A stretch of DNA of 64,000 nt from Candidatus Doudnabacteria bacterium RIFCSPHIGHO2_12_FULL_48_16 (GTDB lineage Bacteria; Patescibacteriota; Doudnabacteria; UBA920; O2-02-FULL-48-8), in contig MFEY01000007.1 in the NCBI GenBank assembly GCA_001780035.1, positions 123,155 through 187,154 of the forward strand. The letters are read 5' to 3'. This document shows positions 1-64,000 of this stretch, piece by piece; the first letter of the stretch is position 1; the number at the start of each line of letters is the position of its first letter. The translations under genes were made by a program, and so were the position numbers. The notes beneath the pieces were generated by a model. The model had not been told where the DNA came from. It ran no database searches and saw only the letters and a program-made list of their open reading frames with translations.

Positions 1-70
1 GAAAAACAAAACTTAGCTAGCTCGATAATTTTATCAATTCGATATTTTTGATAATCAAGGCGGGACATTA

Positions 71-610
71 TTATTTCTGAATTAAGTTATCAATTAATGA
101 TTTTACAATCTGCGCTTCTGCTTGAGTGATATCGCGAGGTACTATGATAGTGAACTTAACCCCTGGACGTAAAGATAAGTCCATCCTGTGCATGTCATTT
201 AAGACAGGCGACGTTAAACTAGATTCCGTTGATGCAATTTGTTCCTCGGTAGAGGTGGAGATAGATTTTGGAGTCCCTTGCTTTTTTGAACGAATTATAA
301 GTTTAGGTTTCCAGTTAACCATTTTAGTAGGATCAATTCCGTATAGCTCATAGTCTCCTAAAACCTTATTCACTCGAGACTTATATGTTGCCAGGGAACT
401 AAAATTAAAATTTGGATTCTTGGCGACAACGCTTTGGTAAATTTGGTCCAAATTTTCTTTGAATTTATCTAAGGAATTAGCCTCATCTTCATTCAACTGC
501 TCCTGAAAGATTTTAAGAGCAGCTTTCAATCCTTGCGCTGTGCTTTCGGGATATTTACGATTTTTAACAGCGGCATCTATAAAATCAAACAACTGTTGAA
601 ACTTTTTCAT
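71..610 (-). CDS. hypothetical protein (179 aa), no recognisable domain
   Basis: intact ORF; lysine-rich, low-GC composition; no motif recognised. Confidence 0.4.
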   Translation of the reverse strand: MKKFQQLFDFIDAAVKNRKYPESTAQGLKAALKIFQEQLNEDEANSLDKFKENLDQIYQSVVAKNPNFNFSSLATYKSRVNKVLGDYELYGIDPTKMVNWKPKLIIRSKKQGTPKSISTSTEEQIASTESSLTSPVLNDMHRMDLSLRPGVKFTIIVPRDITQAEAQIVKSLIDNLIQK

Positions 611-796
611 ATGATTAATCCTTATTAATTGAGGTATTTACATTATATACCTAGACGCCAGACGCTGTCAAGATAGATAAGACGAGAATTAGCTAGAAAA
701 GGCTTAAAATAACCAAATAATACGAATATCCACGAAATCCATCTGGAATATCTAGGGCAAATCAAAAACAGGCCTTTCGGCCCGTTTTTGATTAAA

Positions 797-3013
797 CTAA
801 TGTCTTGGTTTGAAGCCGCCGCGGCCGCCGTGATCATCACGTCGGGGTGGTCTCGGTCGGTCATACGGCCGTTCATCGATGGTGCCGCCTTCAGGGCGCG
901 GGATCAAAATTTTGTGCGACAGGTTGATGCGACCCATGTGGTCGATTTCAATTACCTTCACTTCCAGTTCATCGCCGAGTTTGACCACATCTTCGACTCT
1001 GCCGACGCGCTGCCATGCCAGTTCCGAAATATGGCACATGCCGTCTTTGCCGCCGGCCAGTTCGACAAAAGCGCCGAAGTCCATGATACGGACCACTTTA
1101 CCTTTGAACACTTCGCCGATCTTAATGTCGCGGGTTAAGTTATGGATAATCTCCAAAGCCTTTTTCATACCTTCGGCATTGTTGGAAGTGACGAGGACCA
1201 AACCGGAGTCTTCGATATCGATCTTCACGCCCGTGTCGGCAATGATCTTGTTGATGATCTTACCGCCAGAACCGATGACATCGCGGATTTTTTCCGGATT
1301 GATCTGCATGGTTTCAATGCGCGGGGCGAGCGGTGACATTTCTGCTCGAGGAGCAGCAATGGTTTTCTTCATCACGTCCAGAATATGCATGCGGCCATCT
1401 TTGGCTTGCTTTAAGGCTTGATCCAAAATTTCCACCGTGAGGCCTTTGGTCTTCACATCCATCTGCATGGCAGTAATGCCCTTTTCCGAGCCCGTGACTT
1501 TGAAGTCCATGTCGCCGTTGGAATCTTCAATGCCCTGAATGTCGGTGAGCACTTTAAATTTGCCAGTTGGCACATCGAGCACCAAACCCATGGCCACGCC
1601 GCCAATCATGGTTTCAATCGGCACCCCCGCATCCATCAGGGCCAAGGTTGAACCGCAAGTGGAAGCCATGGAGGTCGAGCCATTGGAACCCAAGGCTTCG
1701 GAAACCAATCGTAATGTGTAAGGAAACTTTTCTTTCGGCGGCATCACGACTTCCACGGCGCGTTCAGCCAAAGCACCATGCCCGACTTCCCGCCGGCCTG
1801 GGCCGCGGATCGGCGCGACTTCGCCCACGGAGTAACCGGGAAAATTGTAGTGATGGATATAGCGCTTGACTGTCCCATCCACGGTAAAGTCTTCCATGCC
1901 ATCCAGAATCTGGGCATCGCCAGATGATCCTAACGTCACTGTGGTTAGAATCTGAGTTTCACCGCGATTAAACAGGGCGGAGCCGTGAGTGCGAGGCAGG
2001 ATCCCCACTTCGCAGGACACTGGCCGGGTCACGGTCAGTTTGCGTTCATCGACGCGCAGCTCTTTGTCCAAAATATTGGCGCGCACCACTTTCTTGGTCA
2101 GCTTATCGAGAGCCAAGTTCGTATGTTGTTTCAAATTCAGTTCAGTATTTTCCTTAAAGGCTTCGGCAATGTGCACTTGAGTTTCTTCGCGCACGGCATC
2201 AGCCTGCTTTTCTCGAACTTCTTTCGGGAACGTGCCATACAAAGCTGTCTGGAGTTTATCTTTGGCAAAGTTTTCCACGGCGTCCAAAATCTTCTCATCC
2301 GCCAAGACGCGCTTAACTTCCGCTTTGGGCTCCCCGACCTGCTTAATCAGATCTTCCTGCATTTTAATCAAAGCGGCCAGATGCGGCTGGGCAAACTTGA
2401 TGGCGGCGATCATATCGTCTTCGGTGATCTGCTTCGCCCCGGCTTCCACCATCAAAATATGGTTGGTCGTGCCGGAAACAACCAAGTCGAGATCGCCAGC
2501 TTCGCGTTCTTTGTAAGAAGCGTTCAGGATAAACTTGCCGTCCACGCGGCCCACCCGCACCGCGGCAATGGGGCCGTCAAACGGAATGCGGGAGATGCAC
2601 AAGGCGGCGGAGGAAGCGGTTACGGCCAAGACATCCGGATCATTGACTTCATCCACAGAAAAAATCGTGGCCACGACCTGCACGTCGTTGCGCATGCCGT
2701 CCGGAAACAAAGGACGAATGGTGCGGTCAATCAGCCGACCCGAAAGAATCGCTTCATCCGTGGCACGGCCTTCGCGCTTAATAAACCGCGAGCCTTTGAT
2801 CTTGCCTGAGGCATAAAGCCGTTCCTCATAATCAACCAAGAGCGGGAAATAATCCATGCCCTCGCGCAAACCCTTACTCATGACGGCCGTGGCTAAGACC
2901 ACGGTGTCGCCGAGCTTGGCCAAGACCGAACCATCGGCCTGCAAGGCCAAAACCCCGGTTTCGAAGGAAATCTTCGTGCCGGCTAAATCTTGTTCTACTT
3001 TCGCTTTCTTCAT
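797..3013 (-). CDS. pnp: polynucleotide phosphorylase/polyadenylase
   Basis: 738 aa; two RNase PH-like cores, 'GSRFIKREGRATDEAILSGRLIDRTIRPLF', KH and S1 C-terminal region, basic RG-rich tail. Confidence 0.9.
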   Translation of the reverse strand: MKKAKVEQDLAGTKISFETGVLALQADGSVLAKLGDTVVLATAVMSKGLREGMDYFPLLVDYEERLYASGKIKGSRFIKREGRATDEAILSGRLIDRTIRPLFPDGMRNDVQVVATIFSVDEVNDPDVLAVTASSAALCISRIPFDGPIAAVRVGRVDGKFILNASYKEREAGDLDLVVSGTTNHILMVEAGAKQITEDDMIAAIKFAQPHLAALIKMQEDLIKQVGEPKAEVKRVLADEKILDAVENFAKDKLQTALYGTFPKEVREKQADAVREETQVHIAEAFKENTELNLKQHTNLALDKLTKKVVRANILDKELRVDERKLTVTRPVSCEVGILPRTHGSALFNRGETQILTTVTLGSSGDAQILDGMEDFTVDGTVKRYIHHYNFPGYSVGEVAPIRGPGRREVGHGALAERAVEVVMPPKEKFPYTLRLVSEALGSNGSTSMASTCGSTLALMDAGVPIETMIGGVAMGLVLDVPTGKFKVLTDIQGIEDSNGDMDFKVTGSEKGITAMQMDVKTKGLTVEILDQALKQAKDGRMHILDVMKKTIAAPRAEMSPLAPRIETMQINPEKIRDVIGSGGKIINKIIADTGVKIDIEDSGLVLVTSNNAEGMKKALEIIHNLTRDIKIGEVFKGKVVRIMDFGAFVELAGGKDGMCHISELAWQRVGRVEDVVKLGDELEVKVIEIDHMGRINLSHKILIPRPEGGTIDERPYDRPRPPRRDDHGGRGGFKPRH

Positions 3014-3202
3014 TTGGTAACCTTTTGTTTCCGCGATTGTGCTTTGAGCACAGAAGTTGTATGAAACTATAATTTATAATCTAAAATTATAATCTCGTAC
3101 AGCCTCTTTGCTATCAGCACTCACGGAATTAATTGTTAAATTAGCGGACAGCGTGTAGTGTTGAGCGTACAGTTCTGAACGCTGTATGCTGCCCGCTGAC
3201 CC

Positions 3203-3469
3203 CTACTTATTAAGTTTTAACTTGTCTGTCAATTTGTCCCAGCGCTTCTCGTCCTCGGCTTTGAGGTAACGCAGCAGCCGGCGGCGGTTGCCAACCATCT
3301 TGAGGAGCCCGCGGCGGGAATGGTTATCTTTCTTGTGCTCGTTGAGATGCTCGGAAACCTTTTCGATTTCACGGGTCAGAATCGCAACCTGCACTTCGGG
3401 AGATCCCGTATCGTCCTTGTGCACCTGGAACTTCTTAATAATTTGTTCTTTTTCCTTGGGCGTTAACAT
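3203..3469 (-). CDS. rpsO: 30S ribosomal protein S15
   Basis: 88 aa; '[14 protein letters not shown]...[25 protein letters not shown]'; classic rpsO-pnp arrangement. Confidence 0.9.
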
Positions 3470-3640
3470 GTAGTGCCTCTCTTGCCACGCGATAGCTAGG
3501 AAATCGCCATCCGTGGATTTAATAACAAAATAATTCTAGCATAATTGCGTTTCTTTTGCAAGATTGACTAAGGAGGCTCAAAGCCTTATTATTATCAATC
3601 GAGTCGTAATAATCGATAGGTGAAAAAAACAGGAGGAGAT

Positions 3641-3943
3641 ATGACACTGTTCCGTGAGGCCTTACGACTGCTGGAGGTCGAGGCTGGATTTCTCGCTCGC
3701 GGCACCAGGGCCCTGGCCGAGATGCGCCAGGGTGGCGAATTGCTGGAACTGATCTTTGACGCTACCACGAGCCCGTTCAAATACGGACTGGAGTTGCTGG
3801 GCAGGCTTCTGACTGCTTCTGATGAACTGTCTTCGGATGAACAGCTCGAGACCGTGGCGCTGGCCCGCAAACTCCAGGCGGATTACCCGGACATCCCCAA
3901 GATCCTGGAAGTGACCAGCGGCATCATCGCCAAGCACGGTTAA
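3641..3943 (+). CDS. small hypothetical protein (~100 aa), GC-rich island gene
   Basis: ATG preceded by 'aggagga' RBS; GC visibly higher than flanks; own terminator downstream. Confidence 0.45.
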   Translation: MTLFREALRLLEVEAGFLARGTRALAEMRQGGELLELIFDATTSPFKYGLELLGRLLTASDELSSDEQLETVALARKLQADYPDIPKILEVTSGIIAKHG

Positions 3944-3970
3944 GCCGGAGACGGTAACTAACACAGCTAG

Positions 3971-4010
3971 ACCAGCTTTCGTGGGCAACCGCGAAGCTGG
4001 TTCTTTTTTT
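3971..4010 (+). terminator. rho-independent terminator
   Basis: 'accagctttcgtgggcaaccgcgaagctggt' stem-loop followed by a T-run of 8. Confidence 0.5.
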
Positions 4011-4100
4011 ATTTCAATTTTGCTATAATTATTGTGCGACATAAAGCAAAATTCCAAATGACAAATAACAAATCCGATTGAACTTATTAACCCCCTCATC

Positions 4101-4162
4101 TGTCCGATCTAGGGATCGGACATCTTCTCCCGCGAGGGGAGAAGATGAAATGTAAAAAATGA
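4101..4162 (+). promoter_or_regulatory. two tandem perfect hairpins plus a 5-codon leader ORF overlapping the recombinase start
   Basis: 'tgtccgatc-tagg-gatcggaca' and 'tcttctccc-gcga-gggagaaga' hairpins; 'atgaaatgtaaaaaatga' (MKCKK) whose TGA overlaps the ATG at 4159; SD-like 'gagggga' lies in the right arm of hairpin 2. Confidence 0.35.
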
Positions 4163-5142
4163 CAGAATCCAAAACTAAACTTCAGCGCTACTCTCTCCAA
4201 TTCCTAGAGTATCTCGAGATCGAGCGCAATCGATCCAAGCTCACTTTGCGCAATTATGACCACTACCTCAAGAGGTTTGTGGATTTTTGCGCCAAACAGG
4301 GCGTGACGGATCCGGAAGATATCGATCTGGAATTGGTGCGATCCTATCGCCTCTTCCTCAATCGGCTGAGCCCAAAGGACAAAACGCTCAAAGTCATCAC
4401 CCAAAATTATCATTTGATTTCCCTGCGCAGTTTCCTGAAATATCTGGCCAAGCGCGATATCAGCTCGCTCGCCCCGGAAAAAATCGAACTACCCAAAACC
4501 CCGGCACGGCATCCGGAATTCCTAAACACCGAAGAAGTCGAACGGCTGATCGAGGCCACCCAGTCCGAAAAAAACAAACTGACCCGGCTGCGCGACGAGG
4601 CTATTTTCAAAACCCTGTTTTCCACCGGCCTGCGCATTTCGGAACTGACCAACCTCAAGCAGGACCAGGTCAACTTAAAGCGCGGCGAATTCAGCGTGCG
4701 CGGCAAGGGCGACAAGTTGCGCGTCGTTTTCCTCTCGGATGAATCAGCGCAAGCCTTGGCCAAATACCTGGAGGCGCGCGAGGATAATTCCAAATATTTA
4801 TTCATCCGCCACAAAGCCAAAGAGTCGGTGGAGAAACAAATCGAATCCATGGGCGAGGTCAAAAACGGGTTAACGCCCCGCTCCATCCAGCGCCTGATCA
4901 AAAAATATGTAAAAATTGCGGACATGTCCGCCGGAGGCGGATCCGCCCTTGGCGGAAAAAAAATCACCCCGCACACTTTGCGGCATAGTTTTGCCACTGA
5001 TTTGCTGGCCAATGGCGCAGACATCCGGGCGGTGCAAGAAATGCTCGGCCATGCTTCAATTTCTACCACGCAAATCTATACTCATTTAACCAATAAACGC
5101 CTCCACGACATCCACGAACAATTTCACAATAAGGGGAAGTAA
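4159..5142 (+). CDS. tyrosine site-specific recombinase, XerC/XerD family
   Basis: 327 aa; N-terminal SAM-like domain; C-terminal 'HTLRHSFATDLLANGADIRAVQEMLGHASISTTQIYTH' with catalytic R..H..R..Y. Confidence 0.85.
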   Translation: MTESKTKLQRYSLQFLEYLEIERNRSKLTLRNYDHYLKRFVDFCAKQGVTDPEDIDLELVRSYRLFLNRLSPKDKTLKVITQNYHLISLRSFLKYLAKRDISSLAPEKIELPKTPARHPEFLNTEEVERLIEATQSEKNKLTRLRDEAIFKTLFSTGLRISELTNLKQDQVNLKRGEFSVRGKGDKLRVVFLSDESAQALAKYLEAREDNSKYLFIRHKAKESVEKQIESMGEVKNGLTPRSIQRLIKKYVKIADMSAGGGSALGGKKITPHTLRHSFATDLLANGADIRAVQEMLGHASISTTQIYTHLTNKRLHDIHEQFHNKGK

Positions 5143-5167
5143 CTCCCCCGCTGACCCTAGACTAACG

Positions 5168-5241
5168 CACCCCCTCTTATTTTAAGAGGGGGTGATTTTA
5201 AAAACCTCCCCTTAATATAAGGGGAGGTGGCCCGAAGGGCC
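5168..5241. terminator. three consecutive perfect palindromic stem-loops between convergent genes (bidirectional terminator or REP-like element)
   Basis: 'caccccctctta-ttt-taagagggggtg' (12-bp stem), 'cctcccctta-ata-taaggggagg' (10 bp), 'ggccc-gaa-gggcc'. Confidence 0.5.
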
Positions 5242-5248
5242 GGAGGGG

Positions 5249-7063
5249 TTATACTACCGCAAATTCTTTTTCCTTCGAGGCGATCTGCTGGCGCCAGAGG
5301 GCGGCGTATAAACCATGTTGGTTCAACAAACCATCGTGGCTGCCCTGCTCCACCAGTTTGCCTTTTTCCAAAACATAAATCATATCCGCGTGCATGATGG
5401 TGCTTAAACGATGCGCCACCAGGACATTGATATGGCTAGCGCGCTGTTTTTCGATTTCCTTAATCGTCTGGGTGATTTGCTCTTCCGTAATCGAGTCCAG
5501 GCTCGAAGTGGCTTCGTCGAAAATCAGCAAATCCGGGTCGCGCAGCAGGGCTCGCGCAATCGCCAGGCGCTGCTTTTCCCCGCCGGAAAGCTTAAGTCCG
5601 CCCTCGCCGATTTTGGTTTCTAAGCCTTGGCCGCCCGCCTGCAACGCCCTGCTTGCAGTGGCGGGCAGGCCGCGATCCAATAGACTGTCGGCCGCCGCCG
5701 CCCGCAGGGCTGCCAAACATTGCTCATCCGTAGCATTCGGGCTGGCAAACAACAAATTCTCTCGGATCGTACCGGCGAATAACTGGGTGTCCTGGGCGAC
5801 CAGGCCGATGCGGTTACGGAATTTTTCCATATCGATTTGCCGCACGTCAGTGCCGGCGAATTCGATCCGGCCGCCGGTCGGCTTATACAATCCCACAATC
5901 AATTTGACCAGGGTGGTCTTCCCGCTCCCTGACGGGCCGACAAAGGCCACGGTCTGCCCGGATTTGATTTCCACATTAATGTTTTCCAAAGCCGGCTTGT
6001 CCGCCGTCTCGTATTTAAAACTGACCTCCTGGAAGCTGATTGCTTCCAGTTTTTTGATCACCACGGGCTTCTCCGGCTTGGCCTCGGGTTGGATTCTAAG
6101 AATCTCGTCGAGCCGGTCCAGGCTGGCTTTGGCTTCCTGATACTGCTGAGCGACTTCGCCCAAGCTGGCCAGCGGGTTGAAGATAAAAAAAGAATAAAAC
6201 AGCAAACTGAAAAATTGACCGAATGTCACGGCCCCGGTATAAATCAGCCAGAGCATCAAAAACATCAACGCGGACCGAAGCGCGTTGATCATCGTCCCCT
6301 GAATAAAGCTGAACTTGCGGATAATCTTAATTTTTTCCAGCTCCAAAGTCAGAATTTGGCTGTTGGTATCGTTGAGTCGCTTAATTTCCTGATTCTCCAG
6401 CCCCAAGCTTTTGACCAATTCAACATTGCGGAGCGTTTCGGTGGTCGAGCCGGCCAGAGCCGCGGTTTCTGTGATAATCCGAACCTGGGCCGCTTTGATT
6501 TTTCGGCTGATCAAATAAGTCGTGCCGCCGAGAACCGGAATAATCAAAAAATAAACGAGGCCAACCATCCAATTGACATACAGGGCATAAGCCACAACGA
6601 AAACGATGCCGACCAGCGACAGGAACAAAATATTGACGCTGCTGGTGATAAACAACTGCGCATCAGTCCGGGCTTTTTGCAGTTTCTGCAAAAACTCGCC
6701 CGACCGCTGGTCTTCAAACACGGCATAGGGCAGCGAAAACGAATGTTGAACGCTGTGCGAATACATCTGGGTGCCAACTTTCTGCACCACGACATTCAAA
6801 TAGTAATCCTGAAAATTTTTGGCAATGCGCGAAACAAGCGCCACCCCCACGGTGCCGAGGAGCAACAAGAGCACACCATGGAGAAAATCGCCGCGGGACA
6901 ATTCCCTGGCCCGGCTGATGTAATTATCCACCAACAGCCGGAAAATCTGCGGATCCAACAGCGAAAAGACCTGGTTGACCACGGCCAGAGCCAGGGTGCC
7001 AAACAAGATTTTTTTATAGCGTTTAAGGTAGGACCAGAGGAGTTTCATAATTTTTCTCCGCAC
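5249..7063 (-). CDS. ABC transporter, fused permease/ATPase (MsbA/multidrug exporter type)
   Basis: 604 aa; six TM helices in the N-terminal half; Walker A 'GPSGSGKTT', signature 'LSGGEKQRLAIARALL', Walker B 'LIFDEATSSLD'. Confidence 0.85.
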   Translation of the reverse strand: MRRKIMKLLWSYLKRYKKILFGTLALAVVNQVFSLLDPQIFRLLVDNYISRARELSRGDFLHGVLLLLLGTVGVALVSRIAKNFQDYYLNVVVQKVGTQMYSHSVQHSFSLPYAVFEDQRSGEFLQKLQKARTDAQLFITSSVNILFLSLVGIVFVVAYALYVNWMVGLVYFLIIPVLGGTTYLISRKIKAAQVRIITETAALAGSTTETLRNVELVKSLGLENQEIKRLNDTNSQILTLELEKIKIIRKFSFIQGTMINALRSALMFLMLWLIYTGAVTFGQFFSLLFYSFFIFNPLASLGEVAQQYQEAKASLDRLDEILRIQPEAKPEKPVVIKKLEAISFQEVSFKYETADKPALENINVEIKSGQTVAFVGPSGSGKTTLVKLIVGLYKPTGGRIEFAGTDVRQIDMEKFRNRIGLVAQDTQLFAGTIRENLLFASPNATDEQCLAALRAAAADSLLDRGLPATASRALQAGGQGLETKIGEGGLKLSGGEKQRLAIARALLRDPDLLIFDEATSSLDSITEEQITQTIKEIEKQRASHINVLVAHRLSTIMHADMIYVLEKGKLVEQGSHDGLLNQHGLYAALWRQQIASKEKEFAVV

Positions 7064-7072
7064 TCAATCAGC

Positions 7073-7996
7073 TTACTCATCAATCACGTTGACCTTGATC
7101 GTATAATTTTTTCTGAGATCGCCGGAGCCAAAGACCGCGAACTCCATCGATTGATCGGCTTTGAACGAAACGGTCTTGCTTGTTCCGGCCGGGATCAGCC
7201 CGGTATCGATATCCTGGCTTTTGAACGCCAGGCCGCCGGAGAGGACGTTGGCATTGGAAACGATAAATGTCAGTTCCGCGATGTCGCCAGATACAACTTC
7301 AATCGGATTGGGACTGGCACCGGTATCGTCCGCAGCTATGTTCCAGTTGACGATCGCCGTAGAAGTTGAGCTGGCGGGATTGAGTTCAAGGCTTCTCAAA
7401 ACCCGCAGTATCAGTTCTCGGTTTTCGACCACCAGTGGCTCCTGATCAAGACTGCAGCTGGCAAAAACCATGGCGGCGGTCTGGTTGCCCAGAGGCGCCT
7501 GCACGACTTTTTTGGTGCAATCCGCGCCAATTTCCTGATACTGATAACCAATTCGGCCGGAAACATTGAGAGCTGAAGCGTTATTCACTTTCCGCAAGGA
7601 TTCGTTGACGATATTTTTGGGATCAAACTGCTGGTCAAAAACTTCCGCGGTAATCGTGCCGCCGGCGCTGCTGGCCAAAAACAATCTGGTGATCTTACCG
7701 ACTTTGACTGGGTTGGTGTTGGATTCAAAAATATTTTTGGGATAGGAAAATTTCAAGCCATAGGTTTTATTTTCAAGATCTCCCCATTCATAATCAATCT
7801 GGGGTTCCGCCACGGCGCTGCCTTTAATCGGCTGCGGGATATTTGTGCGGCGGTGGATCAGCCAGAAACTGAAAGCAAACAAAACCATGGCCACTGAAAT
7901 CATAATGACCAAAACCGTGTATCGAGACTGTCGTAGAGTCTTTGGCATGCTTTCACTATAACAAAAAACGGGCGGATTGCCCATTTTTTGAATCAA
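7073..7996 (-). CDS. hypothetical membrane-anchored extracytoplasmic protein
   Basis: 307 aa; single N-terminal TM helix then Ser/Thr/Asn-rich beta-type sequence; no catalytic motif. Confidence 0.4.
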   Translation of the reverse strand: MIQKMGNPPVFCYSESMPKTLRQSRYTVLVIMISVAMVLFAFSFWLIHRRTNIPQPIKGSAVAEPQIDYEWGDLENKTYGLKFSYPKNIFESNTNPVKVGKITRLFLASSAGGTITAEVFDQQFDPKNIVNESLRKVNNASALNVSGRIGYQYQEIGADCTKKVVQAPLGNQTAAMVFASCSLDQEPLVVENRELILRVLRSLELNPASSTSTAIVNWNIAADDTGASPNPIEVVSGDIAELTFIVSNANVLSGGLAFKSQDIDTGLIPAGTSKTVSFKADQSMEFAVFGSGDLRKNYTIKVNVIDE

Positions 7997-8001
7997 TTTG
8001 A

Positions 8002-8226
8002 TTATTTATTGCCCATGTCATTCGTGCACGCTCTGCAGTTCGATTTGTGGGTAAAAACTTCATAAACCGCCGCGAGCCCAACCAGCACATAAATCACGTT
8101 CAGCACAGTCATACTCAGGCCCCAGGTGGCGATATCCCAATTCCAGACCTTGAGCAGCCAGTTAAGGCCGCCAATCACGAGCAGAACGAAAGAAACTGAG
8201 TGTAGACCTTTGTGATGTCCCATCAT
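8002..8226 (-). CDS. DUF378 family small membrane protein (YuzA-like)
   Basis: 74 aa; 'LLVIGGLNW...YVLVGLAAVYEV' matches the DUF378 consensus. Confidence 0.55.
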   Translation of the reverse strand: MMGHHKGLHSVSFVLLVIGGLNWLLKVWNWDIATWGLSMTVLNVIYVLVGLAAVYEVFTHKSNCRACTNDMGNK

Positions 8227-8287
8227 TTGTTGTTCACCCCCTTTACGATAAAGGATTGCTTGTGTTCAGTATAACACGATAACAAGG

Positions 8288-8932
8288 TTATTTAAGCTTC
8301 TCGTCGATTTTTAATTTCAGAGTTTCAAACACCGGAACCCCGACCATTTTTTCATCGTTGAGGAAAAATGAGGGCGTGGAATTGATTTTCAGCGCTTCAC
8401 CATCGGCTCGGTCGGTTTTAATCACGTTGGCAAATTTTTGCTGATCCAACGCTTGGCGGAATTTGGTGACATCCAATCCCAAACTTTCCGCATAACCAAT
8501 CAGGAAACCTTCCGCCTGTGAACCTGCCCATTCGCTTTGCTTTTCATACAGCAAATCGTGCATTTCCCAAAACTTGCCCTGCTCGGCTGCGGCCTCGGCC
8601 GCCTCGGATGAAATTTCGGCGGCATTGTGGATCTCAGTCAGCGGAAAATTCCGAAAAACGAAAGTAAAATCCGGATTGTCTTTGTAGGCTTCAACGATCT
8701 GTTTGAGCACCGGGTGCGCCGCGGCGCAGGCCGGACATTGATAATCGCCGAATTCCACCAGCGTGACTTTGGCCCTGGCTCCGTGAGTGCCGTGGCTGTC
8801 ATCGCGAACCAGTTTGCCCAAATCCGCCGGTGGCACGAATTTTTCCGTTTTCGGGCCGAACTTGGCCAGCGCCCAGCCGCCGAGGATTATTACCAGGCCG
8901 ACGCCGATTAAAATCTTGGCTTCTTTATTCAT
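8288..8932 (-). CDS. DsbA/BdbD-like thiol:disulfide oxidoreductase, membrane anchored
   Basis: 214 aa; N-terminal TM; thioredoxin-fold 'EFGDYQCPACAAAHP' CxxC motif. Confidence 0.75.
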   Translation of the reverse strand: MNKEAKILIGVGLVIILGGWALAKFGPKTEKFVPPADLGKLVRDDSHGTHGARAKVTLVEFGDYQCPACAAAHPVLKQIVEAYKDNPDFTFVFRNFPLTEIHNAAEISSEAAEAAAEQGKFWEMHDLLYEKQSEWAGSQAEGFLIGYAESLGLDVTKFRQALDQQKFANVIKTDRADGEALKINSTPSFFLNDEKMVGVPVFETLKLKIDEKLK

Positions 8933-9022
8933 CCCGTTTAGAAATTTCCATAGTTAATAATTAAATTATTCATAATCCTTAGGGTTAAATATTCTATCAC
9001 AAATATACTTCGGGTCAAATTT

Positions 9023-9448
9023 CTAACGGGATTCATGTTTTTTAAGATTAATGATCATGATAACGTTAATGGTCAAAAAAGAAAGCAGGGACAGCAACGG
9101 AATAGTAACGAAACTCAGCCATTCAATCTGCCGGGTCGTGCAAGAGATGCCGATCGTGCAAGGCGCCAAAGATTCCGGGATAAGATTGTAATAAAGCAGG
9201 TTGTGATAAATTGAAATCGCCAGGCCAATCAAGGAAAGCGGCAAGACATACAGCGGTAGATTGCTATCTTTTTTTAAAATCCCGACGGCAATTATGGCCA
9301 CCAGCGGATACATGAAAATGCGCTGATACCAGCACAAAACACAGGGCGGCAGGCTCATAATATATTGAAAATACAAACTGCCGGTCGTCGCCAGCGCTGC
9401 AATGATCCAGGCCGCATACGAACCATATTTATGGAATAAATTTGTCAT
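9023..9448 (-). CDS. disulfide bond formation protein B (DsbB/BdbC type)
   Basis: 141 aa; four TM helices; 'PCVLCWYQRIFMYP' CxxC in the first periplasmic loop; adjacent to the DsbA-like gene. Confidence 0.7.
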   Translation of the reverse strand: MTNLFHKYGSYAAWIIAALATTGSLYFQYIMSLPPCVLCWYQRIFMYPLVAIIAVGILKKDSNLPLYVLPLSLIGLAISIYHNLLYYNLIPESLAPCTIGISCTTRQIEWLSFVTIPLLSLLSFLTINVIMIINLKKHESR

Positions 9449-9463
9449 ATTTTGGCTAATTTT

Positions 9464-10084
9464 TTAAATTCTCAGTTTGATTATATTACTTTCATAGAAC
9501 GAATACAAATGGTAAATGCTGCCGGCCGTCAACAGATGAAACGCGCCACGGCCATTAAAAATCTGCCGCGGATCGCAATAAATTTTATTGACATCCAGGA
9601 GCCAAAAAATCGTGCCGACAGTAAGCAGCGCCATGGCCGGATTGCGGATCAGTTCGGGCTGGCTGGCCAAGACCGCCAGGACGAAGCCGCCAATAATCAG
9701 CGTCCCGGTATACCCGCGGAATAAAACGATTGCTGCCATGGCGCCCACTATCACAAGAATTTGAAAAATTATCAGCTTCCTGGCGGCAATCTTGTTTTTC
9801 AGATTCAAAAATATCAAGGTGTGCAAAAAAATATAAATGGCGAACAGATCCAGCAACTGTGTCACGAAATTATCCTTGGTATCATAAGCAAAGGACATGC
9901 TGGCAATGAACAACAACAATCCGGCGAAAATTTGCGATAATCGGCTGCCCCGGCCTTTGACCAGTATCGCAACCGCAGCGAAACCATAGGCAAAATTGCT
10001 AACCGCATAAAACGGCCGGGCAATCAGCCAGTTGCCGGCCTTCTCGCAGTATTCGATTGTTGCCGGTAAATTTAAAAACTCCAT
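9464..10084 (-). CDS. ceramidase-like (alkaline ceramidase/CREST superfamily) membrane hydrolase
   Basis: 206 aa; seven TM helices; 'EYCE...SNFAYG', 'QLLDLFAIY', 'HLLTAGSIYHLYSFY' resemble conserved ACER blocks (WCEENY...SN, QLLDE, H..TG..Y). Confidence 0.45.
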   Translation of the reverse strand: MEFLNLPATIEYCEKAGNWLIARPFYAVSNFAYGFAAVAILVKGRGSRLSQIFAGLLLFIASMSFAYDTKDNFVTQLLDLFAIYIFLHTLIFLNLKNKIAARKLIIFQILVIVGAMAAIVLFRGYTGTLIIGGFVLAVLASQPELIRNPAMALLTVGTIFWLLDVNKIYCDPRQIFNGRGAFHLLTAGSIYHLYSFYESNIIKLRI

Positions 10085-10093
10085 TTTTAATTT

Positions 10094-10504
10094 TTATTCG
10101 GAAGCCCGGCCTTCAAACTGTTCACTGTCTGTTTCCGCTTGTTGTTTGGTGACGTGCACCACGCCATCACGATGATGGGGCGGAGAATACAAGGTATATA
10201 ATTTCAAAAAATCGGTTGTGGAAACATTGATGATGTTATGTTTGCATCCCGCCGGCACAATTAAAACGTCTCCCTCGGCCAGATCATAGCTGGCGCCGGC
10301 CACAGCGGCCCGGCCCTGCCCTTTTTCGAGCCGAAAAAATTGGTCCCCCTCATGAATTTCCTCCCCAATCTCCTCACCCGGTTTAAGGCTCATTAGGACC
10401 AGCTGGCTGAATTTGGCCGTATACAAAACCTGGCGGAAGTTCTCATTGGCCAGAGTCAGCCGTTCAATATTGTCCTTATATCCTTTCATAAATTTGATTA
10501 ACAA
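10094..10504 (-). CDS. cupin domain protein
   Basis: 136 aa; cupin_2 core 'GEEIHEGDQFF...GDVLIVPAGCKHNIINV'. Confidence 0.6.
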   Translation of the reverse strand: MLIKFMKGYKDNIERLTLANENFRQVLYTAKFSQLVLMSLKPGEEIGEEIHEGDQFFRLEKGQGRAAVAGASYDLAEGDVLIVPAGCKHNIINVSTTDFLKLYTLYSPPHHRDGVVHVTKQQAETDSEQFEGRASE

Positions 10505-10541
10505 AGCTTAATTACCACTCGTTCGTCATCTCGCGTGCTTG

Positions 10542-11084
10542 TTACTTCTCAATTAGCTTGCCTGGCTGCCAGGGGGTCCCGAAAGCCGGCAGAATCCAGC
10601 GATCCAAACCCATCCAGCCCGCCACCCGCCAAGCCAGAATCAGGAACAATTGCAGCAACAGTAAAATCGGATTGGTACTGACCGTCCCGGCCAACAAAAA
10701 ATTCAAATTCATAAACGTGCCGAAAAAAGCGGCAATGCCGGTAAAAATCCCGAGAATCAAGGCGACGCCCACCGCAATTTCTCCGTAAGTAATCAAATGC
10801 GAAAGCAATGCGGTATTCGGCAACGCTGCGTTTTGAATAAACGAAGCATACCAGCCTTGCACATCCGGATGCGCACCGGAAGTTTTATTAAGCGCGCCCA
10901 TCAAAAAACCTTTCACGGCAGTGCCGGCATTGCTGCCGACCCAGGCCGGATTGTGAAATTTTTCCCAACCGGCCATAAACCATTCATAACCGACATAGAG
11001 CCGGACGATTAGCCAAAACCAAGACGAGCTGGTGTTGGCAAACAATAAACGGGAAATTTTTGGTTCCGGGATATGACTTATCAT
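10542..11084 (-). CDS. DoxX family membrane protein
   Basis: 180 aa; 'RLYVGYEWFMAGWEK' DoxX N-terminal motif; four TM helices. Confidence 0.6.
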   Translation of the reverse strand: MISHIPEPKISRLLFANTSSSWFWLIVRLYVGYEWFMAGWEKFHNPAWVGSNAGTAVKGFLMGALNKTSGAHPDVQGWYASFIQNAALPNTALLSHLITYGEIAVGVALILGIFTGIAAFFGTFMNLNFLLAGTVSTNPILLLLQLFLILAWRVAGWMGLDRWILPAFGTPWQPGKLIEK

Positions 11085-11098
11085 AAAATTTTAATTAA

Positions 11099-11464
11099 TT
11101 ATTTTTTGTTTATCTGATAGAAGTAATACAACGCCAATGGCGCGCCCCAGTTGGCGAAGCGTTCGATAAAATCCAGCCAACCAACGCCGACCAGCGGCCG
11201 CACCAGCGCGGTCCAGAATCCCCAAAACACCGCCCACAATAAAACCCAATTAATGGGCTTGATAAGAACTATTAACGCGACCAGTATATCGGCCGCGCCC
11301 ACAATCAGCAATAAAGTGTGCGCGGTCGGATTGCTGACATGGGTTAGCTGCATGATCCATTTGATCCAGTCAGCCTTGCCTTGCAGCCCCAACAGCCCAT
11401 GACCCAAAAACTCACCCGCCACTCCGATCCGGAGCGCCCACTCCATTTTCTGCGTATTTGACAT
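11099..11464 (-). CDS. DoxX-like small membrane protein
   Basis: 121 aa; four hydrophobic helices, Trp-rich; tandem with the DoxX gene. Confidence 0.35.
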   Translation of the reverse strand: MSNTQKMEWALRIGVAGEFLGHGLLGLQGKADWIKWIMQLTHVSNPTAHTLLLIVGAADILVALIVLIKPINWVLLWAVFWGFWTALVRPLVGVGWLDFIERFANWGAPLALYYFYQINKK

Positions 11465-11580
11465 GTGTTTGTTTCTTAATGATTTTTATCCTTATTTATT
11501 ATACTCCTATGCAAATCCGAAGCAAACCGGCTCAAACCTATTGACCATTCAGGTTTTTTGGGCTAAAATATTCAAGCATT

Positions 11581-11604
11581 CCCGCAGGCGCGGGGTATTT
11601 TTTT
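11581..11604 (+). promoter_or_regulatory. terminator-like hairpin directly abutting the ABC-F start (possible attenuator)
   Basis: 'cccgc-aggc-gcggg' + 'tattttttt' ending 1-8 nt before the start codon; no SD; an upstream 11-codon ORF 'MQIRSKPAQTY' at 11508-11543. Confidence 0.35.
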
Positions 11605-13093
11605 GAAAACCATGAGAAAAGACAGCGTCATTTTAAGCTTCGCCAACGTCAGCTTCGAATACGGGCACGACAAGATCGTGCTCGACGAAGTTTCATTTGG
11701 CGTGCGCACCGGCAGCCGGATCACGCTCATGGGCCAAAACGGGGCCGGCAAAAGCACCTTGTTTAAAATGATCACCGGCGAAATCAGGCCCCAAAACGGC
11801 CGGATCAACTTAACGCCGACCGAGGCCACAATCGCCATCGCCCACCAGGTTATGCCTAAAGATTGCCTCCACCTGAATGTGCGCGAATACTTTGCCACCG
11901 CCTTTGAGGACAAAAAATACGATCTGGACCGGCTGATTGCCAATGTGTTTGAAGTGGTCAATGTCCAGCTGTCCTTGGATAAAAAAATTAATGAGCTTTC
12001 GGGCGGCCAGCAGGCGCGCCTGCTCCTGGCCCACGCCTTAATTCAGGACCCGGATATTTTACTGCTCGATGAACCGACCAATAATCTCGACCGGCTGGGG
12101 ATCGAGCATCTGACCGGATTTTTGATGATGTATGAAAAAACCTGCATTGTCATTTCCCATGATGCGGATTTTTTGAACGCATTTTCCGACGGGGTCTTGT
12201 ATCTGGATGTCTTCACCCACAAGGTTGAACAATATACCGGCAACTACTATGACGTGGTCGGGGAAATCGAAGAACGGATTCAGCGCGAGCAGCAGCAGAA
12301 CGCCCGGATGCAGGCCCAAATCCAGGAAAAACGTTCCCAGGCCGAAGTCTTCGCCCACAAGGGCGGAAAATTAAGAGCCGTGGCCAAGCGCATGCGCGAA
12401 GCCGCGGAAGAAGCGGAAGAGAATCTGGTTGACGTGCGCCAAGAAGATGAAACCATCCGGAACTTCACCATCCCGGCCCAGGAATTTGACATTCACTTCC
12501 ACGGCAAAGTTATCGAATTCACTTCGGTTGGCGCCATCAAAAATCACCAACCTGTGACAAAACAACTTGAGCTTATAATCAAAAAAGGCAAGCACCTGCT
12601 GATTGCCGGGCGCAACGGGAGTGGCAAAAGCACCTTGCTCGAAAAAATCGCTACCGGCTCAGGCAGCGGTTTTACCATCGCCCCGGGAGTTAAAATCGGA
12701 TATTACAAACAGGATTTCAGCAACTTTTCCGCCAGAGGCGGAGATTTCGACCAAACGGCCTATGACTCGCTCCTGGAAGTTATGAAAGCCAAGGATGAAC
12801 ACAAATTGCGCGCTGCCAGCGCCGGCTTCCTGCTTAACGGCAAATTGCTCAACAACCCGATCCGCGCGCTCTCCGAAGGGCAAAAGGGCCTTCTGTCTTT
12901 TTGCCGCCTGTCGCTGCTCAATCCGGGGCTCCTGATATTGGACGAGCCGACCAACCATATCAATTTCCGGCATTTACCCGTGATTGCCAAAGCTCTCGAT
13001 GAGTATCAGGGCGCTATGATTATGGTTTCCCATATCCCCGACTTCATCGCCCAGATCCGAATTGACGAAACGATCGACCTGGATCAAATTTAA
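11603..13093 (+). CDS. ABC-F family ATPase (two ABC cassettes, no TM domains)
   Basis: 496 aa; two Walker A sites ('GQNGAGKST', 'GRNGSGKST'), two signatures ('LSGGQQARLLLAHAL', 'LSEGQKGLLSFCRLSL'), acidic coiled linker between them. Confidence 0.85.
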   Translation: MKTMRKDSVILSFANVSFEYGHDKIVLDEVSFGVRTGSRITLMGQNGAGKSTLFKMITGEIRPQNGRINLTPTEATIAIAHQVMPKDCLHLNVREYFATAFEDKKYDLDRLIANVFEVVNVQLSLDKKINELSGGQQARLLLAHALIQDPDILLLDEPTNNLDRLGIEHLTGFLMMYEKTCIVISHDADFLNAFSDGVLYLDVFTHKVEQYTGNYYDVVGEIEERIQREQQQNARMQAQIQEKRSQAEVFAHKGGKLRAVAKRMREAAEEAEENLVDVRQEDETIRNFTIPAQEFDIHFHGKVIEFTSVGAIKNHQPVTKQLELIIKKGKHLLIAGRNGSGKSTLLEKIATGSGSGFTIAPGVKIGYYKQDFSNFSARGGDFDQTAYDSLLEVMKAKDEHKLRAASAGFLLNGKLLNNPIRALSEGQKGLLSFCRLSLLNPGLLILDEPTNHINFRHLPVIAKALDEYQGAMIMVSHIPDFIAQIRIDETIDLDQI

Positions 13094-13106
13094 AAAACTA
13101 CCTTCT

Positions 13107-15077
13107 TTATAAATCCAATTTTCTCAGCAACTGCGCGTTCAGGGCAACCACCACGGTGCTGACTGACATCAGAATTGCCCCTATTGCCGCGGGCAAAATT
13201 ATACCCAACAACCCGGCCGCCAGTGGGATGGCAATCACGTTGTAGCCGGTGGCCCAAACCAGATTCTGGCTCATTTTGGCATACGTAGCTTTGGATAATT
13301 TGACAATTTTGACGATGTCGCGCGGATCACTTTTGACCAGGATTATCCCGGCGCTCTCAATGGCCACATCGGTGCCGGCACCAATCGCGATGCCAATATC
13401 CGCGGCAGCCAGAGCCGGCGCATCATTGACCCCGTCCCCGACCATCGCCACGCGGCTTCCGTCTTTTTGCAACTCTTTGACTTTATCGACTTTGTGTTCC
13501 GGCAGAACCTGCGCAAAATATCGGGTGATCCCCAATTTTTTGGCCACATATTTCGCCACCGCCTCGCTGTCCCCGGTCAGCATGGCCACCCGCTTGCCCA
13601 TGGCCTTAAGCTCGGCAATCGCTTGCGCTGATTCTTCCCGGATTAAATCAGCGGTCGCCAGCGCACCCAACAACTTGTTTTCTTCCCGGATAAAAACCAC
13701 GGTTTTTCCCTCTTCACCGGCCAGGGCCGCTTTGCTTTCCAATTCGCCCGCTGCTTGGGTCCGGCCGACAAAATATTCCTTACCGTTAAGCACCGCCTGG
13801 GCGCCTTTGCCGGGAACGGCCGAAAAATCCTTTGCTGCAAATAACTCCAGTTTAAACTCGCGCGCTTTGGCCATGATTGCTTTCGCAATCGGATGCTCGG
13901 AACCGGCCTCGACCGAGGCCGCCAGCCGAATCAAATCTTGCTGCGAGCCGACCAGCGGCCAAATATCCACCACGCCATGCTCGCCGCGGGTCAGCGTCCC
14001 GGTTTTATCAAACAGCACCACATCAATGTTGCGGGCGCTTTCCAAGGCAATTCGTTTTTTAATAAGCAGTCCGTTTTTCGCCGCCAAACTGGTCGAGATC
14101 GAGGTTACCAATGGAATGGCCAAACCCAAAGCGTGCGGGCAGGCAATGACCAAAACCGTGACCGTCCGTTCCAGGGCAAACGCCCCGCCCCGGCCCAACA
14201 GCAGCCAGGCGGCCAGCGTGGCCGCGCCAGAAATGGTCGCAATGATTGTCAGATAAAAAGCCGCCCGATCCGCGAGAATTTGGGCTTTGGATTGGGATTT
14301 CTGAGCTTCGGCCACCAGCCGCATAATTCCCGCTAAGGCGGTATTGTCCCCAATCTTGGTGACTTGAACTTTCAAGGAACCGTTACCGTTGACCGTGCCG
14401 GCAATGACCGTCTGATTTTTTATTTTTTTGATCAACTCGCTCTCCCCGGTGATCATGGATTCGTTGACCGAGGAACTGCCATCCACAACTATGCCGTCGG
14501 CGGGAACTTTCGCGCCGGGCCGCACCAACATCACGTCGCCGATTTTTATTTCAGACAATGCAATCTGGCGGCCGTCAACCAATTCTGCCATATCAGGCAA
14601 CAGTTTGGCCAGTTCCTTGAGCGCTCCCTGGGCGTTCATGACCGATCGCATTTCCATCCAGTGCCCAAAAATCATAATCGTAATCAAAGTGGAGAGTTCC
14701 CAGAAAAATTCGGTGTCCCGCCCGCGCAAGGAGGAAAATACGCTATAAGCAAACGCCACAATGATCGCCTGACTGATTAAAACCATCATCCCGGGGCGAG
14801 CGGCGCGCAACTCCGCGCCAGCAGATTTGATAAACACCGTGCCCGAGTAAAAAAACAAGATTGTGCCGAAAATCAAAGGAATATTTTGGGATCCCGGGAA
14901 CTCCGGCATCCCAAAATTAAACCAGTCTTGGATCATGCCGGAATACAACAGCGTGGGCACGGTTAAAATCAAACTCCACCAGAACTTGTCACGGAACATT
15001 TCCGGCGAATGGCCGGCATGCTTATCGTGATTATGCGGTTCGGCATGCATTTCGTGGCCGTGGTGACTGTGATCCAT
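13107..15077 (-). CDS. copB: copper-translocating P1B-type ATPase (CopB-like, His-rich N-terminus, CPH motif)
   Basis: 'MDHSHHGHEMHAEPHNHDKHAGH' N-terminus, 'CPHALGLAIP' TM6 motif, 'DKTGTLT', 'GDGVNDAPAL'; start placed at internal Met 15077 because the upstream in-frame extension overlaps a separate small ORF. Confidence 0.8.
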   Translation of the reverse strand: MDHSHHGHEMHAEPHNHDKHAGHSPEMFRDKFWWSLILTVPTLLYSGMIQDWFNFGMPEFPGSQNIPLIFGTILFFYSGTVFIKSAGAELRAARPGMMVLISQAIIVAFAYSVFSSLRGRDTEFFWELSTLITIMIFGHWMEMRSVMNAQGALKELAKLLPDMAELVDGRQIALSEIKIGDVMLVRPGAKVPADGIVVDGSSSVNESMITGESELIKKIKNQTVIAGTVNGNGSLKVQVTKIGDNTALAGIMRLVAEAQKSQSKAQILADRAAFYLTIIATISGAATLAAWLLLGRGGAFALERTVTVLVIACPHALGLAIPLVTSISTSLAAKNGLLIKKRIALESARNIDVVLFDKTGTLTRGEHGVVDIWPLVGSQQDLIRLAASVEAGSEHPIAKAIMAKAREFKLELFAAKDFSAVPGKGAQAVLNGKEYFVGRTQAAGELESKAALAGEEGKTVVFIREENKLLGALATADLIREESAQAIAELKAMGKRVAMLTGDSEAVAKYVAKKLGITRYFAQVLPEHKVDKVKELQKDGSRVAMVGDGVNDAPALAAADIGIAIGAGTDVAIESAGIILVKSDPRDIVKIVKLSKATYAKMSQNLVWATGYNVIAIPLAAGLLGIILPAAIGAILMSVSTVVVALNAQLLRKLDL

Positions 15078-15078
15078 T

Positions 15079-15333
15079 CTATTTTTTAATGCTGTTAAAT
15101 AGCGTGACAAACAGCCAAACGGCCAGCAGAGCAATGACGTTCCAGATAATGAGACCCGAAATAAATGTCCCGAAAGTGAGAATGTTGCGGCCCATATCAA
15201 TTCCCATGTGCAAACCGTATCTCATGAATCCCGGCCGAAGAAGCGGAAACATGGCAACTCCGGCAAAACAAACCGCATACACAATGCTAACCCAGGCAGC
15301 GCTGACTTTCAGCAAATGTTTTAGATTGATCAT
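15079..15333 (-). CDS. small membrane protein (84 aa) in the copper operon
   Basis: three TM helices; stop immediately adjacent to the copB start (translational coupling). Confidence 0.4.
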   Translation of the reverse strand: MINLKHLLKVSAAWVSIVYAVCFAGVAMFPLLRPGFMRYGLHMGIDMGRNILTFGTFISGLIIWNVIALLAVWLFVTLFNSIKK

Positions 15334-15351
15334 ATTTAATCTTTTAGTTAC

Positions 15352-15771
15352 TTATTTAGACCAGGCTTGTTGCCAAACTTTCATCTGGCCGATCTCCTTG
15401 GTTTGAGCATTGATAATGCCCTCGGCCAAATCTTTCAGTTCTTGATGTTGGGCATTGGACAGAGCCGAGGTAGCCATGTCCACTGCTCCTTCGTGATGAA
15501 GAATCATTTCTGACAGAAACGCTTGGTCAAAATCATTCCCGGTTTTGTTGTTAAGGCCGCTCATCATAGCCCGCATTGCGGAAGAATTGCCGTAAGTATT
15601 GCCGACCATGTAAGAACCATCGATCATCATGTGATCTCCGTAACGGATCCCCATCATTCGCATCATGCCGCCACGATTCCCGTTCACGGCGTAGGAAGCG
15701 AAAAATCCGGCAATCAGAAGCCCCAAGACCAAACCACCCAAAGCGAACCAGAGTTTGTCATTGTTATTCAT
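15352..15771 (-). CDS. DUF305 domain protein (copper-associated, secreted)
   Basis: 139 aa; 'FDQAFLSEMILHHEGAVDMA...HQELKDLAEGIINAQTKEIGQM' DUF305 His motifs; N-terminal TM/signal. Confidence 0.6.
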   Translation of the reverse strand: MNNNDKLWFALGGLVLGLLIAGFFASYAVNGNRGGMMRMMGIRYGDHMMIDGSYMVGNTYGNSSAMRAMMSGLNNKTGNDFDQAFLSEMILHHEGAVDMATSALSNAQHQELKDLAEGIINAQTKEIGQMKVWQQAWSK

Positions 15772-15791
15772 ATCTTCACCCCCTTTCGATA

Positions 15792-16073
15792 TTATTTATT
15801 ATTCAAAAAATAAATGTCCGACAGCTCTTTGATGGCCTGTTTGTCTTTGCCGGATGTGAACTGGTGCGAGACATGCTCCTTCAGATGATTTTCCAGCATG
15901 TGTTTGTTGAAGCTCTGCAGGGATTTTTGAATGGCCAAAGACAGACGGATCACGTCGATGCAATATTTGTTATCGTGCACCATTTTTTCCAGGCCCTTGA
16001 GCTGCCCCTGGATGATATGTAGGCGACTGACGGCTTTTTTCCGGTTGGGTTTAAGCATCATAGTGATTAGCAA
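15792..16073 (-). CDS. csoR: CsoR/RcnR family metal-sensing transcriptional repressor
   Basis: 93 aa; 'RLHIIQGQLKGLEKMV...YCIDVIRLSLAIQKSL...H' matches the DUF156 pattern with conserved Cys/His. Confidence 0.65.
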   Translation of the reverse strand: MLITMMLKPNRKKAVSRLHIIQGQLKGLEKMVHDNKYCIDVIRLSLAIQKSLQSFNKHMLENHLKEHVSHQFTSGKDKQAIKELSDIYFLNNK

Positions 16074-16408
16074 CAGTCTTTAAATTTATCGTCCTGCCGC
16101 TCTCCTCTCTTATTAAGTTTAGAATTAAAATAGATGGTTGGCAAAATTACCAGGCCCAAAAAAACCAAAGCCGTGCCCGGTTGATCCTTGACCGCAAACC
16201 AGACTGCGGGAACGGCCAAAATCACCATGAGAGATTTCCAAACAACATTGTGGCCATATTTGGTCGCAATGGCCCCCGCGCTCATTCCCATTAGAATGGC
16301 CAGCAAAATCTTATCTACCGCATGCCCGCTCCACATCCAAACCAGCATGGCCACCCAGCCAATCACAACCGCAGCGCAAATTGGGCAGATCTTTTTCCAG
16401 TTGATCAT
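16067..16408 (-). CDS. small membrane protein (113 aa), hypothetical
   Basis: three TM helices; N-terminal 'CPICAAVV' and C-terminal 'CC'. Confidence 0.4.
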   Translation of the reverse strand: MINWKKICPICAAVVIGWVAMLVWMWSGHAVDKILLAILMGMSAGAIATKYGHNVVWKSLMVILAVPAVWFAVKDQPGTALVFLGLVILPTIYFNSKLNKRGERQDDKFKDCC

Positions 16409-17187
16409 AAAGTCATGATTAATATGGCCAGTAAAATCATGGCCAGACCGGCGGTTAGTTTGACCGCCTTTTTGTTTTGCTGCTGCAGAGTCTTAACTTT
16501 AGCGACCAATCGCTCGTTGCCGGCGGTCAACAAAATCAGCACCAGGGGCAGGACAAAAATCAGATTATAAAGAATCAAATATCCCGCGCCCTGCCAATAG
16601 GTCCGCGAGTCGTGCAGGAGGCCGATAACCATGAGGTATGGCCCGCCGGTGCACGGAAATTCGCACAGTCCCACCAAGCCGCCCAGCAAAAACATGGCTG
16701 GCAGGCTCATTTTTTCCAACAATTGGTTCATTTTTTGGTGCGCGCCCTGCGGCACCCCCAGTTTGATCGGAAACGAAGGAATCAAGACTTCCAAAATGCT
16801 GACTGTGCCAAAAATCACCAGCATCACGGCACCGACCTTGGACATAAAATGCGGGGTGTTGAAAATATGCAGCGCCTGGAGGAGCCCAAGCCCGATCAAA
16901 AAGTATGCTACAAAAATGCCAAAAATATAAACCAAGCCATATCGGATGACTTTCGAAGTCGTTGACCCCACGCTAAAGAGGAAAATTAAACTGACGATCA
17001 GGATCGAAAATGCGCAGGGATTGATGCTGTCAACGATGGCCGACACAGTCAGCAACGGAAAAAACCACTGGCCCTGCTGGGAAACCTGCCAGACCCAGGC
17101 GCTAGAACCGGAATAATTCCCCAGGGTCAAAGCTAGGCCGAAAAACAACAACAGTAAACCCACGATGGTCATTAAATATTTATTCAT
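16405..17187 (-). CDS. cytochrome c biogenesis/thiol-disulfide transmembrane protein (CcdA/DsbD_2 family)
   Basis: 260 aa; six TM helices; 'SINPCAFSIL' and 'CEFPCTGGPYL' Cys motifs. Confidence 0.55.
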   Translation of the reverse strand: MNKYLMTIVGLLLLFFGLALTLGNYSGSSAWVWQVSQQGQWFFPLLTVSAIVDSINPCAFSILIVSLIFLFSVGSTTSKVIRYGLVYIFGIFVAYFLIGLGLLQALHIFNTPHFMSKVGAVMLVIFGTVSILEVLIPSFPIKLGVPQGAHQKMNQLLEKMSLPAMFLLGGLVGLCEFPCTGGPYLMVIGLLHDSRTYWQGAGYLILYNLIFVLPLVLILLTAGNERLVAKVKTLQQQNKKAVKLTAGLAMILLAILIMTL

Positions 17188-17289
17188 CCCGTTTAGAAAT
17201 AATGATCGGTTTAATAAAACTTTTATTTATAAACAATGCATCAGGCATTATTTTGCTGTAAATTAAGCTATGTAAATTTCTAACGGGAT

Positions 17290-17793
17290 TCATGGGGTGA
17301 CATTGGCTTTAATTCCGACACTCGCAATTTCGCCTTGCTTAGATTGCAGGCTAACGCTGCGCTCAATCACCCCGATGCCGGACGGGCCATGGGCATTGGG
17401 ATCAAACGTCACTAACAGTTGGGCCTTTTGGCTGGCGCGCAATTTTTGATTGAGCATCTTCATGGCGCCGTGCCCCTGCATGCTGAAGGGCCCGTATTCC
17501 TGGCCGTCCAATACCAACTTCACCGTCGTGCACATGCAAGAAGTGTAAAGCGTAGCCAAGTCGAGATCCTGATCCTGGGGATTCGTAACCTGGAATGATT
17601 TGGTCACCAAGCCGTCCTTCATTGAAATTGTCCCAAAATCATAATTGGCCGGCTCCAGCTGCACCGCCAACGTCTCACCGGTCGGAGTTTGGTTCATAGT
17701 TTCATGGCCAGCCGGCTGGGCAAAGAGCAGCACGCCGCCCAGGGCCGCCACGCCTACCCCCGCTGAAATTAGCCACCATAATTGCTTGGGCAT
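17290..17793 (-). CDS. DUF1573-like secreted protein
   Basis: 167 aa; signal/TM anchor; 'YDFGTI...VTKSFQVTNPQDQDLDL...TSCMCTT' resembles the DUF1573 'SCGCT' fold. Confidence 0.45.
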   Translation of the reverse strand: MPKQLWWLISAGVGVAALGGVLLFAQPAGHETMNQTPTGETLAVQLEPANYDFGTISMKDGLVTKSFQVTNPQDQDLDLATLYTSCMCTTVKLVLDGQEYGPFSMQGHGAMKMLNQKLRASQKAQLLVTFDPNAHGPSGIGVIERSVSLQSKQGEIASVGIKANVTP

Positions 17794-17867
17794 AGTAAAG
17801 TCTCCTTAATTCAGGATATACCCCCTAGGGGTATCTGTCAAGTCAAGTAAAAAGGGGAACCAGTTTT

Positions 17868-18368
17868 TCAACTCGTTCCCCCGCGGCCCCAGAGCCGCTC
17901 TTCGACCAGGTCGCGATCACGACAGAGCTCGATGCCTTCCGCTTCCAGCTCGGCCGTCGTGTGTTCGTCCAGCGCCGCGCTGCTCTCAAGCAACGCTGCG
18001 ATGGATGCCGCGTTATCGTCACCGGCAACGCGATTTTTGCCGATTTTGCGGCAGCCAGTGCATCGATGCACAATCATCAATTCGCCCCCGTCCCGCTTGA
18101 TGGTCAGCCCCAGGGGCTCCATCGAAACCAGACAGGTCGACTTGCGATCGCCGATTGATCCATCCACGTGCCGCGACCAAAGGCAAATCGGACAATGATT
18201 CCGATGCCTGGTGTGGCTCGCTTCGGTCGGCACCTCGCTTCCACAACGCAGACAGTGGAAGGAAGGACGCCGGGCTTGCTTCAGCAGCGACCGAGCTTGC
18301 CGGCTCAGCCGCTTGCCGTCACGCTGTACGCGTTCCGGCCCGTCATCTTCGTTCCATTTCCGCGACAT
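17868..18368 (-). CDS. RNHCP domain protein (GC-rich island copy)
   Basis: ~166 aa from Met at 18368 with 'aggagg' SD; 'HCLRCG...HTRHRNHCPICLWSRHVD...HRCTGCRK' zinc-ribbon/RNHCP motifs; GC much higher than flanks; hairpin + T5 terminator at 17835-17881. Confidence 0.6.
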   Translation of the reverse strand: MSRKWNEDDGPERVQRDGKRLSRQARSLLKQARRPSFHCLRCGSEVPTEASHTRHRNHCPICLWSRHVDGSIGDRKSTCLVSMEPLGLTIKRDGGELMIVHRCTGCRKIGKNRVAGDDNAASIAALLESSAALDEHTTAELEAEGIELCRDRDLVEERLWGRGGTS

Positions 18369-18491
18369 CTGCCCTTTCCTCCTTACTTTCCGACTTGTCC
18401 AGAATTTAGGACTTTCCAGTTTATCAGATGCTAGCAATATTGTCCAGAGTGGCCTATAATACGGGTAATTAGCGGGCTTTGATTTAAATTT

Positions 18492-19178
18492 ATGCAAAAA
18501 ATATTGGCGGTTGTGGCCCATCCGGACGATGAAATCATTGGCGTCGGCGGGGCGTTGTGCAAACACGCTGCGGCCGGTGACGAGGTTTATGTTTTGATTT
18601 TGGGAGATGGCAAAAGCTCGCGCAACCATGCATACAAAAAATTAACTAAGACAATCAATCACAAATCGCTTCAAGAAACCAAGAATGCACTGGCTTGCTT
18701 GGGTATAAAATTTTTTTACCGAGAAAGCTTGCCTGATAACCGTTTCGACAGAATTGATATGCTGGATATCGCAAAAAAAGTTTCCGTTTATGTCCGCAAA
18801 ATCCAACCCGCAATAGTTTATACCCATCATCCCGGCGATCTGAATGTTGATCACCAGCGAACCTCCGAGGCCGTAACGATCGCCTGCCGGCCGATAGAAA
18901 ACAATTCCGTCCGGACGATTTATCATTTTGAAACGCTTTCTTCCACGGAAATGGCCGGCTACACAACCAGCCGGGCATTTCTTCCCAATATCTTCGTAAA
19001 CATTGAGGCGGAAATACAGAAAAAACTGAAGGCCATGAGTTGCTATAAAAGCGAACTGCATAAATTCCCTCACCCCCGATCCTTGGAAGCAATTGAAGCC
19101 AATGCCAAGGTCTGGGGCGCGAAAGTCAATTTAAAATATGCGGAAGCATTCTTCTGCCTAAGACAGATCAAATCTTAA
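18492..19178 (+). CDS. PIG-L/LmbE family N-acetylglucosaminyl deacetylase
   Basis: 228 aa; 'VAHPDDEIIGVGGAL' metal-binding motif, 'HHPGD...DH'. Confidence 0.75.
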   Translation: MQKILAVVAHPDDEIIGVGGALCKHAAAGDEVYVLILGDGKSSRNHAYKKLTKTINHKSLQETKNALACLGIKFFYRESLPDNRFDRIDMLDIAKKVSVYVRKIQPAIVYTHHPGDLNVDHQRTSEAVTIACRPIENNSVRTIYHFETLSSTEMAGYTTSRAFLPNIFVNIEAEIQKKLKAMSCYKSELHKFPHPRSLEAIEANAKVWGAKVNLKYAEAFFCLRQIKS

Positions 19179-19180
19179 TC

Positions 19181-20056
19181 ATGATCAAGCTCTGCGTCCC
19201 GTTTCTCCTAACCGACAGCAGCCAAATCCCCCGTAGCCTGATCAAACAGCGCAAATTATCGCTGGAGGCGAATATTTTTGACGGCAAACAACTATCAGGG
19301 CTGGTCGAACAAAATAAATTTTCCAAGTTACTCAATGTTGCCACCCGAACAGGAACGGTTCGGGCTTTCCATTTCCCGGCAGAAAATGCGGATTATCTGG
19401 AATCCAAAAAACTTACCAAATTACTTTACACTGCCGTGGCGGCACTTGGTGAACGCAAAATTCCATACCTAGTCCTACATTCAAATCATATACGGCTACT
19501 GGAAAAGTTTGACCACAAAAAATTACCGCAAATCAGGCAAAGATATCTTGGCTTTTATCAAGCTTTGGGGGAATTCGCGCAAAACCAAAACGTGGCTGTC
19601 TGCATTGAAAATCTGCCCATTGTTGGCAACCAAGGAAATGATTTTGATTCCGTCTTTGTTTTTCCGGATGACTTTAAAAATTTGACCCAAGCCGGAATAA
19701 AAATTGCGTGGGATCTGGGCCATTGGGCTTATAGCTGCGGCGCATTCGGGTCCGTATCCAAACAAATTGAAGCTTTGTCGAAGAATCATCCGGCTTTTTT
19801 TGATTTTCTTCAACTCAAAAAAAATATCGCCCACTTTCATTTCTCTTCATTTAAAAAACTGACTTCCCTAAAATGCGCCGAAGGAATTATCCCGCAAGTC
19901 GGAGATTTCAGCGAAAATATGTTAGCCAAGGCCTGCCGAATCATTCATGAGTGGCCCGGTGGAATCGGAATGACCCTTGAAATACAAGAAAAAAACTATC
20001 GTGAAAGAATCAATTTGGCCAAAACCCTGGAATGGTTTGACTCCAAAGTTTTCTAA
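19181..20056 (+). CDS. sugar phosphate isomerase/epimerase-like (xylose isomerase-like TIM barrel) protein
   Basis: 291 aa; 'VCIENLP', 'WDLGHW' resemble AP-endonuclease-2/xylose-isomerase fold motifs; weak. Confidence 0.4.
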   Translation: MIKLCVPFLLTDSSQIPRSLIKQRKLSLEANIFDGKQLSGLVEQNKFSKLLNVATRTGTVRAFHFPAENADYLESKKLTKLLYTAVAALGERKIPYLVLHSNHIRLLEKFDHKKLPQIRQRYLGFYQALGEFAQNQNVAVCIENLPIVGNQGNDFDSVFVFPDDFKNLTQAGIKIAWDLGHWAYSCGAFGSVSKQIEALSKNHPAFFDFLQLKKNIAHFHFSSFKKLTSLKCAEGIIPQVGDFSENMLAKACRIIHEWPGGIGMTLEIQEKNYRERINLAKTLEWFDSKVF

Positions 20057-20940
20057 CCGTTCTGGTAAAGCAGGAAAGGTTTGAGTTCAGCACCGAATCG
20101 GGCCTTAAAGCTACCAACACCCTGATTGTTGGAACTCGCCATATCCAATGCCTTAACTCCCGTTGCTTGGAGTTTTTTTGTTGCCGAAAAAAGAATCAAG
20201 TAATTCGCGCTGCATTTCCGGGCTGCCAGAGTCGAAGCGCCCCACCAGTAAAAAGATCTTTTCCCTTGATTTAAAAAGACGCAGGCCGCCTCCAGCTTGC
20301 CATTCAGATAAGCTCCCATAAAACCAACATTTGGAAACTCGAACAGCCGCCGGAATAAAGATTCCGGGGTTTTATAAGAGCTTTTTACCCGATTCATGGT
20401 TTCGGCGTATATTTCATAAAAACGCCCCAGGTCATTCTTATTGATTAATTTGACCTCCACGCCGTTTTTTATTGCCTGCTTTATTGAATACCGCGTCTGT
20501 TTCGGTAGTTGCGTTTCCCATTCAGCATCAATCGTCAAGATCGAGGTCTGTTCTGCCTTCCAATTGGCAGGCAACGAACCAACGATACTGTCGGGAAACA
20601 ATTTCATGCGCGCGATTGTGATTTTGTATCGGCTTTCAATCTCAGTTATTAAATTAGCCAATAACTCCAGACTGAGCGGCTGCGGGCCAATTGGTCCGCC
20701 GTAGCCGATAAAATTTGAATAGCTTTTATTATCTTTTATCTGGAGGCTGAGAAATACAACTGAATCATTAATTTCCGCTTGGAAATAACGATTATTCAGT
20801 CCGAATTCATCCGAAACTAAATTTAGCCAAGCAGTTTGTTGAAAAAAATTATCCTTAGCATGAAAATTGACGGCCTTCTGCCAAATTTGCGGATCAATCT
20901 CTTGAATTTGCATGGTCGGCATAGTCATTAACAATTTCAC
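20053..20940 (-). CDS. FemAB-like/GNAT-fold acyltransferase (Acetyltransf_6 type)
   Basis: 295 aa; position in a sugar-modification cluster, typical length and composition; no strong motif. Confidence 0.4.
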   Translation of the reverse strand: MKLLMTMPTMQIQEIDPQIWQKAVNFHAKDNFFQQTAWLNLVSDEFGLNNRYFQAEINDSVVFLSLQIKDNKSYSNFIGYGGPIGPQPLSLELLANLITEIESRYKITIARMKLFPDSIVGSLPANWKAEQTSILTIDAEWETQLPKQTRYSIKQAIKNGVEVKLINKNDLGRFYEIYAETMNRVKSSYKTPESLFRRLFEFPNVGFMGAYLNGKLEAACVFLNQGKRSFYWWGASTLAARKCSANYLILFSATKKLQATGVKALDMASSNNQGVGSFKARFGAELKPFLLYQNG

Positions 20941-22141
20941 AAATCTGGTTTAATCTTTTGGTTGTCATTGGATAACGGAATGGGATGGATAAAACTTCCT
21001 GCCACAGCTTTTCGGTCGCCGGCAACTCCGCCGGCCCAAAACTGCCGGCTTTATACAAAGGGTAGTAATTCCAAACTGTTTGTATGCCTCGCTTGGCTAA
21101 ATATTCAGCCAGATCAAATCGCAATCTGGGATTTACACGCAATGTCGCGTATAAAGGCAGGGCTGAATCTGAAGAAATCAGACGGATATTTAGATTATTT
21201 CGAAGGTGATTAAAATTTTCAATCGTTTTGGTTAAATCTGCATCATAGGATCTCAGTTTTTTTGCCAATACGGATTTCTGCCCGGGATGCATCAGTCTCG
21301 GTTTGATTGATTGATCGCCCAATTGAATGGTTTTAAGCGGCGAAAAAGTATAAATCGCTCCCAGCCGTTTTAAGATCGGCGCCACAAAGCTTAAACGTTT
21401 TAAAGCAAAAAAAGTAAAATAATATTTCCACCTTTCTGCCAACACCAGGAACAACGAACCGTCAGAAACTGTTTCTACCGGCAAATTCTTTTCAATCGGG
21501 GCGGTTAAATCCTGCCGGTGGGTTACCAGCGCTCCCCCGCCCAGGGCAAAGAGATGTTTTTCCGGGCCAAAGCTGTATAAGGCCACGTCGCCATAGGTGT
21601 TAAGCTTTGGGCCGGCCAGGTGTTCAAGCGTTTGGGCCAGATCGTTAATCAAGAATATGTTTTGGCTTTTGCAGAAGTTGTGTAATTCTTCCAAATTATC
21701 AACCAAGCCGTATATGTGAGTTACTATCAAGCCCTTGGTCCTGGGTCCAATAGCCTTTGTCAAAGAATCAAAATTAAGGCCGGCTTCCGAGTTTATATCG
21801 ACAAACCTGATAATCCCTCCGGCCTGCTTAATTGCCTCGGCCACGGCGGTGCAATTAAATGCCGACAGCAAAATTTCATCACCGGGCTTTAAACCCAAGG
21901 CCTTGAGGGCGATTAAAATCGCCGAACGGCCGCTGTCCAGCAAATAGACATTCGGGCAAACAAAAAAGTCCTTGATTGTTCGATCAACGGTTTGGTTTTC
22001 TGAATTTATTTTCAGGGACTTTCTCAGACAAGATATCAAATAAATCAGATGGTCAGCGCCAAAACCGATCCAGGGATAAATCTCCGATATTTTACCCTTA
22101 ATGACCGGCGGAAATCGATTGTCCGGATAAAACTGGGGCAT
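20894..22141 (-). CDS. DegT/DnrJ/EryC1/StrS family PLP-dependent sugar aminotransferase
   Basis: 415 aa; 'LDSGRSAILIALKALGLKPGDEILLSAFNCTAVAEAI' matches the DegT N-terminal region. Confidence 0.65.
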   Translation of the reverse strand: MPQFYPDNRFPPVIKGKISEIYPWIGFGADHLIYLISCLRKSLKINSENQTVDRTIKDFFVCPNVYLLDSGRSAILIALKALGLKPGDEILLSAFNCTAVAEAIKQAGGIIRFVDINSEAGLNFDSLTKAIGPRTKGLIVTHIYGLVDNLEELHNFCKSQNIFLINDLAQTLEHLAGPKLNTYGDVALYSFGPEKHLFALGGGALVTHRQDLTAPIEKNLPVETVSDGSLFLVLAERWKYYFTFFALKRLSFVAPILKRLGAIYTFSPLKTIQLGDQSIKPRLMHPGQKSVLAKKLRSYDADLTKTIENFNHLRNNLNIRLISSDSALPLYATLRVNPRLRFDLAEYLAKRGIQTVWNYYPLYKAGSFGPAELPATEKLWQEVLSIPFRYPMTTKRLNQICEIVNDYADHANSRD

Positions 22142-23054
22142 AAGCTTGAAGAATAAGGGACATGCCGTCGCTCAGGTTTGTTTTCGCCTCAAAACCCAAA
22201 AGGTCTCTGGCTTTCTCAATAGACGGGACGCGCCGATCAATCTCCAAAGAAACGTCCCGAACTTCGCCGGCGCCATAAGTTTTGTAATTTATTACCGATT
22301 TAGATTGGGAAATTTTTTTCAATACCAATTCGGCCACGTCTTTTATCGATAGTTCATTTGGGTTGCCGATATTTACTATCTCATAAGGCGTTTGGTCATA
22401 CTCAACCAACCGGGCAACGCCCGAAGCAGCATCCCCGACATAGGTAAAACAGCGGGTTTGGTTACCGGCCCCGAAAATGTTAATCGGCTCATGATTTAGA
22501 GCGGCTTTGAGAAAAATACTGACCACAAAACTGTCTTTTTGGCCGGGGCCGTAAACGTTAAAAAATCGGACGATGCCGACGCTCATATTTTCTGCCTTGG
22601 TCTTCAGATAATTTTCGATTTGCAGTTTGCACTGAGCATAAACTGAAATCGGCTGCGGAATGCCGTCTTCTCGGTAGGGAATTTCCGTAGAATTGCCATA
22701 GATTTCCGAAGAGGATGAAAAAATAAACCTTTTGACATTGTTCGCCGCGCAAAAATCAATTAGATTTTTAGTGTCTTCGTAATTGACCTGCCGCACTTTT
22801 TCCGGATTATTCCGGCAATTATCGACTCCGATCATTGCCGCCAGATGAATCACCACGTCCGAATCGGATAAATAAGGCTTAATTTTTTCCAAATCGGCAA
22901 TCTCAGCATGGACAAACTGAACTCCGTCAACTTTTGGCGGAACCAGGTCGATAATCACTATATCGTATGTTCCGATTTCTAAAAGCTTCCGGGTTAAGTG
23001 AGTTCCGATAAAACCAGACCCGCCCGTAATGACCGCTCGTTTCTTATTTTCCAT
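22098..23054 (-). CDS. NAD-dependent sugar epimerase/dehydratase
   Basis: 318 aa; Rossmann 'VITGGSGFIGTHL'; 'YAQCK' YxxxK catalytic motif. Confidence 0.8.
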   Translation of the reverse strand: MENKKRAVITGGSGFIGTHLTRKLLEIGTYDIVIIDLVPPKVDGVQFVHAEIADLEKIKPYLSDSDVVIHLAAMIGVDNCRNNPEKVRQVNYEDTKNLIDFCAANNVKRFIFSSSSEIYGNSTEIPYREDGIPQPISVYAQCKLQIENYLKTKAENMSVGIVRFFNVYGPGQKDSFVVSIFLKAALNHEPINIFGAGNQTRCFTYVGDAASGVARLVEYDQTPYEIVNIGNPNELSIKDVAELVLKKISQSKSVINYKTYGAGEVRDVSLEIDRRVPSIEKARDLLGFEAKTNLSDGMSLILQAYAPVLSGQSISAGH

Positions 23055-24189
23055 AAGTTAATTGATTTAATGTTAAGCAGACCCGCCTGACTTCTTTTTC
23101 ACTCAAGTTTTCATAAAACGGCAATGACAAAATTTGCCGGAAAATCTTCTCGGTAACAGGCAGCTGGCGGTTGAGGGCTAATTTTTTATAAAGAGTCTGC
23201 TGATGATTGGGGATAAAATGGACGCTGGTGCCGATGCCGGCTGATTTTAATTTCTCTATCAGGCCGTCCCGGCCGATCCTAGATGAAGGTTGAACTCTTA
23301 CTACAAACAGATGCCAGGCGTGTTCGCTTGTCGGATGAACCGGCTCAGCGGGCAATATTAAATTAGGATTATGCGATAACAATTGCTTATACAATTTAGC
23401 CAATCTTACCCTGGTGACGTGAGCTTTACCGGCCAGAGGAACCTGCGCCAATCCAATCGCGGCGTGGATATCGCTTAAATTATATTTTAAACCCGGGAAC
23501 AACACGTCGTATTTCCAAGATCCCGTTTTTTGATACCGTTTCCAGGCATTTTTTGAAATTCCGTGCAGGGACATCATCCGGACATAGTTTGCGGTCTCGA
23601 GATTTGGGCAAACAACCAGTCCACCTTCGGCCGTGGTTAAATTTTTGGTAGCATAAAAACTAAAGCAGGTTAAATTTTTTCCGCTGCCCACATACTTTCC
23701 TTTGTATTTGGTCAAGAAAGCATGGGCGGCATCCTCGACGATCACCAGATTGTGCTGGCGGGCCAGGTTGTTTATTTCATCGAGGTTGGCCGGCAGGCCG
23801 GCAAAATGAACGACCACGATAGCTTTGGTCTTGCGCGTAATTCTCTTCTCGACATCCTTTGGATCCAAACATAAGGTATCCTCTTGGATATCGCAAAAAA
23901 CCGGCCTAGCCCCGGTATGCAGTATGGCGTTTATGGTGGAACAAAATGTATAGCTAGGAACAATCACCTCGTCCCCTCGTCCGATCCCGGCAGCCAGATA
24001 GGCCAAATGCAAAGCAGCGGTGCCCGAGGACACGGCCACCGTATATTTTGCTCCAATGATTTTGGCAATTGAACTTTCCAATCGCTGAACTTTTTTGCCG
24101 GTCGTTATCCAGCCCGAATCAATCACCTGTTTGAGGCCTTCAATGGCCGAAGCCGGAATGCTTGGTTTATGAAACGGAATGTATTTCAT
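23044..24189 (-). CDS. DegT/DnrJ/EryC1/StrS family PLP-dependent sugar aminotransferase
   Basis: 381 aa; 'SSGTAALHLAYLAAGIGRGDEVIVPSYTFCSTINAI', conserved 'FSFYATKNLT' lysine region. Confidence 0.8.
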   Translation of the reverse strand: MKYIPFHKPSIPASAIEGLKQVIDSGWITTGKKVQRLESSIAKIIGAKYTVAVSSGTAALHLAYLAAGIGRGDEVIVPSYTFCSTINAILHTGARPVFCDIQEDTLCLDPKDVEKRITRKTKAIVVVHFAGLPANLDEINNLARQHNLVIVEDAAHAFLTKYKGKYVGSGKNLTCFSFYATKNLTTAEGGLVVCPNLETANYVRMMSLHGISKNAWKRYQKTGSWKYDVLFPGLKYNLSDIHAAIGLAQVPLAGKAHVTRVRLAKLYKQLLSHNPNLILPAEPVHPTSEHAWHLFVVRVQPSSRIGRDGLIEKLKSAGIGTSVHFIPNHQQTLYKKLALNRQLPVTEKIFRQILSLPFYENLSEKEVRRVCLTLNQLTYGK

Positions 24190-25157
24190 AGCTTCAGAGT
24201 TTTGAATAAGGAATCAAGCTTAATGGCTTTTTTGAGTGATTTGAGGTCAGGCCCCTTTGGAAGATTAATGAACAGCAGAGCAGCCAGGGTCGCGTTTCGC
24301 AGGCGGATAAACAAGGGCAATAATTGACTTTCCATTGTACTCCAATGGCGGCGTTTTGTATAGCCTTGGCGATACCGACGCAAAATTTGAGTATGGGTCA
24401 AAATTGGATTGAAAAATAGCCACCACCATAGCGAAAAGGCGCTATCGAGCGCCAACGGCTGATATGACAGATCATCAAAATCCAAAATACCGCGGATGTG
24501 GCGATCTGAAACAATGATATTGTTGCTGTCGTAATCCAGATGAACGTAACCGGCCGGCAAGGTCCAGATTTCTTTTTCGCGCTCTTTAATTTCGAGCAAT
24601 ATATCCTGGACAATCCCTTCATATTTTTGCTTAAGGCCGCTGTCAGGGAGCTTCTTAAGCAGGGCTTTGGTTCTTTCCTCCTTTAGCCAAACCGCCATTT
24701 TATTAAAAGATGATTTAAGATTTGGCCGAGGCAAAATCTGTTGTCCCAGTTCATGCATCTGGGCCTGGAAGCCGGCGAATTCCGAAATCAACGAATGCTC
24801 ATTGGATTTCAAATGGTGGCCGGTAATAAATTCCATCACGATGGCGCGCCACTGATTATACTTAGAGTCCCTAAATTTTGTTAAAATTTGGCCTTTGACA
24901 TTTTTCAACGTTTGAGGGATCGGAACTCCCGCCTGTCGAAACTTGGCGGTTATCCGTAGCTCATTCAAAATGTCCCGATCGGCCCGAGTGCCGCGTTGAT
25001 AAACTCGCAACACATATTCTTCATTTTCCGAATCCAAAACAAAAAACGAAGAATTTATAATTCCGTCTTTTATCGGGACGATGCTTTTGGATTTCAACCC
25101 GTATAAAGCCAAAAGTTTTTTGATCTCGGATTTGGAACCCTGAAATTTATTATTCAT
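24186..25157 (-). CDS. APH/choline-kinase-like phosphotransferase
   Basis: 323 aa; Brenner motif 'HLDYDSNNIIV' and 'LDFDDLSY' (DxD) Mg-binding motif. Confidence 0.6.
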   Translation of the reverse strand: MNNKFQGSKSEIKKLLALYGLKSKSIVPIKDGIINSSFFVLDSENEEYVLRVYQRGTRADRDILNELRITAKFRQAGVPIPQTLKNVKGQILTKFRDSKYNQWRAIVMEFITGHHLKSNEHSLISEFAGFQAQMHELGQQILPRPNLKSSFNKMAVWLKEERTKALLKKLPDSGLKQKYEGIVQDILLEIKEREKEIWTLPAGYVHLDYDSNNIIVSDRHIRGILDFDDLSYQPLALDSAFSLWWWLFFNPILTHTQILRRYRQGYTKRRHWSTMESQLLPLFIRLRNATLAALLFINLPKGPDLKSLKKAIKLDSLFKTLKL

Positions 25158-25259
25158 GCAATTGAATAAACTATAGCAAAAATAGCCTCGGCTATCCAGT
25201 TGCCGGAATTGAACAATAATCCTTTTTCAGCTATTATATAGTGTTCCAAGGAGGAACAC

Positions 25260-26114
25260 ATGAAGGTCGAAATCCTGGGTTCTGGCGGATCGTTCACCAT
25301 TCCGAGACCTGGCTGCGGGTGCCGGATCTGCCGGGAAGCGCGCCAGAAAGGGCTTCCCTACAGCCGCACCGGGCCTAGCTTGTTCGTGCATGGGCCTAAC
25401 GTTCTGATCGACACGCCAGAGGAGGCCAAAGAGCAGCTCGATCGAAGCCGGGTGAAAAAACTGGCAGGCTGCTTCTACTCTCACTGGCACGGAGACCATG
25501 TGATGGGGCGCCGGGTGTGGTGGAGTCTGAACTATGATTTCCAACACACGATCCCCCAACACCGCACGACAACCATCTACTTGCCGGAGCAGGTGGCGGC
25601 TGACTTCCGGACGAATCTCGGAAGCTGGCAACATCTCTCGGCCCTCGAAGAACAGGGCTTGGTCAAGCTGGTTGTCCTGAAGGAAGGCGCCCGCATTGAG
25701 TTGTCCGGCGTGCGCATCACGCCCTTCCCGCTGGCCGAAGGCTATGTCTACGGTTTCTTGTTCGAACAGAGAGACCGGAAGCTGGTGATCGTTCCAGACG
25801 ACATGTTCCGGTGGCGCCCCGATGAAAGCCTGCGCGGCGCCGATCTGGCCATCTTGCCGATGGGAGTGGCCGAGTTCAACCCGCTGACGGGCCGCCGGCG
25901 AATGGGCAAACGCCATCCGGTGCTGGCCGACGAGGCGACGTTCGAGGACACGATCGAAATCGTCCGCCAATTGCGAGCCAAGTCGGTCGTGCTGACGCAC
26001 ATCGAAGAGCACGACGGGCTGAGCTACAGCGATCTGGAGCGGGTCGCCGAGAAACTTCAGAAGCGGGGTCTCAATGTCCGCTTCGCATTCGACACCATGA
26101 AGGTGAAGGTATGA
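25260..26114 (+). CDS. MBL-fold metallo-hydrolase (PhnP/PqqB-like), GC-rich island gene
   Basis: 284 aa; 'LGSGGSFTIPRPGCGCRICREA', 'YSHWHGDHVMG' HxHxDH motif; 'ggaggaacacATG' SD; GC far above flanks. Confidence 0.7.
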   Translation: MKVEILGSGGSFTIPRPGCGCRICREARQKGLPYSRTGPSLFVHGPNVLIDTPEEAKEQLDRSRVKKLAGCFYSHWHGDHVMGRRVWWSLNYDFQHTIPQHRTTTIYLPEQVAADFRTNLGSWQHLSALEEQGLVKLVVLKEGARIELSGVRITPFPLAEGYVYGFLFEQRDRKLVIVPDDMFRWRPDESLRGADLAILPMGVAEFNPLTGRRRMGKRHPVLADEATFEDTIEIVRQLRAKSVVLTHIEEHDGLSYSDLERVAEKLQKRGLNVRFAFDTMKVKV

Positions 26115-26150
26115 CTCCCGGGCGCAGCTTGGGAGTCAGTTTTTTTATTT
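26114..26150 (+). terminator. rho-independent terminator
   Basis: 'gactccc-gggcgcagctt-gggagtc' + T7. Confidence 0.5.
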
Positions 26151-26454
26151 TAACAAATCTACATATAACTCTACAGGGTAGTTTTCAAAAAACCTTGATT
26201 CTGGGGTCCGGTCTGCGACTCGCACTCCTGTTAAATTGTTCTATAAATATTCAAGATTTGAATTCATAATAGGTTCGATTCCCTTAAGGGTGTGTCATGT
26301 CTTGAAAAAATAAATCTCCTTAGAAAGGAGGTGTTTGACGAGGGCTTACGAATCAATAAACTATTAACAATAAAAATATTACCGTTGGTAGTATAACTCT
26401 TTATGAGAATTAAATCAAATTTAATAAATAGAATATGGCTCGAGAAATGATCCG

Positions 26455-26878
26455 CTACTCCTTCCGCGCGAGCCGTTCTTTTATTTTTTCCACTACATCA
26501 CTTAAATTCCAATCAGATTTTATCAGGTAATACGCCGGCTCGTTTTTCGCAACTCCTTGCATGATTTTTTCTTCGCTGGCCGAAAGATTAGTCAAAAGTA
26601 TGATAGAAACAGTTTTTCCATATTGTCCTCCTTCTGCTCGTAGCTTGTCCATCATTTCCAGCCCACTCATCACGGGCATGAGGATATCCAGGAGGATCAG
26701 ATCGGGTTTTTCTCGGAGCGCTATTTCCAAACCTTCCTTGCCATTGGTTGCCGCAAGCATAAAAAAACCCTGATCGCGCAATTCTTCGACATATAGCTTG
26801 CGGATAATCTCCTCATCTTCGACAATTAGAATTTTTATCTTACCCTGTACCGAGCTTTGCTCTGGTACCGGGGGATTT

Positions 26879-26892
<14 letters not shown>
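26455..26892 (-). CDS. single-domain response regulator (CheY-like receiver)
   Basis: 145 aa; 'KILIVEDEEIIRKLY...DLILLDILMPVMSGLEMMDKL' with conserved phospho-acceptor Asp and Lys; no output domain. Confidence 0.8.
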
Positions 26893-28523
<1,631 letters not shown>

Positions 28524-28546
<23 letters not shown>

Positions 28547-29132
28547 TGCCGCTATTAACTCGCTTCTTCAAATTCGCGATTTCGTTCTTGAGTTCCACCA
28601 TTTTTAATTCTCTGTCCACCATGATTTTATTAGATTTTTCCAATTCTTTTACTTTATCGCTAAGCTCTTTTGTCCGTTCTTCTACTTTAACCGCAAGCTC
28701 TTCGGCATGTTTGGCTAATTTTTCCTCAAGTTCCTGTTTGACAGTAATGTCTTCAATGGCCAGAATAATCAATTGCACCGAATCTATTTGTCTAGCATTG
28801 AGCACCATAGTTTTCCTCCCGATTGTTTCGAAATTATACACAACCTTATAATCTTTCACCGTTTTTTTACTGGGTAAAATATCTTCCATCAATTTTTTCA
28901 GTTCGGGGATATCCCACTGACCATTTCCTAATTTATAAAGAGATGTGTTCTCCGTTTGCTTTGGCGAGGCCTGAAAAGTTTGGTAAAAAACCGAGTTTCC
29001 TGAAATCACTTCAAGATCGGAATCAAGAATTAAAAACGACTCTCTGGCAACGTCTACCAGCGTTTTCATATAATGCATGGCCAGGTCTTTGGATTCTTTT
29101 AACCCATTTTGTTTGTGTTCGATTTTTTTCAT
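28524..29132 (-). CDS. PAS domain protein with C-terminal coiled coil
   Basis: 202 aa; PAS-like core then heptad-rich 'KQELEEKLAKHAEELAVKVEERTKELSDKVKELEKSNK'. Confidence 0.5.
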
Positions 29133-29266
29133 TTTTTCACCCCCTTTTTATCTCTATTGATTTTTCTTTCTAGATTATGTATGGTGATAAGCTAGGCGGT
29201 AATTCTAAAATTCAATAAATAAACTATAGTAAACTTTTACCATAATGTCAATTTACGAAGGGAGTC

Positions 29267-29467
29267 ATGATGCATATTGCCAGAAACATTAAAAAATACC
29301 GTCAAAAAGCCGGGATGTCCCAGGACAAACTCTCCAAGCTGGCTGGCATAAATTTGCATACAATTGCCAAGATTGAATCCGGAGCCACGCCAGATCCGAG
29401 AGTTCTAACTGTTAAAAAAATTGCTGACGAGCTGGGCTGCACCATAGATGAATTATTGATGGCTTAA
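29267..29467 (+). CDS. XRE family HTH transcriptional regulator
   Basis: 66 aa; 'LSQDKLSKLAGINLHTIAKIESG' HTH_3 motif. Confidence 0.7.
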   Translation: MMHIARNIKKYRQKAGMSQDKLSKLAGINLHTIAKIESGATPDPRVLTVKKIADELGCTIDELLMA

Positions 29468-29481
29468 AAATCTTCATTCGA

Positions 29482-29862
29482 TCAAATGAGGATTTTTTTT
29501 ATTTGCTCCAGTACGTCTTTAATACTCCAATCGCTCTTCACTAGAAAATACAAAGGCTCATCTGTAATCACTCCTTTTATAATATTTTCATTGGCGCTTA
29601 AGTTGGTAAGCAGTATAATAGGCACCTTCCTCCCCCAGTCATCTGCCCTCAGTTTCTTCATCATGTCCATGCCGTTCATGACCGGCATGACAATATCAAG
29701 CAGGATCAGATCGGGTTTTTCCCGGAGCGCGGTTTCCAGGCCTTCCTGGCCATTTGTGGCTGTTGCAACAGAAAACCCTTTATCCCGTAACTCATCGGCA
29801 TATGGTTTACGGATCATTTCCTCATCTTCCACTATTAGAATTTTTTTTGGCTGTTCTGACAT
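29482..29862 (-). CDS. single-domain response regulator (CheY-like receiver), paralog of 26455-26892
   Basis: 126 aa; 'KILIVEDEEMIRKPY...DLILLDIVMPVMNGMDMMKKL', near-identical motifs to the other receiver. Confidence 0.8.
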   Translation of the reverse strand: MSEQPKKILIVEDEEMIRKPYADELRDKGFSVATATNGQEGLETALREKPDLILLDIVMPVMNGMDMMKKLRADDWGRKVPIILLTNLSANENIIKGVITDEPLYFLVKSDWSIKDVLEQIKKILI

Positions 29863-29877
29863 ACCTAGTATATATGT

Positions 29878-31236
29878 TTAATTATTTATTTTGTGCTTCC
29901 TGACAACCACAAGATTTTTATCCTCAATAAGCTTTCGACCTTTGATTGCCTGATCATGCCTTCCAAACGCAAAGCTAATTTTCTGGTTCAACGATTTCTC
30001 ATAATTAGAAATCAGGAGGGCAATGATTTGAGCCGGCGCTTTTTTTATTTCAAGCACCCTGCCGCTGTCTTGTTCAATTATCAGACCCTCAACATTATTA
30101 GCTATATCCACGGCTTTGTCTCCAACGCGGTAGCGCATTTGCATGATAATATCGCTGATCATTTCGTAAAACATTCGGTCCCTTGCCGGTATCTTTGGAT
30201 ATTCATGCGGGGTGAAACGTCCGATCCGGCGTTTTTTCATTATTAGGCGACTGATGACTGCAAATATGATGCCGACAAGCAGCAAGATAATCCCGTAAAA
30301 AGTCAGGTCGCTTAAAAAAATTCCCGCAAACTTTCGTTCTACGCTAAATTGATAGCTTGAAGTGGCCGGAACTTTCTGGCCGGGATAAGCGATGCTGGTT
30401 TCGACAGTATATTGGCCAGACGAAAAATCATGGGGGATTTGCATAAGTTTAATAAAACTAGCCGTGGTTTCAACCGCCACTGTTTCAGAGCCTGTCAGCA
30501 CTGCTTTGTTGTTTGCATCAAGAACACGGTAATTAATTGTGACATCCACTCTTTGTTGGCTGCCAAAATTAGTCAGTTTAACAGCAATGGGCAATTGCTC
30601 CCCGGGTGCGATACGCGTGACTAAATTCGTACTACTGGTGCCTAGCTGGACATCAAATAAGTTGGGTTGTTCAGATACTGGTAGGTCCGGCAACGGCTTG
30701 ATTGGCGGTAAAATTTGGGGCTGGGCATTATCTGTTACGTTTACGACTATCTGCGGCCGGGATTCCAAGGTGCTCTGGCTTTTGGCATTGAGAATAAATG
30801 ATTTAATGCCAACAGTCATCACATCTTCACCAGCTTGTTTGGCCCGGAATGTAATTGTGCCAAACGGCACGCTTTGCGAAAAGCCGGCAGGAAAACCTGC
30901 GGTTTTTATAAGTTCCCCGGCTTGATTGTCGATCAAATCATAACCTGACTGTGACAGGGCAATCCAATTTTTATCAAAAGTAAAAGAGACAACTTCAAGA
31001 ACCTCTGCAGAAAACGTAAGGGTCAACCGGACAGTGTAGTTTTTCTCGCCCGTTGGATCAATGCTCGCCGGCATGGTAAATGTTTCTCCAAGTTTTACCT
31101 GAATGACTTGATCTTGAAAAACCATAAGGCTTGCATTCGCTCTCAACGGTAACACCGCAAGCAGCATAAAAGTACTTACGGCAATGAAAAGTAAATTAGG
31201 CTTTAAAATTTTCACAATTGATAAATAGTTCCCCAT
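29878..31236 (-). CDS. membrane protein with large extracellular N-terminal region and cytoplasmic C-terminal domain
   Basis: 452 aa; signal/TM at N-terminus, beta-rich extracellular part, one internal TM (~aa 300-320), C-terminal ~120 aa cytoplasmic domain. Confidence 0.45.
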   Translation of the reverse strand: MGNYLSIVKILKPNLLFIAVSTFMLLAVLPLRANASLMVFQDQVIQVKLGETFTMPASIDPTGEKNYTVRLTLTFSAEVLEVVSFTFDKNWIALSQSGYDLIDNQAGELIKTAGFPAGFSQSVPFGTITFRAKQAGEDVMTVGIKSFILNAKSQSTLESRPQIVVNVTDNAQPQILPPIKPLPDLPVSEQPNLFDVQLGTSSTNLVTRIAPGEQLPIAVKLTNFGSQQRVDVTINYRVLDANNKAVLTGSETVAVETTASFIKLMQIPHDFSSGQYTVETSIAYPGQKVPATSSYQFSVERKFAGIFLSDLTFYGIILLLVGIIFAVISRLIMKKRRIGRFTPHEYPKIPARDRMFYEMISDIIMQMRYRVGDKAVDIANNVEGLIIEQDSGRVLEIKKAPAQIIALLISNYEKSLNQKISFAFGRHDQAIKGRKLIEDKNLVVVRKHKINN

Positions 31237-31910
31237 AAGACCATGATTTGATTAAAATCAAAAATATCTACGATACCATCTCTATTCATATCAGCAGGAT
31301 TACCCTGCTCTTGTATGCCCCAGTTGATCATCATGGCATTAAAATCAAGAATGTTGAAAGCTCCATCTTTGACCAAATCGAGTTCTATTGGTGTCAAAAT
31401 AGTCTCTGTTGCCGCTCCTCCACCCCCACCTCCGCCAGAAAAAACAGGAGTTGTGCTTCGGGCCGAGACTGGCCGCCAATCAGTGCGCACATCGCAGTTA
31501 TCGCAATCAAAGGTCAGCGTTCCGACCAAACTGCCGGTAGCGCTGCCTTGGAATTGGCCTGCTGAATCAATGGTCACGCCGGAGAAATCGATCCAGCCAA
31601 GACCCTCGCCCCAGGCATTGCCGCCGAGCGTTCCTTCGCCGTTATTCGTAATCCCGCCATTAGAAGGAGTAAGATTGATCCAAGCCGTATTGCCGTTCCA
31701 GGCATCACCTGTAAGACCTGCGTCAGTCACGTGGATGTTTCCTTCTGTAAGACCGAAATTTACCCAGCCGGCGTTATTCGACCAGGCATAGCCTGCATTA
31801 CCGCCGGTAACGATCGTTCCATCAGTTTCAGAAGCTAAAGCAAGGCTTGGAGCGACAAAGCAAAGGAGTACCACAGATGCTATCAAAAATATGGTGAAAC
31901 GGGTATGCAT
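31212..31910 (-). CDS. secreted protein with dockerin-like Ca-binding repeats
   Basis: 232 aa; signal peptide; poly-Gly linker; 'DMNRDGIVDIFDFNQIM' and 'ILDFNAMMINWG' dockerin/EF-hand-like pair. Confidence 0.45.
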   Translation of the reverse strand: MHTRFTIFLIASVVLLCFVAPSLALASETDGTIVTGGNAGYAWSNNAGWVNFGLTEGNIHVTDAGLTGDAWNGNTAWINLTPSNGGITNNGEGTLGGNAWGEGLGWIDFSGVTIDSAGQFQGSATGSLVGTLTFDCDNCDVRTDWRPVSARSTTPVFSGGGGGGGAATETILTPIELDLVKDGAFNILDFNAMMINWGIQEQGNPADMNRDGIVDIFDFNQIMVLWGTIYQL

Positions 31911-31918
31911 ACTAGTAA

Positions 31919-34177
31919 TTATTGTGAAGTTTCGGCCGGACTAGTCGGTTGTTCAACAACTACTTCTACAGGCACTGGTGTTGGCTCAGCTGCAACCGGG
32001 TCTGTATCCTCTGGCGACGCTGTCGGTGTTGGTGTGCCCTCCATAGCATCTGGCGGCGTGTCCGCCGCCGAAGCTGCCTCCTCCGCACCCGGAACTTCAG
32101 CAGAAGCGGAGGCATCTGACGAAACCTCGGGAGTCGATGCTTCTTCATCGGCTAGAGGTGCTGTAATTATAGCAGGAGTAATATTGGCATTTTCTAAAAG
32201 CGAATTCAACTGGTCGCCATTAATACAAACTTCACTGCCGTCAGATTTCTTAACGCAGATTTGCTCAGTGTGAATTTTTTCGGCAAACAGTTCATAAAAG
32301 TATCCGCGGATGGCGGTCACGCGCGCGGCCACAAAATCAGTGAAAAATTGCATGCCATCCATAATTTTTTTAGCAATAAAAGCGATTGGATCATGAGCGG
32401 GTTCAGACTGAACACTGCTGACGAGCGTAGAAAGACCATTATCCGATTCATCAGCATTGGCTTTTGGTGTTAGGTCCCCCAAAAGTATTGCTTCTTCGCC
32501 CAAGTCAAAGTTCTTCACGAAGGCCACAACAATGCCTATACCATCGCCATCATATGCAGACATTGCTTGACCAATTACTGAACCCGTATTTTTTGCCTTC
32601 ATAGCAACACCGGGTATCGAAGAAGACGTAAGATAATCGCCCGGCGCAATAGCGCCATTTTCGGTAATTATTTTCACTGGCAGGCGTCCGGCAAGAGCAA
32701 CAATCACTGGTACTCCTTCATGAGCCCCGACAGTATCGCCGATGACAATGCCCGGCTTCGTTGAGACAATACCAATAACTTCATCATGCAACATAGCTCG
32801 GCGCACGCCGCTTGGCAAACTTGAATCCAGAGCAACGACTGTTCCCGGCACAAGCGATAAGTCTTTCGCGTAGTAAACCTCGCCAACATCAGCACCACCG
32901 CTGATGCGAAATGCCGAGAGACTGCTTCCACGATGAACGGTTGTCGCATTGCTGTTTGAGGTGTTTTGAGCCCACTGCAATCGTACCGTCCCCGCAGTAG
33001 ACCCATTTGCTATCGTCCCAGACAAATAGAGTGGGTCGTTTGCAGTGGCGGATCCAGCGGTTACAGTGATTGCTCCGCCACATGCGGTACTGCCGGCGCC
33101 GCTTGCAACGTCAACGCCCCCGCCGGCGTAATCACAGGTTGCGCCGGTTGGAGCAGTAACGGCAAGTTGGATGTCCGGCGTGGCAAGCGTGGTATAGAGT
33201 AAATTGAATTGAAAAACCCATATCTCATTCGCGCCAATGGCAAATAATAATTCATCATCGTCCTGCAAAACGGCATTGCTCGTAAGGCTTTCGTCCGCAG
33301 ACTTTCTAACATCTACCGCGTACTGGCCAAGTTCACATACTATATTACCGGCACTATCGGTTCCGAGATTACGACAACTGGTCAAGTTCCCAAGTGTAAG
33401 ACCGGCGAATGTTGGCGATGCACTCGTGGTCAACGTTTGTCCAGTATCAAAAGCAAGCTGGCTGTTGCCGATGGAATCAGCAGTAATAGAAAGAGAAGCG
33501 GCAGAATTTTCACTGCCTGATCCGGAAACAGTAATTTGTGATGAGCCACCAATGGTCGCGATATAATTGCCAGTCGTATGCGTACCGAGCGTAATGAGAT
33601 CACTCAAAGATGTTGCCCCCGTTCCACCATTACCAATAGCCAGTGCCGTACCTGACCAATTGCTGTTGTTAATGCTAGAGAGTACTGCTAATGAACCAAG
33701 TCCTAAATTAGTTCTGGCGGTCGAAGCACTAGCTAAATCAGAAAGATTGTTGGATGGATTGAGTGGAGTGTAGCCAAGCGCCGATTGTTTGTTGTTAAAA
33801 GTATCCCAGTCGGTAGAGGTCAAAAGACCCCGCGAAGTTGCGGCAGCGCTTGGAATATTAAATGTGTGAGTACTGCCGGTGGAATCAATGTTAAAATCAG
33901 TGCCTGATATTCCGGTGGCAAATGTTTGAGTGGTCAGAGTCAGGCCATTCAAACTAAATACACTAACTCCGCAATTAGTATCAGTCGGAAGACACGCCGG
34001 ATTCAAAGTTTCGCCCGGCTGGTAGAGGATTGCCAATGCTGGCCGTGATATGGACAAGATAAAAAGCACGACCAAAAGAAAAACCGGCAAAAATGTTTGA
34101 TATTTTAGTTTCAGAATATTCAATCTCATACGTATCGAAAAAAGAAAGACCCAAACGAAAAATCGTTTGGGTCTCAA
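31919..34177 (-). CDS. large secreted surface protein with tail-fibre-like Ser/Thr/Gly repeats and acidic C-terminal tail
   Basis: 752 aa; signal peptide; 'TARTNLGLGSLA' tail-fibre-like motif; low-complexity Pro/Glu/Ala/Thr tail. Confidence 0.5.
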   Translation of the reverse strand: MRPKRFFVWVFLFSIRMRLNILKLKYQTFLPVFLLVVLFILSISRPALAILYQPGETLNPACLPTDTNCGVSVFSLNGLTLTTQTFATGISGTDFNIDSTGSTHTFNIPSAAATSRGLLTSTDWDTFNNKQSALGYTPLNPSNNLSDLASASTARTNLGLGSLAVLSSINNSNWSGTALAIGNGGTGATSLSDLITLGTHTTGNYIATIGGSSQITVSGSGSENSAASLSITADSIGNSQLAFDTGQTLTTSASPTFAGLTLGNLTSCRNLGTDSAGNIVCELGQYAVDVRKSADESLTSNAVLQDDDELLFAIGANEIWVFQFNLLYTTLATPDIQLAVTAPTGATCDYAGGGVDVASGAGSTACGGAITVTAGSATANDPLYLSGTIANGSTAGTVRLQWAQNTSNSNATTVHRGSSLSAFRISGGADVGEVYYAKDLSLVPGTVVALDSSLPSGVRRAMLHDEVIGIVSTKPGIVIGDTVGAHEGVPVIVALAGRLPVKIITENGAIAPGDYLTSSSIPGVAMKAKNTGSVIGQAMSAYDGDGIGIVVAFVKNFDLGEEAILLGDLTPKANADESDNGLSTLVSSVQSEPAHDPIAFIAKKIMDGMQFFTDFVAARVTAIRGYFYELFAEKIHTEQICVKKSDGSEVCINGDQLNSLLENANITPAIITAPLADEEASTPEVSSDASASAEVPGAEEAASAADTPPDAMEGTPTPTASPEDTDPVAAEPTPVPVEVVVEQPTSPAETSQ

Positions 34178-34274
34178 GGACCTCTAAGGTTTTAACTTTT
34201 AAATTGTTATTTAATCTTTGTTTCTTGGAACTATTGTTGTTATATTAAATATAGTATAGCATAATATTAAGTTT

Positions 34275-35078
34275 ATGTCAATGAAATTGATACCAAAAAA
34301 TAAAAACAGTATCGCTTCCTTTGTCCTTATCGAACACCGCTGTAGTTGCGGCAAACTCCTTTTTAAGGGCATGCTTTTGTCGAGCGCCCTTGAGATTAAG
34401 TGCAAAGGCTGCGGAAAAATAAAAATCGTGGGCAATCAAAGTATCGACACAGAAAATGAAAATCAATACTCAATGCTCTTTGACGAGGCAAATAATATAA
34501 TCGATGTCAGTCCGTCAGCTATAAAAATTTTAGGCTTCAGCAAACAAGAACTGCTCGCAATGAAAGCACGACGTATAAAATTTTTGTTTAAAATGCATGA
34601 TAGTGACCGACTTTGGAAGACAGCCAGAAACTTGGGCTTTGAAACTTTTACTTTCGAAACAGTTCATCTGAAAAAAAACGGCGAGGTTTCGCCAGTACAA
34701 GCCCAGGTCAAATTTATAACAAGTAGCAATCAAGCTTTGGCGCTCGTGGTATTCAACGGTTTACAATCACCAAGTCCGCAAGTAACAGATTCGACCTGCG
34801 AATTCGTAGCTGATGTAAATCTTGAAGGAATTTATACCTATGTGAATCGGGCGTTGGCAACACTACTTGAATACTCTGCGGAAGAAATGCTGGGCAAATC
34901 TATGTTTGAATTTTATCCAATAGATGAGCGCAAAAAAATAGAAAAGATATTTTTCAGCCACCTCAAATCAAAGCAGTCATTTAAACTAAAGGATTCCCAA
35001 TTTGAAAGCTACTTCGTGACAAATGTTAATGATTGGGGCGGAGTTAGGGGTTATCATATACTGCGGTGGGCTAAGTGA
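34275..35078 (+). CDS. zinc-ribbon (Com-like) plus tandem PAS domain protein
   Basis: 267 aa; 'CSCGKLLF...CKGCGKIK' four-Cys ribbon at N-terminus followed by two PAS-like segments. Confidence 0.5.
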   Translation: MSMKLIPKNKNSIASFVLIEHRCSCGKLLFKGMLLSSALEIKCKGCGKIKIVGNQSIDTENENQYSMLFDEANNIIDVSPSAIKILGFSKQELLAMKARRIKFLFKMHDSDRLWKTARNLGFETFTFETVHLKKNGEVSPVQAQVKFITSSNQALALVVFNGLQSPSPQVTDSTCEFVADVNLEGIYTYVNRALATLLEYSAEEMLGKSMFEFYPIDERKKIEKIFFSHLKSKQSFKLKDSQFESYFVTNVNDWGGVRGYHILRWAK

Positions 35079-35290
35079 ATTTTTCTAGGAGACGATTTTT
35101 GTTCTTACAAAATACTTAGAAACCCTATATTTATAAGACAATCTCCACAAACAAAAAATCGTCCAGCAGGCGATTTTTTAAGTTTCTATAAATTATCAAA
35201 AACCTTGGAAATCGCTATATCGGTTCTATGTCCTGTAAGGGGGTATGCTTTTTAAAAATTAGAACCGCTATCGAATTTGCTGGGAAATAC

Positions 35291-35325
35291 TGACGCACCT
35301 CGGTCTCACTAACTGGGGTGGGCTA
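35291..35325 (-). repeat. tRNA-His 3'-end-like fragment (att-like), copy 0
   Basis: 'ctggggtgggctacggggaacgatccc' versus tRNA-His 3' end 'cttggggtgcctgatgggaatcgaaccc'; same orientation. Confidence 0.55.
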
Positions 35326-35417
35326 CGGGGAACGATCCCGATACCTTCTGCGCCACAATTTTCTTTTGTTCGGGAAATGGTACGAATTACATATTTAATT
35401 ACGTAATTAACATAGTC

Positions 35418-35708
35418 TTAGATTTTTTTAAATTCTTCTTGATTAATCTCCTCCAGTAATTCTAAAGTTGCCTTTACAGAAGGATTAGCGGTGTTTATGA
35501 GAATTAACCTTCGGTCAAAACTCTTCAACAATGGACTCAAAAACTCATCTCCCCAGGAAGGTGAGAATGTAATAACTCCCTCGAAATCTAATTCTAGGTT
35601 CTCATTTACATCTAAGGTTGTTATCTGGGATTGTAGCGCAGCAAAAGCTTCGCGGCCATTTTGCCGGGAGGTCAGTGTTGTCCCAAATTTTTTCAAATCT
35701 ATTTTCAT
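35418..35708 (-). CDS. DUF4325 (STAS-like) domain protein
   Basis: 96 aa; 'MKIDLKKFGTTLTSRQNGREA...' typical DUF4325 composition; immediately downstream of a GHKL ATPase gene. Confidence 0.5.
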   Translation of the reverse strand: MKIDLKKFGTTLTSRQNGREAFAALQSQITTLDVNENLELDFEGVITFSPSWGDEFLSPLLKSFDRRLILINTANPSVKATLELLEEINQEEFKKI

Positions 35709-35715
35709 AATATTT

Positions 35716-36438
35716 CTAAAATGTGATTAATGCTAAACACCCGCGAAATGATTCTATGCTCGGTTTTAAATCCAAGACATCGCTATCTTTAGTTAATACA
35801 AGCTCTGCGTTACCTGTCTGAAACAAAAGTCCAATAGGATTTTCTGCGACTATTTTCCGCACGAATTTCAGACCATTACCCCGACTCTCAGGCGCCCGGC
35901 CCGACAATATTTCAGTAAAGGCCACTCTCAATGCTTCTTCGTCTGTATTCAACTCTGGTTTTACTCTTTTCAAAGTAGTAAAAACACCCAAACCCCTATC
36001 CGCCAAAACAATATTTCTCTTGTGGATGTCATAGGCAAAAAATATTCCCGGAGTATCTGGCCAATTTCCTAAGTTATGATCAAAGGAATTGTTTCCGATT
36101 TCTCCGGCCACTGCCACAAGCAACGGGAATATAGGCGATAATTCTTTTACTCCGCCAAGGAAATCTTGCATCTGTATCAGCTTGGTCTGAAACACCGCGC
36201 TATTGGAACAATAAAATTTTGAAGGTATCTCGAAACTTTTTAATACCCAATCTTTGGCCAAACCAAAAAGATCATTCAAAAAAAGTTCTATCTGTGATCT
36301 GTTATACAAACGATAACCGGCATCTGACGTCTTCACAGGACTCAATTTACCTTTTTTATCCCAACGTCGGAGAGTATCGATCGAAACCCCCAATATTTCT
36401 GCGGCTTCGCTTATTGTAATAAGGTCTTGTTCTGCCAT
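35716..36438 (-). CDS. MerR-family HTH fused to a GHKL (anti-sigma-kinase-like) ATPase domain
   Basis: 240 aa; 'ITISEAAEILGVSIDTLRRWDKKGKL' MerR HTH; C-terminal N-box 'GEIGNNSFDH', G1 'DRGLGV', G2 'SRGNGLKFV'. Confidence 0.55.
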   Translation of the reverse strand: MAEQDLITISEAAEILGVSIDTLRRWDKKGKLSPVKTSDAGYRLYNRSQIELFLNDLFGLAKDWVLKSFEIPSKFYCSNSAVFQTKLIQMQDFLGGVKELSPIFPLLVAVAGEIGNNSFDHNLGNWPDTPGIFFAYDIHKRNIVLADRGLGVFTTLKRVKPELNTDEEALRVAFTEILSGRAPESRGNGLKFVRKIVAENPIGLLFQTGNAELVLTKDSDVLDLKPSIESFRGCLALITF

Positions 36439-36541
36439 AATTATTCAACTATAACATACTCTTAAACCCTATGCAAACTTTTTAAAACCCTATGCAACCC
36501 CCTATAAATAAGAGAGTTAGGGACCCACTTGGGTAGCCCTA

Positions 36542-36585
36542 ACTGGGGTCGCATCGCATAGTGAAGGATGCGAGAACTAAATTTC
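36542..36585 (-). repeat. tRNA-His 3'-end-like fragment (att-like), copy 1
   Basis: 'ctggggtcgcatcgcatagtgaaggatgcgagaact'; shares 'tggggt' and 'ggatg..agaac' with the tRNA 3' end and copy 2. Confidence 0.5.
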
Positions 36586-36854
36586 ACTAAGTTTAACTGA
36601 AGCACCATCATCAAAATCATAATAATTAACCGTTAGTTCTTCACCGGTCGCATCCGCCTTCGCGTGAAGCTTCGGCGGAACGGGTCCGTCCAGCCTGCCT
36701 GCCGGCAGGCAGGCATTCGCTAGCGTTCTTTGTATGGGGTTACATCATGCAGGATGTTCGAAGCCTGACTATGCAACTAAAGGTATTGACAAGGGCATCA
36801 AAAAAGCCTATAATTATATGTTTTATAGATCAACCGAAACTTGGAGGAGTAAAA

Positions 36855-37145
36855 ATGAAAACGAGAACGGAAGTGGTCGACACGAATCGGAGTTACGCCG
36901 AGCTCTACTCGGCGTACTTCGAAAACAGGGCAGCCGTCACCGTCGCTGAGCTCTACGATACGCGGGGGCACTTTGAAGGCCCCACCGCTTATCTGGAGAG
37001 GCATGAGGACAGGTATTTCGTGCTCTCTCACCAGTGGATGCCCACCAACGAGCCCGGTGGCCAACAGTGGGTATTCCGCTGGAACAAAGTGGACGGTCGC
37101 GAGAAACCCTTGCAGCTCATCCGACTCGTCGTTCCCACAGCGTGA
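36855..37145 (+). CDS. small hypothetical protein (96 aa), GC-rich
   Basis: ATG 36855 with 'ggaggag' SD; sits between att-like copies 1 and 2; antisense ORF 36798-37148 judged spurious. Confidence 0.4.
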   Translation: MKTRTEVVDTNRSYAELYSAYFENRAAVTVAELYDTRGHFEGPTAYLERHEDRYFVLSHQWMPTNEPGGQQWVFRWNKVDGREKPLQLIRLVVPTA

Positions 37146-37261
37146 CACATACGATTCTTGGGGTTTAGCAAACTTAGCAATTTAAGTTTGGTAGACCTCA
37201 AGATTTTTCTTTTTGTCTAAATTTTATCCTACATAAACACTAGCTTATATTAATGTCCATT

Positions 37262-37300
37262 CATGGGGTCGCATTGTGGAGGATGTTAGAACTGCTACCT
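37262..37300 (-). repeat. tRNA-His 3'-end-like fragment (att-like), copy 2
   Basis: 'atggggtcgcattgtggaggatgttagaactgc'. Confidence 0.5.
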
Positions 37301-37312
37301 TACACATTACGT

Positions 37313-37855
37313 TTAATGTTTAGTGTCTATTCTTTTTAAAAACTTTCTCAGTTGTGGTGGAACACTTTTGGAAGTATCTATTGTAAAATGAGGAAAATTA
37401 ACAGGCTCATATATTTTTTTTATTTTCAAATGAGCTATCCAACCAACTCCCTTACCTTGTAAAAATCTTTTAGAAACTCGTGCTCGTAATATTTTGTCAG
37501 GACAATAAATATATAGTACATGATAAGGAACTCCGTGCTTTTTAGCTATTTGTATAATCAAATCCCGCTGTTTCTGCTTAGAAAAAGCACCATCAATAAT
37601 AATGCTACCACCTGCTACTAAAGTATAATCAGTTAATAATGCAAAGGCATTGTAGCAGATTGCCAATTCATCCATCGTGGGTGGTTTATCCTTATTGACG
37701 AAAGATGGATTGGGAAGGAGTTTTTTTAAGGTAGAATCTACAGAAACGACAGGGGCACCTACTATCTTACTAAGTAGTTTGGCCGTGGTTGTTTTACCAG
37801 CTCCGACTTGGCCACAGATAATAAATAGCTCCGGTTTTAAAATAGTCTTTCTCAT
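37313..37855 (-). CDS. P-loop kinase (AAA_33/zeta-toxin-like fold)
   Basis: 180 aa; Walker A 'GQVGAGKTTT'; small kinase architecture. Confidence 0.6.
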   Translation of the reverse strand: MRKTILKPELFIICGQVGAGKTTTAKLLSKIVGAPVVSVDSTLKKLLPNPSFVNKDKPPTMDELAICYNAFALLTDYTLVAGGSIIIDGAFSKQKQRDLIIQIAKKHGVPYHVLYIYCPDKILRARVSKRFLQGKGVGWIAHLKIKKIYEPVNFPHFTIDTSKSVPPQLRKFLKRIDTKH

Positions 37856-37867
37856 TTTAAAATCCTT

Positions 37868-37892
37868 TTTGGGGTCACATCGTGCAAAATAT
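37868..37892 (-). repeat. tRNA-His 3'-end-like fragment (att-like), copy 3
   Basis: 'ttggggtcacatcgtgcaaaat'. Confidence 0.45.
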
Positions 37893-37958
37893 TGCCATCA
37901 TACCTCAGAATACAAACAATTATAACACGAGAGGTGGTAATTGCGTTCAATCCGGCAA

Positions 37959-38453
37959 CTAATTCGATCGTGGAAATAATTCATCCGAAGGCATAAAGAG
38001 TCCTCCCTTAACCACATGATAGGGTCTGTTAGTCTTAATTCGACCTTTTGAAGTTTTCACAAGCACTATTTGTTGGGTCAGTGGATCGATGGCAAAATAA
38101 TCTGATTGGCCGCCTTCATTCTCTAACCCATAGACGACGCGATCTGGCATATCTTCGATGGGTTGATCAAAACGTATGTTGGTCGGATCATCGATTCGCA
38201 CAATACTCGGTCTTCTTTCAGGAGGCAAATCGTTGAATCGTCCGTCGTCGCCTCGGAGCCTCTCTTCTAAAACATATAGCAAGGGTTGATGCGGTTGCCA
38301 ATCATGTAATGGTTGAATGTTGCGCTCCTGTAGAAAAGCCCGAGTTTCCGCTTCAGTCATACTTCTTCCAATATTCATTTCTGGACTTGGATCACCAGTA
38401 TTCATAAAACCATTATACCTAAAACCCGCCTTATCGACGAATTCTATCTTCAT
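37959..38453 (-). CDS. hypothetical protein (165 aa)
   Basis: start at Met 38453 with 'aagga' SD; the longer ORF to 38570 would overlap tRNA-His and an att-like copy. Confidence 0.45.
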   Translation of the reverse strand: MKIEFVDKAGFRYNGFMNTGDPSPEMNIGRSMTEAETRAFLQERNIQPLHDWQPHQPLLYVLEERLRGDDGRFNDLPPERRPSIVRIDDPTNIRFDQPIEDMPDRVVYGLENEGGQSDYFAIDPLTQQIVLVKTSKGRIKTNRPYHVVKGGLFMPSDELFPRSN

Positions 38454-38456
38454 ATC

Positions 38457-38486
38457 CTTGGGGTGCACGATGGGAATTCCGACGCT
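38457..38486 (-). repeat. partial duplicate of the tRNA-His 3' end (att-like), copy 4
   Basis: 'cttggggtgcacgatgggaattccgacgc' versus tRNA 'cttggggtgcctgatgggaatcgaaccc' (21/23 identical), 84 nt from the tRNA. Confidence 0.65.
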
Positions 38487-38542
38487 CCGGTCGGAACCAT
38501 TGGTCAAAGCCACAAGTTTGTTTATTAATGAAACTCTAGTCT

Positions 38543-38617
38543 TGGGGTGCCTGATGGGAATCGAACCCACGTGACCACTGCCACAGAGTGGCGTTCTACC
38601 ATTGAACTACAGGCACC
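38543..38617 (-). tRNA. tRNA-His (GTG) with encoded G-1
   Basis: cloverleaf: acceptor GTGCCTG/CAGGCAC, extra 5' G pairing with discriminator C, anticodon loop CTGTGGC, T-loop TTCGATT, CCA encoded. Confidence 0.85.
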
Positions 38618-38639
38618 ACAGGATCAAGGTTCCATTTTT

Positions 38640-39137
38640 TTAATGTTTGAATATCTGGCCAATTAGGGCGCCGACCGCGATGGCCACCGCGCCAATCAGG
38701 GTCATCCGCAAGGCGCTGCCCAAAAGCGGAATCCGCAGCACGCGGGCGCTGACGACTCCCAGCAGCGATAATCCGACCACAGAGGAAGCAATGGAAACCC
38801 AAAACGCCGGATTGATATCAAAGACTACATACGGCCACAGGGGTATCAGTCCCGTGAACAGATAGGAGAAGAACATAACCACGCCGCCGGCGAACGGATT
38901 CGAAATGCTGACCTTGGCGCGATTGACGTATTCTTCGGCCGAATATTCGGTCAGAAAACTGCCGACAGCCATGGAAAACGCTTCCACAAAAATCAAGACC
39001 ATCCCGGTCAGTAAAATATCAACCTTGGCCACGCCGCCGATGGCCACCCCCGAAAGCAGGCCGACGGTGGAAACCAGGCTGTCCTCGGCGCCAAAAATAA
39101 AATTGCGGACATACAAAACGAAATTTTTGCCGGGCAT
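38640..39137 (-). CDS. VIT1/CCC1 family membrane protein (iron/manganese transporter-like)
   Basis: 165 aa; 'GAEDSLVSTVGLLSGVA' VIT motif; multiple TM helices. Confidence 0.7.
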   Translation of the reverse strand: MPGKNFVLYVRNFIFGAEDSLVSTVGLLSGVAIGGVAKVDILLTGMVLIFVEAFSMAVGSFLTEYSAEEYVNRAKVSISNPFAGGVVMFFSYLFTGLIPLWPYVVFDINPAFWVSIASSVVGLSLLGVVSARVLRIPLLGSALRMTLIGAVAIAVGALIGQIFKH

Positions 39138-39149
39138 AGAAGATAATTT

Positions 39150-39455
39150 TTACTTCAAATTAAGCACGAGCAGAATTGCCATGGCCACCGCCAACCAGCC
39201 GAGTGTCAGCCCAAAAAAATTCAGCGCTTCTTTCTTTTGGCCGTCCAGATACATCATGACCGGCCAGCCCAGGACCAAGGATCCCGCCACGGCCGCGGAA
39301 AAAACAAACAGCAGGAGGATTGCGATTGGACCCAGAATTGTCTGTTCCTGCTTGAACCAGTGCTCGCCGTTATTCATAATCCACACAACCAATGAAACAT
39401 AAGCGACGACCAAAGCCGCATGACCCAAACTATGCACCGCTGGATTATTCTTCAT
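39150..39455 (-). CDS. small membrane protein (101 aa)
   Basis: three TM helices; no motif. Confidence 0.4.
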   Translation of the reverse strand: MKNNPAVHSLGHAALVVAYVSLVVWIMNNGEHWFKQEQTILGPIAILLLFVFSAAVAGSLVLGWPVMMYLDGQKKEALNFFGLTLGWLAVAMAILLVLNLK

Positions 39456-39477
39456 GATTTTCTTTTTAATTATTTCT

Positions 39478-39552
39478 TGGTGGTCCCGGTTGGAATCGAA
39501 CCAACATTAGTGGCTTAGAAGTCCACAGTTCTATCCATTGAACTACGGGACC
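39478..39552 (-). tRNA. tRNA-Arg (TCT)
   Basis: acceptor GGTCCCG/CGGGACC perfect, D-stem GTTC/GAAC, anticodon loop CTTCTAA, T-arm GTTGG-TTCGATT-CCAAC, CCA encoded. Confidence 0.75.
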
Positions 39553-39679
39553 TTGGGCAAAAAAATAATCTCCACAGTATGGAGACCTCGAAGGCGTAAC
39601 TGCTGTGTCAGATACGCGGCTTGCTATTTATAATTATACTCCTTTTGGGCCAAAAAGTCAATAATGCTATACTTAATCA

Positions 39680-40228
39680 ATGAAACAGGTCCTTGTCAGA
39701 AAGTTCGGCCACCTGGCGGCGAGCGCCGCATTTTTTGCCTTCCCCTATTTTTTTTCGCCCAAAACCATGATCGGCTTGTGCGGCTTATTTGCGATTTTAC
39801 TGCTGCTCGGGCATCTGATCGGCCTCTCTCGCCACCACCGGGTCGACCGGATCACGCTCGGTGAATTTTATTTTCCCTTGGGCGTGGCGCTGTCCGCTTT
39901 TTTCTTCCTCCCGCAAAATCTTCTGGCGTTCCAATTCGGCATCCTCATCCTCGGCGTCAGCGACACGGCGGCCGAGCTCACCGGGCGGCTCTGGGGCCGC
40001 CATCAAATCAAATCCGTGCACAAAACCTGGGAGGGAGTGCTCGCTTTCTTTCTCGTCAGCCTTCTGATCTTCCTGCTGTTCGTCTGGCCGCAGCACCCGG
40101 GAACAATCCTGGCCGGACTGTCGATTACCTTGTTGCTGACTTTGCTGGAAGGATTGCTCAGTTTCGGTCTCGACAATTTATTTTTACCAATTATCGCCGC
40201 TGTCCTGCTCAATTGGTTAATTAAATAA
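39680..40228 (+). CDS. CTP_transf_1 family membrane protein (CdsA/dolichol-kinase-like)
   Basis: 182 aa; 'SDTAAELTGRLWGRHQI..KTWEG' resembles the CdsA C-terminal catalytic motif. Confidence 0.45.
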   Translation: MKQVLVRKFGHLAASAAFFAFPYFFSPKTMIGLCGLFAILLLLGHLIGLSRHHRVDRITLGEFYFPLGVALSAFFFLPQNLLAFQFGILILGVSDTAAELTGRLWGRHQIKSVHKTWEGVLAFFLVSLLIFLLFVWPQHPGTILAGLSITLLLTLLEGLLSFGLDNLFLPIIAAVLLNWLIK

Positions 40229-40313
40229 TGGGCCAAGGGTTTGTTTGCCCAGGCTCGGCAAATCTGCTATATTTGAGTGTCCGATTTCGGACACCAAAGG
40301 AGTGAAAAACGGG

Positions 40314-41018
40314 ATGACTAAACCCACGCAAGGCCCAGAGTACGCCTACTTCACGGTCGCGGACTACGACAAGACGCCGGCGCTTGTCGAGTTCGCCCGG
40401 CAGGTCGCCAAGGTGGTGCCGCTACTGTCGTCCAACGGCACGGCCCGCTACCTGCGGGAGGCCGGATTGCCCGTGACGTCGGTCACCGAGATCATCAAGC
40501 ACTCGATCGCACACCGGCTGGCCAATGCGAACGGAGCACCGGCTGCGGTGCTCAAGTTCGAGGAAGGCCGTAAGATCATCGACTGGACAGCCGAGGTGCT
40601 GTCCGAGTATGATCTGCTCAACGGCCGGATCAAGACGCTGCGGCCCGAGTGCATGGGCCCCATCCTGGCCGCACCGGATCAGATCGGCGAACTGCAGCGC
40701 CTCGGCATGTGTCGGATCGTGCTCAACCGCACCAGCTTCTACGCCTTCCGGCGCGAAGTCCAGCGCGACGGCAGCACCCTGAAGTCGATCCGCCAGAAGC
40801 TCGACATCGGCGGCCCCACCGGCATCATGTGCACGATCAAGGCGGATGGCCTGCCGATCATCTTCGCCGAAGACCACGATGAGGTGCTCCAGTATCTCTG
40901 GAGCGACCGAATCAACGACGAGTTCCGGCGCCGGATGCAGAGAAAGGCAGCGTGGCACGTCGCGGACTACTACCAGCAGGTCGCCCGCTGGCTGACCGAG
41001 ATCCCGATGCCCGCGTAG
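40314..41018 (+). CDS. PurH-like MGS-domain protein (IMP cyclohydrolase-like domain only), GC-rich
   Basis: ~235 aa from Met 40314 with 'aaaggag' SD; 'VEFARQVAKVVPLLSSNGTARYLREAGLPVTSVTEI...GRIKTLRP...LDIGGPTG' parallels PurH N-terminal IMPCH/MGS blocks. Confidence 0.5.
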   Translation: MTKPTQGPEYAYFTVADYDKTPALVEFARQVAKVVPLLSSNGTARYLREAGLPVTSVTEIIKHSIAHRLANANGAPAAVLKFEEGRKIIDWTAEVLSEYDLLNGRIKTLRPECMGPILAAPDQIGELQRLGMCRIVLNRTSFYAFRREVQRDGSTLKSIRQKLDIGGPTGIMCTIKADGLPIIFAEDHDEVLQYLWSDRINDEFRRRMQRKAAWHVADYYQQVARWLTEIPMPA

Positions 41019-41112
41019 CCACAGATGCGCAACACGGTCTGGCTGATTGTTCTCCCCTTCAACCGGGAAAACCTCAGTCCAGACCGTGCCTCACTTTTTT
41101 TATAAGTTAAAT

Positions 41113-42501
41113 TTATAACTGCGCCAAGCGTTCCGCCAGCCCCAGATAGTTTTCCGGGGTGATTTTTTTGAGCTCGGCTTTGATCTTAGGCTTTATGTCC
41201 AGTTGGTCGATAAATTTATAAATATCCTTGAGGACAAGGGTTTTGCCGCGGGTTAATTCTTTTAATTTTTCATACGGCATTCTTTTCCCTTCGCGGCGCA
41301 GGATGGTCTGAATGGCTTCCGCAATCACCTCCGGATGCTTATTTAAATCTTCCCGCATCTTGGTTTTGTTCACCACAATCCGGGCAAGTTGGTTGTTCAA
41401 ATATTTAAAACCTATCAAGCTGTGCCCGAATGCGGTACCTATACTTCGCAAAACCGTAGAATCGGATAAATCTCTTTGTAGGCGTGAAATGGGAAGCTTG
41501 CGCGCAAAAAATTCAAATAAAGCATTAGCTGTTCCTAAATTTCCTTCGCTGTTTTCCAAAAACCAGGGGTTAATTTTATGCGGCATGGTCGAGGAGCCGA
41601 CCTCGCCTGCCACAGACTGCTGGGCGATCCAATCGTCGCTGATATAACGCCACACATCCTGATTGAAACCGATTAAAATAAAATTGATTCTCCTTAGCAT
41701 ATCAAACAATTCAACAAAGCTGTCATAGGGCTCTATTTGCGTCGTAAACAAATTGATCTCCATTTTTACCTTCCTGAATTGAGCTATTCCCTTGATGAAT
41801 TTTTTGGAAAAATTTACCCAGTCAATCCGTGGATATGCCGCATGGAGCGCGTTGTAATTGCCGGTTGCGCCATTTAATTTTGCCAAAAGAACATGGTTTT
41901 TGATTTGGCCTATTTGGCGACTCAATCTTTCTTCAAATATCTTGAATTCCTTGCCGAAGGTCGTAGGCGAGGCCGGTTGCCCGTGAGTGCGGGCAAGCAT
42001 CGGGATATTTTTATTATCCTTAGCCAGTTTGCCGATTTTTTTGGCAATTTCTTCCAGTGCCGGTAAATAAACTTCTCTCATACTTTCCCCTATCATAAGC
42101 GTATAAGCGGTATGCGTGGCATCCCAGGTGGTTAGGCCAAAATGCGTGAACTCCAAAATATCTTTTAGGCTTGTTTTTCCGAGTTTTTCTTTTATAAAGT
42201 ATTCCATCGCCTTAAAATCGTGATTGGTGGCTTTTATTTCCTTGTATCCCTTAAGTTCAATGTCACTAATAATTTGCGCGTCTTTTATTGAAAAGTTTTC
42301 ATATAAATTTCTTAACAACTTTTTTTCTTTTGCACTTAATTTTCGCATTCCTACCCCTCTTGTTTCTGATAAAGCAATCAAATATTCACACTCCATAAGA
42401 ACCTTGTATTTCATAGAGGCTGACTCGCTGAAATAAGGAGCTAGGTCCTTCGTGTATTTTTCGTATCGTCCGTCTAATGGCGAAATTGAATTTAACGGCA
42501 T
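41113..42501 (-). CDS. purB: adenylosuccinate lyase
   Basis: 462 aa; 'SPLDGRYEKYTKDLAPYFSE', fumarate-lyase signature region 'GSSTMPHKINP'. Confidence 0.85.
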   Translation of the reverse strand: MPLNSISPLDGRYEKYTKDLAPYFSESASMKYKVLMECEYLIALSETRGVGMRKLSAKEKKLLRNLYENFSIKDAQIISDIELKGYKEIKATNHDFKAMEYFIKEKLGKTSLKDILEFTHFGLTTWDATHTAYTLMIGESMREVYLPALEEIAKKIGKLAKDNKNIPMLARTHGQPASPTTFGKEFKIFEERLSRQIGQIKNHVLLAKLNGATGNYNALHAAYPRIDWVNFSKKFIKGIAQFRKVKMEINLFTTQIEPYDSFVELFDMLRRINFILIGFNQDVWRYISDDWIAQQSVAGEVGSSTMPHKINPWFLENSEGNLGTANALFEFFARKLPISRLQRDLSDSTVLRSIGTAFGHSLIGFKYLNNQLARIVVNKTKMREDLNKHPEVIAEAIQTILRREGKRMPYEKLKELTRGKTLVLKDIYKFIDQLDIKPKIKAELKKITPENYLGLAERLAQL

Positions 42502-42510
42502 AATTTTATC

Positions 42511-43482
42511 TTATCTTTGTATTTCGTATTTTTTTAAACTATTTTTAATTCTTTGCTCTATTGGTTCTTGAATATTTGCCTCAAATTTTCTACCGAGCAT
42601 TTTCTCATATATTTCTATATAGCGGGAAGCGAGCTCAACTATCATATCTGGAGGCACTTCCGGCAAAACCTTGTCTTTATACGGGTCACATTTACCCTTA
42701 AACCATAAGCGCAAAAACTCTTTATCAAAATATTCTGGTTCCTCTCCATTATTGAACCTCTCCTCATAACTTTTTAGCATCCACCAACGTGCGCTGTCAG
42801 GCGTGTGTATCTCATCAATAAGGACAAGGTTGTTATTTTCATCTAAACCAAATTCATATTTTGTATCAACCATAATAAATCCTCGATCGGCTGATATTTC
42901 CTGGCCTCTTTTGAAAAGTGCCAATGATGTGTCTGAAACTTTTTTTAGTATATCTGTTGTCAATAGTCCTTCATCAACAATCTCTTTCGGGGTCAAACTT
43001 CTGTCGTGCTCTTCAAGTTTGGTAGTAAAGGTTAAGACGGTCTCTTTAAGTTTCTCATTTTTACGGAGCCCTTCGGGTAAAATAAAATTTCCAAAATCTC
43101 TTTTTCCTTTTTGATAATGGGTCCAGAGCGAGGTATTAGTAGATCCTGTAATATATGCCCTTGGAATTATTTCTATGGGGACAATTTTATATTTCTTTGC
43201 CACTAAAACATTAGGATCAGGGTATTCTAAAACATGATTAGGAATAATATCTTTTGTTGCATCAAACCAGTATCTGCTGGTTTCAGTTAGAATTTGCCCC
43301 TTAAAAGGTATGTGCGCGATTATTCGATCAAATGAAGAATGACGATCGGTCGAAATCAAAATTAGTTTGTCGCCCAAATCATAAATGTCTCTGACCTTAC
43401 CCGTCCTTTTTGGACCAAGCGCTGACAGATTGGTCTCCCTTAAAACATTATTAATATTTTGAGCGATGATTTTTTTTTCCAT
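42511..43482 (-). CDS. purC: phosphoribosylaminoimidazole-succinocarboxamide synthase (SAICAR synthetase)
   Basis: 323 aa; 'GKVRDIYDLGDKLILISTDRHSSFD', 'DTKYEFG'. Confidence 0.85.
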   Translation of the reverse strand: MEKKIIAQNINNVLRETNLSALGPKRTGKVRDIYDLGDKLILISTDRHSSFDRIIAHIPFKGQILTETSRYWFDATKDIIPNHVLEYPDPNVLVAKKYKIVPIEIIPRAYITGSTNTSLWTHYQKGKRDFGNFILPEGLRKNEKLKETVLTFTTKLEEHDRSLTPKEIVDEGLLTTDILKKVSDTSLALFKRGQEISADRGFIMVDTKYEFGLDENNNLVLIDEIHTPDSARWWMLKSYEERFNNGEEPEYFDKEFLRLWFKGKCDPYKDKVLPEVPPDMIVELASRYIEIYEKMLGRKFEANIQEPIEQRIKNSLKKYEIQR

Positions 43483-43487
43483 AAAAT

Positions 43488-44507
43488 TTATTTTAAATTT
43501 ACCTGACCAGTTCCCTTAATAACTTTACCTATTTCATAAGTATCTATACCAAATTTTTGTAAGTGTTTTTTTATTTCTTCCGCATAATTTTCTTTTACCA
43601 CGGCAGTTATGCCCACCCCCATATTAAAAGTTCGGAACATGTCAGCGTCTTCCAATTTACCGAATTTTTTCAAAATTCGGAATATTTGTAAAACTTTTAT
43701 CTTTTTTACATCAATAACGGCGTTTAAATTTTTTGGCAAAATTCGATTTAAATTTTCTTTTATGCCACCACCTGTTATATGCGCTAAACCTACCAATCCT
43801 TTATTTCTAAATAAACCCTTCAAACTATTATAATAACATCGGTGGGGTATCAATACATTTTTAATAAAAAATTTTCCGCCTATTTTCTCTTTAAGTATTT
43901 TAGGGTTTTGTTCTATTATTTTTCTAACCAACGAAATACCGTTTGTGTGTAGGCCATTTGATGCAAGGGCAAGCACCGTATCGCCTTCTTTTATTTTTGA
44001 ACCATCAATAATTAGATCTTTTTCAACAACACCCACAACATTTGCTGTAAGTATATAAGTTCCATTGGGTACAACTCCAGGTTGTTCAGAGGTCTCTCCT
44101 CCCGTTAACAAGCAGCCATTTTCTTTACACGCTTTAGTTAACGAAGAAACAATCTTTAAAATAACATCTTTTTCCATTTTTCCACAAACAATGCAATCTT
44201 GGACAGAAAGCGGATGGGCGCCCATTACAATAGCATCATTTATCAAATGACCCACAAGATCATAACAAAGCGTCTCTATACTGTTATTTTCTAGGGCTAA
44301 TTTTTGTTTTGTCCCAGGTTCTTCTGTTTTAAAAACTAAAACCGGATGCTTATATTCAGGAAAAGTTGCATCATAAAGCGTCGCAAAAGCCCCAACTCTA
44401 TTTAGTACTTTTTTATTTTGCACTCTCATAACTTTTGCTATATTGCTTTTGGTGCTGTTGGCAACGTCAATATCAACTCCTGAATTTTTATAAGATAATT
44501 TTTGCAT
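43488..44507 (-). CDS. purM: phosphoribosylformylglycinamidine cyclo-ligase (AIR synthetase)
   Basis: 339 aa; 'YKNSGVDIDVANSTKSNI', PurM N- and C-domains. Confidence 0.85.
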   Translation of the reverse strand: MQKLSYKNSGVDIDVANSTKSNIAKVMRVQNKKVLNRVGAFATLYDATFPEYKHPVLVFKTEEPGTKQKLALENNSIETLCYDLVGHLINDAIVMGAHPLSVQDCIVCGKMEKDVILKIVSSLTKACKENGCLLTGGETSEQPGVVPNGTYILTANVVGVVEKDLIIDGSKIKEGDTVLALASNGLHTNGISLVRKIIEQNPKILKEKIGGKFFIKNVLIPHRCYYNSLKGLFRNKGLVGLAHITGGGIKENLNRILPKNLNAVIDVKKIKVLQIFRILKKFGKLEDADMFRTFNMGVGITAVVKENYAEEIKKHLQKFGIDTYEIGKVIKGTGQVNLK

Positions 44508-44508
44508 A

Positions 44509-45348
44509 TTATTTATTCATATAGTCCATTCCGACTGTTTCAAAAATCTGTTTAAAGTTCTTTAAAATTGTTTTCTTGCCATTATCAAAACACACTATGA
44601 ATTGAAAATAGGCACTTGGAAGATATGGTTTGTTCAAATCTTCTAGCCTTGATTCTACAATAAAAGCGCAAGTTCTAGGGATCTCAAAATTTTCAGTATC
44701 TATCAGGTGTATACGCTTGTTCTTCAGGATTTCTTTTATTTTTTTAAAAGTATCTCCTGTAATAATATTACCTTCTGATGACCCCGTAATTGAATGTCCA
44801 AGGTTTATAGATTGATTAGGGTCAGAACTTATTGTCACCCATTTAGTCTTTCTAAATTTGTTTTGAAATAAATTTTTAGCGAATAAGCACAAATCAGAAA
44901 TTTTTATTCCCACCTCTACGTGTTTAGCAATTTCAAATATACTAGTGTAAACATTTTTTAAATGCTGTTTTATTTCTTCGTTGTCTCCTCTGTATATTGT
45001 AAACCCTATATCTCCCATCATTCCGGTCTTTCTATCGACTGGGGAAAAATATATGCTTCCCACCGTTTCTTTTTTAAAAATTGATGTTTCGCTCGGCCAA
45101 TAGATTGGATTCCTTAAGCTGTCGTATTTGAGGCGCTCAAAAGGACTTTCGTCAAATAAAACACTTGCCCCTCCTGGTGGCGGGTCATACCAACCATTTG
45201 GGAAAATGCTTTCATAATTAGACATTTTAGAAACAATTAACTTATGTATCTCAATTTCAGAAACATTATCAATACTCGACAAAGATTGAGCAGCTATTTC
45301 TGCAGAGATTTTTCTAGTTTGAATTACTGCATCAATCAAACTTATCAT
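44509..45348 (-). CDS. conserved hypothetical protein embedded in the pur operon
   Basis: 279 aa; tightly packed between purM (2-nt gap) and purE (2-nt gap); no recognisable motif. Confidence 0.45.
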   Translation of the reverse strand: MISLIDAVIQTRKISAEIAAQSLSSIDNVSEIEIHKLIVSKMSNYESIFPNGWYDPPPGGASVLFDESPFERLKYDSLRNPIYWPSETSIFKKETVGSIYFSPVDRKTGMMGDIGFTIYRGDNEEIKQHLKNVYTSIFEIAKHVEVGIKISDLCLFAKNLFQNKFRKTKWVTISSDPNQSINLGHSITGSSEGNIITGDTFKKIKEILKNKRIHLIDTENFEIPRTCAFIVESRLEDLNKPYLPSAYFQFIVCFDNGKKTILKNFKQIFETVGMDYMNK

Positions 45349-45350
45349 TT

Positions 45351-45866
45351 CTATTTCTCCAAATATTTTTTGTATCCGACTTTCAGAAGTTTTTCGCCTT
45401 TGGCCTCCGTATCTTTTGCCAATTTCTTTTTATAAGCAATCAGTTTGTTTTCCAGAGTTTTGTCGTTTGTAGCGAGAATTTGGACAGCCAAGAGCCCCGC
45501 ATTTTTACCGGCATTGATACCGACGGTTGCCACCGGCACGCCGGGCGGCATTTGCGCCGTCGATAAGAGCGAATCAAGCCCGTCCAAAGTCTTCGCTTTG
45601 GTTGGAACTCCAATGACTGGTAGTGTCGTCAGAGACGCCACTACCCCGGCCAAATGCGCCGCGCCGCCCGCGCCAGCAATAAAGACCCTTATATTGTGCT
45701 TATTCGCGCCCTTGGCCAGCTGATACACATAGTCTGGGCTCCGATGGGCGGAGGCAACGGTCATATTGTAAGGCACCCCAAATTCCTCTAGGATTTTCGC
45801 ACTTTCAACGAATACTTCAATATCCGTATCCGAGCCCATAATTATACCTACCGATACTTCTTTCAT
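45351..45866 (-). CDS. purE: 5-(carboxyamino)imidazole ribonucleotide mutase
   Basis: 171 aa; 'GIIMGSDTD', 'VFIAGAGGAAHLAGVVAS...PVIGVP'. Confidence 0.85.
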   Translation of the reverse strand: MKEVSVGIIMGSDTDIEVFVESAKILEEFGVPYNMTVASAHRSPDYVYQLAKGANKHNIRVFIAGAGGAAHLAGVVASLTTLPVIGVPTKAKTLDGLDSLLSTAQMPPGVPVATVGINAGKNAGLLAVQILATNDKTLENKLIAYKKKLAKDTEAKGEKLLKVGYKKYLEK

Positions 45867-45924
45867 ATTTTTATCCTATCATTTTGGTTTTAATAATTCA
45901 ATCGCTTTTTTACCGAGCGGCTTT

Positions 45925-46449
45925 TCATAGGTTATTCAAAATAAAATCCCGGCGCTTACTGGGAGTCGAGAGCGGTACGGCTATCACATTAAGTCCCAGA
46001 TCGGCGTAAACCTGTCCCAGCAGGCCGTGAATCTGCGCCGCTTCCTCGGCCGTTTCGGTCCTGGCGTGATCTGCGGCAAATGCCACGGGTTCGAGCAAAA
46101 ACACTTTTTTATAGCGGCAGCTCTCAATCAGCTGCTGCTCCGCTGGGGTGGGGCGAATATTCAAAAATTTGTAATAAGCCAGAGAGTCGGGAATACCGCG
46201 GTCAAAAAAAATCTGTTCGGCGGCTGCCAGGCTCTGTTCCAACTGATTTTTTAACTGCAAAATATGCCGCTGAAAGGCCGCCTCGTCCGCCCGAATCTGC
46301 CGCAGGGTTAATCCGCGCTTTAGCTCTTGTTCAATAAAAATACGGGCCGCTTCATGCTCCACGCGAAATCCCCGGTGCTCGATCAGTTCCAATACCGTAG
46401 TTTTGCCGCTGGACGGCCCCCCCGTAATTACATACCAATTGTTGGTCAT
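45925..46449 (-). CDS. P-loop NTPase/kinase (AAA_28/NadR-C-like), GC-rich
   Basis: ~175 aa from Met 46449 ('MTNNWYVITGGPSSGKTT'); the upstream in-frame extension overlaps the HAD gene and is discounted. Confidence 0.5.
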   Translation of the reverse strand: MTNNWYVITGGPSSGKTTVLELIEHRGFRVEHEAARIFIEQELKRGLTLRQIRADEAAFQRHILQLKNQLEQSLAAAEQIFFDRGIPDSLAYYKFLNIRPTPAEQQLIESCRYKKVFLLEPVAFAADHARTETAEEAAQIHGLLGQVYADLGLNVIAVPLSTPSKRRDFILNNL

Positions 46450-46502
46450 GGATAAAAAAATTAAACGCGGGGGGGAGCCAGATTCGCTGACTCCACCACC
46501 CT

Positions 46503-47480
46503 CTACACCCTGACCACTTGCCGCTGCCATTGCCGCACGATGTCGGAGAAAGCGCCGCCTTGCGACAGTAACTCCTCCGTTTCCGGGCTGGCCAACAAAC
46601 CAGCCGGTTGCGTCCAGCAGCGGAACCCAACCGAGGGTTCGGGCAGGTCGTTCGCCTTGGCGCCGGTGGGATTGAACCAGAGGAACGGCACGCCGCAATT
46701 CTGGGCCAATCCGCCATCTTTGCGCCAATCGTCGCCGCACATCACGGTGTGCGACCGCATGTCTTCGGTCACCGCCTGATCGAGGCGCAGCCCGCGGATC
46801 CTGGCCCACTGCTTGTGAACCAGCGTCATCAGAAACGGGCTCGGCTTGACCCGACGGTGGGACTCAATCTCGCCCATACCCCGCAGGTCGTCGTCGCTGA
46901 GCATGATCGGCGGCACCGGCAGACCCCACGAACAGAAGGTCCGACGGATGAACTGCTCGTGGCCGGAAGAGATGATGGCAACCAGGATGTCGACATCATG
47001 GTGGCGGTTGAGCCAACTGATCGCATCCAGGAAGCTCGCCAAGCCCGAACACTGCTGCGGCCAGCAACTGCCGTTGTCCATCTGGGCTCCAACCTGCTCC
47101 ATCAGGTAGCTGAGCTTGAGCCGCACCAGCAGCTCGGTAATCGCACCGGCCGGGGCATTGTCGTCCCATTCAAGCGATAGGCCCTTGCCCGCTGGCACGC
47201 AGTTGCCCAAGCGGTGAACGTGCCGTTCGTGGAACGCCCGGGCTGAATCGACTAGATTGTCAAACGGCCCCTCGCTCAGCATGTGCTGAATCAGTTCGCC
47301 CGGCGTGCGGTTTTGCAGGCCGCCCACCCGGTCGAAAACCTCGGGACCTTGGGCTCCGAACAGTTCGCTGACCGCATTCTGATACGCTTCGGTTACGCCA
47401 AGTCCCCCCGGACCCGGTTTGAAGGTATCAGCCACGGTCCCGTCGAAATCCATGACGACGAGATAGTCGGCTGTAGTCAA
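46503..47480 (-). CDS. HAD superfamily hydrolase, GC-rich
   Basis: 325 aa; motif I 'VVMDFDGTVADT'; HAD fold. Confidence 0.55.
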   Translation of the reverse strand: MTTADYLVVMDFDGTVADTFKPGPGGLGVTEAYQNAVSELFGAQGPEVFDRVGGLQNRTPGELIQHMLSEGPFDNLVDSARAFHERHVHRLGNCVPAGKGLSLEWDDNAPAGAITELLVRLKLSYLMEQVGAQMDNGSCWPQQCSGLASFLDAISWLNRHHDVDILVAIISSGHEQFIRRTFCSWGLPVPPIMLSDDDLRGMGEIESHRRVKPSPFLMTLVHKQWARIRGLRLDQAVTEDMRSHTVMCGDDWRKDGGLAQNCGVPFLWFNPTGAKANDLPEPSVGFRCWTQPAGLLASPETEELLSQGGAFSDIVRQWQRQVVRV

Positions 47481-47531
47481 ATTGGGTCCTCCTCTAAAAT
47501 CCTTCGCGAACGCAAAATTAAATTAGCTGAT

Positions 47532-48308
47532 CTACCGGTGCTGAAAATATCTGACGGCGTTTTGAAACAATTGTAAACCCGGACCATCTTTCGGCAGCGC
47601 CCGGCCGGCGCGCAAGTGTTCTTCCTTCAGCCTAGTCCAGTGCGGCAGCTGGGTAAAACTGATCGCCCGCTCCGGGTGGGGCATGAGCCCCAGGACTCTT
47701 CCTTCATATGATAAAACAGCGGCAATGTTATTCAAAGAGCCGTTCGGGTTAGCCGGCAAATCTTCGCGCCGGCAAATATCCCCTTTGGCGTAAGTCGCGG
47801 CAATCCGCTGCGCTTTTTTGAGCTGGTTTAAGGTTTTGGGCTCGGCAAAATATTTGCCCTCACCGTGGGCAATGGGCACAGATAGCATGTTGATACCGGC
47901 CAACCAGGGACTTTTGCCTTCAATCTTGATATCGACCCAGCGGTCGATATAGCGGGCCGAATCATTGAACACCAAAGCGCCCGGCAGCAAACCGAGGTTG
48001 GTTAAAATCTGAAATCCGTTGCAAATGCCAATGACCAACTTGTCCGATTCGACAAATGTCTGCAGCTCGCCGGATAAATGATTTTTAAATTTATTGGCAA
48101 AGGCCTTGCCCGAACCGGTGTCGTCCCCAAATGAAAATCCGCCCGGCACGGCCAGGATCTGATAGTTTTTCAGTTTCTTAATGCCGCGGATTAGATCATT
48201 CAAATGCACGATCTCGGCGCTGCCGCCGGCTCGTTCAAAGGCAAACGCCGTTTCTTCTTCGCAATTGAGTCCGTATCCGGACAAAACCAAAATTCTGGGC
48301 TTGAGCAT
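47532..48308 (-). CDS. purQ: phosphoribosylformylglycinamidine synthase, glutaminase subunit
   Basis: 258 aa; 'ILVLSGYGLNCEEET', catalytic 'GICNGFQIL', His/Glu near the C-terminus. Confidence 0.85.
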   Translation of the reverse strand: MLKPRILVLSGYGLNCEEETAFAFERAGGSAEIVHLNDLIRGIKKLKNYQILAVPGGFSFGDDTGSGKAFANKFKNHLSGELQTFVESDKLVIGICNGFQILTNLGLLPGALVFNDSARYIDRWVDIKIEGKSPWLAGINMLSVPIAHGEGKYFAEPKTLNQLKKAQRIAATYAKGDICRREDLPANPNGSLNNIAAVLSYEGRVLGLMPHPERAISFTQLPHWTRLKEEHLRAGRALPKDGPGLQLFQNAVRYFQHR

Positions 48309-48311
48309 GAA

Positions 48312-51284
48312 TCAGTATCCTTTAAATGCGGACTTATAAGCCTTGTGCGCCTCGGCCAAGGACAGTTTGGCCACGGTCTGGCGGCCATTTTGAATCTGGA
48401 TCGAATCGGTATCGGTCACCTGGCCCATCAGGGCCGAACTGTTACCGGCCATCAGGGCTTCGAATTCGCTTTGGTTTTTCGGATTGATGGTCACCAGCAG
48501 CCGACCCTGGCTTTCCGAAAACAGCCGCTGCTGTGAGCTCGCGGCTTGGCCAGGCAAGGCGGCCAAATCAACTTTCGATCCCAACTTGCCCCCAAGCGCG
48601 GTTTTGGCCAAGGCGAGAGCCAATCCGCCGCGGCCGACGCTGATGCTGGATGCGATCAAATCCTTTTGAACACATTTATAAAAATCCGAATAAAGTTTGC
48701 GGTTGCGCAGACAATCAACCTGTGGCACGTTTTGGCCGGTAAACTTCTCGCCCAGCTCCTCGCTAACCATGGCCATATATTCGGATCCGCCAAGTTCGTC
48801 ATCGGTCCGACCAAGCAGATAAACCAAATCCTTGGGCGTCTTGGCATCGAGCGAGACAACCTTCGTAACATCCGGAATCACACCAATGGAAGTTATAAGG
48901 AGCGTGGGTAAAATGGAAATGGTCACCGGTCGGCCCTTCTGGTCAAACCCGGAAAAATCGTTAAACATGCTGTCCTTGCCGGAAATAAAGGGAGTTTCGT
49001 AAAGCAGCACGTGGTCAAAGCAGCTACGCACCGCTTCCTTGAGCTGGAACAACCGCTTGGGATCGGTCGAGGAGCACCAACAAAAATTATCAAGCAATGC
49101 CAGCATCTCGGGATCAGCGCCTGCCGCCACGGCATTGCGGATGGCCGTATCAATGGCTGCGCCGGCCATGCGGTAGCTGTCGAGCTCGGCATAAGAAGGA
49201 TTAATGCCATAAGAGAGAACCACGCCGCGGTTGGAGGTTAGCAACGGTTTGCTGACTGCGCAATCGCCGCTGACCCGCCCCGGGCCCTGCAGGGGCTTTA
49301 AGACCGACGTACCCTGGACTTCATGGTCATATTGCGTGCTCACAAATTCGGTGCTGGCGAGGTTTAACCGGCCCAGCATTTTAAGCAACTCCGGGCCGTA
49401 ATCTTTAACCGGGCGCAGAGGCCCGGCTGATCCGACAACTTTGACTGCTTGGGATTTAAGCTGGAGTTTGGGCAAACCGTGGTGCAAAAATTCCATAGTC
49501 AGATCAATCAAAGTCTGCCGCTTGTGCTTGACCACGCAGCGCCCCGAATCGGTAAACAGACCGATAACGGTGGCCTCGCTGCCGCGCGCCTGCAACAATT
49601 TTTTCAATTTCAGCCACTTATTCTTCGGCACGGCCAGGGTCATGCGCTCCTGCGATTCCGAGATCCAAATTTTCCATGGCTCAAGACCGGGATACTTGAG
49701 CGGCACTTTGTCCAGCCAGACCAGGCAGCCGCCGGACTCCTTGGCCATTTCCGGCACGGAGCTCGACAAGCCTCCGGCGCCGTTGTCCGTAATGCTGCGG
49801 TAGAGCCCGAGGTCGCGAGCCTCTTTGACCAACGCGTCGCTGAATTTTTTTTGAGTGATCGGATCACCGATCTGGACCGCGGTGGCGGGACTGCCGGCAT
49901 CAATGCCTTCGGACGAAAACGTGGCCCCGTGAATGCCATCCTGGCCGACGCGGCCGCCGACCATGACAATGTAATCGCCCGGTCGGGCTTGTTTTTCGTA
50001 AAGCTTAAGCCCACGGGCGCGTTTGGGAATCAAGCCGACGGTGCCGGCAAAAACCATGGGCTTGCCGCGGTAAGAATCGTCAAACAGCATAAACCCCAGG
50101 GCGGTGGGAACGCCCGAGCAGTTCCCGCCGACGTTGATGCCACGAATCACCCCTTCCATAATACGCTTGGGCGGCAAGATTTTTTGGGTTAAATTGGAAT
50201 CGCGATAAAGCGGCCGCCGATCACGCGGATCGGCGAAACAAAATCCATAAGTGTTAATAACAGGCTTGGCGCCCAGGCCAAAACCGATGGTATCGCGGTT
50301 AACGCCAACAATCCCGGTAATCGCCCCGCCAAACGGATCAAGGGCCGAGGGCGTATTGTGAGTTTCCACTTTGTGCGTGATCAGATAATTTTGGTCGAAT
50401 TCAATCGCCCCCGAATTGTCGGTAAAGACCGAGGCACAAAAATCCTTATCGCCTTTTTTCTGGCGGATAATTTCCGTGGCGCGCTTGATGTAGGTTTTAT
50501 AAAGACCATCCTTGATTTCATCCAAAGGGTTGGCAAAAATCGTATGTTTGCAATGTTCGCTCCAGGTTTGCGCCAGGGCTTCCAGCTCCACGTCAGTCGG
50601 GTTGCGCTTTAAAAACGCAAACTGCTTTTGGATGGCCTTCATATAAGGCAGGCTTAGGGCCAGGGGTCCCCGCCGGCTGCCGTCGGGATTGGCAATGCCT
50701 TGTTTGCCGATTTTGACCAGCTCTTCATCTGGAACATTGAGGTTGACTTGCCGAACCAGCTTGCCGGGCCGCAGGGCAACTTTTGGCACGACGCGCCCCA
50801 AGCCGCGGTCGCGGACGAATTGGCGATAATTTTTTATCTGGGCCCGCTGGATCAGCGGATTGTGAAGCGAGCCGGCAATTTTGTCCACTTCGTCCTCGGT
50901 CAGCTTACCTGTAATAAAAAACAGCTGCGAGCTGTAAATGCTTTCGCTGGCCTTAAATTTTTTGCCCAACAAGTCGGAGGCGGCTTCGGCCGCAGTGGCG
51001 CCCACGTTATCGGTCACGCCCGGCAAAAAACCGATTTCAATAACCCAATCAAACCGCCCTTGGGGCTTGCTGGCATTGATCGTGATCTCTTCGGTCAGCG
51101 GATTGGCCAGAGACTGCCCGATTTGGCGGGTTTGCGCCGCGGTCAGCGCCGCATCCACCATATAAGAGTCAACCACCAAGACGCGTTTAATTTTGCCCTT
51201 TAGCCCCAGGTTTTCGAAGTTTGCCTGTTTGACCCAGCCGCGCGTGTCCGGAACTTTGAATTTGATGTCTAATCTGGTGGCCAT
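48312..51284 (-). CDS. purL: phosphoribosylformylglycinamidine synthase, fused PurS-PurL
   Basis: ~990 aa; N-terminal PurS-like 80 aa ('MATRLDIKFKVPDTRG') then PurL AIRS/AIRS_C duplications; start placed at the Met after a likely spurious 24-codon extension. Confidence 0.85.
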   Translation of the reverse strand: MATRLDIKFKVPDTRGWVKQANFENLGLKGKIKRVLVVDSYMVDAALTAAQTRQIGQSLANPLTEEITINASKPQGRFDWVIEIGFLPGVTDNVGATAAEAASDLLGKKFKASESIYSSQLFFITGKLTEDEVDKIAGSLHNPLIQRAQIKNYRQFVRDRGLGRVVPKVALRPGKLVRQVNLNVPDEELVKIGKQGIANPDGSRRGPLALSLPYMKAIQKQFAFLKRNPTDVELEALAQTWSEHCKHTIFANPLDEIKDGLYKTYIKRATEIIRQKKGDKDFCASVFTDNSGAIEFDQNYLITHKVETHNTPSALDPFGGAITGIVGVNRDTIGFGLGAKPVINTYGFCFADPRDRRPLYRDSNLTQKILPPKRIMEGVIRGINVGGNCSGVPTALGFMLFDDSYRGKPMVFAGTVGLIPKRARGLKLYEKQARPGDYIVMVGGRVGQDGIHGATFSSEGIDAGSPATAVQIGDPITQKKFSDALVKEARDLGLYRSITDNGAGGLSSSVPEMAKESGGCLVWLDKVPLKYPGLEPWKIWISESQERMTLAVPKNKWLKLKKLLQARGSEATVIGLFTDSGRCVVKHKRQTLIDLTMEFLHHGLPKLQLKSQAVKVVGSAGPLRPVKDYGPELLKMLGRLNLASTEFVSTQYDHEVQGTSVLKPLQGPGRVSGDCAVSKPLLTSNRGVVLSYGINPSYAELDSYRMAGAAIDTAIRNAVAAGADPEMLALLDNFCWCSSTDPKRLFQLKEAVRSCFDHVLLYETPFISGKDSMFNDFSGFDQKGRPVTISILPTLLITSIGVIPDVTKVVSLDAKTPKDLVYLLGRTDDELGGSEYMAMVSEELGEKFTGQNVPQVDCLRNRKLYSDFYKCVQKDLIASSISVGRGGLALALAKTALGGKLGSKVDLAALPGQAASSQQRLFSESQGRLLVTINPKNQSEFEALMAGNSSALMGQVTDTDSIQIQNGRQTVAKLSLAEAHKAYKSAFKGY

Positions 51285-51382
51285 GTGATTTTTTCCAGTA
51301 TAATCGAATCCAGGCCAAAAAACAACCGCCAACTGCCCGCGTCTTGACAAACGCAACTCAGTTGCGTTAAGCTGCAGAGGTC

Positions 51383-51799
51383 ATGAACTATCCCCTGATC
51401 AAACAGCTGCGGGAGCAAGGTTCCCGCATTACCAAAGTCCGGCGCCGGCTGGCCGGAATTTTTGAGCGCCATCATCTGCCTCTAACTGAGCAGGAACTGC
51501 GCTTGCGACTGGCCAAAGCCGGCAGCATCGTCAACAAAACCACAATCTATCGCGAGCTGGCGCACCTGAAAATCAAAAACATCATCAAGGAAGTCGATCT
51601 CGACGACGGCAAGAAGCGGTTTGAGTTAAATTTCCATCAGCATCATCATCACCTGGTTTGCACCAAGTGCCGGATGATCGACGATATTTTTGTGCACAAT
51701 GACGTTCGGCATGTCGAACAGAAGATCCGCAAGGAAAAAAAATTTCTAATTCAGAGCCATTCCCTGGAATTCTTTGGCCTGTGTAAAAACTGCCATTAA
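51383..51799 (+). CDS. Fur family metalloregulator (Zur-like)
   Basis: 138 aa; 'HHHHLVCTKC...C..C' Fur metal sites; upstream of a ZIP transporter. Confidence 0.8.
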   Translation: MNYPLIKQLREQGSRITKVRRRLAGIFERHHLPLTEQELRLRLAKAGSIVNKTTIYRELAHLKIKNIIKEVDLDDGKKRFELNFHQHHHHLVCTKCRMIDDIFVHNDVRHVEQKIRKEKKFLIQSHSLEFFGLCKNCH

Positions 51800-51815
51800 T
51801 TAAGATAAATAAATT

Positions 51816-52562
51816 ATGAATACGGCCAGCATTTATGCCCTCCTCAGTGTCTTTGTCGTCAGCCTGGTATCGTTTGTCGGAATCTTAACCCTGTCATTGC
51901 ATTCGCGGTTCGGCAAATCAATGCTGCATTTTATCGTGAGTTTTGCGGCCGGCGCGTTGTTGGGAGATGTGTTTATCCACCTGCTGCCCGAAGTGGCGGC
52001 AGAAGGTAAATTTACCGCGCAACTGTCATGGGTAATATTGGCAACAATTGTTATTTTTTTTCTTACTGAAAAATTAATCCATTGGCATCACCATCATGAT
52101 GAAACAGAAGAATCCAAACAAACTCACCATCCAGTTGCCCTACTCAATCTTGTGGGCGATGGGCTGCACAATATGATCGACGGATTGATTATCGGTGGGG
52201 CTTACCTGGTGGATTGGAAACTTGGATTGGCGACTACGGTGGCAGTGGTGCTCCACGAAATTCCGCAGGAGATTGGCGACTTCGGGGTCTTGATTTATGC
52301 GGGACTTAGTCGACGGCGGGCGTTGTTTTATAACTTTCTTTCCGGTCTGACCGCCATGGTCGGCGTAATAATCGCGCTTACGCTTAAAAATACTGAAAAC
52401 ATCGCCACGATCCTTGTTGCCATCGGGATCGGATCCTTTCTTTATATCTCTGTAGCCGATTTAATCCCCGAAATCCATAAAACCCGCGACAAAATTTGGG
52501 TGGCCTTTATCGCCATCCTGTCTGGCATCGGAGTAATGGCCGCTCTATTACTCTTGGAATAA
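51816..52562 (+). CDS. ZIP family zinc transporter (ZupT-like)
   Basis: 248 aa; 'HEIPQEIGDFGVLIYAG' ZIP signature; His-rich loop 'HWHHHHDE'. Confidence 0.8.
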   Translation: MNTASIYALLSVFVVSLVSFVGILTLSLHSRFGKSMLHFIVSFAAGALLGDVFIHLLPEVAAEGKFTAQLSWVILATIVIFFLTEKLIHWHHHHDETEESKQTHHPVALLNLVGDGLHNMIDGLIIGGAYLVDWKLGLATTVAVVLHEIPQEIGDFGVLIYAGLSRRRALFYNFLSGLTAMVGVIIALTLKNTENIATILVAIGIGSFLYISVADLIPEIHKTRDKIWVAFIAILSGIGVMAALLLLE

Positions 52563-52672
52563 TTTTCGTAACGCCAATTACCCGCTTTCGTTGAAATTCC
52601 GTCACCGCCTATGGCGGGATCCCGCCGACAATTAAAATATTAAGGCCGTGGCGGGAAAAGGAGAGCAAATAT

Positions 52673-52894
52673 ATGGCATGGTATGGAGATTCCAAAGGGC
52701 ATGCGGAAGCGGGCCGCAAAGGCGGCAAGGCTCAGGGCCAACGCAATAATCCCGGCAATTTTGCCAACGATCGTGAAAAAGCCAAACGGGCCGGCCAAAA
52801 AGGCGGCTCTGCCAGTCCCAACCGCACGATGCTGGTGCGAAATCGCCCGCAAGAAGAGACGGTCAACCAAAAATATGGAGTGGTCAGCCGTTAA
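52673..52894 (+). CDS. KGG-repeat general stress protein (YciG/con-10-like)
   Basis: 73 aa; repeated 'KGG'/'RKGG' motifs, Gly/Lys/Gln-rich. Confidence 0.55.
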   Translation: MAWYGDSKGHAEAGRKGGKAQGQRNNPGNFANDREKAKRAGQKGGSASPNRTMLVRNRPQEETVNQKYGVVSR

Positions 52895-52910
52895 TTGTCA
52901 TAAATAAATA

Positions 52911-53984
52911 TTATTTCGCCTGCGCGATAAACAGATCCACCAGGAGGCGTGGGTTGGGATCGGAAGATTTCAGTTTGAGATCAATTGCCAGCAGTTGGGC
53001 CAGCAATCGCTTAAGCGTTGTCGGGGTCCAGTGTTTGGCATGGCTGGCGAGGATAAAAATCCGGCCGGGCTTAAAACCCAATTTTTCCGCCATAGCCGCC
53101 GGAGTCAGGCCCGATTCCGTCAATAGGCTCACCAGCAGCAGGCTGCGGAATTGTTCCGACAAAAGCCCGATGATTTTGATAAAAGCGGATTTCTCGTCGC
53201 CGCCGGTTGAATCCAAATAGTTGGCCAAAGCTTCGAAGGATTTTTCCGATTGGCGAGTTGCCAAATGATCGCTTAAGGCAAAGACCGAATCCGGAACTTT
53301 GGGCTTAATCATGGCTTGGACCAGGGCTGGATCAATCTGATCCGAGGCAGCCGCGAGTTTGGAAAGTTCCGAATGAGCCTCCCAAAGGTCGAAGGCTTCC
53401 TTGCGCTCGATAATGCGGCCACCGATCTTTTTTTCTTCCGCCAAATCCCGGCCCAGAAACCGCGCCAACAGATCGGCCGCAGCCGGCGAAATCGTGACGT
53501 TCAATGTTTTGGCCATGGCCATGAGCCAGGAATCGAGTTGTTTGCCCGCCGGCAGATTAAATTCCGTGACGTTGACCTGGGCCATAAACTGTTTGGTAAA
53601 TTTGAGCCGGCCGTCCGGCCGGCTCGTTTGCCAGAAAATCACAAAAAAATCTTTCGGCACTTGAGCCGGCAGTTCCAGCAAAAAGCTGATCAATTTTTCC
53701 TGATCGGCTTTTTTGGGCAACCCATCCCGGATGATGATCAATCGTTTGGATGAAAATAACGACGGCGCCAACTGGTCCTGCAGACGCTGAATCAATTCCG
53801 TCTCCAGCAATTCCGCCCGGTCACCCCACCCTTCGCGAAGGGTGGGGTCAAAAAAACTGATCGCCATGGACGAATATTTTTTGGCAAATTCTTCTTTCCA
53901 CCGGTCAATTTTGCGACGTAAACTAAAATCGTCCTGCCCGTAAAATAAATAGAGGTTGGATTTGGTTTCTGCTGGTGATGCCAT
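52911..53984 (-). CDS. holA: DNA polymerase III delta subunit-like
   Basis: 357 aa; 'LYLFYGQDDF' N-terminus and helical C-terminal domains typical of HolA; weak motifs. Confidence 0.5.
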   Translation of the reverse strand: MASPAETKSNLYLFYGQDDFSLRRKIDRWKEEFAKKYSSMAISFFDPTLREGWGDRAELLETELIQRLQDQLAPSLFSSKRLIIIRDGLPKKADQEKLISFLLELPAQVPKDFFVIFWQTSRPDGRLKFTKQFMAQVNVTEFNLPAGKQLDSWLMAMAKTLNVTISPAAADLLARFLGRDLAEEKKIGGRIIERKEAFDLWEAHSELSKLAAASDQIDPALVQAMIKPKVPDSVFALSDHLATRQSEKSFEALANYLDSTGGDEKSAFIKIIGLLSEQFRSLLLVSLLTESGLTPAAMAEKLGFKPGRIFILASHAKHWTPTTLKRLLAQLLAIDLKLKSSDPNPRLLVDLFIAQAK

Positions 53985-53997
53985 AATAAAATTACTC

Positions 53998-54072
53998 TGG
54001 TGCGTCCGGAGGGAATCGAACCCCCAATAACGGTTCCGAAGACCGTTGTGATATCCGTTTCACCACGGACGC
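53998..54072 (-). tRNA. tRNA-Arg (TCG)
   Basis: acceptor GCGTCCG/CGGACGC, D-stem GTGA/TCAC, anticodon stem ACGGT/ACCGT with loop CTTCGGA, T-loop TTCGATT, CCA encoded. Confidence 0.7.
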
Positions 54073-54141
54073 CTAAATAGCCCAAAAATCATAGCATTTT
54101 TAAGCCTTGAAATCAAAGATTTAGGGTGTTAAGCTAGAGGC

Positions 54142-54351
54142 ATGCAGAACGGCGACAAAATTATGAATGTTGAGGAATTGTCCAAATTTTTTGGCGTGTC
54201 CAATCAAACCATCTGGCGCTGGTGCAAATCAGGAAAACTGCCGGCTTTTAAGATCGGCTCCCAATGGAAAATCCGCCAGTCCGACATTAATAAGATTATC
54301 AGCCAAAAAATTGAAAAAAAGAAAGCGGACAATCAGGCCAAGCTATTCTAA
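54142..54351 (+). CDS. excisionase/MerR-like HTH DNA-binding protein
   Basis: 69 aa; 'MNVEELSKFFGVSNQTIWRWCKSGKLPAFKIGSQWKIRQSDI' (HTH_17-type). Confidence 0.6.
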   Translation: MQNGDKIMNVEELSKFFGVSNQTIWRWCKSGKLPAFKIGSQWKIRQSDINKIISQKIEKKKADNQAKLF

Positions 54352-54355
54352 ATTA

Positions 54356-54652
54356 ATGAAGTTATTCCAGCGGCGGAAAGAAAATTTTACCTGCGGGCAT
54401 TGCGGATTCCAAGTGACCGGCACCGGCTATACCAATCATTGCCCGAAATGCTTGTTTAGCAAACATGTGGATGTAAACCCAGGAGACCGGAGCGAAATTT
54501 GCCAGGGGCTCATGAAACCGATTGGGGTGGAGCAAAAATCGGGCGAATATATCATCATCCACAAATGTAGAAATTGTAAAGCGATTAAAAAAAATAAATC
54601 TGCGCCCGAAGATAATTTTGACCTAATCCTCGAACTGACCCAAGCTCCCTAA
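54356..54652 (+). CDS. RNHCP domain protein (native-composition paralog)
   Basis: ~98 aa from Met 54356; 'FTCGHCGF...YTNHCPKCLFSKHVD...HKCRNCK'. Confidence 0.55.
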   Translation: MKLFQRRKENFTCGHCGFQVTGTGYTNHCPKCLFSKHVDVNPGDRSEICQGLMKPIGVEQKSGEYIIIHKCRNCKAIKKNKSAPEDNFDLILELTQAP

Positions 54653-54711
54653 GGGGGCTTTTAAATTTAGCGCAAAAACCTTATACTATGGTGGATCTAC
54701 AAGGAGGCTTG

Positions 54712-54912
54712 ATGACTGAACAACAGGCCGCGAATCTGACGCCCGACCAACCCATCATCATCCGCAAGAAAGGCCGCGTCCACCCGGCGACATTCCTCCG
54801 GCATCTGGGCAAGGGCCTACTCCTGTCAGAGTGCAGGATGACGGTACGGGTCGTGACGCTCGCCGAGGCCGACTTACCCCCAACGCCGATCAACACCCCG
54901 GAGGCCTCGTGA
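54712..54912 (+). CDS. small GC-rich hypothetical ORF (66 aa)
   Basis: 'aggagg' SD before ATG 54712; GC-rich. Confidence 0.3.
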   Translation: MTEQQAANLTPDQPIIIRKKGRVHPATFLRHLGKGLLLSECRMTVRVVTLAEADLPPTPINTPEAS

Positions 54913-55133
54913 CCGCCGACACAGCGCACCAGCTCAAGCCGGGAACAAAGTTCTTGGCGGAAGGCTACAACAACGGCACCAGCATCTGCCGGTTCCGACA
55001 GGCTCTTCCGGCCACCGTCATCAGCGTGGATCCGGAGGGGATCACCGCCGTGCTCGTTGGGGAAGGCTGGTCCACCCGCCACGTGCCGTTCGACCTGGCC
55101 CACCAGATCGCGGAAAAAATCACGAGCAAGTAG
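54908..55133 (+). CDS. small GC-rich hypothetical ORF (74 aa), GTG start overlapping the previous stop
   Basis: GTGA overlap; followed by two terminators. Confidence 0.3.
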
Positions 55134-55168
55134 CTCCCGCGACGCTGACCCTCCATGCTACCCACGCC

Positions 55169-55238
55169 CCAGGCACGACACATCGTCTGCCTGGGCCTCT
55201 TTTTTTTCAAAAATAAACCGCCCCAGAGGCGGCTTTTT
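55169..55238 (+). terminator. tandem rho-independent terminators
   Basis: 'ccaggca-cgacacatcgtc-tgcctgg' + T8, then 'ccgcc-ccaga-ggcgg' + T5. Confidence 0.5.
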
Positions 55239-55253
55239 CGAGAGAGATTCATT

Positions 55254-55329
55254 TGGTGGAGTGGCTGGGACTCGAACCCAGAACCAATTGCTTAAGAGGC
55301 AACTGCTCTACCAGTTGAGCTACCACTCC
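55254..55329 (-). tRNA. tRNA-Lys (CTT)
   Basis: acceptor GGAGTGG/CCACTCC, D-arm GCTC-AACTGGTA-GAGC, anticodon loop CTCTTAA, T-arm CTGGG-TTCGAGT-CCCAG, CCA encoded. Confidence 0.8.
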
Positions 55330-55386
55330 GCAAATAGGCTAAATTAGCTTACTCTTTTTCCGGACTTTTTTCAAGCCCCAATCAGG

Positions 55387-55641
55387 CTATTTAAACGGAT
55401 TGGGGTTGCGGAGATTGGCCGGCTGGGGAGCAAAGTTTTTTTCGGAATCAATCAACTGGAGAGTGTGATTGTATGAGTTCAAATCCAGCCGGACCACGGA
55501 GCCGATGGTGTCCGAAACCTGGGAGGAAAGATTTTGGTAAAGCAGTGAATACAATAAATACAGTTCCCAGGCCACAATCAATAAAACCGCTGCGATCAGC
55601 AAGAATCCAGGATTAAATGAATTGGCTTTGGATTTACTCAT
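55387..55641 (-). CDS. small membrane protein downstream of pilO (pilus-associated, hypothetical)
   Basis: ~85 aa from internal Met; single TM; part of the pil operon. Confidence 0.35.
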   Translation of the reverse strand: MSKSKANSFNPGFLLIAAVLLIVAWELYLLYSLLYQNLSSQVSDTIGSVVRLDLNSYNHTLQLIDSEKNFAPQPANLRNPNPFK

Positions 55642-56221
55642 TGTCTGGTTGTTTAACAAAGAATACCCCGTCAAATACGCCCAAAACCTTGCCGGTGCGG
55701 ACAAACTTTCCCGTATCCGATTGCTTAATTTCCGGCGAAAGATCAATTTTGTCTATTTCGGTGCCGTGCGGCAGGTGTTCCAAATAGCCTAAAAAATTAA
55801 TCAGGCCAATATAATCATTAGATGTGGTGATACGGTAATGCACTTCCGCAATCCCCTGTTTGCCGGGTATGGTATCGGGCATGGGATTTTTTGGGTCCGG
55901 ATCTTTGATATCCAAAATCTCCACAGTGCCTGTTTTTCCGGCGGCCTGTTCGAGCTCCATCACTGGAACGACGAGATTATCCTGGTTCACGATCCGGCCA
56001 GCAATTTCCGTGCGCCGAGAAGCTTTCTCAATATCATTCTTGGCGCTTTGAAAAGCCAAAATCTGCTGATCAATTGTTGCCAGTTCCATCTGGGTTTGCT
56101 TCATTTCCTGATTCGCGGCCAAGACGGAACCCAACACCGGCCGCACGACCAACATCACTAAACCGAAAACAATCAGGATTCCGGCAATGGCAATAGAAAC
56201 AATCTTGCTTAGAGCGCTCAT
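55634..56221 (-). CDS. pilO: type IV pilus assembly protein PilO-like
   Basis: 195 aa; N-terminal TM then coiled coil; position after pilN. Confidence 0.55.
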   Translation of the reverse strand: MSALSKIVSIAIAGILIVFGLVMLVVRPVLGSVLAANQEMKQTQMELATIDQQILAFQSAKNDIEKASRRTEIAGRIVNQDNLVVPVMELEQAAGKTGTVEILDIKDPDPKNPMPDTIPGKQGIAEVHYRITTSNDYIGLINFLGYLEHLPHGTEIDKIDLSPEIKQSDTGKFVRTGKVLGVFDGVFFVKQPDNE

Positions 56222-56775
56222 GGTTGTTTGACGGTCTCGGGATTAATGTAGAAAGTAAAGGTAAACGGATCATTCGTCGCCTGATTAAGGTTGGAGAGCG
56301 GAAAATTAATATTCATAAAGTATGCCGATTTATGAAGGTCGCCCCAAAACTTTAATATGTTGTCGCGGTTACCGGCCGTGCCTTTGATTTCAATTTTTCC
56401 GGTCGCCCGATCGAGTGTCAACAAATCGATCTGTAAATCGCTAGGCAACAAATTACCCAACTCAGTCAATGCCTGGGACCAATAATAGTGGTTGGCGTTC
56501 AATTTATCAACATTGGCTATGTCCTGATTAAGGCGAAGAATTTCAAGTTTTAATTCTTCGTTGCCGGATGTCTTGAGCGTCTGCCGTTTGGTTTCGATCG
56601 CCGCCAAAACCTGCTGATTCTGGCTGATTAGATAGGTGCGGCCAACAATGACGACAATCAAAAATACTACCAGCGTAATGAGTATCCAGAGCCAAAACGC
56701 CAGCAGTTGGTTGGCGAATAAATGCAGTTGAAACTCCCGCTGCCAGATTTTCGGTAAAAGATTAATACGTCTCAT
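56218..56775 (-). CDS. pilN: type IV pilus assembly protein PilN-like
   Basis: 185 aa; 'MRRINLLP' N-terminus, single TM, coiled-coil periplasmic part. Confidence 0.6.
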   Translation of the reverse strand: MRRINLLPKIWQREFQLHLFANQLLAFWLWILITLVVFLIVVIVGRTYLISQNQQVLAAIETKRQTLKTSGNEELKLEILRLNQDIANVDKLNANHYYWSQALTELGNLLPSDLQIDLLTLDRATGKIEIKGTAGNRDNILKFWGDLHKSAYFMNINFPLSNLNQATNDPFTFTFYINPETVKQP

Positions 56776-57829
56776 TGGTTATTCCGCGTAGGGCCAGACC
56801 GGTGACCGTAGTAAATCCCAGAGCTTCGACCTGGGCGATCGTCGGGTTGGCCGCAGTATTGGCCCAAGGGTTACCCAGACGGACCTCGATTCCCGCGCCA
56901 TCGGCGGTATTAATTTTAGAAGACAAATAATCGCTCAGGCCGGCGAGTTTGGCCGTGCCGCCGCACAACAAAATTGTGTCGATCTGGGGCTGAGCCGGAT
57001 CGCGGTCCGTAAAAAACTTTAAAATTTTTCTGATTTCCTCAACCAAACCGTCCAGAATCGGAGTTAATGCCTGCGTCAGGCTGATTCCGTCAACCTGGGC
57101 AATCAGTCCGGCGCCTTGTTTGAGCTTCTCAGCCGCCTCCAAGGGAACATTAAAGCTCCGGGCAATGCTTTCAGTCAGTGCTCGGCCGGCCAGCGGCACA
57201 CTTGATGTGTATTGGATCACTCCCGCTTCAACCAAAATAAAACTGGTTTGCTTGGTGGCCAAATCGACAATTAAGATATTCTTTTGCAAATCCGCACTGG
57301 CAATCAGCGACCTCGCCGTTGCTTGCGACTCCAATTCCATGGCAATCGGCGTTAAACGCGCCAGTTTCAGACTTTCAATTAAGGCGTCCACGTAAGCTTT
57401 CGGCGAAGCCATAACCAGCAAATCCAAGCGGTCTCGGCCGCGCTTAATCACCTGCCAGTCCAGATAGACTTGATCAATGGGCAGAGGAATTTCCTGTTCC
57501 AGCTCATAAGGAACCGCGCCGTCAATTTCCGATTCTTCCATCAGCGGCAGGCTTAAATTGCGGACAAACGACTTGGCTTCCGGAATCGAGCAGACGACGC
57601 GATTGGTTTCGATTTTCCCCGCGCTGGCGAGAACGACCTTAATGTTATCAGCCAGTTTTTGTTCGTTAACAATCATGCTGTTCTTGATCACTTTGTCAGC
57701 CAGCGGCACATTGGCAAACGCCGACGGAACCAATCCCGTCGCGGTCTGGGCCAGTTGCATGACTTTGATCGAACTGTCCGAAATGTCCAAGCCGAATGCT
57801 TTGATTTTTTTGTTTCCAAAAATGCCCAT
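56762..57829 (-). CDS. pilM: type IV pilus assembly protein PilM (actin-like ATPase fold)
   Basis: 355 aa; 'FGLDISDSSIKVMQL' N-terminus, actin/FtsA-like fold. Confidence 0.7.
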   Translation of the reverse strand: MGIFGNKKIKAFGLDISDSSIKVMQLAQTATGLVPSAFANVPLADKVIKNSMIVNEQKLADNIKVVLASAGKIETNRVVCSIPEAKSFVRNLSLPLMEESEIDGAVPYELEQEIPLPIDQVYLDWQVIKRGRDRLDLLVMASPKAYVDALIESLKLARLTPIAMELESQATARSLIASADLQKNILIVDLATKQTSFILVEAGVIQYTSSVPLAGRALTESIARSFNVPLEAAEKLKQGAGLIAQVDGISLTQALTPILDGLVEEIRKILKFFTDRDPAQPQIDTILLCGGTAKLAGLSDYLSSKINTADGAGIEVRLGNPWANTAANPTIAQVEALGFTTVTGLALRGITNETY

Positions 57830-57854
57830 AATTTGTTTAATTATACCATAAAAT

Positions 57855-59249
57855 CTACTGCAACAGTTGCCAGGACTGATCCTGAATTTCCCACCCGCCG
57901 CCAGGTCCCGATGAAAACAGCGGGCTAGCTAGGCCGGATTCATAAGTCACGGATGCGCCATTGCTCAAATGGATTTTATTGGCTGTGATTTCTTTGAGCG
58001 CCGCGTTATTGGATACCTCGACCACGCCATCGGCAGCATACAAAATCATAGAGTTGGCGTTGTTGGAAATGGCTATGGCGTTCGCGGTGGTGTTGTTGCG
58101 CTGCGACAAAACCAAAATATAACTGCCGGCAGTGCCGGAACCTTGCGCCTCGGAATTATTGCTGAAGCTAATCAATCCCGCAGAAGAGCTTTCATCCACG
58201 CCGGCCAAAAGAACTCCGCTAAGATTGCCGTAACTGGATGCTAATTTAATTATCGAGCCGTTGCTCAATGTAATCGAGCCGGTGACCCAAATCGTACCGG
58301 TCAAAGTTAGAGTCACGTTATTACTCAAGGTTAAATTGCCGTTGATTTTTTTAGGACCAAGCGAGGCCGAAGCGCCATTGCTCAAACTGTAACTGCTAAT
58401 TACCCCGCCAGCCTCGGCTTCGCTTTCCCAGGCGTCTATCTGTTCATCACTAATCGGGAATGGCATGACTTCCGGATCTTGAAAATTATCCGGGTTAGGC
58501 GTGGTTTGGGTTCCATCAATGCTGCAAGAGGTTTTGCTATCAAAGGTCGCATTGCCATCAATCGAACAGCTCGAAATAGTATCGCTCACAACATCTCCGT
58601 CAACATCCCCGCGCAGTAAGCTCGCGCTGGTCGCGTTCCCACCAACTTCAATATCTTCCAAGAAATGTCCAATGGCATTCGTGTCCACCCGAATATTGTC
58701 AATTTTTCCAGTGGCGCCAGCGACAATCGCGGTGCCGGTGATCCGCGCACCGTTTGATCCGATAATATTACCGTTGGAATATATGTTGCCGACCACCGTG
58801 GAATTATTATCCATGCTCAAGCCGCCGTTACCAGCCTGCACCCCGTAATTAAACGCAACATTGGCATTGCCGATGGTCACGGTCACTTGGACGGTCCGAT
58901 GAGCGGTGGGGCTTGTGGCATTCGGCGTGTATGAATCAATTTTAATCAATTTGGACGTGGCAGACAGGGGGGTGATCACAATGTTATAAACCCCGTTGGC
59001 ATAGGGAGTGTTCGCTTCACCGCTGTAGTTGGCTTGATTGTTGAGTTTCCAAACCGCCAGTTCAACCGCGGCTTCCGCAATATTGATTCCCTGGCCGCGC
59101 GCCACCGACTGCCGGTGCGCCCGAATTTGAAGCCCGGCGTAACCCATCAGCGAAACCACAATACTGGTTACGACCGCCATAAAGACGAGGACCAGGAGCA
59201 AAATCTGACCGTGCTGAGAATTTATAATTTTTAATTTATAATTTTTCAT
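57855..59249 (-). CDS. large pilus-associated protein (PilX-like N-terminus, Asn/Ser/Gly-rich beta-helix-like body)
   Basis: 464 aa; N-terminal hydrophobic helix 'GQILLLVLVFMAVVTSIVVSL'; repetitive 'SNN/SNG' segments. Confidence 0.4.
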   Translation of the reverse strand: MKNYKLKIINSQHGQILLLVLVFMAVVTSIVVSLMGYAGLQIRAHRQSVARGQGINIAEAAVELAVWKLNNQANYSGEANTPYANGVYNIVITPLSATSKLIKIDSYTPNATSPTAHRTVQVTVTIGNANVAFNYGVQAGNGGLSMDNNSTVVGNIYSNGNIIGSNGARITGTAIVAGATGKIDNIRVDTNAIGHFLEDIEVGGNATSASLLRGDVDGDVVSDTISSCSIDGNATFDSKTSCSIDGTQTTPNPDNFQDPEVMPFPISDEQIDAWESEAEAGGVISSYSLSNGASASLGPKKINGNLTLSNNVTLTLTGTIWVTGSITLSNGSIIKLASSYGNLSGVLLAGVDESSSAGLISFSNNSEAQGSGTAGSYILVLSQRNNTTANAIAISNNANSMILYAADGVVEVSNNAALKEITANKIHLSNGASVTYESGLASPLFSSGPGGGWEIQDQSWQLLQ

Positions 59250-59253
59250 TTCT

Positions 59254-59820
59254 CTAGTAGTTTCTTAATTTAGCCTTCGATGACGCGGTGATTGACCGGG
59301 TCTGGGCGCCGGCACTTTCCTGTATGGTCAAATCCGTCTGTACCTCCGTCACCAGGCTGTAATCTGGGTTGTTGTAAGTGAAAACCAAACCGTTGATGTG
59401 GTTGGCCAGTTTTTTGGCCGCTGCCGGACGGCTGCTCGCGGCGTCGGGAAAAACTTGCCGCCACAAGTCACTGGCCGACAAATAATAGACTGCATAATCA
59501 AAGGTTCCGGCAACCAAACGGCCGCTGCCATCCACCGACTGAATTTGCAAAATCAGTATCTGCGGTCCGGCGGAATATGTGGAGTGACTAGCTACAGCGC
59601 GGTTAGCCTGCCGCAAATAATTATCAACGTCATCCAGAGCCGCCCGGGCATCCGCCGTAACATTAAGTTCCGCCGTTTCGCTCCGATACAGCCGATTCTG
59701 GCCGATAAACAGATCGCTCAGGATCACCCCGGCCACCGCCACCAGCGCGATCACGATGATGGTTTCGATCAGGGTAAACCCGCGTTTGGTAATTTGTAAT
59801 TTATAATTTGACATTGACAA
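59254..59820 (-). CDS. type IV pilin-like protein (prepilin N-terminal methylation motif)
   Basis: 188 aa; 'KRGFTLIETIIVIALVAVAG'. Confidence 0.65.
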   Translation of the reverse strand: MSMSNYKLQITKRGFTLIETIIVIALVAVAGVILSDLFIGQNRLYRSETAELNVTADARAALDDVDNYLRQANRAVASHSTYSAGPQILILQIQSVDGSGRLVAGTFDYAVYYLSASDLWRQVFPDAASSRPAAAKKLANHINGLVFTYNNPDYSLVTEVQTDLTIQESAGAQTRSITASSKAKLRNY

Positions 59821-59825
59821 TTCCG

Positions 59826-60221
59826 CTAAGGGTTAATTCCCCCGTTCCCGGCCAAAGTTTTTAACTGCAGCTGTTTGGCGATACCGTCCGTCCAGGTAAC
59901 GGTGACGGTGATTTCCTTAATTCCGGTGTAGCCGGCATAATCCGCGACGGTAAAACTGCCCGCGCCCGAGGGAATCTGGTTGAGCATGGAATCGGAAACT
60001 GCCCCTGATGGCGGCAAAGACACATAGGTGGTCGCGCGCAAACTTTCCATTTGCTTATTCGCCACGCGGTAAGCCAGGTCCTCATATCGCTGTTTGCGGC
60101 TCTGAGCCACGGTATTGAGCGCTGAGGTGTAAAAGGCCAGCAAGGTCACCAGGATAAACATGCTGATGACGACTTCGATCAGTGAAATGCCTGACTCCCG
60201 GTTTGTCTTTTTGATTTTCAA
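59826..60221 (-). CDS. type IV pilin-like protein (prepilin N-terminal motif)
   Basis: 131 aa; 'ESGISLIEVVISMFILVTLLAF'. Confidence 0.65.
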   Translation of the reverse strand: MKIKKTNRESGISLIEVVISMFILVTLLAFYTSALNTVAQSRKQRYEDLAYRVANKQMESLRATTYVSLPPSGAVSDSMLNQIPSGAGSFTVADYAGYTGIKEITVTVTWTDGIAKQLQLKTLAGNGGINP

Positions 60222-61432
60222 TTTATGTTCTGCGTAATGTTGTAAATCGGGGTAATCAAAGCCACGGCCAAAAATCCGACCACAATCCCGATCACGATCA
60301 TAATGACCGGCTCGAGGATCGAGGAAAGATTTTTCATGGTCTGATCGACCTCGGCCTCGTAAAAATCCGCCACTTCGGTCAGCACGGCATCAGTGGTGCC
60401 CGATTCTTCCCCCACTTCCATCATCTGGACCACCAGATTCGAAAACAGCCGCGGCTGCTTTTTGAACGTCGCGGACAGCGGGCTGCCAATTTTCACTTTG
60501 TCAGCCGATTCCGAAATGGTTTGCTGGTAATAAATATTCCCGACCACGTGCGAGGAAACTTCCAACGACTCCACAATCGGCATGCCGGATTTGATCAAAG
60601 AGGCAAACACCCGGGTAAACCGGGCCAGGTTCAGTTTGATAACAATCCCGGACACCACTGGCAAATACAACACGATTTTATGCAGAATCCGCTTGCCGGC
60701 TGTGGTCGTGCGCCAATAAACGAATCCGATCCCGAGCAGGATCACTGCGGCCAAAATCCACAGACCATAATTGGCAAACACATCGACCAGGCCGATGACG
60801 ACCCGGGTCATAAACGGCAATTCGACATTCAGATCCTTAAAAGTGGAGGTCAATTTGGGCAGGACAAACGTAAACATCAAAAATCCGACCGCGGCCAAGG
60901 CGAACATGACAATGATCGGATAGGTCAGAGCGCCGCGGGCTTTGGACAACAAATCATAGTCCCGCTGCATTTGCTCGGCCAGGTATCGCAGATCCTGTTC
61001 CAAATTGCCGGAGGCTTCTCCGACCCGGACCATATTGACGAAAATTGGGGAAAAAACGGATGGATGTTTGGTCATGCTGTCGGCCAACGAAGTCCCGTTC
61101 TCCACCATCCGACCAATGTCGCCGATAATTTGACGAAACCGCGGGTTGGGCGTCTGAGTCGAGAGAATCCTCAGGCAGCGCGACACGGGCAGCCCGGCCT
61201 TGATCATTACCCCCAGGTTTTTCATAAAGGTAATTTTGTCGAGCAGGCTGACCCGGCGCAAGGAATCCAGTAAGCCCCGGACCGACAAACCGGCGCGAAC
61301 GGGTCGGATGCGAACCGGCACCAGCCCCTGTCCGTGCAAATACTCAACCACGCCGGCTTCATTGGCCGCGGTGAAAGTATCCTTTTGGACCAGGCCAGCT
61401 TTGGTTCGGGCAATATAGTTGAATTCAGGCAT
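60218..61432 (-). CDS. pilC: type II secretion system F family / PilC platform protein
   Basis: 404 aa; duplicated T2SSF domains, three TM segments. Confidence 0.85.
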   Translation of the reverse strand: MPEFNYIARTKAGLVQKDTFTAANEAGVVEYLHGQGLVPVRIRPVRAGLSVRGLLDSLRRVSLLDKITFMKNLGVMIKAGLPVSRCLRILSTQTPNPRFRQIIGDIGRMVENGTSLADSMTKHPSVFSPIFVNMVRVGEASGNLEQDLRYLAEQMQRDYDLLSKARGALTYPIIVMFALAAVGFLMFTFVLPKLTSTFKDLNVELPFMTRVVIGLVDVFANYGLWILAAVILLGIGFVYWRTTTAGKRILHKIVLYLPVVSGIVIKLNLARFTRVFASLIKSGMPIVESLEVSSHVVGNIYYQQTISESADKVKIGSPLSATFKKQPRLFSNLVVQMMEVGEESGTTDAVLTEVADFYEAEVDQTMKNLSSILEPVIMIVIGIVVGFLAVALITPIYNITQNIN

Positions 61433-61437
61433 TGAAT

Positions 61438-63054
61438 TTACTCTCTGCTAACCCGGATTACTTCTTCGATGGTGGTTTTGCCCTGCAGGCATTTGATAAA
61501 TCCATCCTGCCACATCAGCACCATGCCCTCGTCCACCGCCTTTTGTTCAATCTGGCTGGTCGGCGCACGCTTGAGGATCAGATCCTGAATGGTGGTGCTC
61601 ACTTCCAGGACTTCAAAAATTCCTTTGCGCATGCGATACCCGCTGTGGCCGCAACGGTCGCAGCCCTGGCCTTTGTGAAAAGTCAGTTCGGCCAGGCTCC
61701 GTATCTGCGGCTCGATGAATTTTTCCCGCTTCATAATTGTAAGCAGCGCCGGAATGTCAAAATCTTTTTTCAGGCTGGCTTCCATCTCACCATCAATCCT
61801 GTAATCGATCCGGCAATCCTCGCAGATCTGGCGGGTCAGGCGCTGGCCGACTACGACGTTGACCGTGGAGGCGATTAAATAAGGCTCGACGCCGATATCG
61901 AGCAGGCGCGGCAGAGCCCCAGCCGCGTTGTTGGTATGAAGCGTGGACAGAACCACGTGGCCGGTCAGAGCGGCGTGCACGGCCTCCTCCGCGGTTTCGG
62001 AATCACGGATTTCCCCGATCATCATGATGTTAGGATCCTGCCGCAGGAGCGCGCGCAACCCCATGGCGAAAGTCAGGCCGATTTTGGGGTTGACTTGGGT
62101 CTGGTTAATCCCTTCGATGCGGTATTCAATCGGATCTTCGATGGTGGCAATATTGACCCCCTTGGTGTTGAGCAAAGATAGAATCGTATAGAGCGTGGTG
62201 GATTTGCCGCTGCCGGTCGGGCCGGTGACCAGAATCGCGCCGTGGGGCTTTTTGACGTTGCGGATAATCACTTCGTAATTGCGGTGAATAAATCCCAGCT
62301 CCTCGAGGGTCATGGCTTTGGCTGATTCATCCAACAGACGCAGAACAACTTTTTCGCCGTCAAACACCGGAATGGTGGAAACGCGGAACGAAATATTGTA
62401 ATCGTCTTTTTCCACCTTGAACCGGCCATCCTGCGGCAGGCGGTGTTCGTCAATCTTGAGGCTGCTAATAACTTTGATGCGGGCAATCAGGGCCGGCTGG
62501 ATGACTTTCGGCAGGGTCATGACGTCATGCAGCATCCCGTCAATCCGGTAGCGCACAATGACTTCGTTTTCCTGCGGTTCAATATGAATGTCCGACGCTT
62601 TTTCAAAGATGGCATATTCCAAAAGCGTATCCACCACCCGGACGACCGGAATTTCGGCCGCCATTTCCTTGAGCTTATCCGAAATACTGGCGGAATCGGG
62701 CAGCCCGGCTTTTTCCTGCTTGGAAACGATTTTGGCAAATTCCGCTTCCAGGCTGTTGTGGTATTGCTTGAGGCCATGTTCCAGGGAATCCGGGCTGATC
62801 AAAAACGGCGTGACGATCAGGTCGGTTTTCTTTTTGATCGCTTCCAGAGTTTCCAAATCATTCGGGTCGACCATACCCAGACTTAAGCTGTTGCTATCCT
62901 TGCCAAAAGCGATAACTTTGTGGCGCCGGGCAATCGGTTCCGGGACCAAAAGCAACACTTCCTTGGGAATCAAGCCGACATTCATCAAGTCGACGGATTG
63001 GGTTTGGGTAAGTTGTTCGGAGTTAGCGGGCATAAAAAATAAATCAAAGGTCAA
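61438..63054 (-). CDS. pilB: type IV pilus assembly ATPase PilB/GspE
   Basis: 538 aa; Walker A 'GPTGSGKSTT', Asp box, His box, tetracysteine 'C..C...C..C' motif. Confidence 0.9.
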   Translation of the reverse strand: MTFDLFFMPANSEQLTQTQSVDLMNVGLIPKEVLLLVPEPIARRHKVIAFGKDSNSLSLGMVDPNDLETLEAIKKKTDLIVTPFLISPDSLEHGLKQYHNSLEAEFAKIVSKQEKAGLPDSASISDKLKEMAAEIPVVRVVDTLLEYAIFEKASDIHIEPQENEVIVRYRIDGMLHDVMTLPKVIQPALIARIKVISSLKIDEHRLPQDGRFKVEKDDYNISFRVSTIPVFDGEKVVLRLLDESAKAMTLEELGFIHRNYEVIIRNVKKPHGAILVTGPTGSGKSTTLYTILSLLNTKGVNIATIEDPIEYRIEGINQTQVNPKIGLTFAMGLRALLRQDPNIMMIGEIRDSETAEEAVHAALTGHVVLSTLHTNNAAGALPRLLDIGVEPYLIASTVNVVVGQRLTRQICEDCRIDYRIDGEMEASLKKDFDIPALLTIMKREKFIEPQIRSLAELTFHKGQGCDRCGHSGYRMRKGIFEVLEVSTTIQDLILKRAPTSQIEQKAVDEGMVLMWQDGFIKCLQGKTTIEEVIRVSRE

Positions 63055-63276
63055 AAATCAGAAGTCAAAAATAAAACTAAGCGCTTCGCAATCCTAAATT
63101 TATTTCAGGATCTCGTTTTGGGATGCTGAAACCAGTTCAGCATTTCGTTTTAGGCTACAAAATTAAATATTGTCCATTGTTATTTATTTCAAATTCTTTT
63201 TGATTTCTGACTTCGTTAAGCGTAATTACCTATTTATTATAGCATAATTGGGCTTAAAAATAAAATTGTAAACCAA

Positions 63277-63303
63277 AACACCTCGGCCGATGGCCGAGGT
63301 GTT
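63277..63303. terminator. perfect 12-bp palindromic terminator hairpin
   Basis: 'aacacctcggcc-gat-ggccgaggtgtt'; T-run follows on the minus strand, downstream of the 63327 gene. Confidence 0.5.
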
Positions 63304-63326
63304 TCTTGTTACATGTTGCGTGATTA

Positions 63327-64000
63327 TTACTCCACGCTTCCGTTACCAGTATACGCGGCCAACGAAGCGCTAATCGCATTCGATGTCTTATAACCTCTGG
63401 TGGTTAGGTCCGTGGTCGAGGAAAAGCTTAATTTTTTGCCGTCAGAGACGAGGTAGTAAGTTCCCCCGTCATTAACTAAGGTGCCATCGCGGAATTTCAC
63501 GATCGCGCCTTCGGTCAGGGCAATATCTGCCGCATTCGCTCGAGCGACATCCCCAAGTTTGAAGCCATAAGTATTAAACACATTCATGGATTCAAAGCCT
63601 GTTTTTTTGCCATCTCGAATCCACCAGATGGTCTGGCCTTCTTTGACCAGAGCGCCATCCGGATGAACTTCGGTGCTAGTGCCAATCGGATTGCCTGTTA
63701 AATAATCCGACAAATTAATCTTGGGTAAGCCGGAGAGATTATAACCAAGACCTCTTAGAACCGCCATAGAGGTAAAGCCGCGCTTGGTTCCGCTACTGCC
63801 GACCATGTAGACAGTTTTACCATCCGCGGCATCCAGCACCAAGGTGCCTTCCAGGGCTTTTTGGACGAATTCAGCTTGCGGCATGGCTTTATCTTGGGCA
63901 TTGGCCGCCACGGCTTGGCCAAAGGTGTAGCCATGCGACTTATACTCATTCGCGTTACGGAACCCAACCCGCTTGCCGTTTTTGATCAGATAAAACGTGC
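63327..64000 (-). CDS. repeat-containing secreted/surface protein, 5' end beyond the window
   Basis: ~45-aa repeats 'G.T.Y.V..GKK.GF.S..V...YG'; frame continues to the window edge. Confidence 0.4.
   Translation of the reverse strand, partial: TFYLIKNGKRVGFRNANEYKSHGYTFGQAVAANAQDKAMPQAEFVQKALEGTLVLDAADGKTVYMVGSSGTKRGFTSMAVLRGLGYNLSGLPKINLSDYLTGNPIGTSTEVHPDGALVKEGQTIWWIRDGKKTGFESMNVFNTYGFKLGDVARANAADIALTEGAIVKFRDGTLVNDGGTYYLVSDGKKLSFSSTTDLTTRGYKTSNAISASLAAYTGNGSVE

Follow-up and report, generated by a model that had tools for sequence, protein, structure and literature searches.

Self-contained GC-rich genes with strong Shine-Dalgarno sites in AT-richer surroundings of a Candidatus Doudnabacteria genome

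Results

Gene content and base composition

The DNA analyzed here (the window) is a stretch of 64,000 nucleotides belonging to a groundwater population of Candidatus Doudnabacteria (CPR/Patescibacteria) in the Rifle aquifer. Base composition was ranked over 75 genes in the window, with gene calls taken from public assemblies, and the eight genes with the highest GC content were exactly those labelled U1, U2, U3, U4, U5, U6a, U7a and U7b, which are distributed over seven units. These units, the purine operon, and U6b, the neighbor of U6a, are as follows (positions in the window).

3564-4011, + strand: U1 cassette; promoter-like site 3564-3592, AGGAGG 3631-3636, ORF 3641-3943, hairpin and T-run at about 3970-4011
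17845-18446, - strand: U2 cassette; promoter-like site 18446-18418, AAGGAGG, ORF 18368-17868, hairpin overlapping the stop codon, T5
25209-26146, + strand: U3 cassette; promoter-like site 25209-25237, AAGGAGG, ORF 25260-26114, 12-bp hairpin, T7
36734-37291, + strand: U4 cassette; perfect TTGACA-17-TATAAT 36786-36814, GGAGGAG, ORF 36855-37145, hairpin with 21-bp arms, T-run
40245-41101, + strand: U5 cassette; promoter-like site 40245-40273, palindrome 40277-40294, AAGGAG, ORF 40314-41018, long hairpin, T7
41113-51284, - strand: purine operon, a compositional patchwork of 33-62% GC
45925-46449, - strand: U6b, AAA_28 P-loop kinase-like gene, 174 aa, GC 0.522, GC3 0.583, z=-1.0, no Shine-Dalgarno site
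46453-47493, - strand: U6a cassette; AGGAGG 47493-47488, TTG start at 47480, ORF to 46503, hairpin, T7 just before the next gene
54660-55208, + strand: two-gene U7 cassette; promoter-like site 54660-54687, AAGGAGG, U7a 54712-54912, U7b 54909-55133, hairpin, T9

The GC content of the unit genes lies between 0.58 and 0.64, compared with 49-55% in typical housekeeping genes, and is 7 to 23 points above that of their 1.5-kb flanks (0.38-0.52), which bears out the main observation of the initial annotation, namely the presence of GC-rich units in AT-richer surroundings. Its definition of the units needs some correction: of the stretch 45925-47480, proposed as one unit, the HAD-like gene (46503-47480) is GC-rich (62.4%) while the AAA_28 gene is ordinary (52.2%), and the description as single-gene units holds except at 54712-55133, where two translationally coupled genes are found.

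Core genes of the window have about 50-55% GC, a GC3 of about 0.53-0.69 and essentially no Shine-Dalgarno (SD) sites; the housekeeping genes rpsO and pnp show ordinary GC3 values (0.63-0.66). An AT-shifted class (33-46% GC) takes in a sugar-modification cluster, a block of regulator and hypothetical-protein genes, and purB, purC and purM. Genes of this class make up around 35% of the window and have synonymous-site z-scores of -5 to -16 relative to core codon usage, so that the AT-richer context is a more deviant part of the window than the GC-rich genes.

When synonymous GC was evaluated with amino acids and the codon usage of core genes taken into account, the excess was strong in U5 (z=+8.2), U3 (+5.1), U6a (+4.5) and U7b (+3.8), for which the proposed compositional deviation therefore persists after allowing for amino-acid bias; it was marginal in U7a (+2.4), U4 (+2.3) and U1 (+1.8, below significance), and not significant in U2 (+0.8). 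The GC content expected from amino acids alone is 0.56-0.60 in the units and 0.42-0.55 in most other genes, with a few at 0.56-0.60, and amino-acid composition accounts for the whole GC excess of U2 and for most of that of U1 and U4. The unit proteins are the richest in Gly, Ala, Arg and Pro, all eight being taken in by nine of the ten top ranks of GARP minus FYMINK content.

The base-composition-normalized dinucleotide signature (delta*), which in coding DNA depends partly on GC level, gave a distance of 190.6 between units and core genes, compared with 34.8±10.8 (maximum 75.9 over 500 draws) for equal-sized core subsets. Distances were 17-127 among units, about 100-115 between units and GC-rich bacterial contigs, and 154-240 between units and CPR DNA. 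The core and AT-shifted classes were at 12-100 from the CPR contigs L022, L101 and L041 and at 152-183 from L023, a Doudnabacteria contig of 39% GC, the AT-shifted class lying at 76 from the core and at 12 from L022. The composition expected of horizontally acquired genes was thus found in the set as a whole, and singly in U3, U5, U6a and U7b.

Shine-Dalgarno sites and terminators

SD strength, calculated as the duplex energy with a canonical anti-SD, was between -8.2 and -12.1 kcal/mol in all eight GC-rich genes (-10.3 in U1), while the median for the other 67 genes was -1.4 kcal/mol, equivalent to random background (-1.8 for 20-mers). Energies of -7 kcal/mol or lower were found in 8/8 unit genes and 6/67 others (Fisher p=1.8e-7), confirming the association between AGGAGG-type sites and the GC-rich genes. 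The hexamer AGGAGG itself occurs 22 times in the window, where 19.8 copies are expected, and so shows no overall enrichment; the five copies placed before gene starts are all at units. An SD in the form AAAGGGGGTGA is present at a few genes of core composition, so the ribosome can evidently use such sites. At U3, the GGAGG core is kept by the orthologues in other species amid changes in the adjoining bases, which suggests that the SD sites may be functional; since very strong canonical SD sites are kept between species, the ribosome probably still reads them.

A hairpin followed by a T-run is present after every unit, a more general result than the initial proposal that most units had a terminator of their own. 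Folding energies were -22.7 (U1), -21.7 (U4) and -19.2 (U7b) kcal/mol, and -20.1 (U2), -32.2 (U5) and -21.2 (U6a) kcal/mol, with z-scores of -3.2 to -6.8; in U3 the 12-bp stem precedes the T7. In each GC-rich unit, a promoter-like -35/-10 site, an AGGAGG-type SD of high strength, GC-rich codons for a product rich in Gly, Ala, Arg and Pro, and a terminator of its own make up an insulated cassette. Rfam matches in the window were limited to four tRNAs, and the GC-rich stretches are therefore not genes for structured RNAs. No repeat or sequence motif common to the units was found, indicating that they did not arise by copying of a single mobile element.

Support from independent assemblies

The whole window, including every junction, is tiled by 21 contigs, which were drawn from more than 12 assemblies and differ from it by 0-1.5 mismatches per kb. 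Across each unit and junction run 3-6 contigs obtained from separate samples and with separate assemblers. The same unit context appears on 14 to more than 23 contigs of ENA, JGI, NCBI and Logan assemblies. This within-species evidence all comes from one nearly clonal population; the U3 junctions also recur in two other Doudnabacteria species.

U3 and U2

U3 (284 aa, GC 0.606, GC3 0.768) has an MBL fold (Pfam Lactamase_B_2, 55.8 bits, cut-off 27) and an HWHGDH motif, but scores only 43 bits against NCBIfam PhnP (equivalog cut-off 272), and is therefore predicted to be an MBL-fold hydrolase of a PhnP-like group, putatively a phosphodiesterase; PhnP itself is a phosphoribosyl cyclic phosphodiesterase. 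It is about 60% identical, without gaps over 284 aa, to proteins of Thermomicrobiales, Anaerolineaceae and Bacillales; one of the Thermomicrobiales relatives is encoded on a contig of 65.3% GC by a gene with 63.7% GC and a GC3 of 0.835. A tblastn search of plasmids with U3 returned matches at 23-25% only.

Orthologues of U3 occupy the same locus in L022 and L023 (87% and 67% amino-acid identity), beside the same APH-DegT-epimerase-DegT cluster as in the window. Both retain the AAGGAGG/GGAGG site and the terminator, and both are 15-19 GC points above their immediate neighbors, which belong to the AT-shifted sugar cluster. GC3 falls stepwise from 0.835 in the Thermomicrobiales-like gene to 0.768 in the window and then to 0.611 and 0.586 in the orthologues; the value in L022 (0.611) is no higher than that of the pilus genes of that genome (0.55-0.62), its sugar cluster being at 0.31-0.38. 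Synonymous divergence is saturated, with a third-position identity of 0.43 at identical residues, and neither the elevated GC nor the SD has been lost over a protein divergence of 33%. Judging from these comparisons, the transfer of U3 would be old, before the split of the three Doudnabacteria species. The persistence of its GC elevation and SD fits slow amelioration, and selection in place fits as well.

U2 (166 aa, GC 0.619) carries an RNHCP zinc-ribbon domain (PF12647, 104.2 bits, cut-off 24), which is 48-49% identical to those of actinobacterial genes (Nonomuraea, Streptomyces) versus 39.6% to the paralogue in its own window. It had no match in PHROG or PADLOC.

U5, U6a and the purine operon

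Two units had been placed in or against the purine operon, and this location is correct: U6a lies inside it and U5 is convergent with purB. Along the operon, GC content is 0.548 in purL, 0.517 in purQ, 0.624 in U6a, 0.522 in U6b, 0.488 in purE, 0.327 in a 279-aa ORF, 0.330 in purM, 0.358 in purC and 0.412 in purB, while the equivalent operon in other CPR has a uniform GC content. The best matches of purL are from CPR and DPANN.

U5 (234 aa, GC 0.643, GC3 0.877) is a stand-alone IMP cyclohydrolase/MGS-like PurH domain, as judged from Pfam MGS (30.1 bits, cut-off 24.1), positions 55-195 of NCBIfam purH (E=1e-22) and PDB PurH chains (residues about 51-191, E=1e-14); the stand-alone ForH also matches, and the AICAR transformylase domain is absent from U5. 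Among 1.84 billion representatives, its relatives with E<1e-30 are, besides itself, two 50%-identity clusters. Scanning metagenomes with U5 alone as query yielded no match, and scanning with a U5 alignment yielded relatives at 27-34% only, mostly on contigs of 56-69% GC, and no donor. U6a (325 aa, GC3 0.776) is HAD-like with a DxDxT motif and has 76 homologues among 5.8 billion proteins; every named match is from CPR, and the homologues are situated in purine operons. U6b is its conserved partner there: the pair was found in 6/80 CPR/DPANN purL loci and was absent near purL in the Doudnabacteria contig L101, and in other CPR both genes have host-like GC without elevation.

U5, U6a and U6b are thus regular members of CPR purine operons and not alien in function, so that the notion of alien insertions into this operon has to be abandoned in favor of genes conserved in CPR-type operons, with distant relatives. 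No close donor-side relative was found for U5 (best 50%) or U6a (best non-self 43%), which speaks against transfer. Candidates for purine-pathway steps that lack an assigned gene in CPR are the HAD-like/AAA_28 pair and the 279-aa ORF, and the patchwork itself indicates that even a small symbiont-like genome builds a pathway from pieces with different histories.

U1, U4 and U7

U1 (100 aa, GC 0.591, GC3 0.713) is placed between rpsO and a gene for a Xer-type tyrosine recombinase, the latter of core composition. U4 is a 96-aa orphan (GC 0.581, GC3 0.732) flanked on both sides by an imperfect direct repeat of 29 nt (36734-36762 and 37263-37291); its single-sequence structure model was unusable (pLDDT 46). 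U7a (66 aa) and U7b (74 aa), with a GC of 0.63 and GC3 of 0.79 and 0.84, are coupled through a GTGA start/stop overlap, with GGAGG before U7b, and lie between tRNA-Arg and tRNA-Lys after an excisionase-like HTH_17 gene and an RNHCP gene. None of the four had a family match in Pfam, NCBIfam, PHROG or PADLOC, and viral-contig scans with U1, U4 and U7b returned no relatives. These genes therefore remain unplaced, and the viral-contig, PHROG and PADLOC scans give no sign of an origin in phages or defense systems.

Discussion

The eight GC-rich genes hold up as genuine, self-contained units of expression, and they represent a type of event that is already familiar. They are probably xenologues from GC-rich, SD-using bacteria, which would have donated genes to Doudnabacteria at different times, and whose genes would be only partly ameliorated toward host composition. 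Imported units may have been retained because they function on their own in a host that starts translation without SD, and U5 and U6a may have taken the place of purine-pathway genes, or supplemented them, through xenologous displacement. The horizontal acquisition originally proposed is consistent with the foreign dinucleotide signature, the GC-rich-type proteins, the SD sites, the Chloroflexota-like relatives of U3 and the greater proximity of U2 to actinobacteria, although in the case of U3 it was not recent. Two other Doudnabacteria loci each contribute a further gene of this class, an ORF of 57.5% GC led by AAGGAGG in L023 and a fatty-acid desaturase gene of 58.6% GC led by AGGAGG in L024. 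A difference in taxonomic affinity between units and flanking genes, the other expectation, is seen for U3 (about 60% to non-CPR proteins) and weakly for U2, with purL being of CPR/DPANN affinity, but not for U6a, whose named matches, all at 43% or less, are CPR. We infer the direction of transfer and the identity of donors, and a donor can be named for none of U1, U4, U5, U6a and U7.

A different explanation, which we consider possible but clearly less probable, is that these are native genes whose composition and SD are maintained in place, with two modes of initiation, one on SD-less, A/U-rich, unstructured leaders and another relying on a strong SD for GC-rich structured mRNAs. This would agree with the conservation of the U3 SD core and terminator in three species amid differing surrounding bases, with its GC above immediate neighbors despite saturated synonymous divergence, with the functional affiliation of U5, U6a and U6b to the purine operon and their distant, mostly CPR relatives, with the core-like synonymous codons of U1 and U2, and with the SD sites at a few core-composition genes. 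It does not agree with a normalized signature unlike that of core or CPR DNA, the host-like GC of the U6a and U6b homologues in other CPR, the 60% identical U3 relatives in GC-rich non-CPR bacteria of matching composition, or a U3 GC3 that declines along with that of each host, the behavior expected under amelioration; moreover, no function or family is common to the unit proteins. The contrast could also be viewed from the opposite side, if the sugar cluster, the regulator block and purB/purC/purM were foreign or fast evolving and the GC-rich genes near native composition. The larger deviation of the AT-shifted genes and the GC3 of the U3 orthologue in L022, which is similar to that of the pilus genes and higher only than that of the AT-rich sugar cluster, are in line with this idea, but we regard it as unlikely: every core gene in the window is below the units in GC, four units are significant against the core reference, the AT-shifted class retains the core/CPR signature from which the units depart, and the idea covers the size of the contrast and not the association with SD.

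An explanation of the high GC as a side effect of amino-acid composition or expression-linked codon bias seems very improbable for the set, even if the amino-acid-expected GC of the units is already high and explains U2 and much of U1 and U4, given the large synonymous excess that U3, U5, U6a and U7b keep and the ordinary GC3 of rpsO and pnp; besides, proteins rich in Gly, Ala, Arg and Pro are themselves predicted by a GC-rich origin. As for chimeras of assembly or binning, in which GC-rich reads from other organisms were joined into a CPR scaffold, an origin that the initial annotation had left open, the abrupt change in composition at unit borders is its sole support, and we consider it refuted by the reproduction of every junction across independent assemblies, the recurrence of the U3 junctions in two other species, and the fact that unit borders fall on functional signals (SD, terminator) and not on arbitrary points.

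Several known systems offer parallels. Compositionally atypical, horizontally transferred genes reportedly undergo amelioration, in the framework of Lawrence and Ochman, and the units resemble such genes in their GC and GC3 offset, their distinct dinucleotide signature, the donor-like relatives of U3 and the displacement of GC3 in its orthologues toward each host genome. They depart from the usual picture in that they include at least one old member, with synteny between species, and in that most lack a nameable donor, and from multi-gene islands with mobility genes in being single genes or one pair, cut exactly from SD to terminator. Among island traits (integrase, tRNA-adjacent insertion, direct repeats), U7 is flanked by tRNAs, U1 lies by a recombinase and U4 has repeats, and none has all three. 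Like integron cassettes, the units are small, mostly single-ORF and of diverse, often unknown function, each provided with a ribosome-binding site and, on the 3' side, an inverted repeat. Unlike them, they have a promoter-like site and a rho-independent-type terminator instead of attC, with direct repeats at U4 only, and they do not form a tandem, uniformly oriented array next to an integron integrase (intI/attI) but lie dispersed between housekeeping genes, over 51 kb (from 3.6 to 55 kb) and on either strand; no common 3' element was found, the repeats detected being unit-specific. Clusters of polysaccharide or O-antigen type are persistently low in GC, as is the AT-shifted APH-DegT-epimerase-DegT-FemAB cluster next to U3 in three Doudnabacteria species, a parallel that concerns the context of the units and not the GC-rich units themselves. 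With regard to translation, there is a subgroup of Parcubacteria in which detection of an anti-SD motif in the 16S rRNA often fails (PMC9297842). The absence of SD from most genes in the window is in keeping with SD-poor lineages, but unlike in that subgroup a minority class has very strong canonical sites kept between species.

Composition jumps in genomes of uncultured CPR, often distrusted, can thus be real and reproducible, and the near-perfect link between high GC and strong SD, in a genome that elsewhere dispenses with such sites, provides a simple marker, based on sequence only, by which genes of foreign type can be recognized in these lineages. A further question to which this link leads is how imported genes are dealt with when translation is otherwise poor in SD. 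A more speculative and rather improbable extension is that Doudnabacteria, and perhaps other SD-poor CPR, hold long-lived "plug-and-play" GC-rich cassettes from GC-rich bacteria, each with a promoter, canonical SD and terminator of its own, selected for high GC and SD dependence, with two translation-initiation regimes coexisting; were that the case, the donors, possibly hosts (e.g. Chloroflexota), could give clues to which organisms these episymbionts live on.

Gene content and assembly support

The window comes from a CPR/Patescibacteria population of the Rifle aquifer. Its overall GC content is 47.7%. Besides part of a purine operon and an operon for type IV pili, it contains pnp and rpsO, genes for metal homeostasis and thiol oxidoreductases, a cluster for sugar modification, response-regulator genes and four tRNAs. 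The gene set used here consists of 75 genes, obtained by moving the gene calls of public assemblies onto window coordinates.

The proteins of the GC-rich units recur residue-for-residue, and with identical gene context, on many public contigs, including the 282-kb ENA scaffold ANAN16-1 scaffold_30, the JGI metagenomes 3300002502, 3300025311 and 3300025323, and four NCBI MAGs (GCA_001777705.1, GCA_001780075.1, GCA_001777855.1 and GCA_001777635.1). More than 12 assemblies contribute 21 contigs of this population, which together cover the window from end to end at 0-1.5 mismatches per kb, with 3-6 contigs crossing every unit; this excludes the chimeric assembly that had been proposed as an option in the initial annotation. 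The only variable spot across these contigs is an ABC-F gene (11612-13093), where strain variants diverge and which holds 43 of the 76 variable sites. In one strain variant (contig L010, 14688-18278, corresponding to window positions about 8000-11600) the genes after ABC-F are a GIY-YIG gene, dnaG and rpoD, in place of the cupin/DoxX/DsbB/DsbA block.

Composition of the GC-rich units

The GC content of the seven units (U1-U7) is 0.58-0.64, versus 0.38-0.52 in their 1.5-kb flanks, in agreement with the contrast noticed in the initial annotation, and the top eight positions in a GC ranking of the 75 genes are occupied by exactly the eight genes U1, U2, U3, U4, U5, U6a, U7a and U7b. Synonymous GC excess (z) was calculated conditioned on the amino-acid sequence of each protein and on the codon usage of the core genes, i.e. 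the class with around 50-55% GC.

Genes of the GC-rich units, with synonymous GC excess. All except U6b are among the eight GC-richest genes.
U1: 3641-3943; z=+1.8, marginal
U2: 17868-18368; z=+0.8, no excess
U3: 25260-26114; z=+5.1, strong
U4: 36855-37145; z=+2.3, marginal
U5: 40314-41018; z=+8.2, strong
U6a: 46503-47480; z=+4.5, strong
U6b (AAA_28 gene): 45925-46449; 52% GC, core-like; z=-1.0, no excess
U7a: 54712-54912; z=+2.4, marginal
U7b: 54909-55133; z=+3.8, strong

Two of the units had to be redefined. The stretch 45925-47480 holds two genes, of which the HAD-like U6a is GC-rich but U6b is not, and 54712-55133, while GC-rich as described, is not a single gene but two coupled genes with a shared GTGA start/stop overlap. 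Once amino-acid bias was accounted for, the deviation vanished in U2 and nearly so in U1, and the rest of the GC-rich genes still deviated. In the same synonymous test the AT-rich neighbours stray from core codon usage much further than the units do (purM, -14.6; a 752-aa ORF, -15.8; purC, -10.7; sugar cluster, -5 to -6.5), and therefore the AT-richer context is no neutral background. Two further genes with mildly raised GC and a strong AAGGAG Shine-Dalgarno (SD) sequence, encoding a DUF1573 protein (17290-17793; 55.0% GC) and a KGG-repeat stress protein (52673-52894; 56.3% GC), have core-like synonymous codons and are perhaps older representatives of this class.

Translation and transcription signals

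An AGGAGG-type SD precedes all eight GC-rich genes and a stable hairpin followed by a T-run was found after every unit, so that the strong SDs attributed to each unit, and the terminators attributed to most, in the initial annotation were borne out. A sigma-70-like -35/-10 site is present at a sensible distance in six of the seven units; that of U4 is perfect (TTGACA-17-TATAAT), the evidence for the others being only suggestive because nine-of-twelve matches are common by chance.

The SD duplex energy of the eight unit genes ranges from -8.2 to -12.1 kcal/mol, versus a median of -1.4 in the other 67 genes, indistinguishable from random 20-mers (-1.8), and values of -7 or lower are reached by 8/8 unit genes and 6/67 of the others (p=1.8e-7). 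The AGGAGG motif is not enriched in the whole window (22 found, 19.8 expected), and only five copies are located ahead of gene starts, all of them belonging to units. The few core-type genes that do have an SD use another form, AAAGGGGGTGA (4 matches versus 0.47 expected), which may be the native form of the ribosome-binding site. This sequence precedes three non-unit genes (DUF378, DUF305 and a 202-aa ORF) at 8234-8242, 15776-15784 and 29137-29145 (minus strand), and in the sister species L022 it is found ahead of a pilin-like gene. In a published survey, the anti-SD motif often went undetected in a subgroup of Parcubacteria (PMC9297842).

Origin of the units

Dinucleotide relative abundance takes base composition out of the comparison. 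The signature distance (delta*) between the pooled units and the core genes is 191, with equal-sized core subsets giving 35±11 against the remaining core (maximum 76 in 500 draws). Distances are 17-127 between units, about 100-115 to GC-rich bacterial contigs and 154-240 to any tested CPR sequence. The AT-shifted class of genes (33-46% GC) retains the CPR signature, with a delta* of 76 to core and of 12 to L022. Amino-acid make-up shifts much more slowly than codon usage, and all eight unit genes are in the top ten of the window for proteins rich in Gly, Ala, Arg and Pro and poor in Phe, Tyr, Met, Ile, Asn and Lys. Dinucleotide signature, protein make-up and translation signals are independent signs of foreign origin.

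U3 encodes a hydrolase with an MBL fold, which belongs to the PhnP-like group and carries an HWHGDH motif (Pfam Lactamase_B_2, 55.8 bits), although its score falls short of the PhnP equivalog cut-off. A comparison of best matches, suggested in the initial annotation, gave an answer that differed between units: the best relatives of U3 outside Doudnabacteria are non-CPR, with about 60% identity across gapless 284 aa (those named belong to Thermomicrobiales, Thermomicrobiaceae, Anaerolineaceae and Bacillales), but every named match of U6a is CPR. Orthologues of U3 exist in two other Doudnabacteria species (87% and 67% protein identity), at the same locus and divergent from the same APH-DegT-epimerase-DegT cluster; in both, they are 15-19 GC points above this adjoining AT-shifted sugar cluster and retain an AAGGAGG/GGAGG site and a terminator, nearly all surrounding genes being without SD. 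In L022 the GC3 of the gene (0.611) does not exceed the values for the genome's own pilus genes (0.55-0.62). GC3 declines stepwise from the Thermomicrobiales relative (0.835; gene 63.7% GC, on a 65.3% GC contig) to the window (0.768) and the sister species (0.611 and 0.586), and at identical residues the differences are overwhelmingly G/C in the window and A/T in the sisters. These features would fit an ancient transfer out of a GC-rich donor, with partial amelioration afterwards in hosts of differing GC; the event is not recent.

To the right of U3, gene content in the two sister species is different from that of the window. Three contigs from independent assemblies (L002, L003 and L010) stop exactly 31 bp past its stop codon (26145), within the terminator T-run, and this position looks like a recurrent breakpoint of rearrangement or strain variation.

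In this SD-poor CPR genome the units are real, insulated expression cassettes whose composition is of foreign type, and they were probably acquired horizontally, from GC-rich bacteria and at various, partly ancient, times. Two further Doudnabacteria loci each hold another member of this GC-rich, SD-led class: a 331-aa ORF of no known family (L023, 5057-6052; 57.5% GC in a 39% GC contig, led by AAGGAGG) and a fatty-acid desaturase gene (L024, 1122-1874; 58.6% GC in a 46.6% GC contig, led by AGGAGG). The pattern is therefore a trait of the lineage and extends beyond the window. The main rival explanation is that the units constitute a native, selected, SD-dependent gene class; with the signs of foreign origin described, we consider this rather unlikely and favour acquisition. 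The original observation was correct and its interpretation half right, given that chimerism is excluded, the U3 event is not recent and the units in the purine operon are parts of the pathway. Phenomena of this kind are already known; what seems worth following is how tightly GC and SD are coupled, that this coupling persists from one species to another, and the purine operon with its patchwork of compositions.

Units in or beside the purine operon

U5 corresponds to the IMP cyclohydrolase (MGS-like) domain of PurH on its own, U6a is a HAD-like hydrolase carrying a DxDxT motif, and U6b a kinase-like P-loop protein of the AAA_28 type. Of 80 CPR/DPANN purL loci, six hold homologues of both U6a and U6b, always inside the operon, two more U6a homologues are likewise in purine operons, and distant U5-like genes are present at 11/80 loci; these genes are therefore pathway components and not alien insertions. 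In other CPR genomes the homologues match host GC, and so the composition of the purine units is anomalous in this genome although their function fits the pathway. GC along the co-directional operon is 0.548 (purL), 0.517 (purQ), 0.624 (U6a), 0.522 (U6b), 0.488 (purE), 0.327 (a 279-aa ORF), 0.330 (purM), 0.358 (purC) and 0.412 (purB). A set of 5.8 billion proteins yielded just 76 homologues of U6a (best non-self identity 43%), and one relative is on a 61% GC purL-purQ contig; for U5, a set of 1.84 billion representatives contained, besides U5 itself, no more than two clusters at 50% identity with E<1e-30. A GC-rich donor with the same operon type, unsampled so far, is plausible.

The genes purB, purC, purM and the 279-aa ORF (no known family), at 41113-45348, have 33-41% GC, GC3 of 0.24-0.46 and z values of -6 to -15 versus core, the GC-rich units reaching at most +8.2. 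The HAD-like/AAA_28 pair recurs in diverse CPR purine operons (L035, L041, L047, L074, L075, L103, L104 and L105) and the 279-aa ORF, which adjoins purE, at 9/80 purL loci; the pair and the ORF, which lie within 44509-47480 of the window, are candidate genes for pathway steps that are unassigned in these CPR. The 990-aa PurL shares 55-63% identity with proteins of many CPR bacteria and DPANN archaea (Aenigmarchaeota, Woesearchaeota, Nanoarchaeota and Iainarchaeum; loci L024-L103), and these identities suggest an operon type that would be common to, or exchanged between, the small-celled CPR and DPANN organisms. In front of U5, a perfect palindrome (GTGTCCG-ATTT-CGGACAC, 40277-40294) separates the promoter-like site from the SD; it may serve as a binding site for a regulator or form a hairpin in the 5'-UTR.

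Small units

No family match was found for U1, U4, U7a and U7b in Pfam, NCBIfam, PHROG or PADLOC, nor viral relatives for U1, U4 and U7b. Certain features of U2, U4 and U7 hint at insertion events, short of proof. In its RNHCP domain, U2 shares 48-49% identity with genes of Nonomuraea and Streptomyces and 39.6% with the AT-richer RNHCP paralogue of the window (54356-54652), which itself shows only 38% identity to those genes. U7 lies downstream of this paralogue and an excisionase-like HTH_17 gene, between tRNA-Arg and tRNA-Lys, and U4 has a 29-nt imperfect direct repeat on both sides.

The 1.2-kb block at 53998-55329 (HTH_17, RNHCP, U7a and U7b), flanked by tRNA-Arg(tcg) and tRNA-Lys(ctt), has a setting typical of integration, and an integrase is absent from it. 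The ~29-nt repeat (ATGGGGTYRCAT..GGATGTTMGAA) is present only at the U4 locus, in three copies (36543-36577, 36734-36762 and 37263-37291), two of which enclose the U4 cassette in full. Between the first two copies lies a GC-rich palindrome, GCCTGCCTGCCGGCAGGCAGGC (36693-36714); repeats and palindrome could represent the scar of an insertion or an operator.

What the first reader, a model, noticed from the sequence alone, without database searches (positions are those of the whole stretch)
35291..38617. tRNA-His followed by a tandem array of five att-like partial tRNA 3'-end copies delimiting four small cargo cassettes, with no integrase nearby
The 3' end of tRNA-His is on the minus strand at 38543. 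Same-orientation fragments resembling its 3' end recur at about 38459, 37870, 37264, 36544 and 35293, and they are progressively more degenerate with distance. The intervals each hold one small unit: a 165-aa unknown protein, a P-loop kinase, a GC-rich 96-aa ORF, and a MerR::GHKL-ATPase gene with a DUF4325 gene. This is the signature of repeated site-specific integrations at the tRNA 3' end, each event leaving a duplicated att scar. Here the units are tiny (0.6-1.2 kb), none encodes a recombinase, and none is encoded within about 30 kb. That suggests a trans-mobilised, integron-like cassette system targeting tRNA-His, or a decayed series of nested islets.
Basis: seen in the sequence. Interest (0 to 1): 0.85.

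Follow-up and report, generated by a model that had tools for sequence, protein, structure and literature searches.

The report
Serine-recombinase scars stacked behind tRNA-His
The repeats behind this tRNA-His gene are mostly not tRNA copies but leftover tail ends of a serine recombinase gene, marking repeated insertions of mobile elements from a very large, apparently undescribed family that targets tRNA ends in ultra-small (CPR) bacteria.

Summary
The repeats are real: ACCCCA occurs 8 times on one strand in 3.2 kb.

- **True partial tRNA-His copies:** only two (38457-38480 and 35292-35357).
- **The other four copies:** It lies downstream of tRNA-His in at least 14 other metagenomic loci, often in arrays with units of 0.4-1.6 kb.
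- **What the element is:** read antisense it encodes WGR[IV]V[EKQ]DVRT…, with coding-type codon periodicity. This is the C-terminal tail of a large serine recombinase whose attP lies inside its own gene. Crossover is at or near the tRNA CCA end.
- **All states were found:** a circular ~14-kb episome with the full-length gene (L091/L092), and integrated 8-10-kb elements whose recombinase reads into tRNA-His, with the displaced tail at the far end (L079, L093). L093 also carries an older mini-cassette.
- **The window:** it has no such recombinase, only a Xer-like gene 30 kb away. Its array is the same in every contig the tool displayed, and three of its four tail relics are degenerate.

Best reading: a non-autonomous, CIME-like accretion array. 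Trans-mobilised mini-cassettes are not excluded. It is not an integron.

The parts
38543..38616 (-). Intact tRNA-His(GTG) with encoded CCA. It is the attB-side anchor (B arm). Its antisense reads WGA-stop.
   Evidence: ARAGORN, Rfam tRNA 65.8 bits, antisense translation
38457..38480 (-). Copy 2: a displaced partial tRNA-His 3' end (GAATTCCCATCGTGCACCCCAAG), 22 of about 24 nt identical to the window's own tRNA-His. It lies 84 nt downstream of the tRNA and directly abuts the RBS and ATG of cargo gene A.
   Evidence: the repeat finder family D2; sequence
37959..38453 (-). Cargo gene A, 164 aa, no known domain. A 58-61% identical homologue in L017 is followed directly by the same core element. Homologues at 51-56% identity in L015 and L016 have no element.
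37868..37898 (-). W3: a degenerate recombinase-tail relic. The antisense reads WGHIVQNIAIIPQ. Tentative when taken alone.
   Evidence: nhmmer E = 6; the repeat finder D3/D11; antisense reading
37313..37855 (-). Cargo: a P-loop kinase (AAA_33 / Zeta_toxin-like), 180 aa. Non-orthologous P-loop kinases occupy ~570-610-bp units in the L056 and L093 arrays.
   Evidence: Pfam, NCBIfam
37228..37296 (-). W4: a near-intact attP-like junction. It consists of the core GTTCTAACATCCTCCACAATGCGACCCCA (37264-37292) plus a ~36-nt P' relic with a hairpin. The antisense reads TLAYINVHS-WGRIVEDVRTATLHITFNV-stop.
   Evidence: nhmmer E = 6e-10; 85% over 62 nt to the L019 junction, E = 5e-13
37156..37203 (.). A strong hairpin between the convergent kinase and GC-rich ORF, terminator-like. 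Its ACCCCA at 37159 is probably coincidental.
   Evidence: the repeat finder I4; fold z = -4.69; antisense not tail-like
36785..37145 (+). A GC-rich (about 55%) 96-aa ORF (36855-37145) on the opposite strand. It has its own consensus TTGACA-17-TATAAT promoter (36785-36813) and a GGAGG RBS. No known domain.
   Evidence: sequence, composition, Pfam none
36713..36780 (-). Core CTTCGAACATCCTGCATGATGTAACCCCA (36735-36763) plus a ~22-nt P' relic. The antisense reads WGYIMQDVRS.
   Evidence: the repeat finder D3; nhmmer E = 0.9; 77% over 70 nt to the L019 junction, E = 6e-6
36578..36734 (.). A gene-less GC-rich spacer with a perfect 22-nt palindrome GCCTGCCTGCCGGCAGGCAGGC (36692-36713).
   Evidence: sequence
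36510..36577 (-). W6: a recombinase-tail relic with a 5-nt duplication (GTTCTCGCATCCTTCACTATGCGATGCGACCCCA, 36544-36577). The antisense reads WGRIVKDART once the duplication is removed. It is followed by a hairpin flank (GTTAGGG…CCCTAAC) homologous to the sequence downstream of the L019-type tRNA-His, so this is an attR-type junction.
   Evidence: nhmmer E = 0.01; the repeat finder D10
35716..36438 (-). Cargo: a 240-aa protein with an N-terminal MerR-type HTH. The C-terminal 180 aa are unassigned, and the GHKL claim is not supported.
   Evidence: Pfam, NCBIfam, PADLOC weak mad1 HTH hit
35418..35708 (-). Cargo: a 96-aa DUF4325 (STAS-like) protein, 7 nt downstream of the MerR-like gene.
   Evidence: Pfam E = 1.2e-5
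35292..35357 (-). Copy 7: a truncated tRNA-His pseudogene (3' ~44 nt) of a different sequence type, plus 22 nt of its native flank. It marks the distal end of the island and shares a 28-nt direct repeat (79%) with the flank of W6.
   Evidence: blastn 89% over 66 nt to L019 1441-1506, E = 7e-18; the repeat finder D10

Best explanation
Window 35.29-38.62 kb is a tandem accretion array at the 3' end of tRNA-His in a Candidatus Doudnabacteria (CPR) genome. It was left by integrative elements that use a large serine recombinase (LSR).

In this family the attP site lies inside the 3' end of the recombinase gene. The crossover is at or next to the codon TGG, which is the antisense of the tRNA's CCA. 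When an element integrates, the recombinase gene stays next to the tRNA and now reads antisense into it (…RARW-G-A/V-stop). Its last ~10-28 codons (WGRIVEDVRT…YIYVPDL) are carried to the far end of the element, where they remain as the conserved 'core' GTTCTAACRTCC…GCGACCCCA.

Each new element inserts on the tRNA side and pushes older ones outward. This leaves junctions of the form core-CCCCA-short P' relic, where the P' relic is a terminator-like hairpin that is itself part of the recombinase coding sequence.

In the window four such tail relics (W3-W6) and two displaced tRNA-His 3' fragments separate one- or two-gene units that have lost the recombinase. No recombinase of this family is in the 64 kb, three of the four cores are damaged, and the array was the same in every contig the tool displayed. 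The units are therefore non-autonomous and probably immobile now (CIME-like remnants).

Shown: the identity of the repeat, its link to tRNA-His, and the circular, integrated and remnant configurations.
Inferred: that the LSR catalyses the reaction, the exact crossover dinucleotide, and that the small units arose by deletion.
For: 1. **The repeat is a widespread element linked to tRNA-His.** The 27-nt pattern gave about 45 true members in metagenomes, with the 8 unconstrained positions strongly conserved. tRNA-His lies upstream on the same strand in 12 of those loci, and also in L012 and L013, which were fetched independently of the pattern.
2. **The repeat is coding-derived.** 42 unique junctions translate antisense to GR[IVL]V[EKQM]DVRT[IV]I.RQ..YI. 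Entropy by codon position is 0.47 / 0.18 / 0.61, and GTTCT/GTTCG corresponds to AGA/CGA, both Arg.
3. **The peptide is the native C-terminal tail of an LSR family.** Examples are P0133 …RWGQIVKDIRTGFERMDRYIYIPELEHQV, and P0207, P0208 and P0202. 18 of the 120 best homologues end W-G-x-stop, which is tRNA-His antisense. At least 61 read into …DSN/ESN…, which is the antisense of a tRNA T arm.
4. **attP form.** In L030 the LSR reads through CCCCA into the core. L091 and L092 are a circularly permuted ~14-kb element, 100% identical, with no tRNA and the full-length LSR.
5. **Integrated form.** In L079 and L093 the LSR overlaps the tRNA-His 3' end by 12 nt, and the core lies 10.1 kb and 7.8 kb away. 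In L093 the intact element sits on the tRNA side of an older 566-bp kinase cassette bounded by cores.
6. **Decay.** L056/L062/L070 keep only a 24-31-aa LSR relic next to tRNA-His.
7. **The window.** W4 scores E = 6e-10, and W4 and W5 align to the L019 junctions over 62-70 nt including the P' part. All four relics read WG[RYH]I[VM]…. No LSR is present in the window.
Against: - No recombination was observed. The assignment of the LSR rests on genomic configurations only.
- Canonical LSRs recombine attP with attB, not attP with attL. Repeated insertion on the tRNA side therefore requires either relaxed site selectivity or another route.
- Among the more than 40 junctions examined, the P' relic is almost always trimmed to about 45-50 nt, and only one locus has a longer LSR fragment. 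Unit sizes are bimodal: 7.8-10.1 kb versus 0.03-1.6 kb. This fits a distinct class of mini-elements better than gradual random decay, although short contigs bias the sample.
- The distal tRNA-His fragment (copy 7) is of a different sequence type from the resident tRNA and is 44 nt long. A crossover at CCA cannot produce that, so another element type or a replacement event is also needed.
- W3 is not significant on its own (E = 6).
- The remainder of this genome was not searched for the recombinase.
Confidence: 0.8

Rival explanations
1. Trans-mobilised mini-cassettes. Each small unit (P' terminator relic, one gene, core) is a bona fide non-autonomous element that carries a complete minimal attP. 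An LSR encoded elsewhere (episome, another island, another cell) excises and re-inserts it at tRNA-His. This would make tRNA-His an integron-like cassette platform.
For: - Every internal junction retains both half-sites of an attP-like site: a core of at least 27 nt plus a ~45-nt P' part.
- Units are very compact and mostly hold one gene in the same orientation. The L093 kinase cassette is 566 bp with 10 nt and 5 nt of spacer.
- Sizes are bimodal with nothing between 1.6 and 7.8 kb.
- Cores in arrays such as L038 and L019 are well preserved at all positions.
- Cargo is highly diverse between loci.
- The association of gene A with a core is kept at 58-61% protein identity in L017.
Against: - No identical or near-identical cassette was seen in two different contexts. 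The three kinase cassettes are not orthologous.
- No circular mini-cassette was found.
- The window's array is invariant in all contigs the tool displayed, out of 23 read per protein.
- Three of the window's four cores are damaged.
- L056 shows ordinary deletion decay of the LSR.
- Strong deletion bias in reduced CPR genomes, together with selection to keep a terminator, could give the same compact units.
Confidence: 0.27
2. Classical reading: all copies are decaying duplicates of the tRNA-His 3' end, left by tyrosine-integrase islands whose attP carries a tRNA fragment.
For: Two copies really are tRNA-His 3' fragments of 24 and 44 nt (38457-38480 and 35292-35357). This is the kind of displaced fragment such islands leave (PMC7192596).
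Against: The four other copies share only ACCCCA with the tRNA and have a fixed 17-nt rather than 12-nt spacing. They are more similar to copies in unrelated hosts than to the resident tRNA, and they encode the LSR tail. No tyrosine integrase lies next to any array examined.
Confidence: 0.05
3. The repeat is a structured RNA, for example a tRNA top-half mimic that ends in CCA and is followed by a terminator. It would serve as a processing or punctuation signal between genes.
For: It has a T-loop-like TTCGAAC, ends in CCCCA, and is followed by a terminator hairpin. L013-b folds into a long hairpin.
Against: - Fold energies do not differ from shuffles (z = -1.7 to +0.35).
- There is no Rfam match.
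- Variation follows antisense codon positions rather than base pairs.
Confidence: 0.03
4. Xer/dif-like modules (as in Acinetobacter pdif modules), recombined by the housekeeping Xer-like enzyme encoded at 4159-5142.
For: The core has an arm-spacer-arm look with a compensatory change in the inner dyad (ACAT..ATGT versus ACGT..ACGC). It has some resemblance to the reverse complement of E. coli dif (a resemblance from memory, noted). A Xer-like gene is present.
Against: - The same 'compensatory' changes are synonymous or conservative codon changes in the LSR tail.
- All copies are in direct orientation and are tied to tRNA-His and to LSR genes.
- Nothing links Xer to the arrays.
Confidence: 0.03

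Closest known systems
Tandem arrays of genomic islands at tRNA genes, and CIMEs (cis-mobilisable elements: decayed ICE/IME that keep attL/attR but have lost integration genes), formed by site-specific accretion (PMC5704250; PMC7192596)
   Same: Successive site-specific insertions at the 3' end of a conserved gene. Recombinase-less units are flanked by att sites. An incoming intact element sits next to older remnants (L093).
   Different: The known cases use tyrosine integrases whose attP carries a tRNA fragment. Here the enzyme is a large serine recombinase, the repeated scar is a fragment of the recombinase gene and not of the tRNA, and the units are far smaller (0.4-1.6 kb, usually one gene).
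Large serine integrases of phages and ICE/IME (phiC31, Bxb1, TnpX/TndX, CcrAB of SCCmec; from my own knowledge of the field)
   Same: The same domain set: Resolvase + Recombinase + Zn_ribbon_recom, about 530-560 aa. attP is immediately at the int gene. Intact elements have only short identity at the crossover (ACCCCACC in L079). SCC elements also pile up in tandem with ccr-less pseudo-SCC units at the 3' end of one gene (rlmH).
   Different: The target is the CCA end of tRNA genes. Use of t(m)RNA genes by S-Ints was described as 'not reported previously', with only 14 of 297 predicted cases (PMC7192596). In addition, attP lies inside the ORF, so integration swaps the C-terminal tail.
SSV1-type 'suicidal' tyrosine integrases of Archaea, whose att site lies within the integrase gene (PMC8371274)
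   Same: attP lies inside the recombinase ORF. Integration into a tRNA gene partitions the gene, and a gene fragment marks the far end of the provirus.
   Different: That class is tyrosine-type and is described as exclusive to Archaea. Here the enzyme is serine-type and the host is bacterial (CPR). Only the last ~10-28 codons are detached, so the catalytic and DNA-binding domains stay intact and the enzyme is probably not inactivated.
Integrons (IntI, attI, attC cassette arrays)
   Same: Arrays of small, mostly one-gene units in the same orientation, each ending in a conserved site and stacked next to a fixed primary site.
   Different: There is no IntI, no attC-type folded imperfect palindrome and no R''/R' boxes. 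The repeat is a coding fragment. The primary site is a tRNA end. Many units carry their own promoter-like TTGACC…TATAAT.

Membership tests
Integron / CALIN (attC cassette array) | IntI-type tyrosine recombinase adjacent to the array | tested here: not met
   No recombinase within ±10 kb (Pfam annotation). The only tyrosine recombinase in 64 kb is Xer-like, at 4159-5142. It scores 134 bits against a cut-off of 265 for the integron-integrase model.
Integron / CALIN (attC cassette array) | attC sites: imperfect palindromes with R''/L''…L'/R' boxes that fold as single strands | tested here: not met
   Folding of the copies as RNA or DNA is no better than shuffles. The repeat is conserved as antisense codons. 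No RYYYAAC…GTTRRRY arrangement is visible in the sequence.
LSR (large serine recombinase) integrative element at a tRNA gene | A recombinase with Resolvase + Recombinase + Zn-ribbon domains encoded at the element end next to the att site | tested here: not met
   For the window itself: no LSR homologue in 64 kb (tblastn E < 1e-3; family HMM on six frames). The feature is met in related loci L079, L093, L030 and L091. The window units are therefore not autonomous members.
LSR (large serine recombinase) integrative element at a tRNA gene | attL/attR junctions that can be derived from an observed attP and the target | tested here: met
   - attP: L030 and L091 have core-CCCCA-P' inside a full-length LSR.
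- attL: tRNA-His-P' with the LSR reading WGV/WGA-stop (L079, L093).
- attR: core-CCCCA-host flank (L079 195-221; window W6).
LSR (large serine recombinase) integrative element at a tRNA gene | A free circular form | tested here: met
   For a relative, not for the window. The ends of L091 are joined in L092 at 100% identity, in two independent assemblies, with no tRNA.
LSR (large serine recombinase) integrative element at a tRNA gene | Catalysis of attP x attB recombination by the enzyme | not testable with these tools
   Requires an in vivo or in vitro recombination assay.
CIME-like remnant (cis-mobilisable element) | Flanked by att sites of an integrative-element family while lacking recombination and transfer genes | tested here: met
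   The window units are bounded by W3-W6 and by copies 2 and 7. Their cargo consists of a kinase, a MerR-like protein, a DUF4325 protein and unknowns.
CIME-like remnant (cis-mobilisable element) | Derived from an autonomous element by deletion | tested here: inconclusive
   For: the LSR relic in L056/62/70. Against: uniform ~45-nt P' relics and bimodal sizes.
CIME-like remnant (cis-mobilisable element) | Mobilisable together with, or by, an incoming related element | not testable with these tools
   No polymorphism was seen in the contigs displayed for this population. This needs read-level data or an experiment.
SSV-type 'suicidal' integrase | Tyrosine recombinase of the SSV type | tested here: not met
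   The enzyme is a serine recombinase (Pfam Resolvase).
SSV-type 'suicidal' integrase | att site within the recombinase ORF, so that integration partitions the gene | tested here: met
   Tail codons are separated from the gene body in L079 and L093, and are contiguous with it in L030, L091 and P0133.

The most novel reading that the evidence does not exclude
A family of more than 4,000 large serine recombinases in Patescibacteria has its attP inside its own ORF and integrates at the CCA end of tRNA genes. Integration swaps the enzyme's C-terminal tail, giving a built-in switch between the episomal and integrated forms. In addition, minimal 'attP + one gene' units are moved in trans by these enzymes. 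tRNA-His would then work as an integron-like cassette platform in CPR bacteria, a group with few known routes of gene exchange.
Probability: 0.25. Interest if true: 0.85.

Novelty: new variant of a known kind. Interest (0 to 1): 0.66.

Why it matters
- **A rare target for this enzyme class.** Serine integrases were thought to avoid tRNA genes (PMC7192596). Here a very large family appears to specialise in tRNA CCA ends, with sub-lineages matched to different tRNAs.
- **An archaeal-style feature in bacteria.** The att site sits inside the recombinase gene, which a 2021 review (PMC8371274) describes as exclusive to archaeal tyrosine integrases. It appears here in a bacterial serine recombinase. 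The tail swap offers a testable mechanism for controlling direction.
- **Accessory genes in CPR bacteria.** These organisms have tiny genomes and poorly understood gene flow. The arrays explain a hot spot where accessory genes (kinases, Fic, NYN, regulators) accumulate.
- **A practical resource.** Each intact member comes with a readable natural attP/attB pair, which is useful for recombinase tool mining.
- **An annotation caveat.** Tools that look for displaced tRNA fragments will misplace or miss the boundaries of these islands, because the scar is a recombinase fragment.

Tried and rejected
- **Exact 28-nt tRNA-His 3' end against genome contigs.** Only two unrelated CPR genomes came back and no empty site. 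One of them (L012) later proved to carry the element.
- **Core pattern against viral contigs.** No hit, so there is no link to catalogued phages.
- **Rfam on the window region and on 14 loci.** Only tRNAs and sub-threshold noise.
- **RNA and ssDNA folding of all copies.** Not better than shuffles. I dropped the tRNA-minihelix idea and the attC-like ssDNA idea.
- **A dif-like or tyrosine-recombinase core-site reading (arm, 8-nt spacer, arm, with a compensatory change).** I considered this (note) and dropped it once the changes proved to be codon-synonymous.
- **Search for a recurrent protein near the arrays by all-against-all BLAST.** None recurred except the LSR cluster, a VTT-domain neighbour of tRNA-His, and an NYN protein next to two long-form cores.
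- **Same cassette in two places.** The kinase cassettes of the window, L056 and L093 share only a P-loop.
- **LSR pseudogene remnants in the window.** None beyond the tail relics.
- **One look-up failed.** The ORF start was evidently wrong for 13107-15200, so I used direct Pfam scans instead.
- **'Progressive decay with distance'.** Rejected on profile scores.

Full report
**1. What is in the window**

The window comes from a Candidatus Doudnabacteria (CPR/Patescibacteria) population from the Rifle aquifer (GCA_001777705.1). tRNA-His(GTG) lies at 38543-38616 on the minus strand, with an encoded G-1 and CCA.

On the tRNA's strand the hexamer ACCCCA occurs 8 times between 35314 and 38543. There are 17 such sites on that strand in all 64 kb, so about 0.5 would be expected in this stretch. 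The positions are 38543 (the tRNA end), 38459, 37870, 37264, 37159, 36735, 36544 and 35314. The copy at 36735 is new. The one at 37159 lies in a strong hairpin between convergent genes (z = -4.7) and is probably coincidental.

The 240-aa protein has only a MerR-type HTH, and its C-terminal 180 aa match no family, so 'GHKL' is unsupported.

**2. Two kinds of repeat**

Two copies are real tRNA-His 3' fragments.
- **Copy 38457-38480** matches 22 of about 24 nt of the resident tRNA-His 3' end.
- **Copy 35292-35357** is 89% identical over 66 nt to the last ~44 nt plus 22 nt of downstream flank of a different tRNA-His type, seen in locus L019 (E = 7e-18).

The other four copies (37870, 37264, 36735, 36544) resemble each other more than they resemble the tRNA (families D3 and D11). 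Their distance from a T-loop-like TTCnAAC to CCCA is a constant 17 nt, where a tRNA has 12. Their consensus is GTTCTAACRTCCTnYACnAYGCGACCCCA.

**3. The element elsewhere**

- **L013** is a related species with the same synteny (tRNA-Arg, p101, VIT1, tRNA-His; VIT1 73% identical). It has a different 185-aa ORF after tRNA-His, followed by the same element and a 15-nt perfect repeat, ACCCCAGAATAAAAA.
- **L017** holds a 58-61% identical homologue of cargo protein A, followed 3 nt after its stop codon by the element.
- **A metagenome scan** with GTTCNAACRTCCN8GCGACCC returned 73 loci. About 45 are true members, in which the eight unconstrained positions are strongly conserved. The rest are GC-rich chance hits.
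- **tRNA-His association.** In 12 of those loci tRNA-His lies upstream on the same strand. Other tRNAs seen nearby are its genomic neighbours tRNA-Arg and tRNA-Phe, and in L088 a tRNA-Glu is the only tRNA near the array. A profile built from these members also finds the element 1.45 kb after tRNA-His in L012, which had been fetched independently.
- **Arrays are common.** L038 has at least 4 cores, L019 has 3, and L056, L088 and L093 have 2. Units are 0.4-1.6 kb.
- **Cargo is diverse.** It includes Fic, NYN, P-loop kinases, an EamA transporter, a YkuD transpeptidase, a pilin-like lectin and many unknowns.
- **Downstream of each core.** After 3-10 nt comes a terminator-like hairpin with a T-run, often followed by TTGACC-N17-TATAAT.

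**4. What the element is**

Rfam finds nothing, and folding is no better than for shuffled sequence. The decisive observation is on the antisense strand.

- **A recombinase at tRNA-His.** In L079 a 533-aa protein with Resolvase, Recombinase and Zn_ribbon_recom domains (a large serine recombinase, LSR) ends 12 nt inside the 3' end of tRNA-His. Its last codons, WGV-stop, are the antisense of …GACACCCCA. The core lies 10.1 kb away at the other end.
- **The attP form.** In L030 a 66% identical LSR reads straight through CCCCA into a core.
- **A coding signature.** Across 42 unique junctions the antisense of the core translates to GR[IVL]V[EKQM]DVRT[IVA]I.RQ..YI…. Entropy is 0.47, 0.18 and 0.61 at codon positions 1, 2 and 3. 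The GTTCT/GTTCG alternation corresponds to AGA/CGA, both Arg.
- **The family's C-termini.** A homology search gave more than 4,300 relatives at E <= 1e-20, named from Patescibacteria where a name exists. All share …NKAKTEALTSVRARW. After that W, among the 120 best, the endings fall into these classes:
  - 18 end G-x-stop, which is tRNA-His antisense.
  - At least 61 run into …DSN/ESN… strings, the antisense of a tRNA T arm. Some are longer read-throughs of tRNA-His, and most are other tRNAs.
  - 5 carry the native tail, for example P0133 WGQIVKDIRTGFERMDRYIYIPELEHQV.

So the core is the detached 3' end of the recombinase gene. attP lies inside the ORF, and the crossover is at or beside TGG/CCA.

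**5. States of the element**

- **Free form.** L091 and L092 come from two independent assemblies and are 100% identical but circularly permuted, with L091's ends joined in L092. Together they give a ~14-kb circle. It encodes a Toprim primase, DUF5659, a DEAD helicase, a methyltransferase, SocA and the full-length LSR, and it has no tRNA.
- **Integrated form.** This is seen in L079 (10.1 kb) and L093 (7.8 kb). In L093 the intact element sits between tRNA-His and an older 566-bp P-loop-kinase unit bounded by two cores. That is the accretion order the model predicts.
- **Decay.** L056/L062/L070 retain only a 24-31-aa LSR fragment beside tRNA-His.
- **A second recombinase type.** A more distant LSR (20% identity) in L078 reads in the sense direction into a ~25-nt tRNA-His 3' fragment ahead of two cassettes. 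A crossover further inside the tRNA, by such an element, could account for fragments like the window's copy 2.

**6. Reading the window with this key**

The antisense readings are:
- **W4:** TLAYINVHS-WGRIVEDVRTATLHITFNV-stop. This is a near-complete attP-like junction (E = 6e-10, and 85% over 62 nt to an L019 junction).
- **W5:** WGYIMQDVRS (77% over 70 nt to L019, E = 6e-6).
- **W6:** WGRIVKDART, after removal of a 5-nt duplication. It is followed by the flank typical of the L019-type tRNA-His, so it is an attR-type junction.
- **W3:** WGHIVQNIA. This relic is weak.

The array therefore records at least four LSR-type insertions, plus one or two events that displaced longer tRNA fragments.

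There is no LSR in the 64 kb. The only recombinase is Xer-like, at 4159-5142 among housekeeping genes. The right flank encodes type IV pilus genes. Every contig of this population that the tool displayed has the same gene order. 23 contigs were read per protein, and similar places were collapsed.

**7. Mechanism and its uncertainties**

- **Shown:** the identity of the repeat, its link to tRNA-His and to the LSR family, and the attP, attL and attR configurations.
- **Inferred:** catalysis by the LSR and insertion of newcomers on the tRNA side.
- **Open:** whether the small units are deletion remnants (CIME-like; PMC5704250) or a class of minimal attP-plus-gene elements moved in trans.

Decay is supported by the L056 relic, by the window's damaged cores and by its invariance. 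Mini-elements are supported by three things: the uniform ~45-nt P' relic, which covers a full half-site and a terminator; the extreme compaction; and a size gap between 1.6 and 7.8 kb. Short contigs and the deletion bias of CPR genomes weaken that second argument.

Canonical LSRs do not recombine attP with attL, so accretion needs explaining under either view. Copy 7, a 44-nt fragment of another tRNA-His type, also remains unexplained.

**8. Comparison with known systems and novelty**

The closest known systems are tandem island arrays and CIMEs at tRNA genes, which use tyrosine integrases. SCC-type tandem arrays built by serine recombinases, SSV-type integrases with the att site inside the gene, and integrons are further analogues.

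Integron membership fails on IntI and on attC. SSV-type membership fails on enzyme class. The window's units fail autonomous-LSR-element membership because they lack the recombinase. They meet the structural definition of CIME-like remnants.

The searchable literature states that use of t(m)RNA genes by serine integrases had 'not been reported previously' (14 of 297 predictions; PMC7192596). It also describes att-in-gene integrases as exclusive to Archaea (PMC8371274). Six searches found no description of this family, although subscription journals are not covered.

I rate this a new variant of a known kind. The window locus itself is a largely decayed example. The family it led to is the interesting part.

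Noticed in passing
L014 1340-1782 (relative of the window; corresponds to window ~38617-38640): In a related species (VIT1 77% identical) an 88-aa GIY-YIG/T5orf172 gene, resembling a homing endonuclease, sits between VIT1 and the start of tRNA-His. In the window these two are adjacent.
   Followed up: no
window 4159-5142 (+): A Xer-like tyrosine recombinase (XerC 247 bits, XerD 243 bits, archaeal XerA model 230 bits against a cut-off of 220). It lies between the PNPase and ABC-transporter genes and is the only recombinase in the window.
   Followed up: partly
window 36578-37145: A GC-rich (about 50-56%) insert within a ~38% GC region. It holds a 96-aa ORF on the opposite strand with a textbook TTGACA-17-TATAAT promoter, and a perfect 22-nt palindrome GCCTGCCTGCCGGCAGGCAGGC (36692-36713). 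No homologues were sought.
   Followed up: no
proteins P0126-P0244: Most members of the recombinase family read antisense into tRNAs other than His (tails WLPGLDSNQ…, WQGRQDSNLE…, WRRGWDSNPR…). Native tails begin WL/WV instead of WG in those lineages. The first codons after W seem to track the target tRNA's acceptor end.
   Followed up: partly
L078 (whole locus, minus strand): A distant LSR (20% identity to the L079 enzyme) runs in the sense direction into a ~25-nt tRNA-His 3' fragment plus terminator. Two cassettes with cores follow it. This is a possible second recombinase lineage using tRNA-His with a crossover further inside the tRNA.
   Followed up: partly
L088 1139-2700: An array with two good cores lies downstream of tRNA-Glu(CTC), not tRNA-His. 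This is the only such case.
   Followed up: no
L081 3803-3835: A core-like sequence (GTTCTAACATCCTGTCCTGTGCCACCCA) abuts the CCCCA of tRNA-His directly. It looks like an 'empty' unit of about 30 nt.
   Followed up: no
window 37313-37855; L056 4321-4818; L093 3220-3705: Three non-orthologous small P-loop kinases (AAA_18 / AAA_33 / Zeta-toxin-like) each form a ~570-610-bp single-gene unit in three different arrays. This may be functional enrichment.
   Followed up: partly
L024 2235-2828 and L035 322-921: An NYN-domain (RNase-like) protein lies directly upstream of long-form cores in two unrelated loci.
   Followed up: no
window 30000-44000: G+C content swings between about 30% and 65% over short distances, for example 40.2-41.0 kb at 64% and 43.6-43.9 kb at 28%. 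This is unusual heterogeneity for a small genome.
   Followed up: no

What the first reader, a model, noticed from the sequence alone, without database searches (positions are those of the whole stretch)
35418..36438. Cargo pair: MerR-HTH fused to a GHKL/anti-sigma-kinase-like ATPase, followed by a DUF4325 STAS-like protein
An N-terminal MerR DNA-binding domain is fused to a GHKL ATPase carrying N, G1 and G2 boxes, with a STAS-like DUF4325 gene immediately downstream. This looks like a self-contained partner-switching module (kinase/anti-sigma plus antagonist) wired directly to DNA binding. It is carried as cargo in the tRNA-His cassette array, and its function is unknown. Such compact sensor-effector pairs in mobile hotspots are candidates for phage-defence or abortive-infection regulators.
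Basis: partly seen in the sequence, partly recalled or inferred. Interest (0 to 1): 0.6.

Follow-up and report, generated by a model that had tools for sequence, protein, structure and literature searches.

The report
Self-regulating kinase and STAS partner cassette
A tiny two-gene unit found in hundreds of ultra-small (CPR) bacteria encodes a DNA-binding protein kinase that appears to switch off its own promoter, plus the small protein it most likely phosphorylates; it is a stripped-down, stand-alone relative of kinase/substrate pairs recently shown to control bacterial immune genes, and what it acts on is unknown.

Summary

The closest relatives by sequence are not anti-sigma factors. They are CapK/VapK kinases and CapS/VapS STAS substrates (EMBO J 2026; hhalign E about 5e-6 and 5e-5). 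A keeps the catalytic Asn (N117 = CapK N218). B keeps an invariant Ser51 at the CapS phospho-site. A lacks CapK's internal STAS domain, B has no output domain, and no effector gene is linked.

Three findings are new here:
- A is preceded by direct repeats (TTGCATAGGGTTT twice, 21 nt apart) that overlap its -35 element. These repeats occur in 70 of 82 related loci.
- HTH residue 21 covaries with the operator base, so A most likely autoregulates.
- The pair is always together (78 of 78 testable loci), is present in at least 551 mostly CPR genomes, and in 18 of 68 loci sits in a ~1.1-1.25 kb unit flanked by target-derived direct repeats.

A defence role is not shown. This is a new variant of a known kind.

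The parts
35716..36438 (-). Gene A: 240-aa HTH + GHKL kinase-like protein (stop TAG at 35716-35718).
   Evidence: ORF. It is 100% identical to a Candidatus Doudnabacteria hypothetical protein and has more than 5000 homologues.
36274..36423 (-). MerR-type (BldC/excisionase-like) winged HTH, residues 6-55. Residue D21 (36376-36378) is the first residue of the recognition helix.
36130..36270 (-). Helical N-terminal extension of the kinase domain, residues 57-103, with W64, Y76, C77, F83 and Q84 invariant among close homologues.
   Evidence: Alignments, AF2 helices 57-67 and 80-95. From residue 83 onwards it aligns with VapK 123-150.
35719..36129 (-). GHKL (Bergerat-fold) kinase domain, residues 104-240. 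N box at 36073-36102 (EIGNNSFDHN, catalytic N117 at 36088-36090). G1 at 35986-36000 (DRGLG). G2 at 35866-35883 (RGNGLK). Flexible ATP lid at 35878-35898.
35418..35708 (-). Gene B: 96-aa single-domain STAS (DUF4325) protein. The probable phospho-acceptor is S51 (35556-35558); S49 is the alternative.
36485..36497 (-). Distal operator repeat TTGCATAGGGTTT.
   Evidence: Exact 13-mer. There are only two exact copies in the 64-kb window. The motif is conserved upstream of A in 70 of 82 loci.
36464..36476 (-). Proximal operator repeat TTGCATAGGGTTT, 21 nt from the distal copy. Its TTGCAT is the -35 hexamer.
36448..36477 (-). Promoter-like site TTTGCA-18-TATAGT (TG-extended -10), ending 10 nt upstream of the A start codon.
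   Evidence: The same layout is seen in homologous loci.
35153..35179 (.). Hairpin flanked by an A-run and a T-run (AAAAAATCGTCCAGCAGGCGATTTTTT). It is a likely bidirectional terminator shared by the A-B operon and the convergent PAS gene.
   Evidence: called on the + strand. The symmetry is read directly from the sequence.
36522..36549 (-). Upstream flanking direct repeat ACCCCAGTTAGGGCTACCCAAGTGGGTC.
   Evidence: (D13). It is 22/28 identical to the downstream copy. On its own it is marginal (about the 95th percentile of controls), but its position matches the cassette boundaries in other loci.
35292..35319 (-). Downstream flanking direct repeat ACCCCAGTTAGTGAGACCGAGGTGCGTC. On the coding strand it is directly preceded (35320-35345) by a degenerate tRNA-His 3'-half, whose CCCCA end overlaps the start of the repeat.
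   Evidence: The interior between the two repeats is 1202 nt, within the 1070-1250 nt range seen in 13 of the 14 other loci examined.

Best explanation
A and B form a minimal, stand-alone member of the CapK/CapS-VapK/VapS class of GHKL serine kinase plus STAS substrate pairs.

Shown:
- A has an ATP-binding Bergerat-fold domain homologous to CapK and VapK, with the catalytic Glu/Asn and the G1/G2 boxes intact.
- B is a bare STAS (DUF4325) domain with an invariant Ser at the N-terminus of helix 2.
- The two genes are inseparable across hundreds of genomes.

Inferred by homology: A binds B and transfers the ATP gamma-phosphate to B Ser51 (possibly Ser49), which switches what B is bound to.

Strongly supported by comparative evidence: A's N-terminal BldC/excisionase-like MerR-type HTH binds the two direct repeats (21 nt apart) that overlap the -35 element of the operon's own promoter. 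The operon would therefore set its own level, much as CapS and many antitoxins do.

The HTH is an optional add-on. Other family members carry XRE or winged-helix domains, or none. The conserved working core is therefore kinase + STAS, and it must act in trans on an unlinked cellular partner that is not identified.

The whole unit (operators, promoter, A and B; about 1.1-1.25 kb) behaves as an insertable cassette in Patescibacteria genomes.
For: Folds:

Homology to experimentally characterised proteins (sequences taken from PMC13373217 supplements):
- A profile against CapK: E 5.3e-6, 37% identity over 112 columns. A N117 aligns with CapK N218, whose N218A mutation strongly reduces CapS phosphorylation.
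- A-family profile against VapK: E 4.2e-6 over 144 columns.
- B profile against CapS: E 8.3e-5, with B S51 aligned to the CapS phospho-acceptor S54.
- B profile against VapS: E 4.9e-5. VapS itself is PF14213 at 62.7 bits.

Conservation: P50-S51-W52 are invariant in 81 of 81 B sequences. The N/G1/G2 boxes are invariant across 32-56 A sequences.

Linkage: B follows A in 78 of 78 testable loci. This also holds for the HTH-less kinases.

Autoregulation:
- TG[CT]ATAG occurs at 14.1 per kb in the forward orientation within 150 nt upstream of A, against 0.055 per kb elsewhere (174 forward, 2 reverse). 70 of 82 loci have at least 2 copies, mostly 20-22 nt apart, and the proximal copy supplies the -35.
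- The window has only the two exact copies.
- In metagenomes, 20 of 30 exact operator pairs sit 22-29 nt upstream of an A gene.
- A residue 21 tracks the operator: D with TGCATAG (49 of 50), Q/M/A/T with TGTATAG (25), N with TGGGTAG (2), S/T with TGAGTAG (3). This residue has the highest mutual information of all 240 positions.
- The one HTH-less locus with intergenic sequence upstream of the kinase (L120) lacks the operators; in the other (L122) the gene starts 8 nt after recO.

Cassette: 18 of 68 loci have flanking direct repeats above every one of 204 controls. The interior is 1070-1250 nt in 13 of the 14 other loci examined (1361 nt in L031). The pair is also found inserted between def and fmt, and between recO and radC.
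Against: - No biochemical data exist for this family. Phosphotransfer, the acceptor residue (S51 or S49; the VapS alignment is ambiguous by one residue) and DNA binding are all inferred.
- A itself gets no Pfam GHKL hit. The hhalign probabilities are moderate (61-87%).
- A lacks the internal STAS domain and the Trp (CapK W68) that form the ssDNA-sensing groove in CapK and VapK, so the activating signal cannot be transferred by analogy.
- B has no wHTH and no inhibitory C-terminal tail, and no effector gene is linked. The explanation therefore leaves the biological output open.
- An autoregulatory loop with no known output is incomplete as a mechanism.
- No empty site was found for the window's copy. 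The window's own flanking repeat is only marginally above chance.
Confidence: 0.6

Rival explanations
1. Classic partner-switching anti-sigma module. A (like SpoIIAB/RsbW) sequesters a sigma factor. Unphosphorylated B (like SpoIIAA/RsbV) pulls A off. A inactivates B by phosphorylation.
Against: By sequence, A and B are detectably related to CapK/VapK and CapS/VapS, which are not anti-sigma factors. The PDB sequence and profile searches found no anti-sigma factor. No sigma factor or PP2C phosphatase is among the ten window neighbours scanned. Only 2 of 150 neighbours elsewhere carry Sigma70_r4. The family fuses the kinase to DNA-binding domains, which anti-sigma kinases do not do.
Confidence: 0.12
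2. Selfish toxin-antitoxin (addiction) cassette of the enzymatic, type VII-like kind. A would be an antitoxin-style protein, with an N-terminal operator-binding domain and a C-terminal neutralising kinase, that keeps B harmless by phosphorylation. Alternatively, B would be the antidote of a toxic kinase A.
For: - It is a tight two-gene operon with operator repeats over its own promoter.
- The first gene has the antitoxin-like layout of a DNA-binding domain followed by a partner-binding domain.
- Genomic context is variable.
- Flanking direct repeats occur in 18 of 68 loci, and insertions occur between housekeeping genes.
- Two copies are found in one MAG (L060 and L070).
- The related VapKSC is a toxin-antitoxin system.
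Against: Neither protein has a known toxin domain. Both are unusually well conserved: 52-90% identity across Patescibacteria, with DNA only ~73% identical where protein is ~80%, which is atypical for fast-evolving TA pairs. The copy is fixed in all near-identical contigs from many samples. There are no toxicity data.
Confidence: 0.2
3. DNA-damage or phage-infection sensor in the manner of CapK/VapK. Nucleic acid, such as ssDNA, activates the kinase, and phosphorylated B releases an unlinked defence or stress effector.
For: - Homology to CapK/VapK, which are activated by ssDNA.
- The basic hairpin H139-K140-R141 of A aligns with the CapK K237-K239 region implicated in ssDNA contact.
- One HTH-less pair lies between recO and radC, downstream of mfd.
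- Some loci are next to R-M genes, Fic or AbiEi.
Against: A lacks the STAS domain and the Trp that build the ssDNA groove. No effector is linked. There is no PADLOC match beyond the HTH. The family is absent from viral contigs. No neighbour family recurs, and many neighbours are housekeeping genes.
Confidence: 0.15
4. Non-catalytic regulator. A is a transcription factor whose GHKL domain only senses ATP/ADP, and B is a stoichiometric co-repressor that is never phosphorylated.
For: The only identified DNA targets are the operon's own operators. GHKL domains can act as nucleotide-dependent clamps. There is no phosphatase nearby.
Against: The catalytic Glu/Asn and the acceptor-position Ser are invariant. 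HTH-less kinase+STAS pairs persist without any DNA-binding function. CapK/CapS and VapK/VapS also lack a phosphatase, yet signal by phosphorylation.
Confidence: 0.08

Closest known systems
CapK-CapS (Chambers et al., EMBO J 2026, PMC13373217)
   Same: - Gene order is kinase then STAS protein.
- The kinase has an N-terminal HTH and a homologous GHKL domain (hhalign E 5.3e-6; A N117 = CapK N218).
- The substrate STAS domain carries a conserved Ser at the same aligned position (B S51 = CapS S54).
- No phosphatase is present.
- The system autoregulates its own promoter.
   Different: - CapK has a STAS domain between the HTH and GHKL domains, which forms the ssDNA-sensing groove with W68. A has none.
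- In CapKS the DNA-binding repressor is the substrate (CapS, STAS-wHTH, binding palindromes). Here the HTH is on the kinase, the operators are direct repeats, and B has no DNA-binding domain.
- CapKS sits upstream of immune operons (348 of 443 cases). This pair has no conserved neighbour.
- CapKS was described in Enterobacter and Vibrio proteins. This family is almost confined to Patescibacteria.
VapK-VapS-VapC (same paper)
   Same: B and VapS are both PF14213 DUF4325 proteins (VapS 62.7 bits; B 25.4 bits) and align from residue 1 (E 4.9e-5). The A family aligns to the VapK kinase domain over 144 columns (E 4.2e-6), including the shared NSF(D/E)H N-box signature.
   Different: There is no VapC/PIN gene. 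B ends at residue 96 and lacks VapS's C-terminal inhibitory helix (residues 94-116). VapK has an N-terminal STAS domain and no HTH.
SpoIIAB-SpoIIAA and RsbW-RsbV anti-sigma partner-switching pairs
   Different: There is no detectable sequence similarity and no linked sigma factor or PP2C phosphatase. A carries an HTH and a ~45-residue helical extension.
SiaB-SiaC (Pseudomonas aeruginosa)
   Different: SiaC is DUF1987, not DUF4325. The Sia system also has a PP2C phosphatase (SiaA) and a diguanylate cyclase (SiaD) in the same operon (own knowledge).
BldC / excisionase-type MerR-like DNA-binding domains
   Different: BldC is a stand-alone ~70-aa protein. The NCBIfam BldC model is matched far below its cut-off (20.4 against 77 bits).

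Membership tests
GHKL / Bergerat-fold ATPase-kinase superfamily | N box (E...N), G1 (DxGxG) and G2 (GxGxG-like) nucleotide-binding motifs. | tested here: met
   E113/N117, D147-x-G149-x-G151 and G187-N-G189-L are invariant or nearly so across diverse members.
GHKL / Bergerat-fold ATPase-kinase superfamily | Alpha/beta sandwich fold with a flexible ATP lid. | tested here: met
Pfam HATPase_c_2 (PF13581) | Score above the Pfam gathering threshold. | tested here: not met
   No hit for A even at E <= 1. Only weak sub-threshold hits in 10 of 32 relatives.
CapK-type kinase | GHKL domain homologous to CapK, with the catalytic Asn. | tested here: met
   hhalign E 5.3e-6, probability 86%. N117 aligns to N218.
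CapK-type kinase | HTH-STAS-GHKL architecture, with an internal STAS domain and W68 forming the ssDNA groove. | tested here: not met
   A has 240 aa against 368 in CapK. Residues 57-103 are two helices, not a STAS domain.
CapK-type kinase | Activation by single-stranded DNA. | not testable with these tools
   Requires a kinase assay.
CapKS regulatory system | The substrate is a STAS-wHTH repressor, and the pair lies upstream of an immune operon. | tested here: not met
   B is a bare 96-aa STAS protein. Downstream genes differ in every locus.
VapKSC toxin-antitoxin | DUF4325 STAS protein with a conserved Ser/Thr next to the kinase gene. | tested here: met
   PF14213 hit for both B and VapS. hhalign E 4.9e-5. 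S51 is invariant.
VapKSC toxin-antitoxin | Third gene encoding a VapC/PIN toxin, and a C-terminal inhibitory helix on the STAS protein. | tested here: not met
   No PIN family appears among the families listed for the neighbours scanned (the census lists only the 25 commonest families). B ends at residue 96.
STAS domain / anti-sigma antagonist fold | Four-stranded beta sheet with flanking helices, and a Ser/Thr at the N-terminus of helix 2. | tested here: met
Partner-switching anti-sigma module | Linked sigma factor target and PP2C (SpoIIE/RsbU-type) phosphatase. | tested here: not met
   Neither is among the ten window neighbours. Sigma70_r4 occurs in only 2 of 150 neighbours elsewhere. The rest of the genome could not be searched.
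Canonical MerR-family regulator | N-terminal winged HTH of the MerR type. | tested here: met
   PF00376 and PF13411 score above threshold.
Canonical MerR-family regulator | Coiled-coil dimerisation helix plus effector domain, binding a palindrome inside a 19-20 bp promoter spacer. | tested here: not met
   All MerR-family equivalog models score far below their cut-offs. The operators are direct repeats over and upstream of the -35, and the spacer is 17-18 nt.
Type II/VII toxin-antitoxin module | Two-gene operon autoregulated through operators at its promoter. | tested here: met
   (comparative evidence only).
Type II/VII toxin-antitoxin module | One product is toxic and is neutralised by the other. 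| not testable with these tools
   Needs expression experiments.
Known anti-phage defence systems (PADLOC-DB 2.0) | Match to a defence-system protein model. | tested here: not met
   Only the generic HTH matches mad1 and an MTase N-terminus. B matches nothing.

The most novel reading that the evidence does not exclude
The ~1.2-kb unit (operators, promoter, HTH-kinase and STAS) is an autonomous selfish element of Patescibacteria. On this reading it is a kinase-based addiction module that spreads by an undescribed insertion mechanism which duplicates 20-140 nt of target sequence, often a terminator or the ribosome-binding region of the next gene, with no recombinase of its own. Its extreme conservation would reflect targeting of a universal host component.
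Probability: 0.15. Interest if true: 0.8.

Novelty: new variant of a known kind. Interest (0 to 1): 0.55.

Why it matters
GHKL-kinase/STAS pairs outside sigma-factor control were shown only in 2026 to be signal-activated switches for bacterial immune operons and a toxin. This family is the simplest form so far: a kinase without the sensor STAS domain, a substrate without any output domain, and no linked effector.

It is nevertheless one of the better conserved accessory gene pairs in Patescibacteria. It occurs in at least 551 species-level genomes and thousands of sequence clusters. These organisms have tiny genomes and few known regulators.

The family offers three things:
- A compact, testable protein-DNA recognition code (residue 21 against the operator base).
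- A minimal system for asking what the kinase senses and what an unadorned STAS protein controls.
- A case of small cassettes with long target duplications whose mobility mechanism is unknown.

If the partner turns out to be a core host machine, it would be a new regulatory or conflict node in CPR biology. If not, it is still a clean new architecture in a newly defined family.

Tried and rejected
- Sequence searches of the C-terminal domain of A and of B against PDB chains, both as single sequences and as profiles, found only HTH matches or noise.
- NCBIfam and PADLOC gave nothing beyond the HTH.
- Rfam found only the four tRNAs and nothing in the intergenic regions around the pair.
- The viral contig scan found no relative.
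- The search for trans targets of the operator found none. The 64-kb window has no further copy. Of 30 metagenomic loci with the exact operator pair, the 10 without a detectable A gene are truncated contigs, degenerate cassettes (L090, with an IS nearby), simple repeats or unclear.
- The empty-site search through the flanking PAS and Zeta-like proteins failed. Every contig carries the pair.
- The neighbour census for a conserved third gene or defence enrichment showed no family above 3 of 150 with Pfam. The 'mad2' hits in PADLOC (4 of 150) are DNA methyltransferases.
- The idea that all short (~190 aa) family members lack an HTH was partly rejected. L008 is really full length, but L120 and L122 are genuinely HTH-less.
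- Recent horizontal transfer as the cause of the high protein identity was rejected. DNA identity is only ~73%.
- The literature gave no description of this family under DUF4325, partner-switching with Patescibacteria, or CPR with STAS.
Full report
**What is there**

Window 35418-36438 holds two minus-strand genes. Gene A is 35716-36438 (240 aa). Gene B is 35418-35708 (96 aa). Only 7 nt separate them.

A is 100% identical to a hypothetical protein of a Candidatus Doudnabacteria MAG (RIFCSPLOWO2_02_FULL). It has more than 5000 homologues at E <= 0.001. The best 120 are all about 240 aa long and 77-100% identical, and they carry names from several Patescibacteria lineages.

The region from 34 to 38 kb has low G+C (0.37-0.44, against about 0.5 around it). 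It ends at a tRNA-His gene at 38543-38616.

**Domains and folds**

A residues 6-55 are a MerR-type HTH (PF00376 E 1.4e-14). The rest of A has no hit in Pfam, NCBIfam, PADLOC or PDB sequences.

Ten of 32 diverse relatives touch HATPase_c_2 weakly.

**The closest characterised relatives**

A literature search found Chambers et al. (EMBO J 2026, PMC13373217).
- CapK (HTH-STAS-GHKL) is activated by ssDNA and phosphorylates CapS (STAS-wHTH) on S54. This breaks the CapS dimer and de-represses a downstream immune operon.
- VapK (STAS-GHKL) phosphorylates the antitoxin VapS on S48 and releases the PIN toxin VapC.

I took the CapK, CapS, VapS and VapK sequences from the paper's supplementary files and compared them with my family profiles.
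- A against CapK: E 5.3e-6, 37% identity over 112 columns. A E113/N117/D120/H121 align with CapK E214/N218/D221/H222. N218A strongly reduces CapS phosphorylation in that paper.
- The diverse A profile against VapK: E 4.2e-6 over 144 columns, covering A 83-235 and VapK 123-283.
- B against CapS: E 8.3e-5, with B S51 on CapS S54.
- B against VapS: E 4.9e-5 from residue 1. VapS itself is a strong DUF4325 member at 62.7 bits.

This also explains an older remark that one VapC clade is coupled to DUF4325 genes.

In 81 B sequences, P50-S51-W52 never vary. S49 is Ser or Thr in 76 of them. The VapS alignment is ambiguous by one residue, so S51 is the likely acceptor and S49 the alternative.

A and B therefore belong to this kinase/STAS class by homology, but with a different build:
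- A has no internal STAS domain. Residues 57-103 form two helices.
- B has neither a wHTH nor the VapS C-terminal tail.
- There is no PIN gene.

**Genomic survey**

A scan of one genome per GTDB species found at least 551 genomes with a relative. Nearly all are Patescibacteria.

In the 80 fetched loci, B lies directly downstream of A in all 78 that have room (gaps of -3 to 58 nt, with one of 229 nt). The identities of A and B fall in parallel. Two of the fetched loci (L060 and L070) come from the same MAG, so a genome can carry more than one copy.

DNA identity is only about 73% where protein identity is about 80%. The conservation therefore reflects purifying selection rather than recent transfer.

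The neighbours differ from locus to locus. In a census of 150 flanking ORFs from 38 loci, no Pfam family occurs more than three times. The list mixes housekeeping genes (DnaK, MreB, FolD, sigma-70) with a few methyltransferases, Fic, AbiEi, GIY-YIG and STAND proteins. The PADLOC 'mad2' hits are methyltransferases.

There is no relative in IMG/VR viral contigs. I see no basis for calling the pair a defence system, and no conserved third component.

**Autoregulation (new here)**

Upstream of A, the window has two exact copies of TTGCATAGGGTTT, 21 nt apart (36485-36497 and 36464-36476, minus strand). The TTGCAT of the proximal copy serves as the -35 of a TTTGCA-18-TATAGT promoter-like site. There is no other exact copy in the 64 kb.

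The same arrangement recurs across the family:
- TG[CT]ATAG occurs 174 times in the forward and 2 times in the reverse orientation in the 150 nt upstream of 82 A genes. That is 14.1 per kb, against 0.055 per kb in the remaining 760 kb.
- 70 of 82 loci have at least two copies, usually 20-22 nt apart, or 41-44 nt apart when they flank the promoter.
- Of 30 metagenomic loci with the exact operator pair, 20 have an A gene 22-29 nt downstream. The rest are truncated, degenerate or chance matches.

The most telling result is covariation. A residue 21, the first residue of the recognition helix, tracks the operator sequence:

| Residue 21 | Operator | Loci |
|---|---|---|
| Asp | TGCATAG | 49 of 50 |
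| Gln/Met/Ala/Thr | TGTATAG | 25 |
| Asn | TGGGTAG | 2 |
| Ser/Thr | TGAGTAG | 3 |

Residue 21 has the highest mutual information with the operator base of all 240 positions (1.18 bits; the next is 0.66). Relatedness inflates such counts. Even so, several different substitutions paired with different bases are hard to explain except by direct recognition.

The HTH resembles BldC and excisionase-type MerR-like domains. From my own knowledge, these bind direct repeats head-to-tail. The HTH is not a canonical MerR activator.

**The HTH is optional**

Family members carry XRE or winged-helix N-termini instead. One '188-aa' member is really full length.

Two members are genuinely HTH-less. L120 is inserted between def and fmt and has no TGCATAG operators. 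L122 lies between recO and radC, downstream of mfd, with no room for an HTH. Each still has a DUF4325 gene directly downstream.

The conserved working core is therefore kinase + STAS. It must act on something unlinked. This parallels the finding that deleting CapK's HTH had no effect on signalling.

**Cassette behaviour (new here; mechanism unexplained)**

In 18 of 68 loci, the sequence 60-500 nt upstream of A and the 500 nt downstream of B share a direct repeat that scores above all 204 cross-locus controls (20-140 nt).

In the 14 other loci examined, the repeats bracket an interior of 1070-1250 nt in 13 (1361 nt in L031). The interior comprises the operators, the promoter, A and B. The right-hand copy begins 0-25 nt after the B stop codon in most of them.

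The repeats differ between loci. They often look like a terminator hairpin or the ribosome-binding region of the next gene, so they derive from the target. No recombinase is inside the unit.

In the window, the equivalent repeat is ACCCCAGTTAG... (36522-36549 and 35292-35319; 22 of 28 identical; interior 1202 nt). Taken alone it is only marginal. On the coding strand, the downstream copy is directly preceded by a degenerate tRNA-His 3'-half (35320-35345) whose CCCCA end overlaps the start of the repeat. Another partial tRNA-His end lies at 38456-38486.

A tRNA lies within about 600 nt of the pair in roughly 9 of 60 other loci, but the tRNAs differ. No empty site was found for the window's copy.

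The more general statement is that the pair is itself a small insertable unit.

**Mechanism, with shown and inferred steps**

Shown by computation:
- the folds;
- intact nucleotide-binding and catalytic motifs;
- homology to CapK/VapK and CapS/VapS;
- strict A-B linkage;
- an operator array at the promoter, with protein-DNA covariation.

Inferred:
- A binds B and phosphorylates Ser51 (or Ser49).
- A occupies its operators and limits transcription of the operon.
- Phosphorylation changes what B binds.

Unknown:
- the activating signal, because the CapK ssDNA groove is missing, although the basic hairpin H139-K140-R141 aligns with CapK K237-K239;
- the trans partner;
- whether the unit serves the host or itself.

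**Rivals**

The rival readings are a classic anti-sigma partner switch, a type VII-like toxin-antitoxin cassette, a CapK-like damage or phage sensor with an unlinked effector, and a non-catalytic regulator. Each is listed with its evidence. None is excluded, and the toxin-antitoxin reading is the strongest of them.

**Verdict**

The finding is real, and its anatomy was read correctly. Its family is now identifiable, and within that family it is a new minimal architecture rather than a new kind of system. The defence interpretation is unsupported. Interest is moderate. It rests on four things: the family's abundance and conservation in Patescibacteria, the clean recognition code, the missing output, and the unexplained cassette insertions.

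Noticed in passing
L006, L011, L012, L016, L031, L069, L071, L072, L085, L088 and others; window 36522-36549 / 35292-35319: The A-B operon is bracketed by target-derived direct repeats of 20-140 nt in 18 of 68 loci. The interior is 1070-1250 nt in 13 of the 14 other loci examined (1361 nt in L031). There is no recombinase inside, and the repeats are often terminator hairpins or the RBS region of the next gene. The insertion mechanism is unknown.
   Followed up: partly
window 38456-38486 and 35320-35345 (minus strand): Partial copies of the tRNA-His 3' end lie downstream of the intact tRNA-His gene (38543-38616). The second copy looks like a diverged 3' half starting at the anticodon loop. This is consistent with past integrations at this tRNA, but no integrase gene is in the island.
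   Followed up: partly
window 37313-37855 (-): A 180-aa P-loop kinase matches AAA_33 (E 3e-17) and Zeta_toxin (E 1.4e-12). It lies in the same low-GC island, between ORFs of unknown function, with no obvious epsilon-type antitoxin.
   Followed up: no
window 34275-35078 (+): A 267-aa protein has a Cys-rich N-terminus (weak Com-like zinc ribbon) and two PAS domains but no output domain. It is convergent with the A-B operon and shares the hairpin at 35153-35179 as a likely bidirectional terminator.
   Followed up: no
window 31919-34177 (-): A 752-aa secreted-looking protein has a weak Peptidase_G2 (intramolecular chaperone autoproteolysis, tailspike-like) match and an acidic, Pro/Thr-rich C-terminus.
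   Followed up: no
window 26633-26836 and 29642-29845: A 204-nt direct repeat at 76% identity, with copies 3 kb apart (family D1). It has not been examined.
   Followed up: no
window 42000-45000: A block of very low G+C (0.33-0.36) with strong negative GC and AT skew lies between regions of 0.45-0.59 G+C. It may be another acquired segment.
   Followed up: no
L122 3734-4622; L120 4001-4873: These are genuinely HTH-less kinase + DUF4325 pairs. One is wedged between recO and radC just downstream of mfd (a DNA-repair neighbourhood). The other splits the normally adjacent def and fmt genes and lacks the TGCATAG operators.
   Followed up: partly
L090 (motif at 2480-2512, minus strand): An exact operator pair and promoter are followed directly by the start of a B-like gene (MKIELKKFG...) with no A gene. 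IS-type transposase ORFs are next to it, so this is apparently a degraded cassette.
   Followed up: partly
L063 (895-kb contig labelled Prolixibacteraceae), L034 (Legionellales), L043 (Gammaproteobacteria), L047 and L076 (archaeal labels): A few copies sit on contigs assigned outside Patescibacteria. The short contigs may be binning errors. The 895-kb contig could be a real transfer to Bacteroidota.
   Followed up: no
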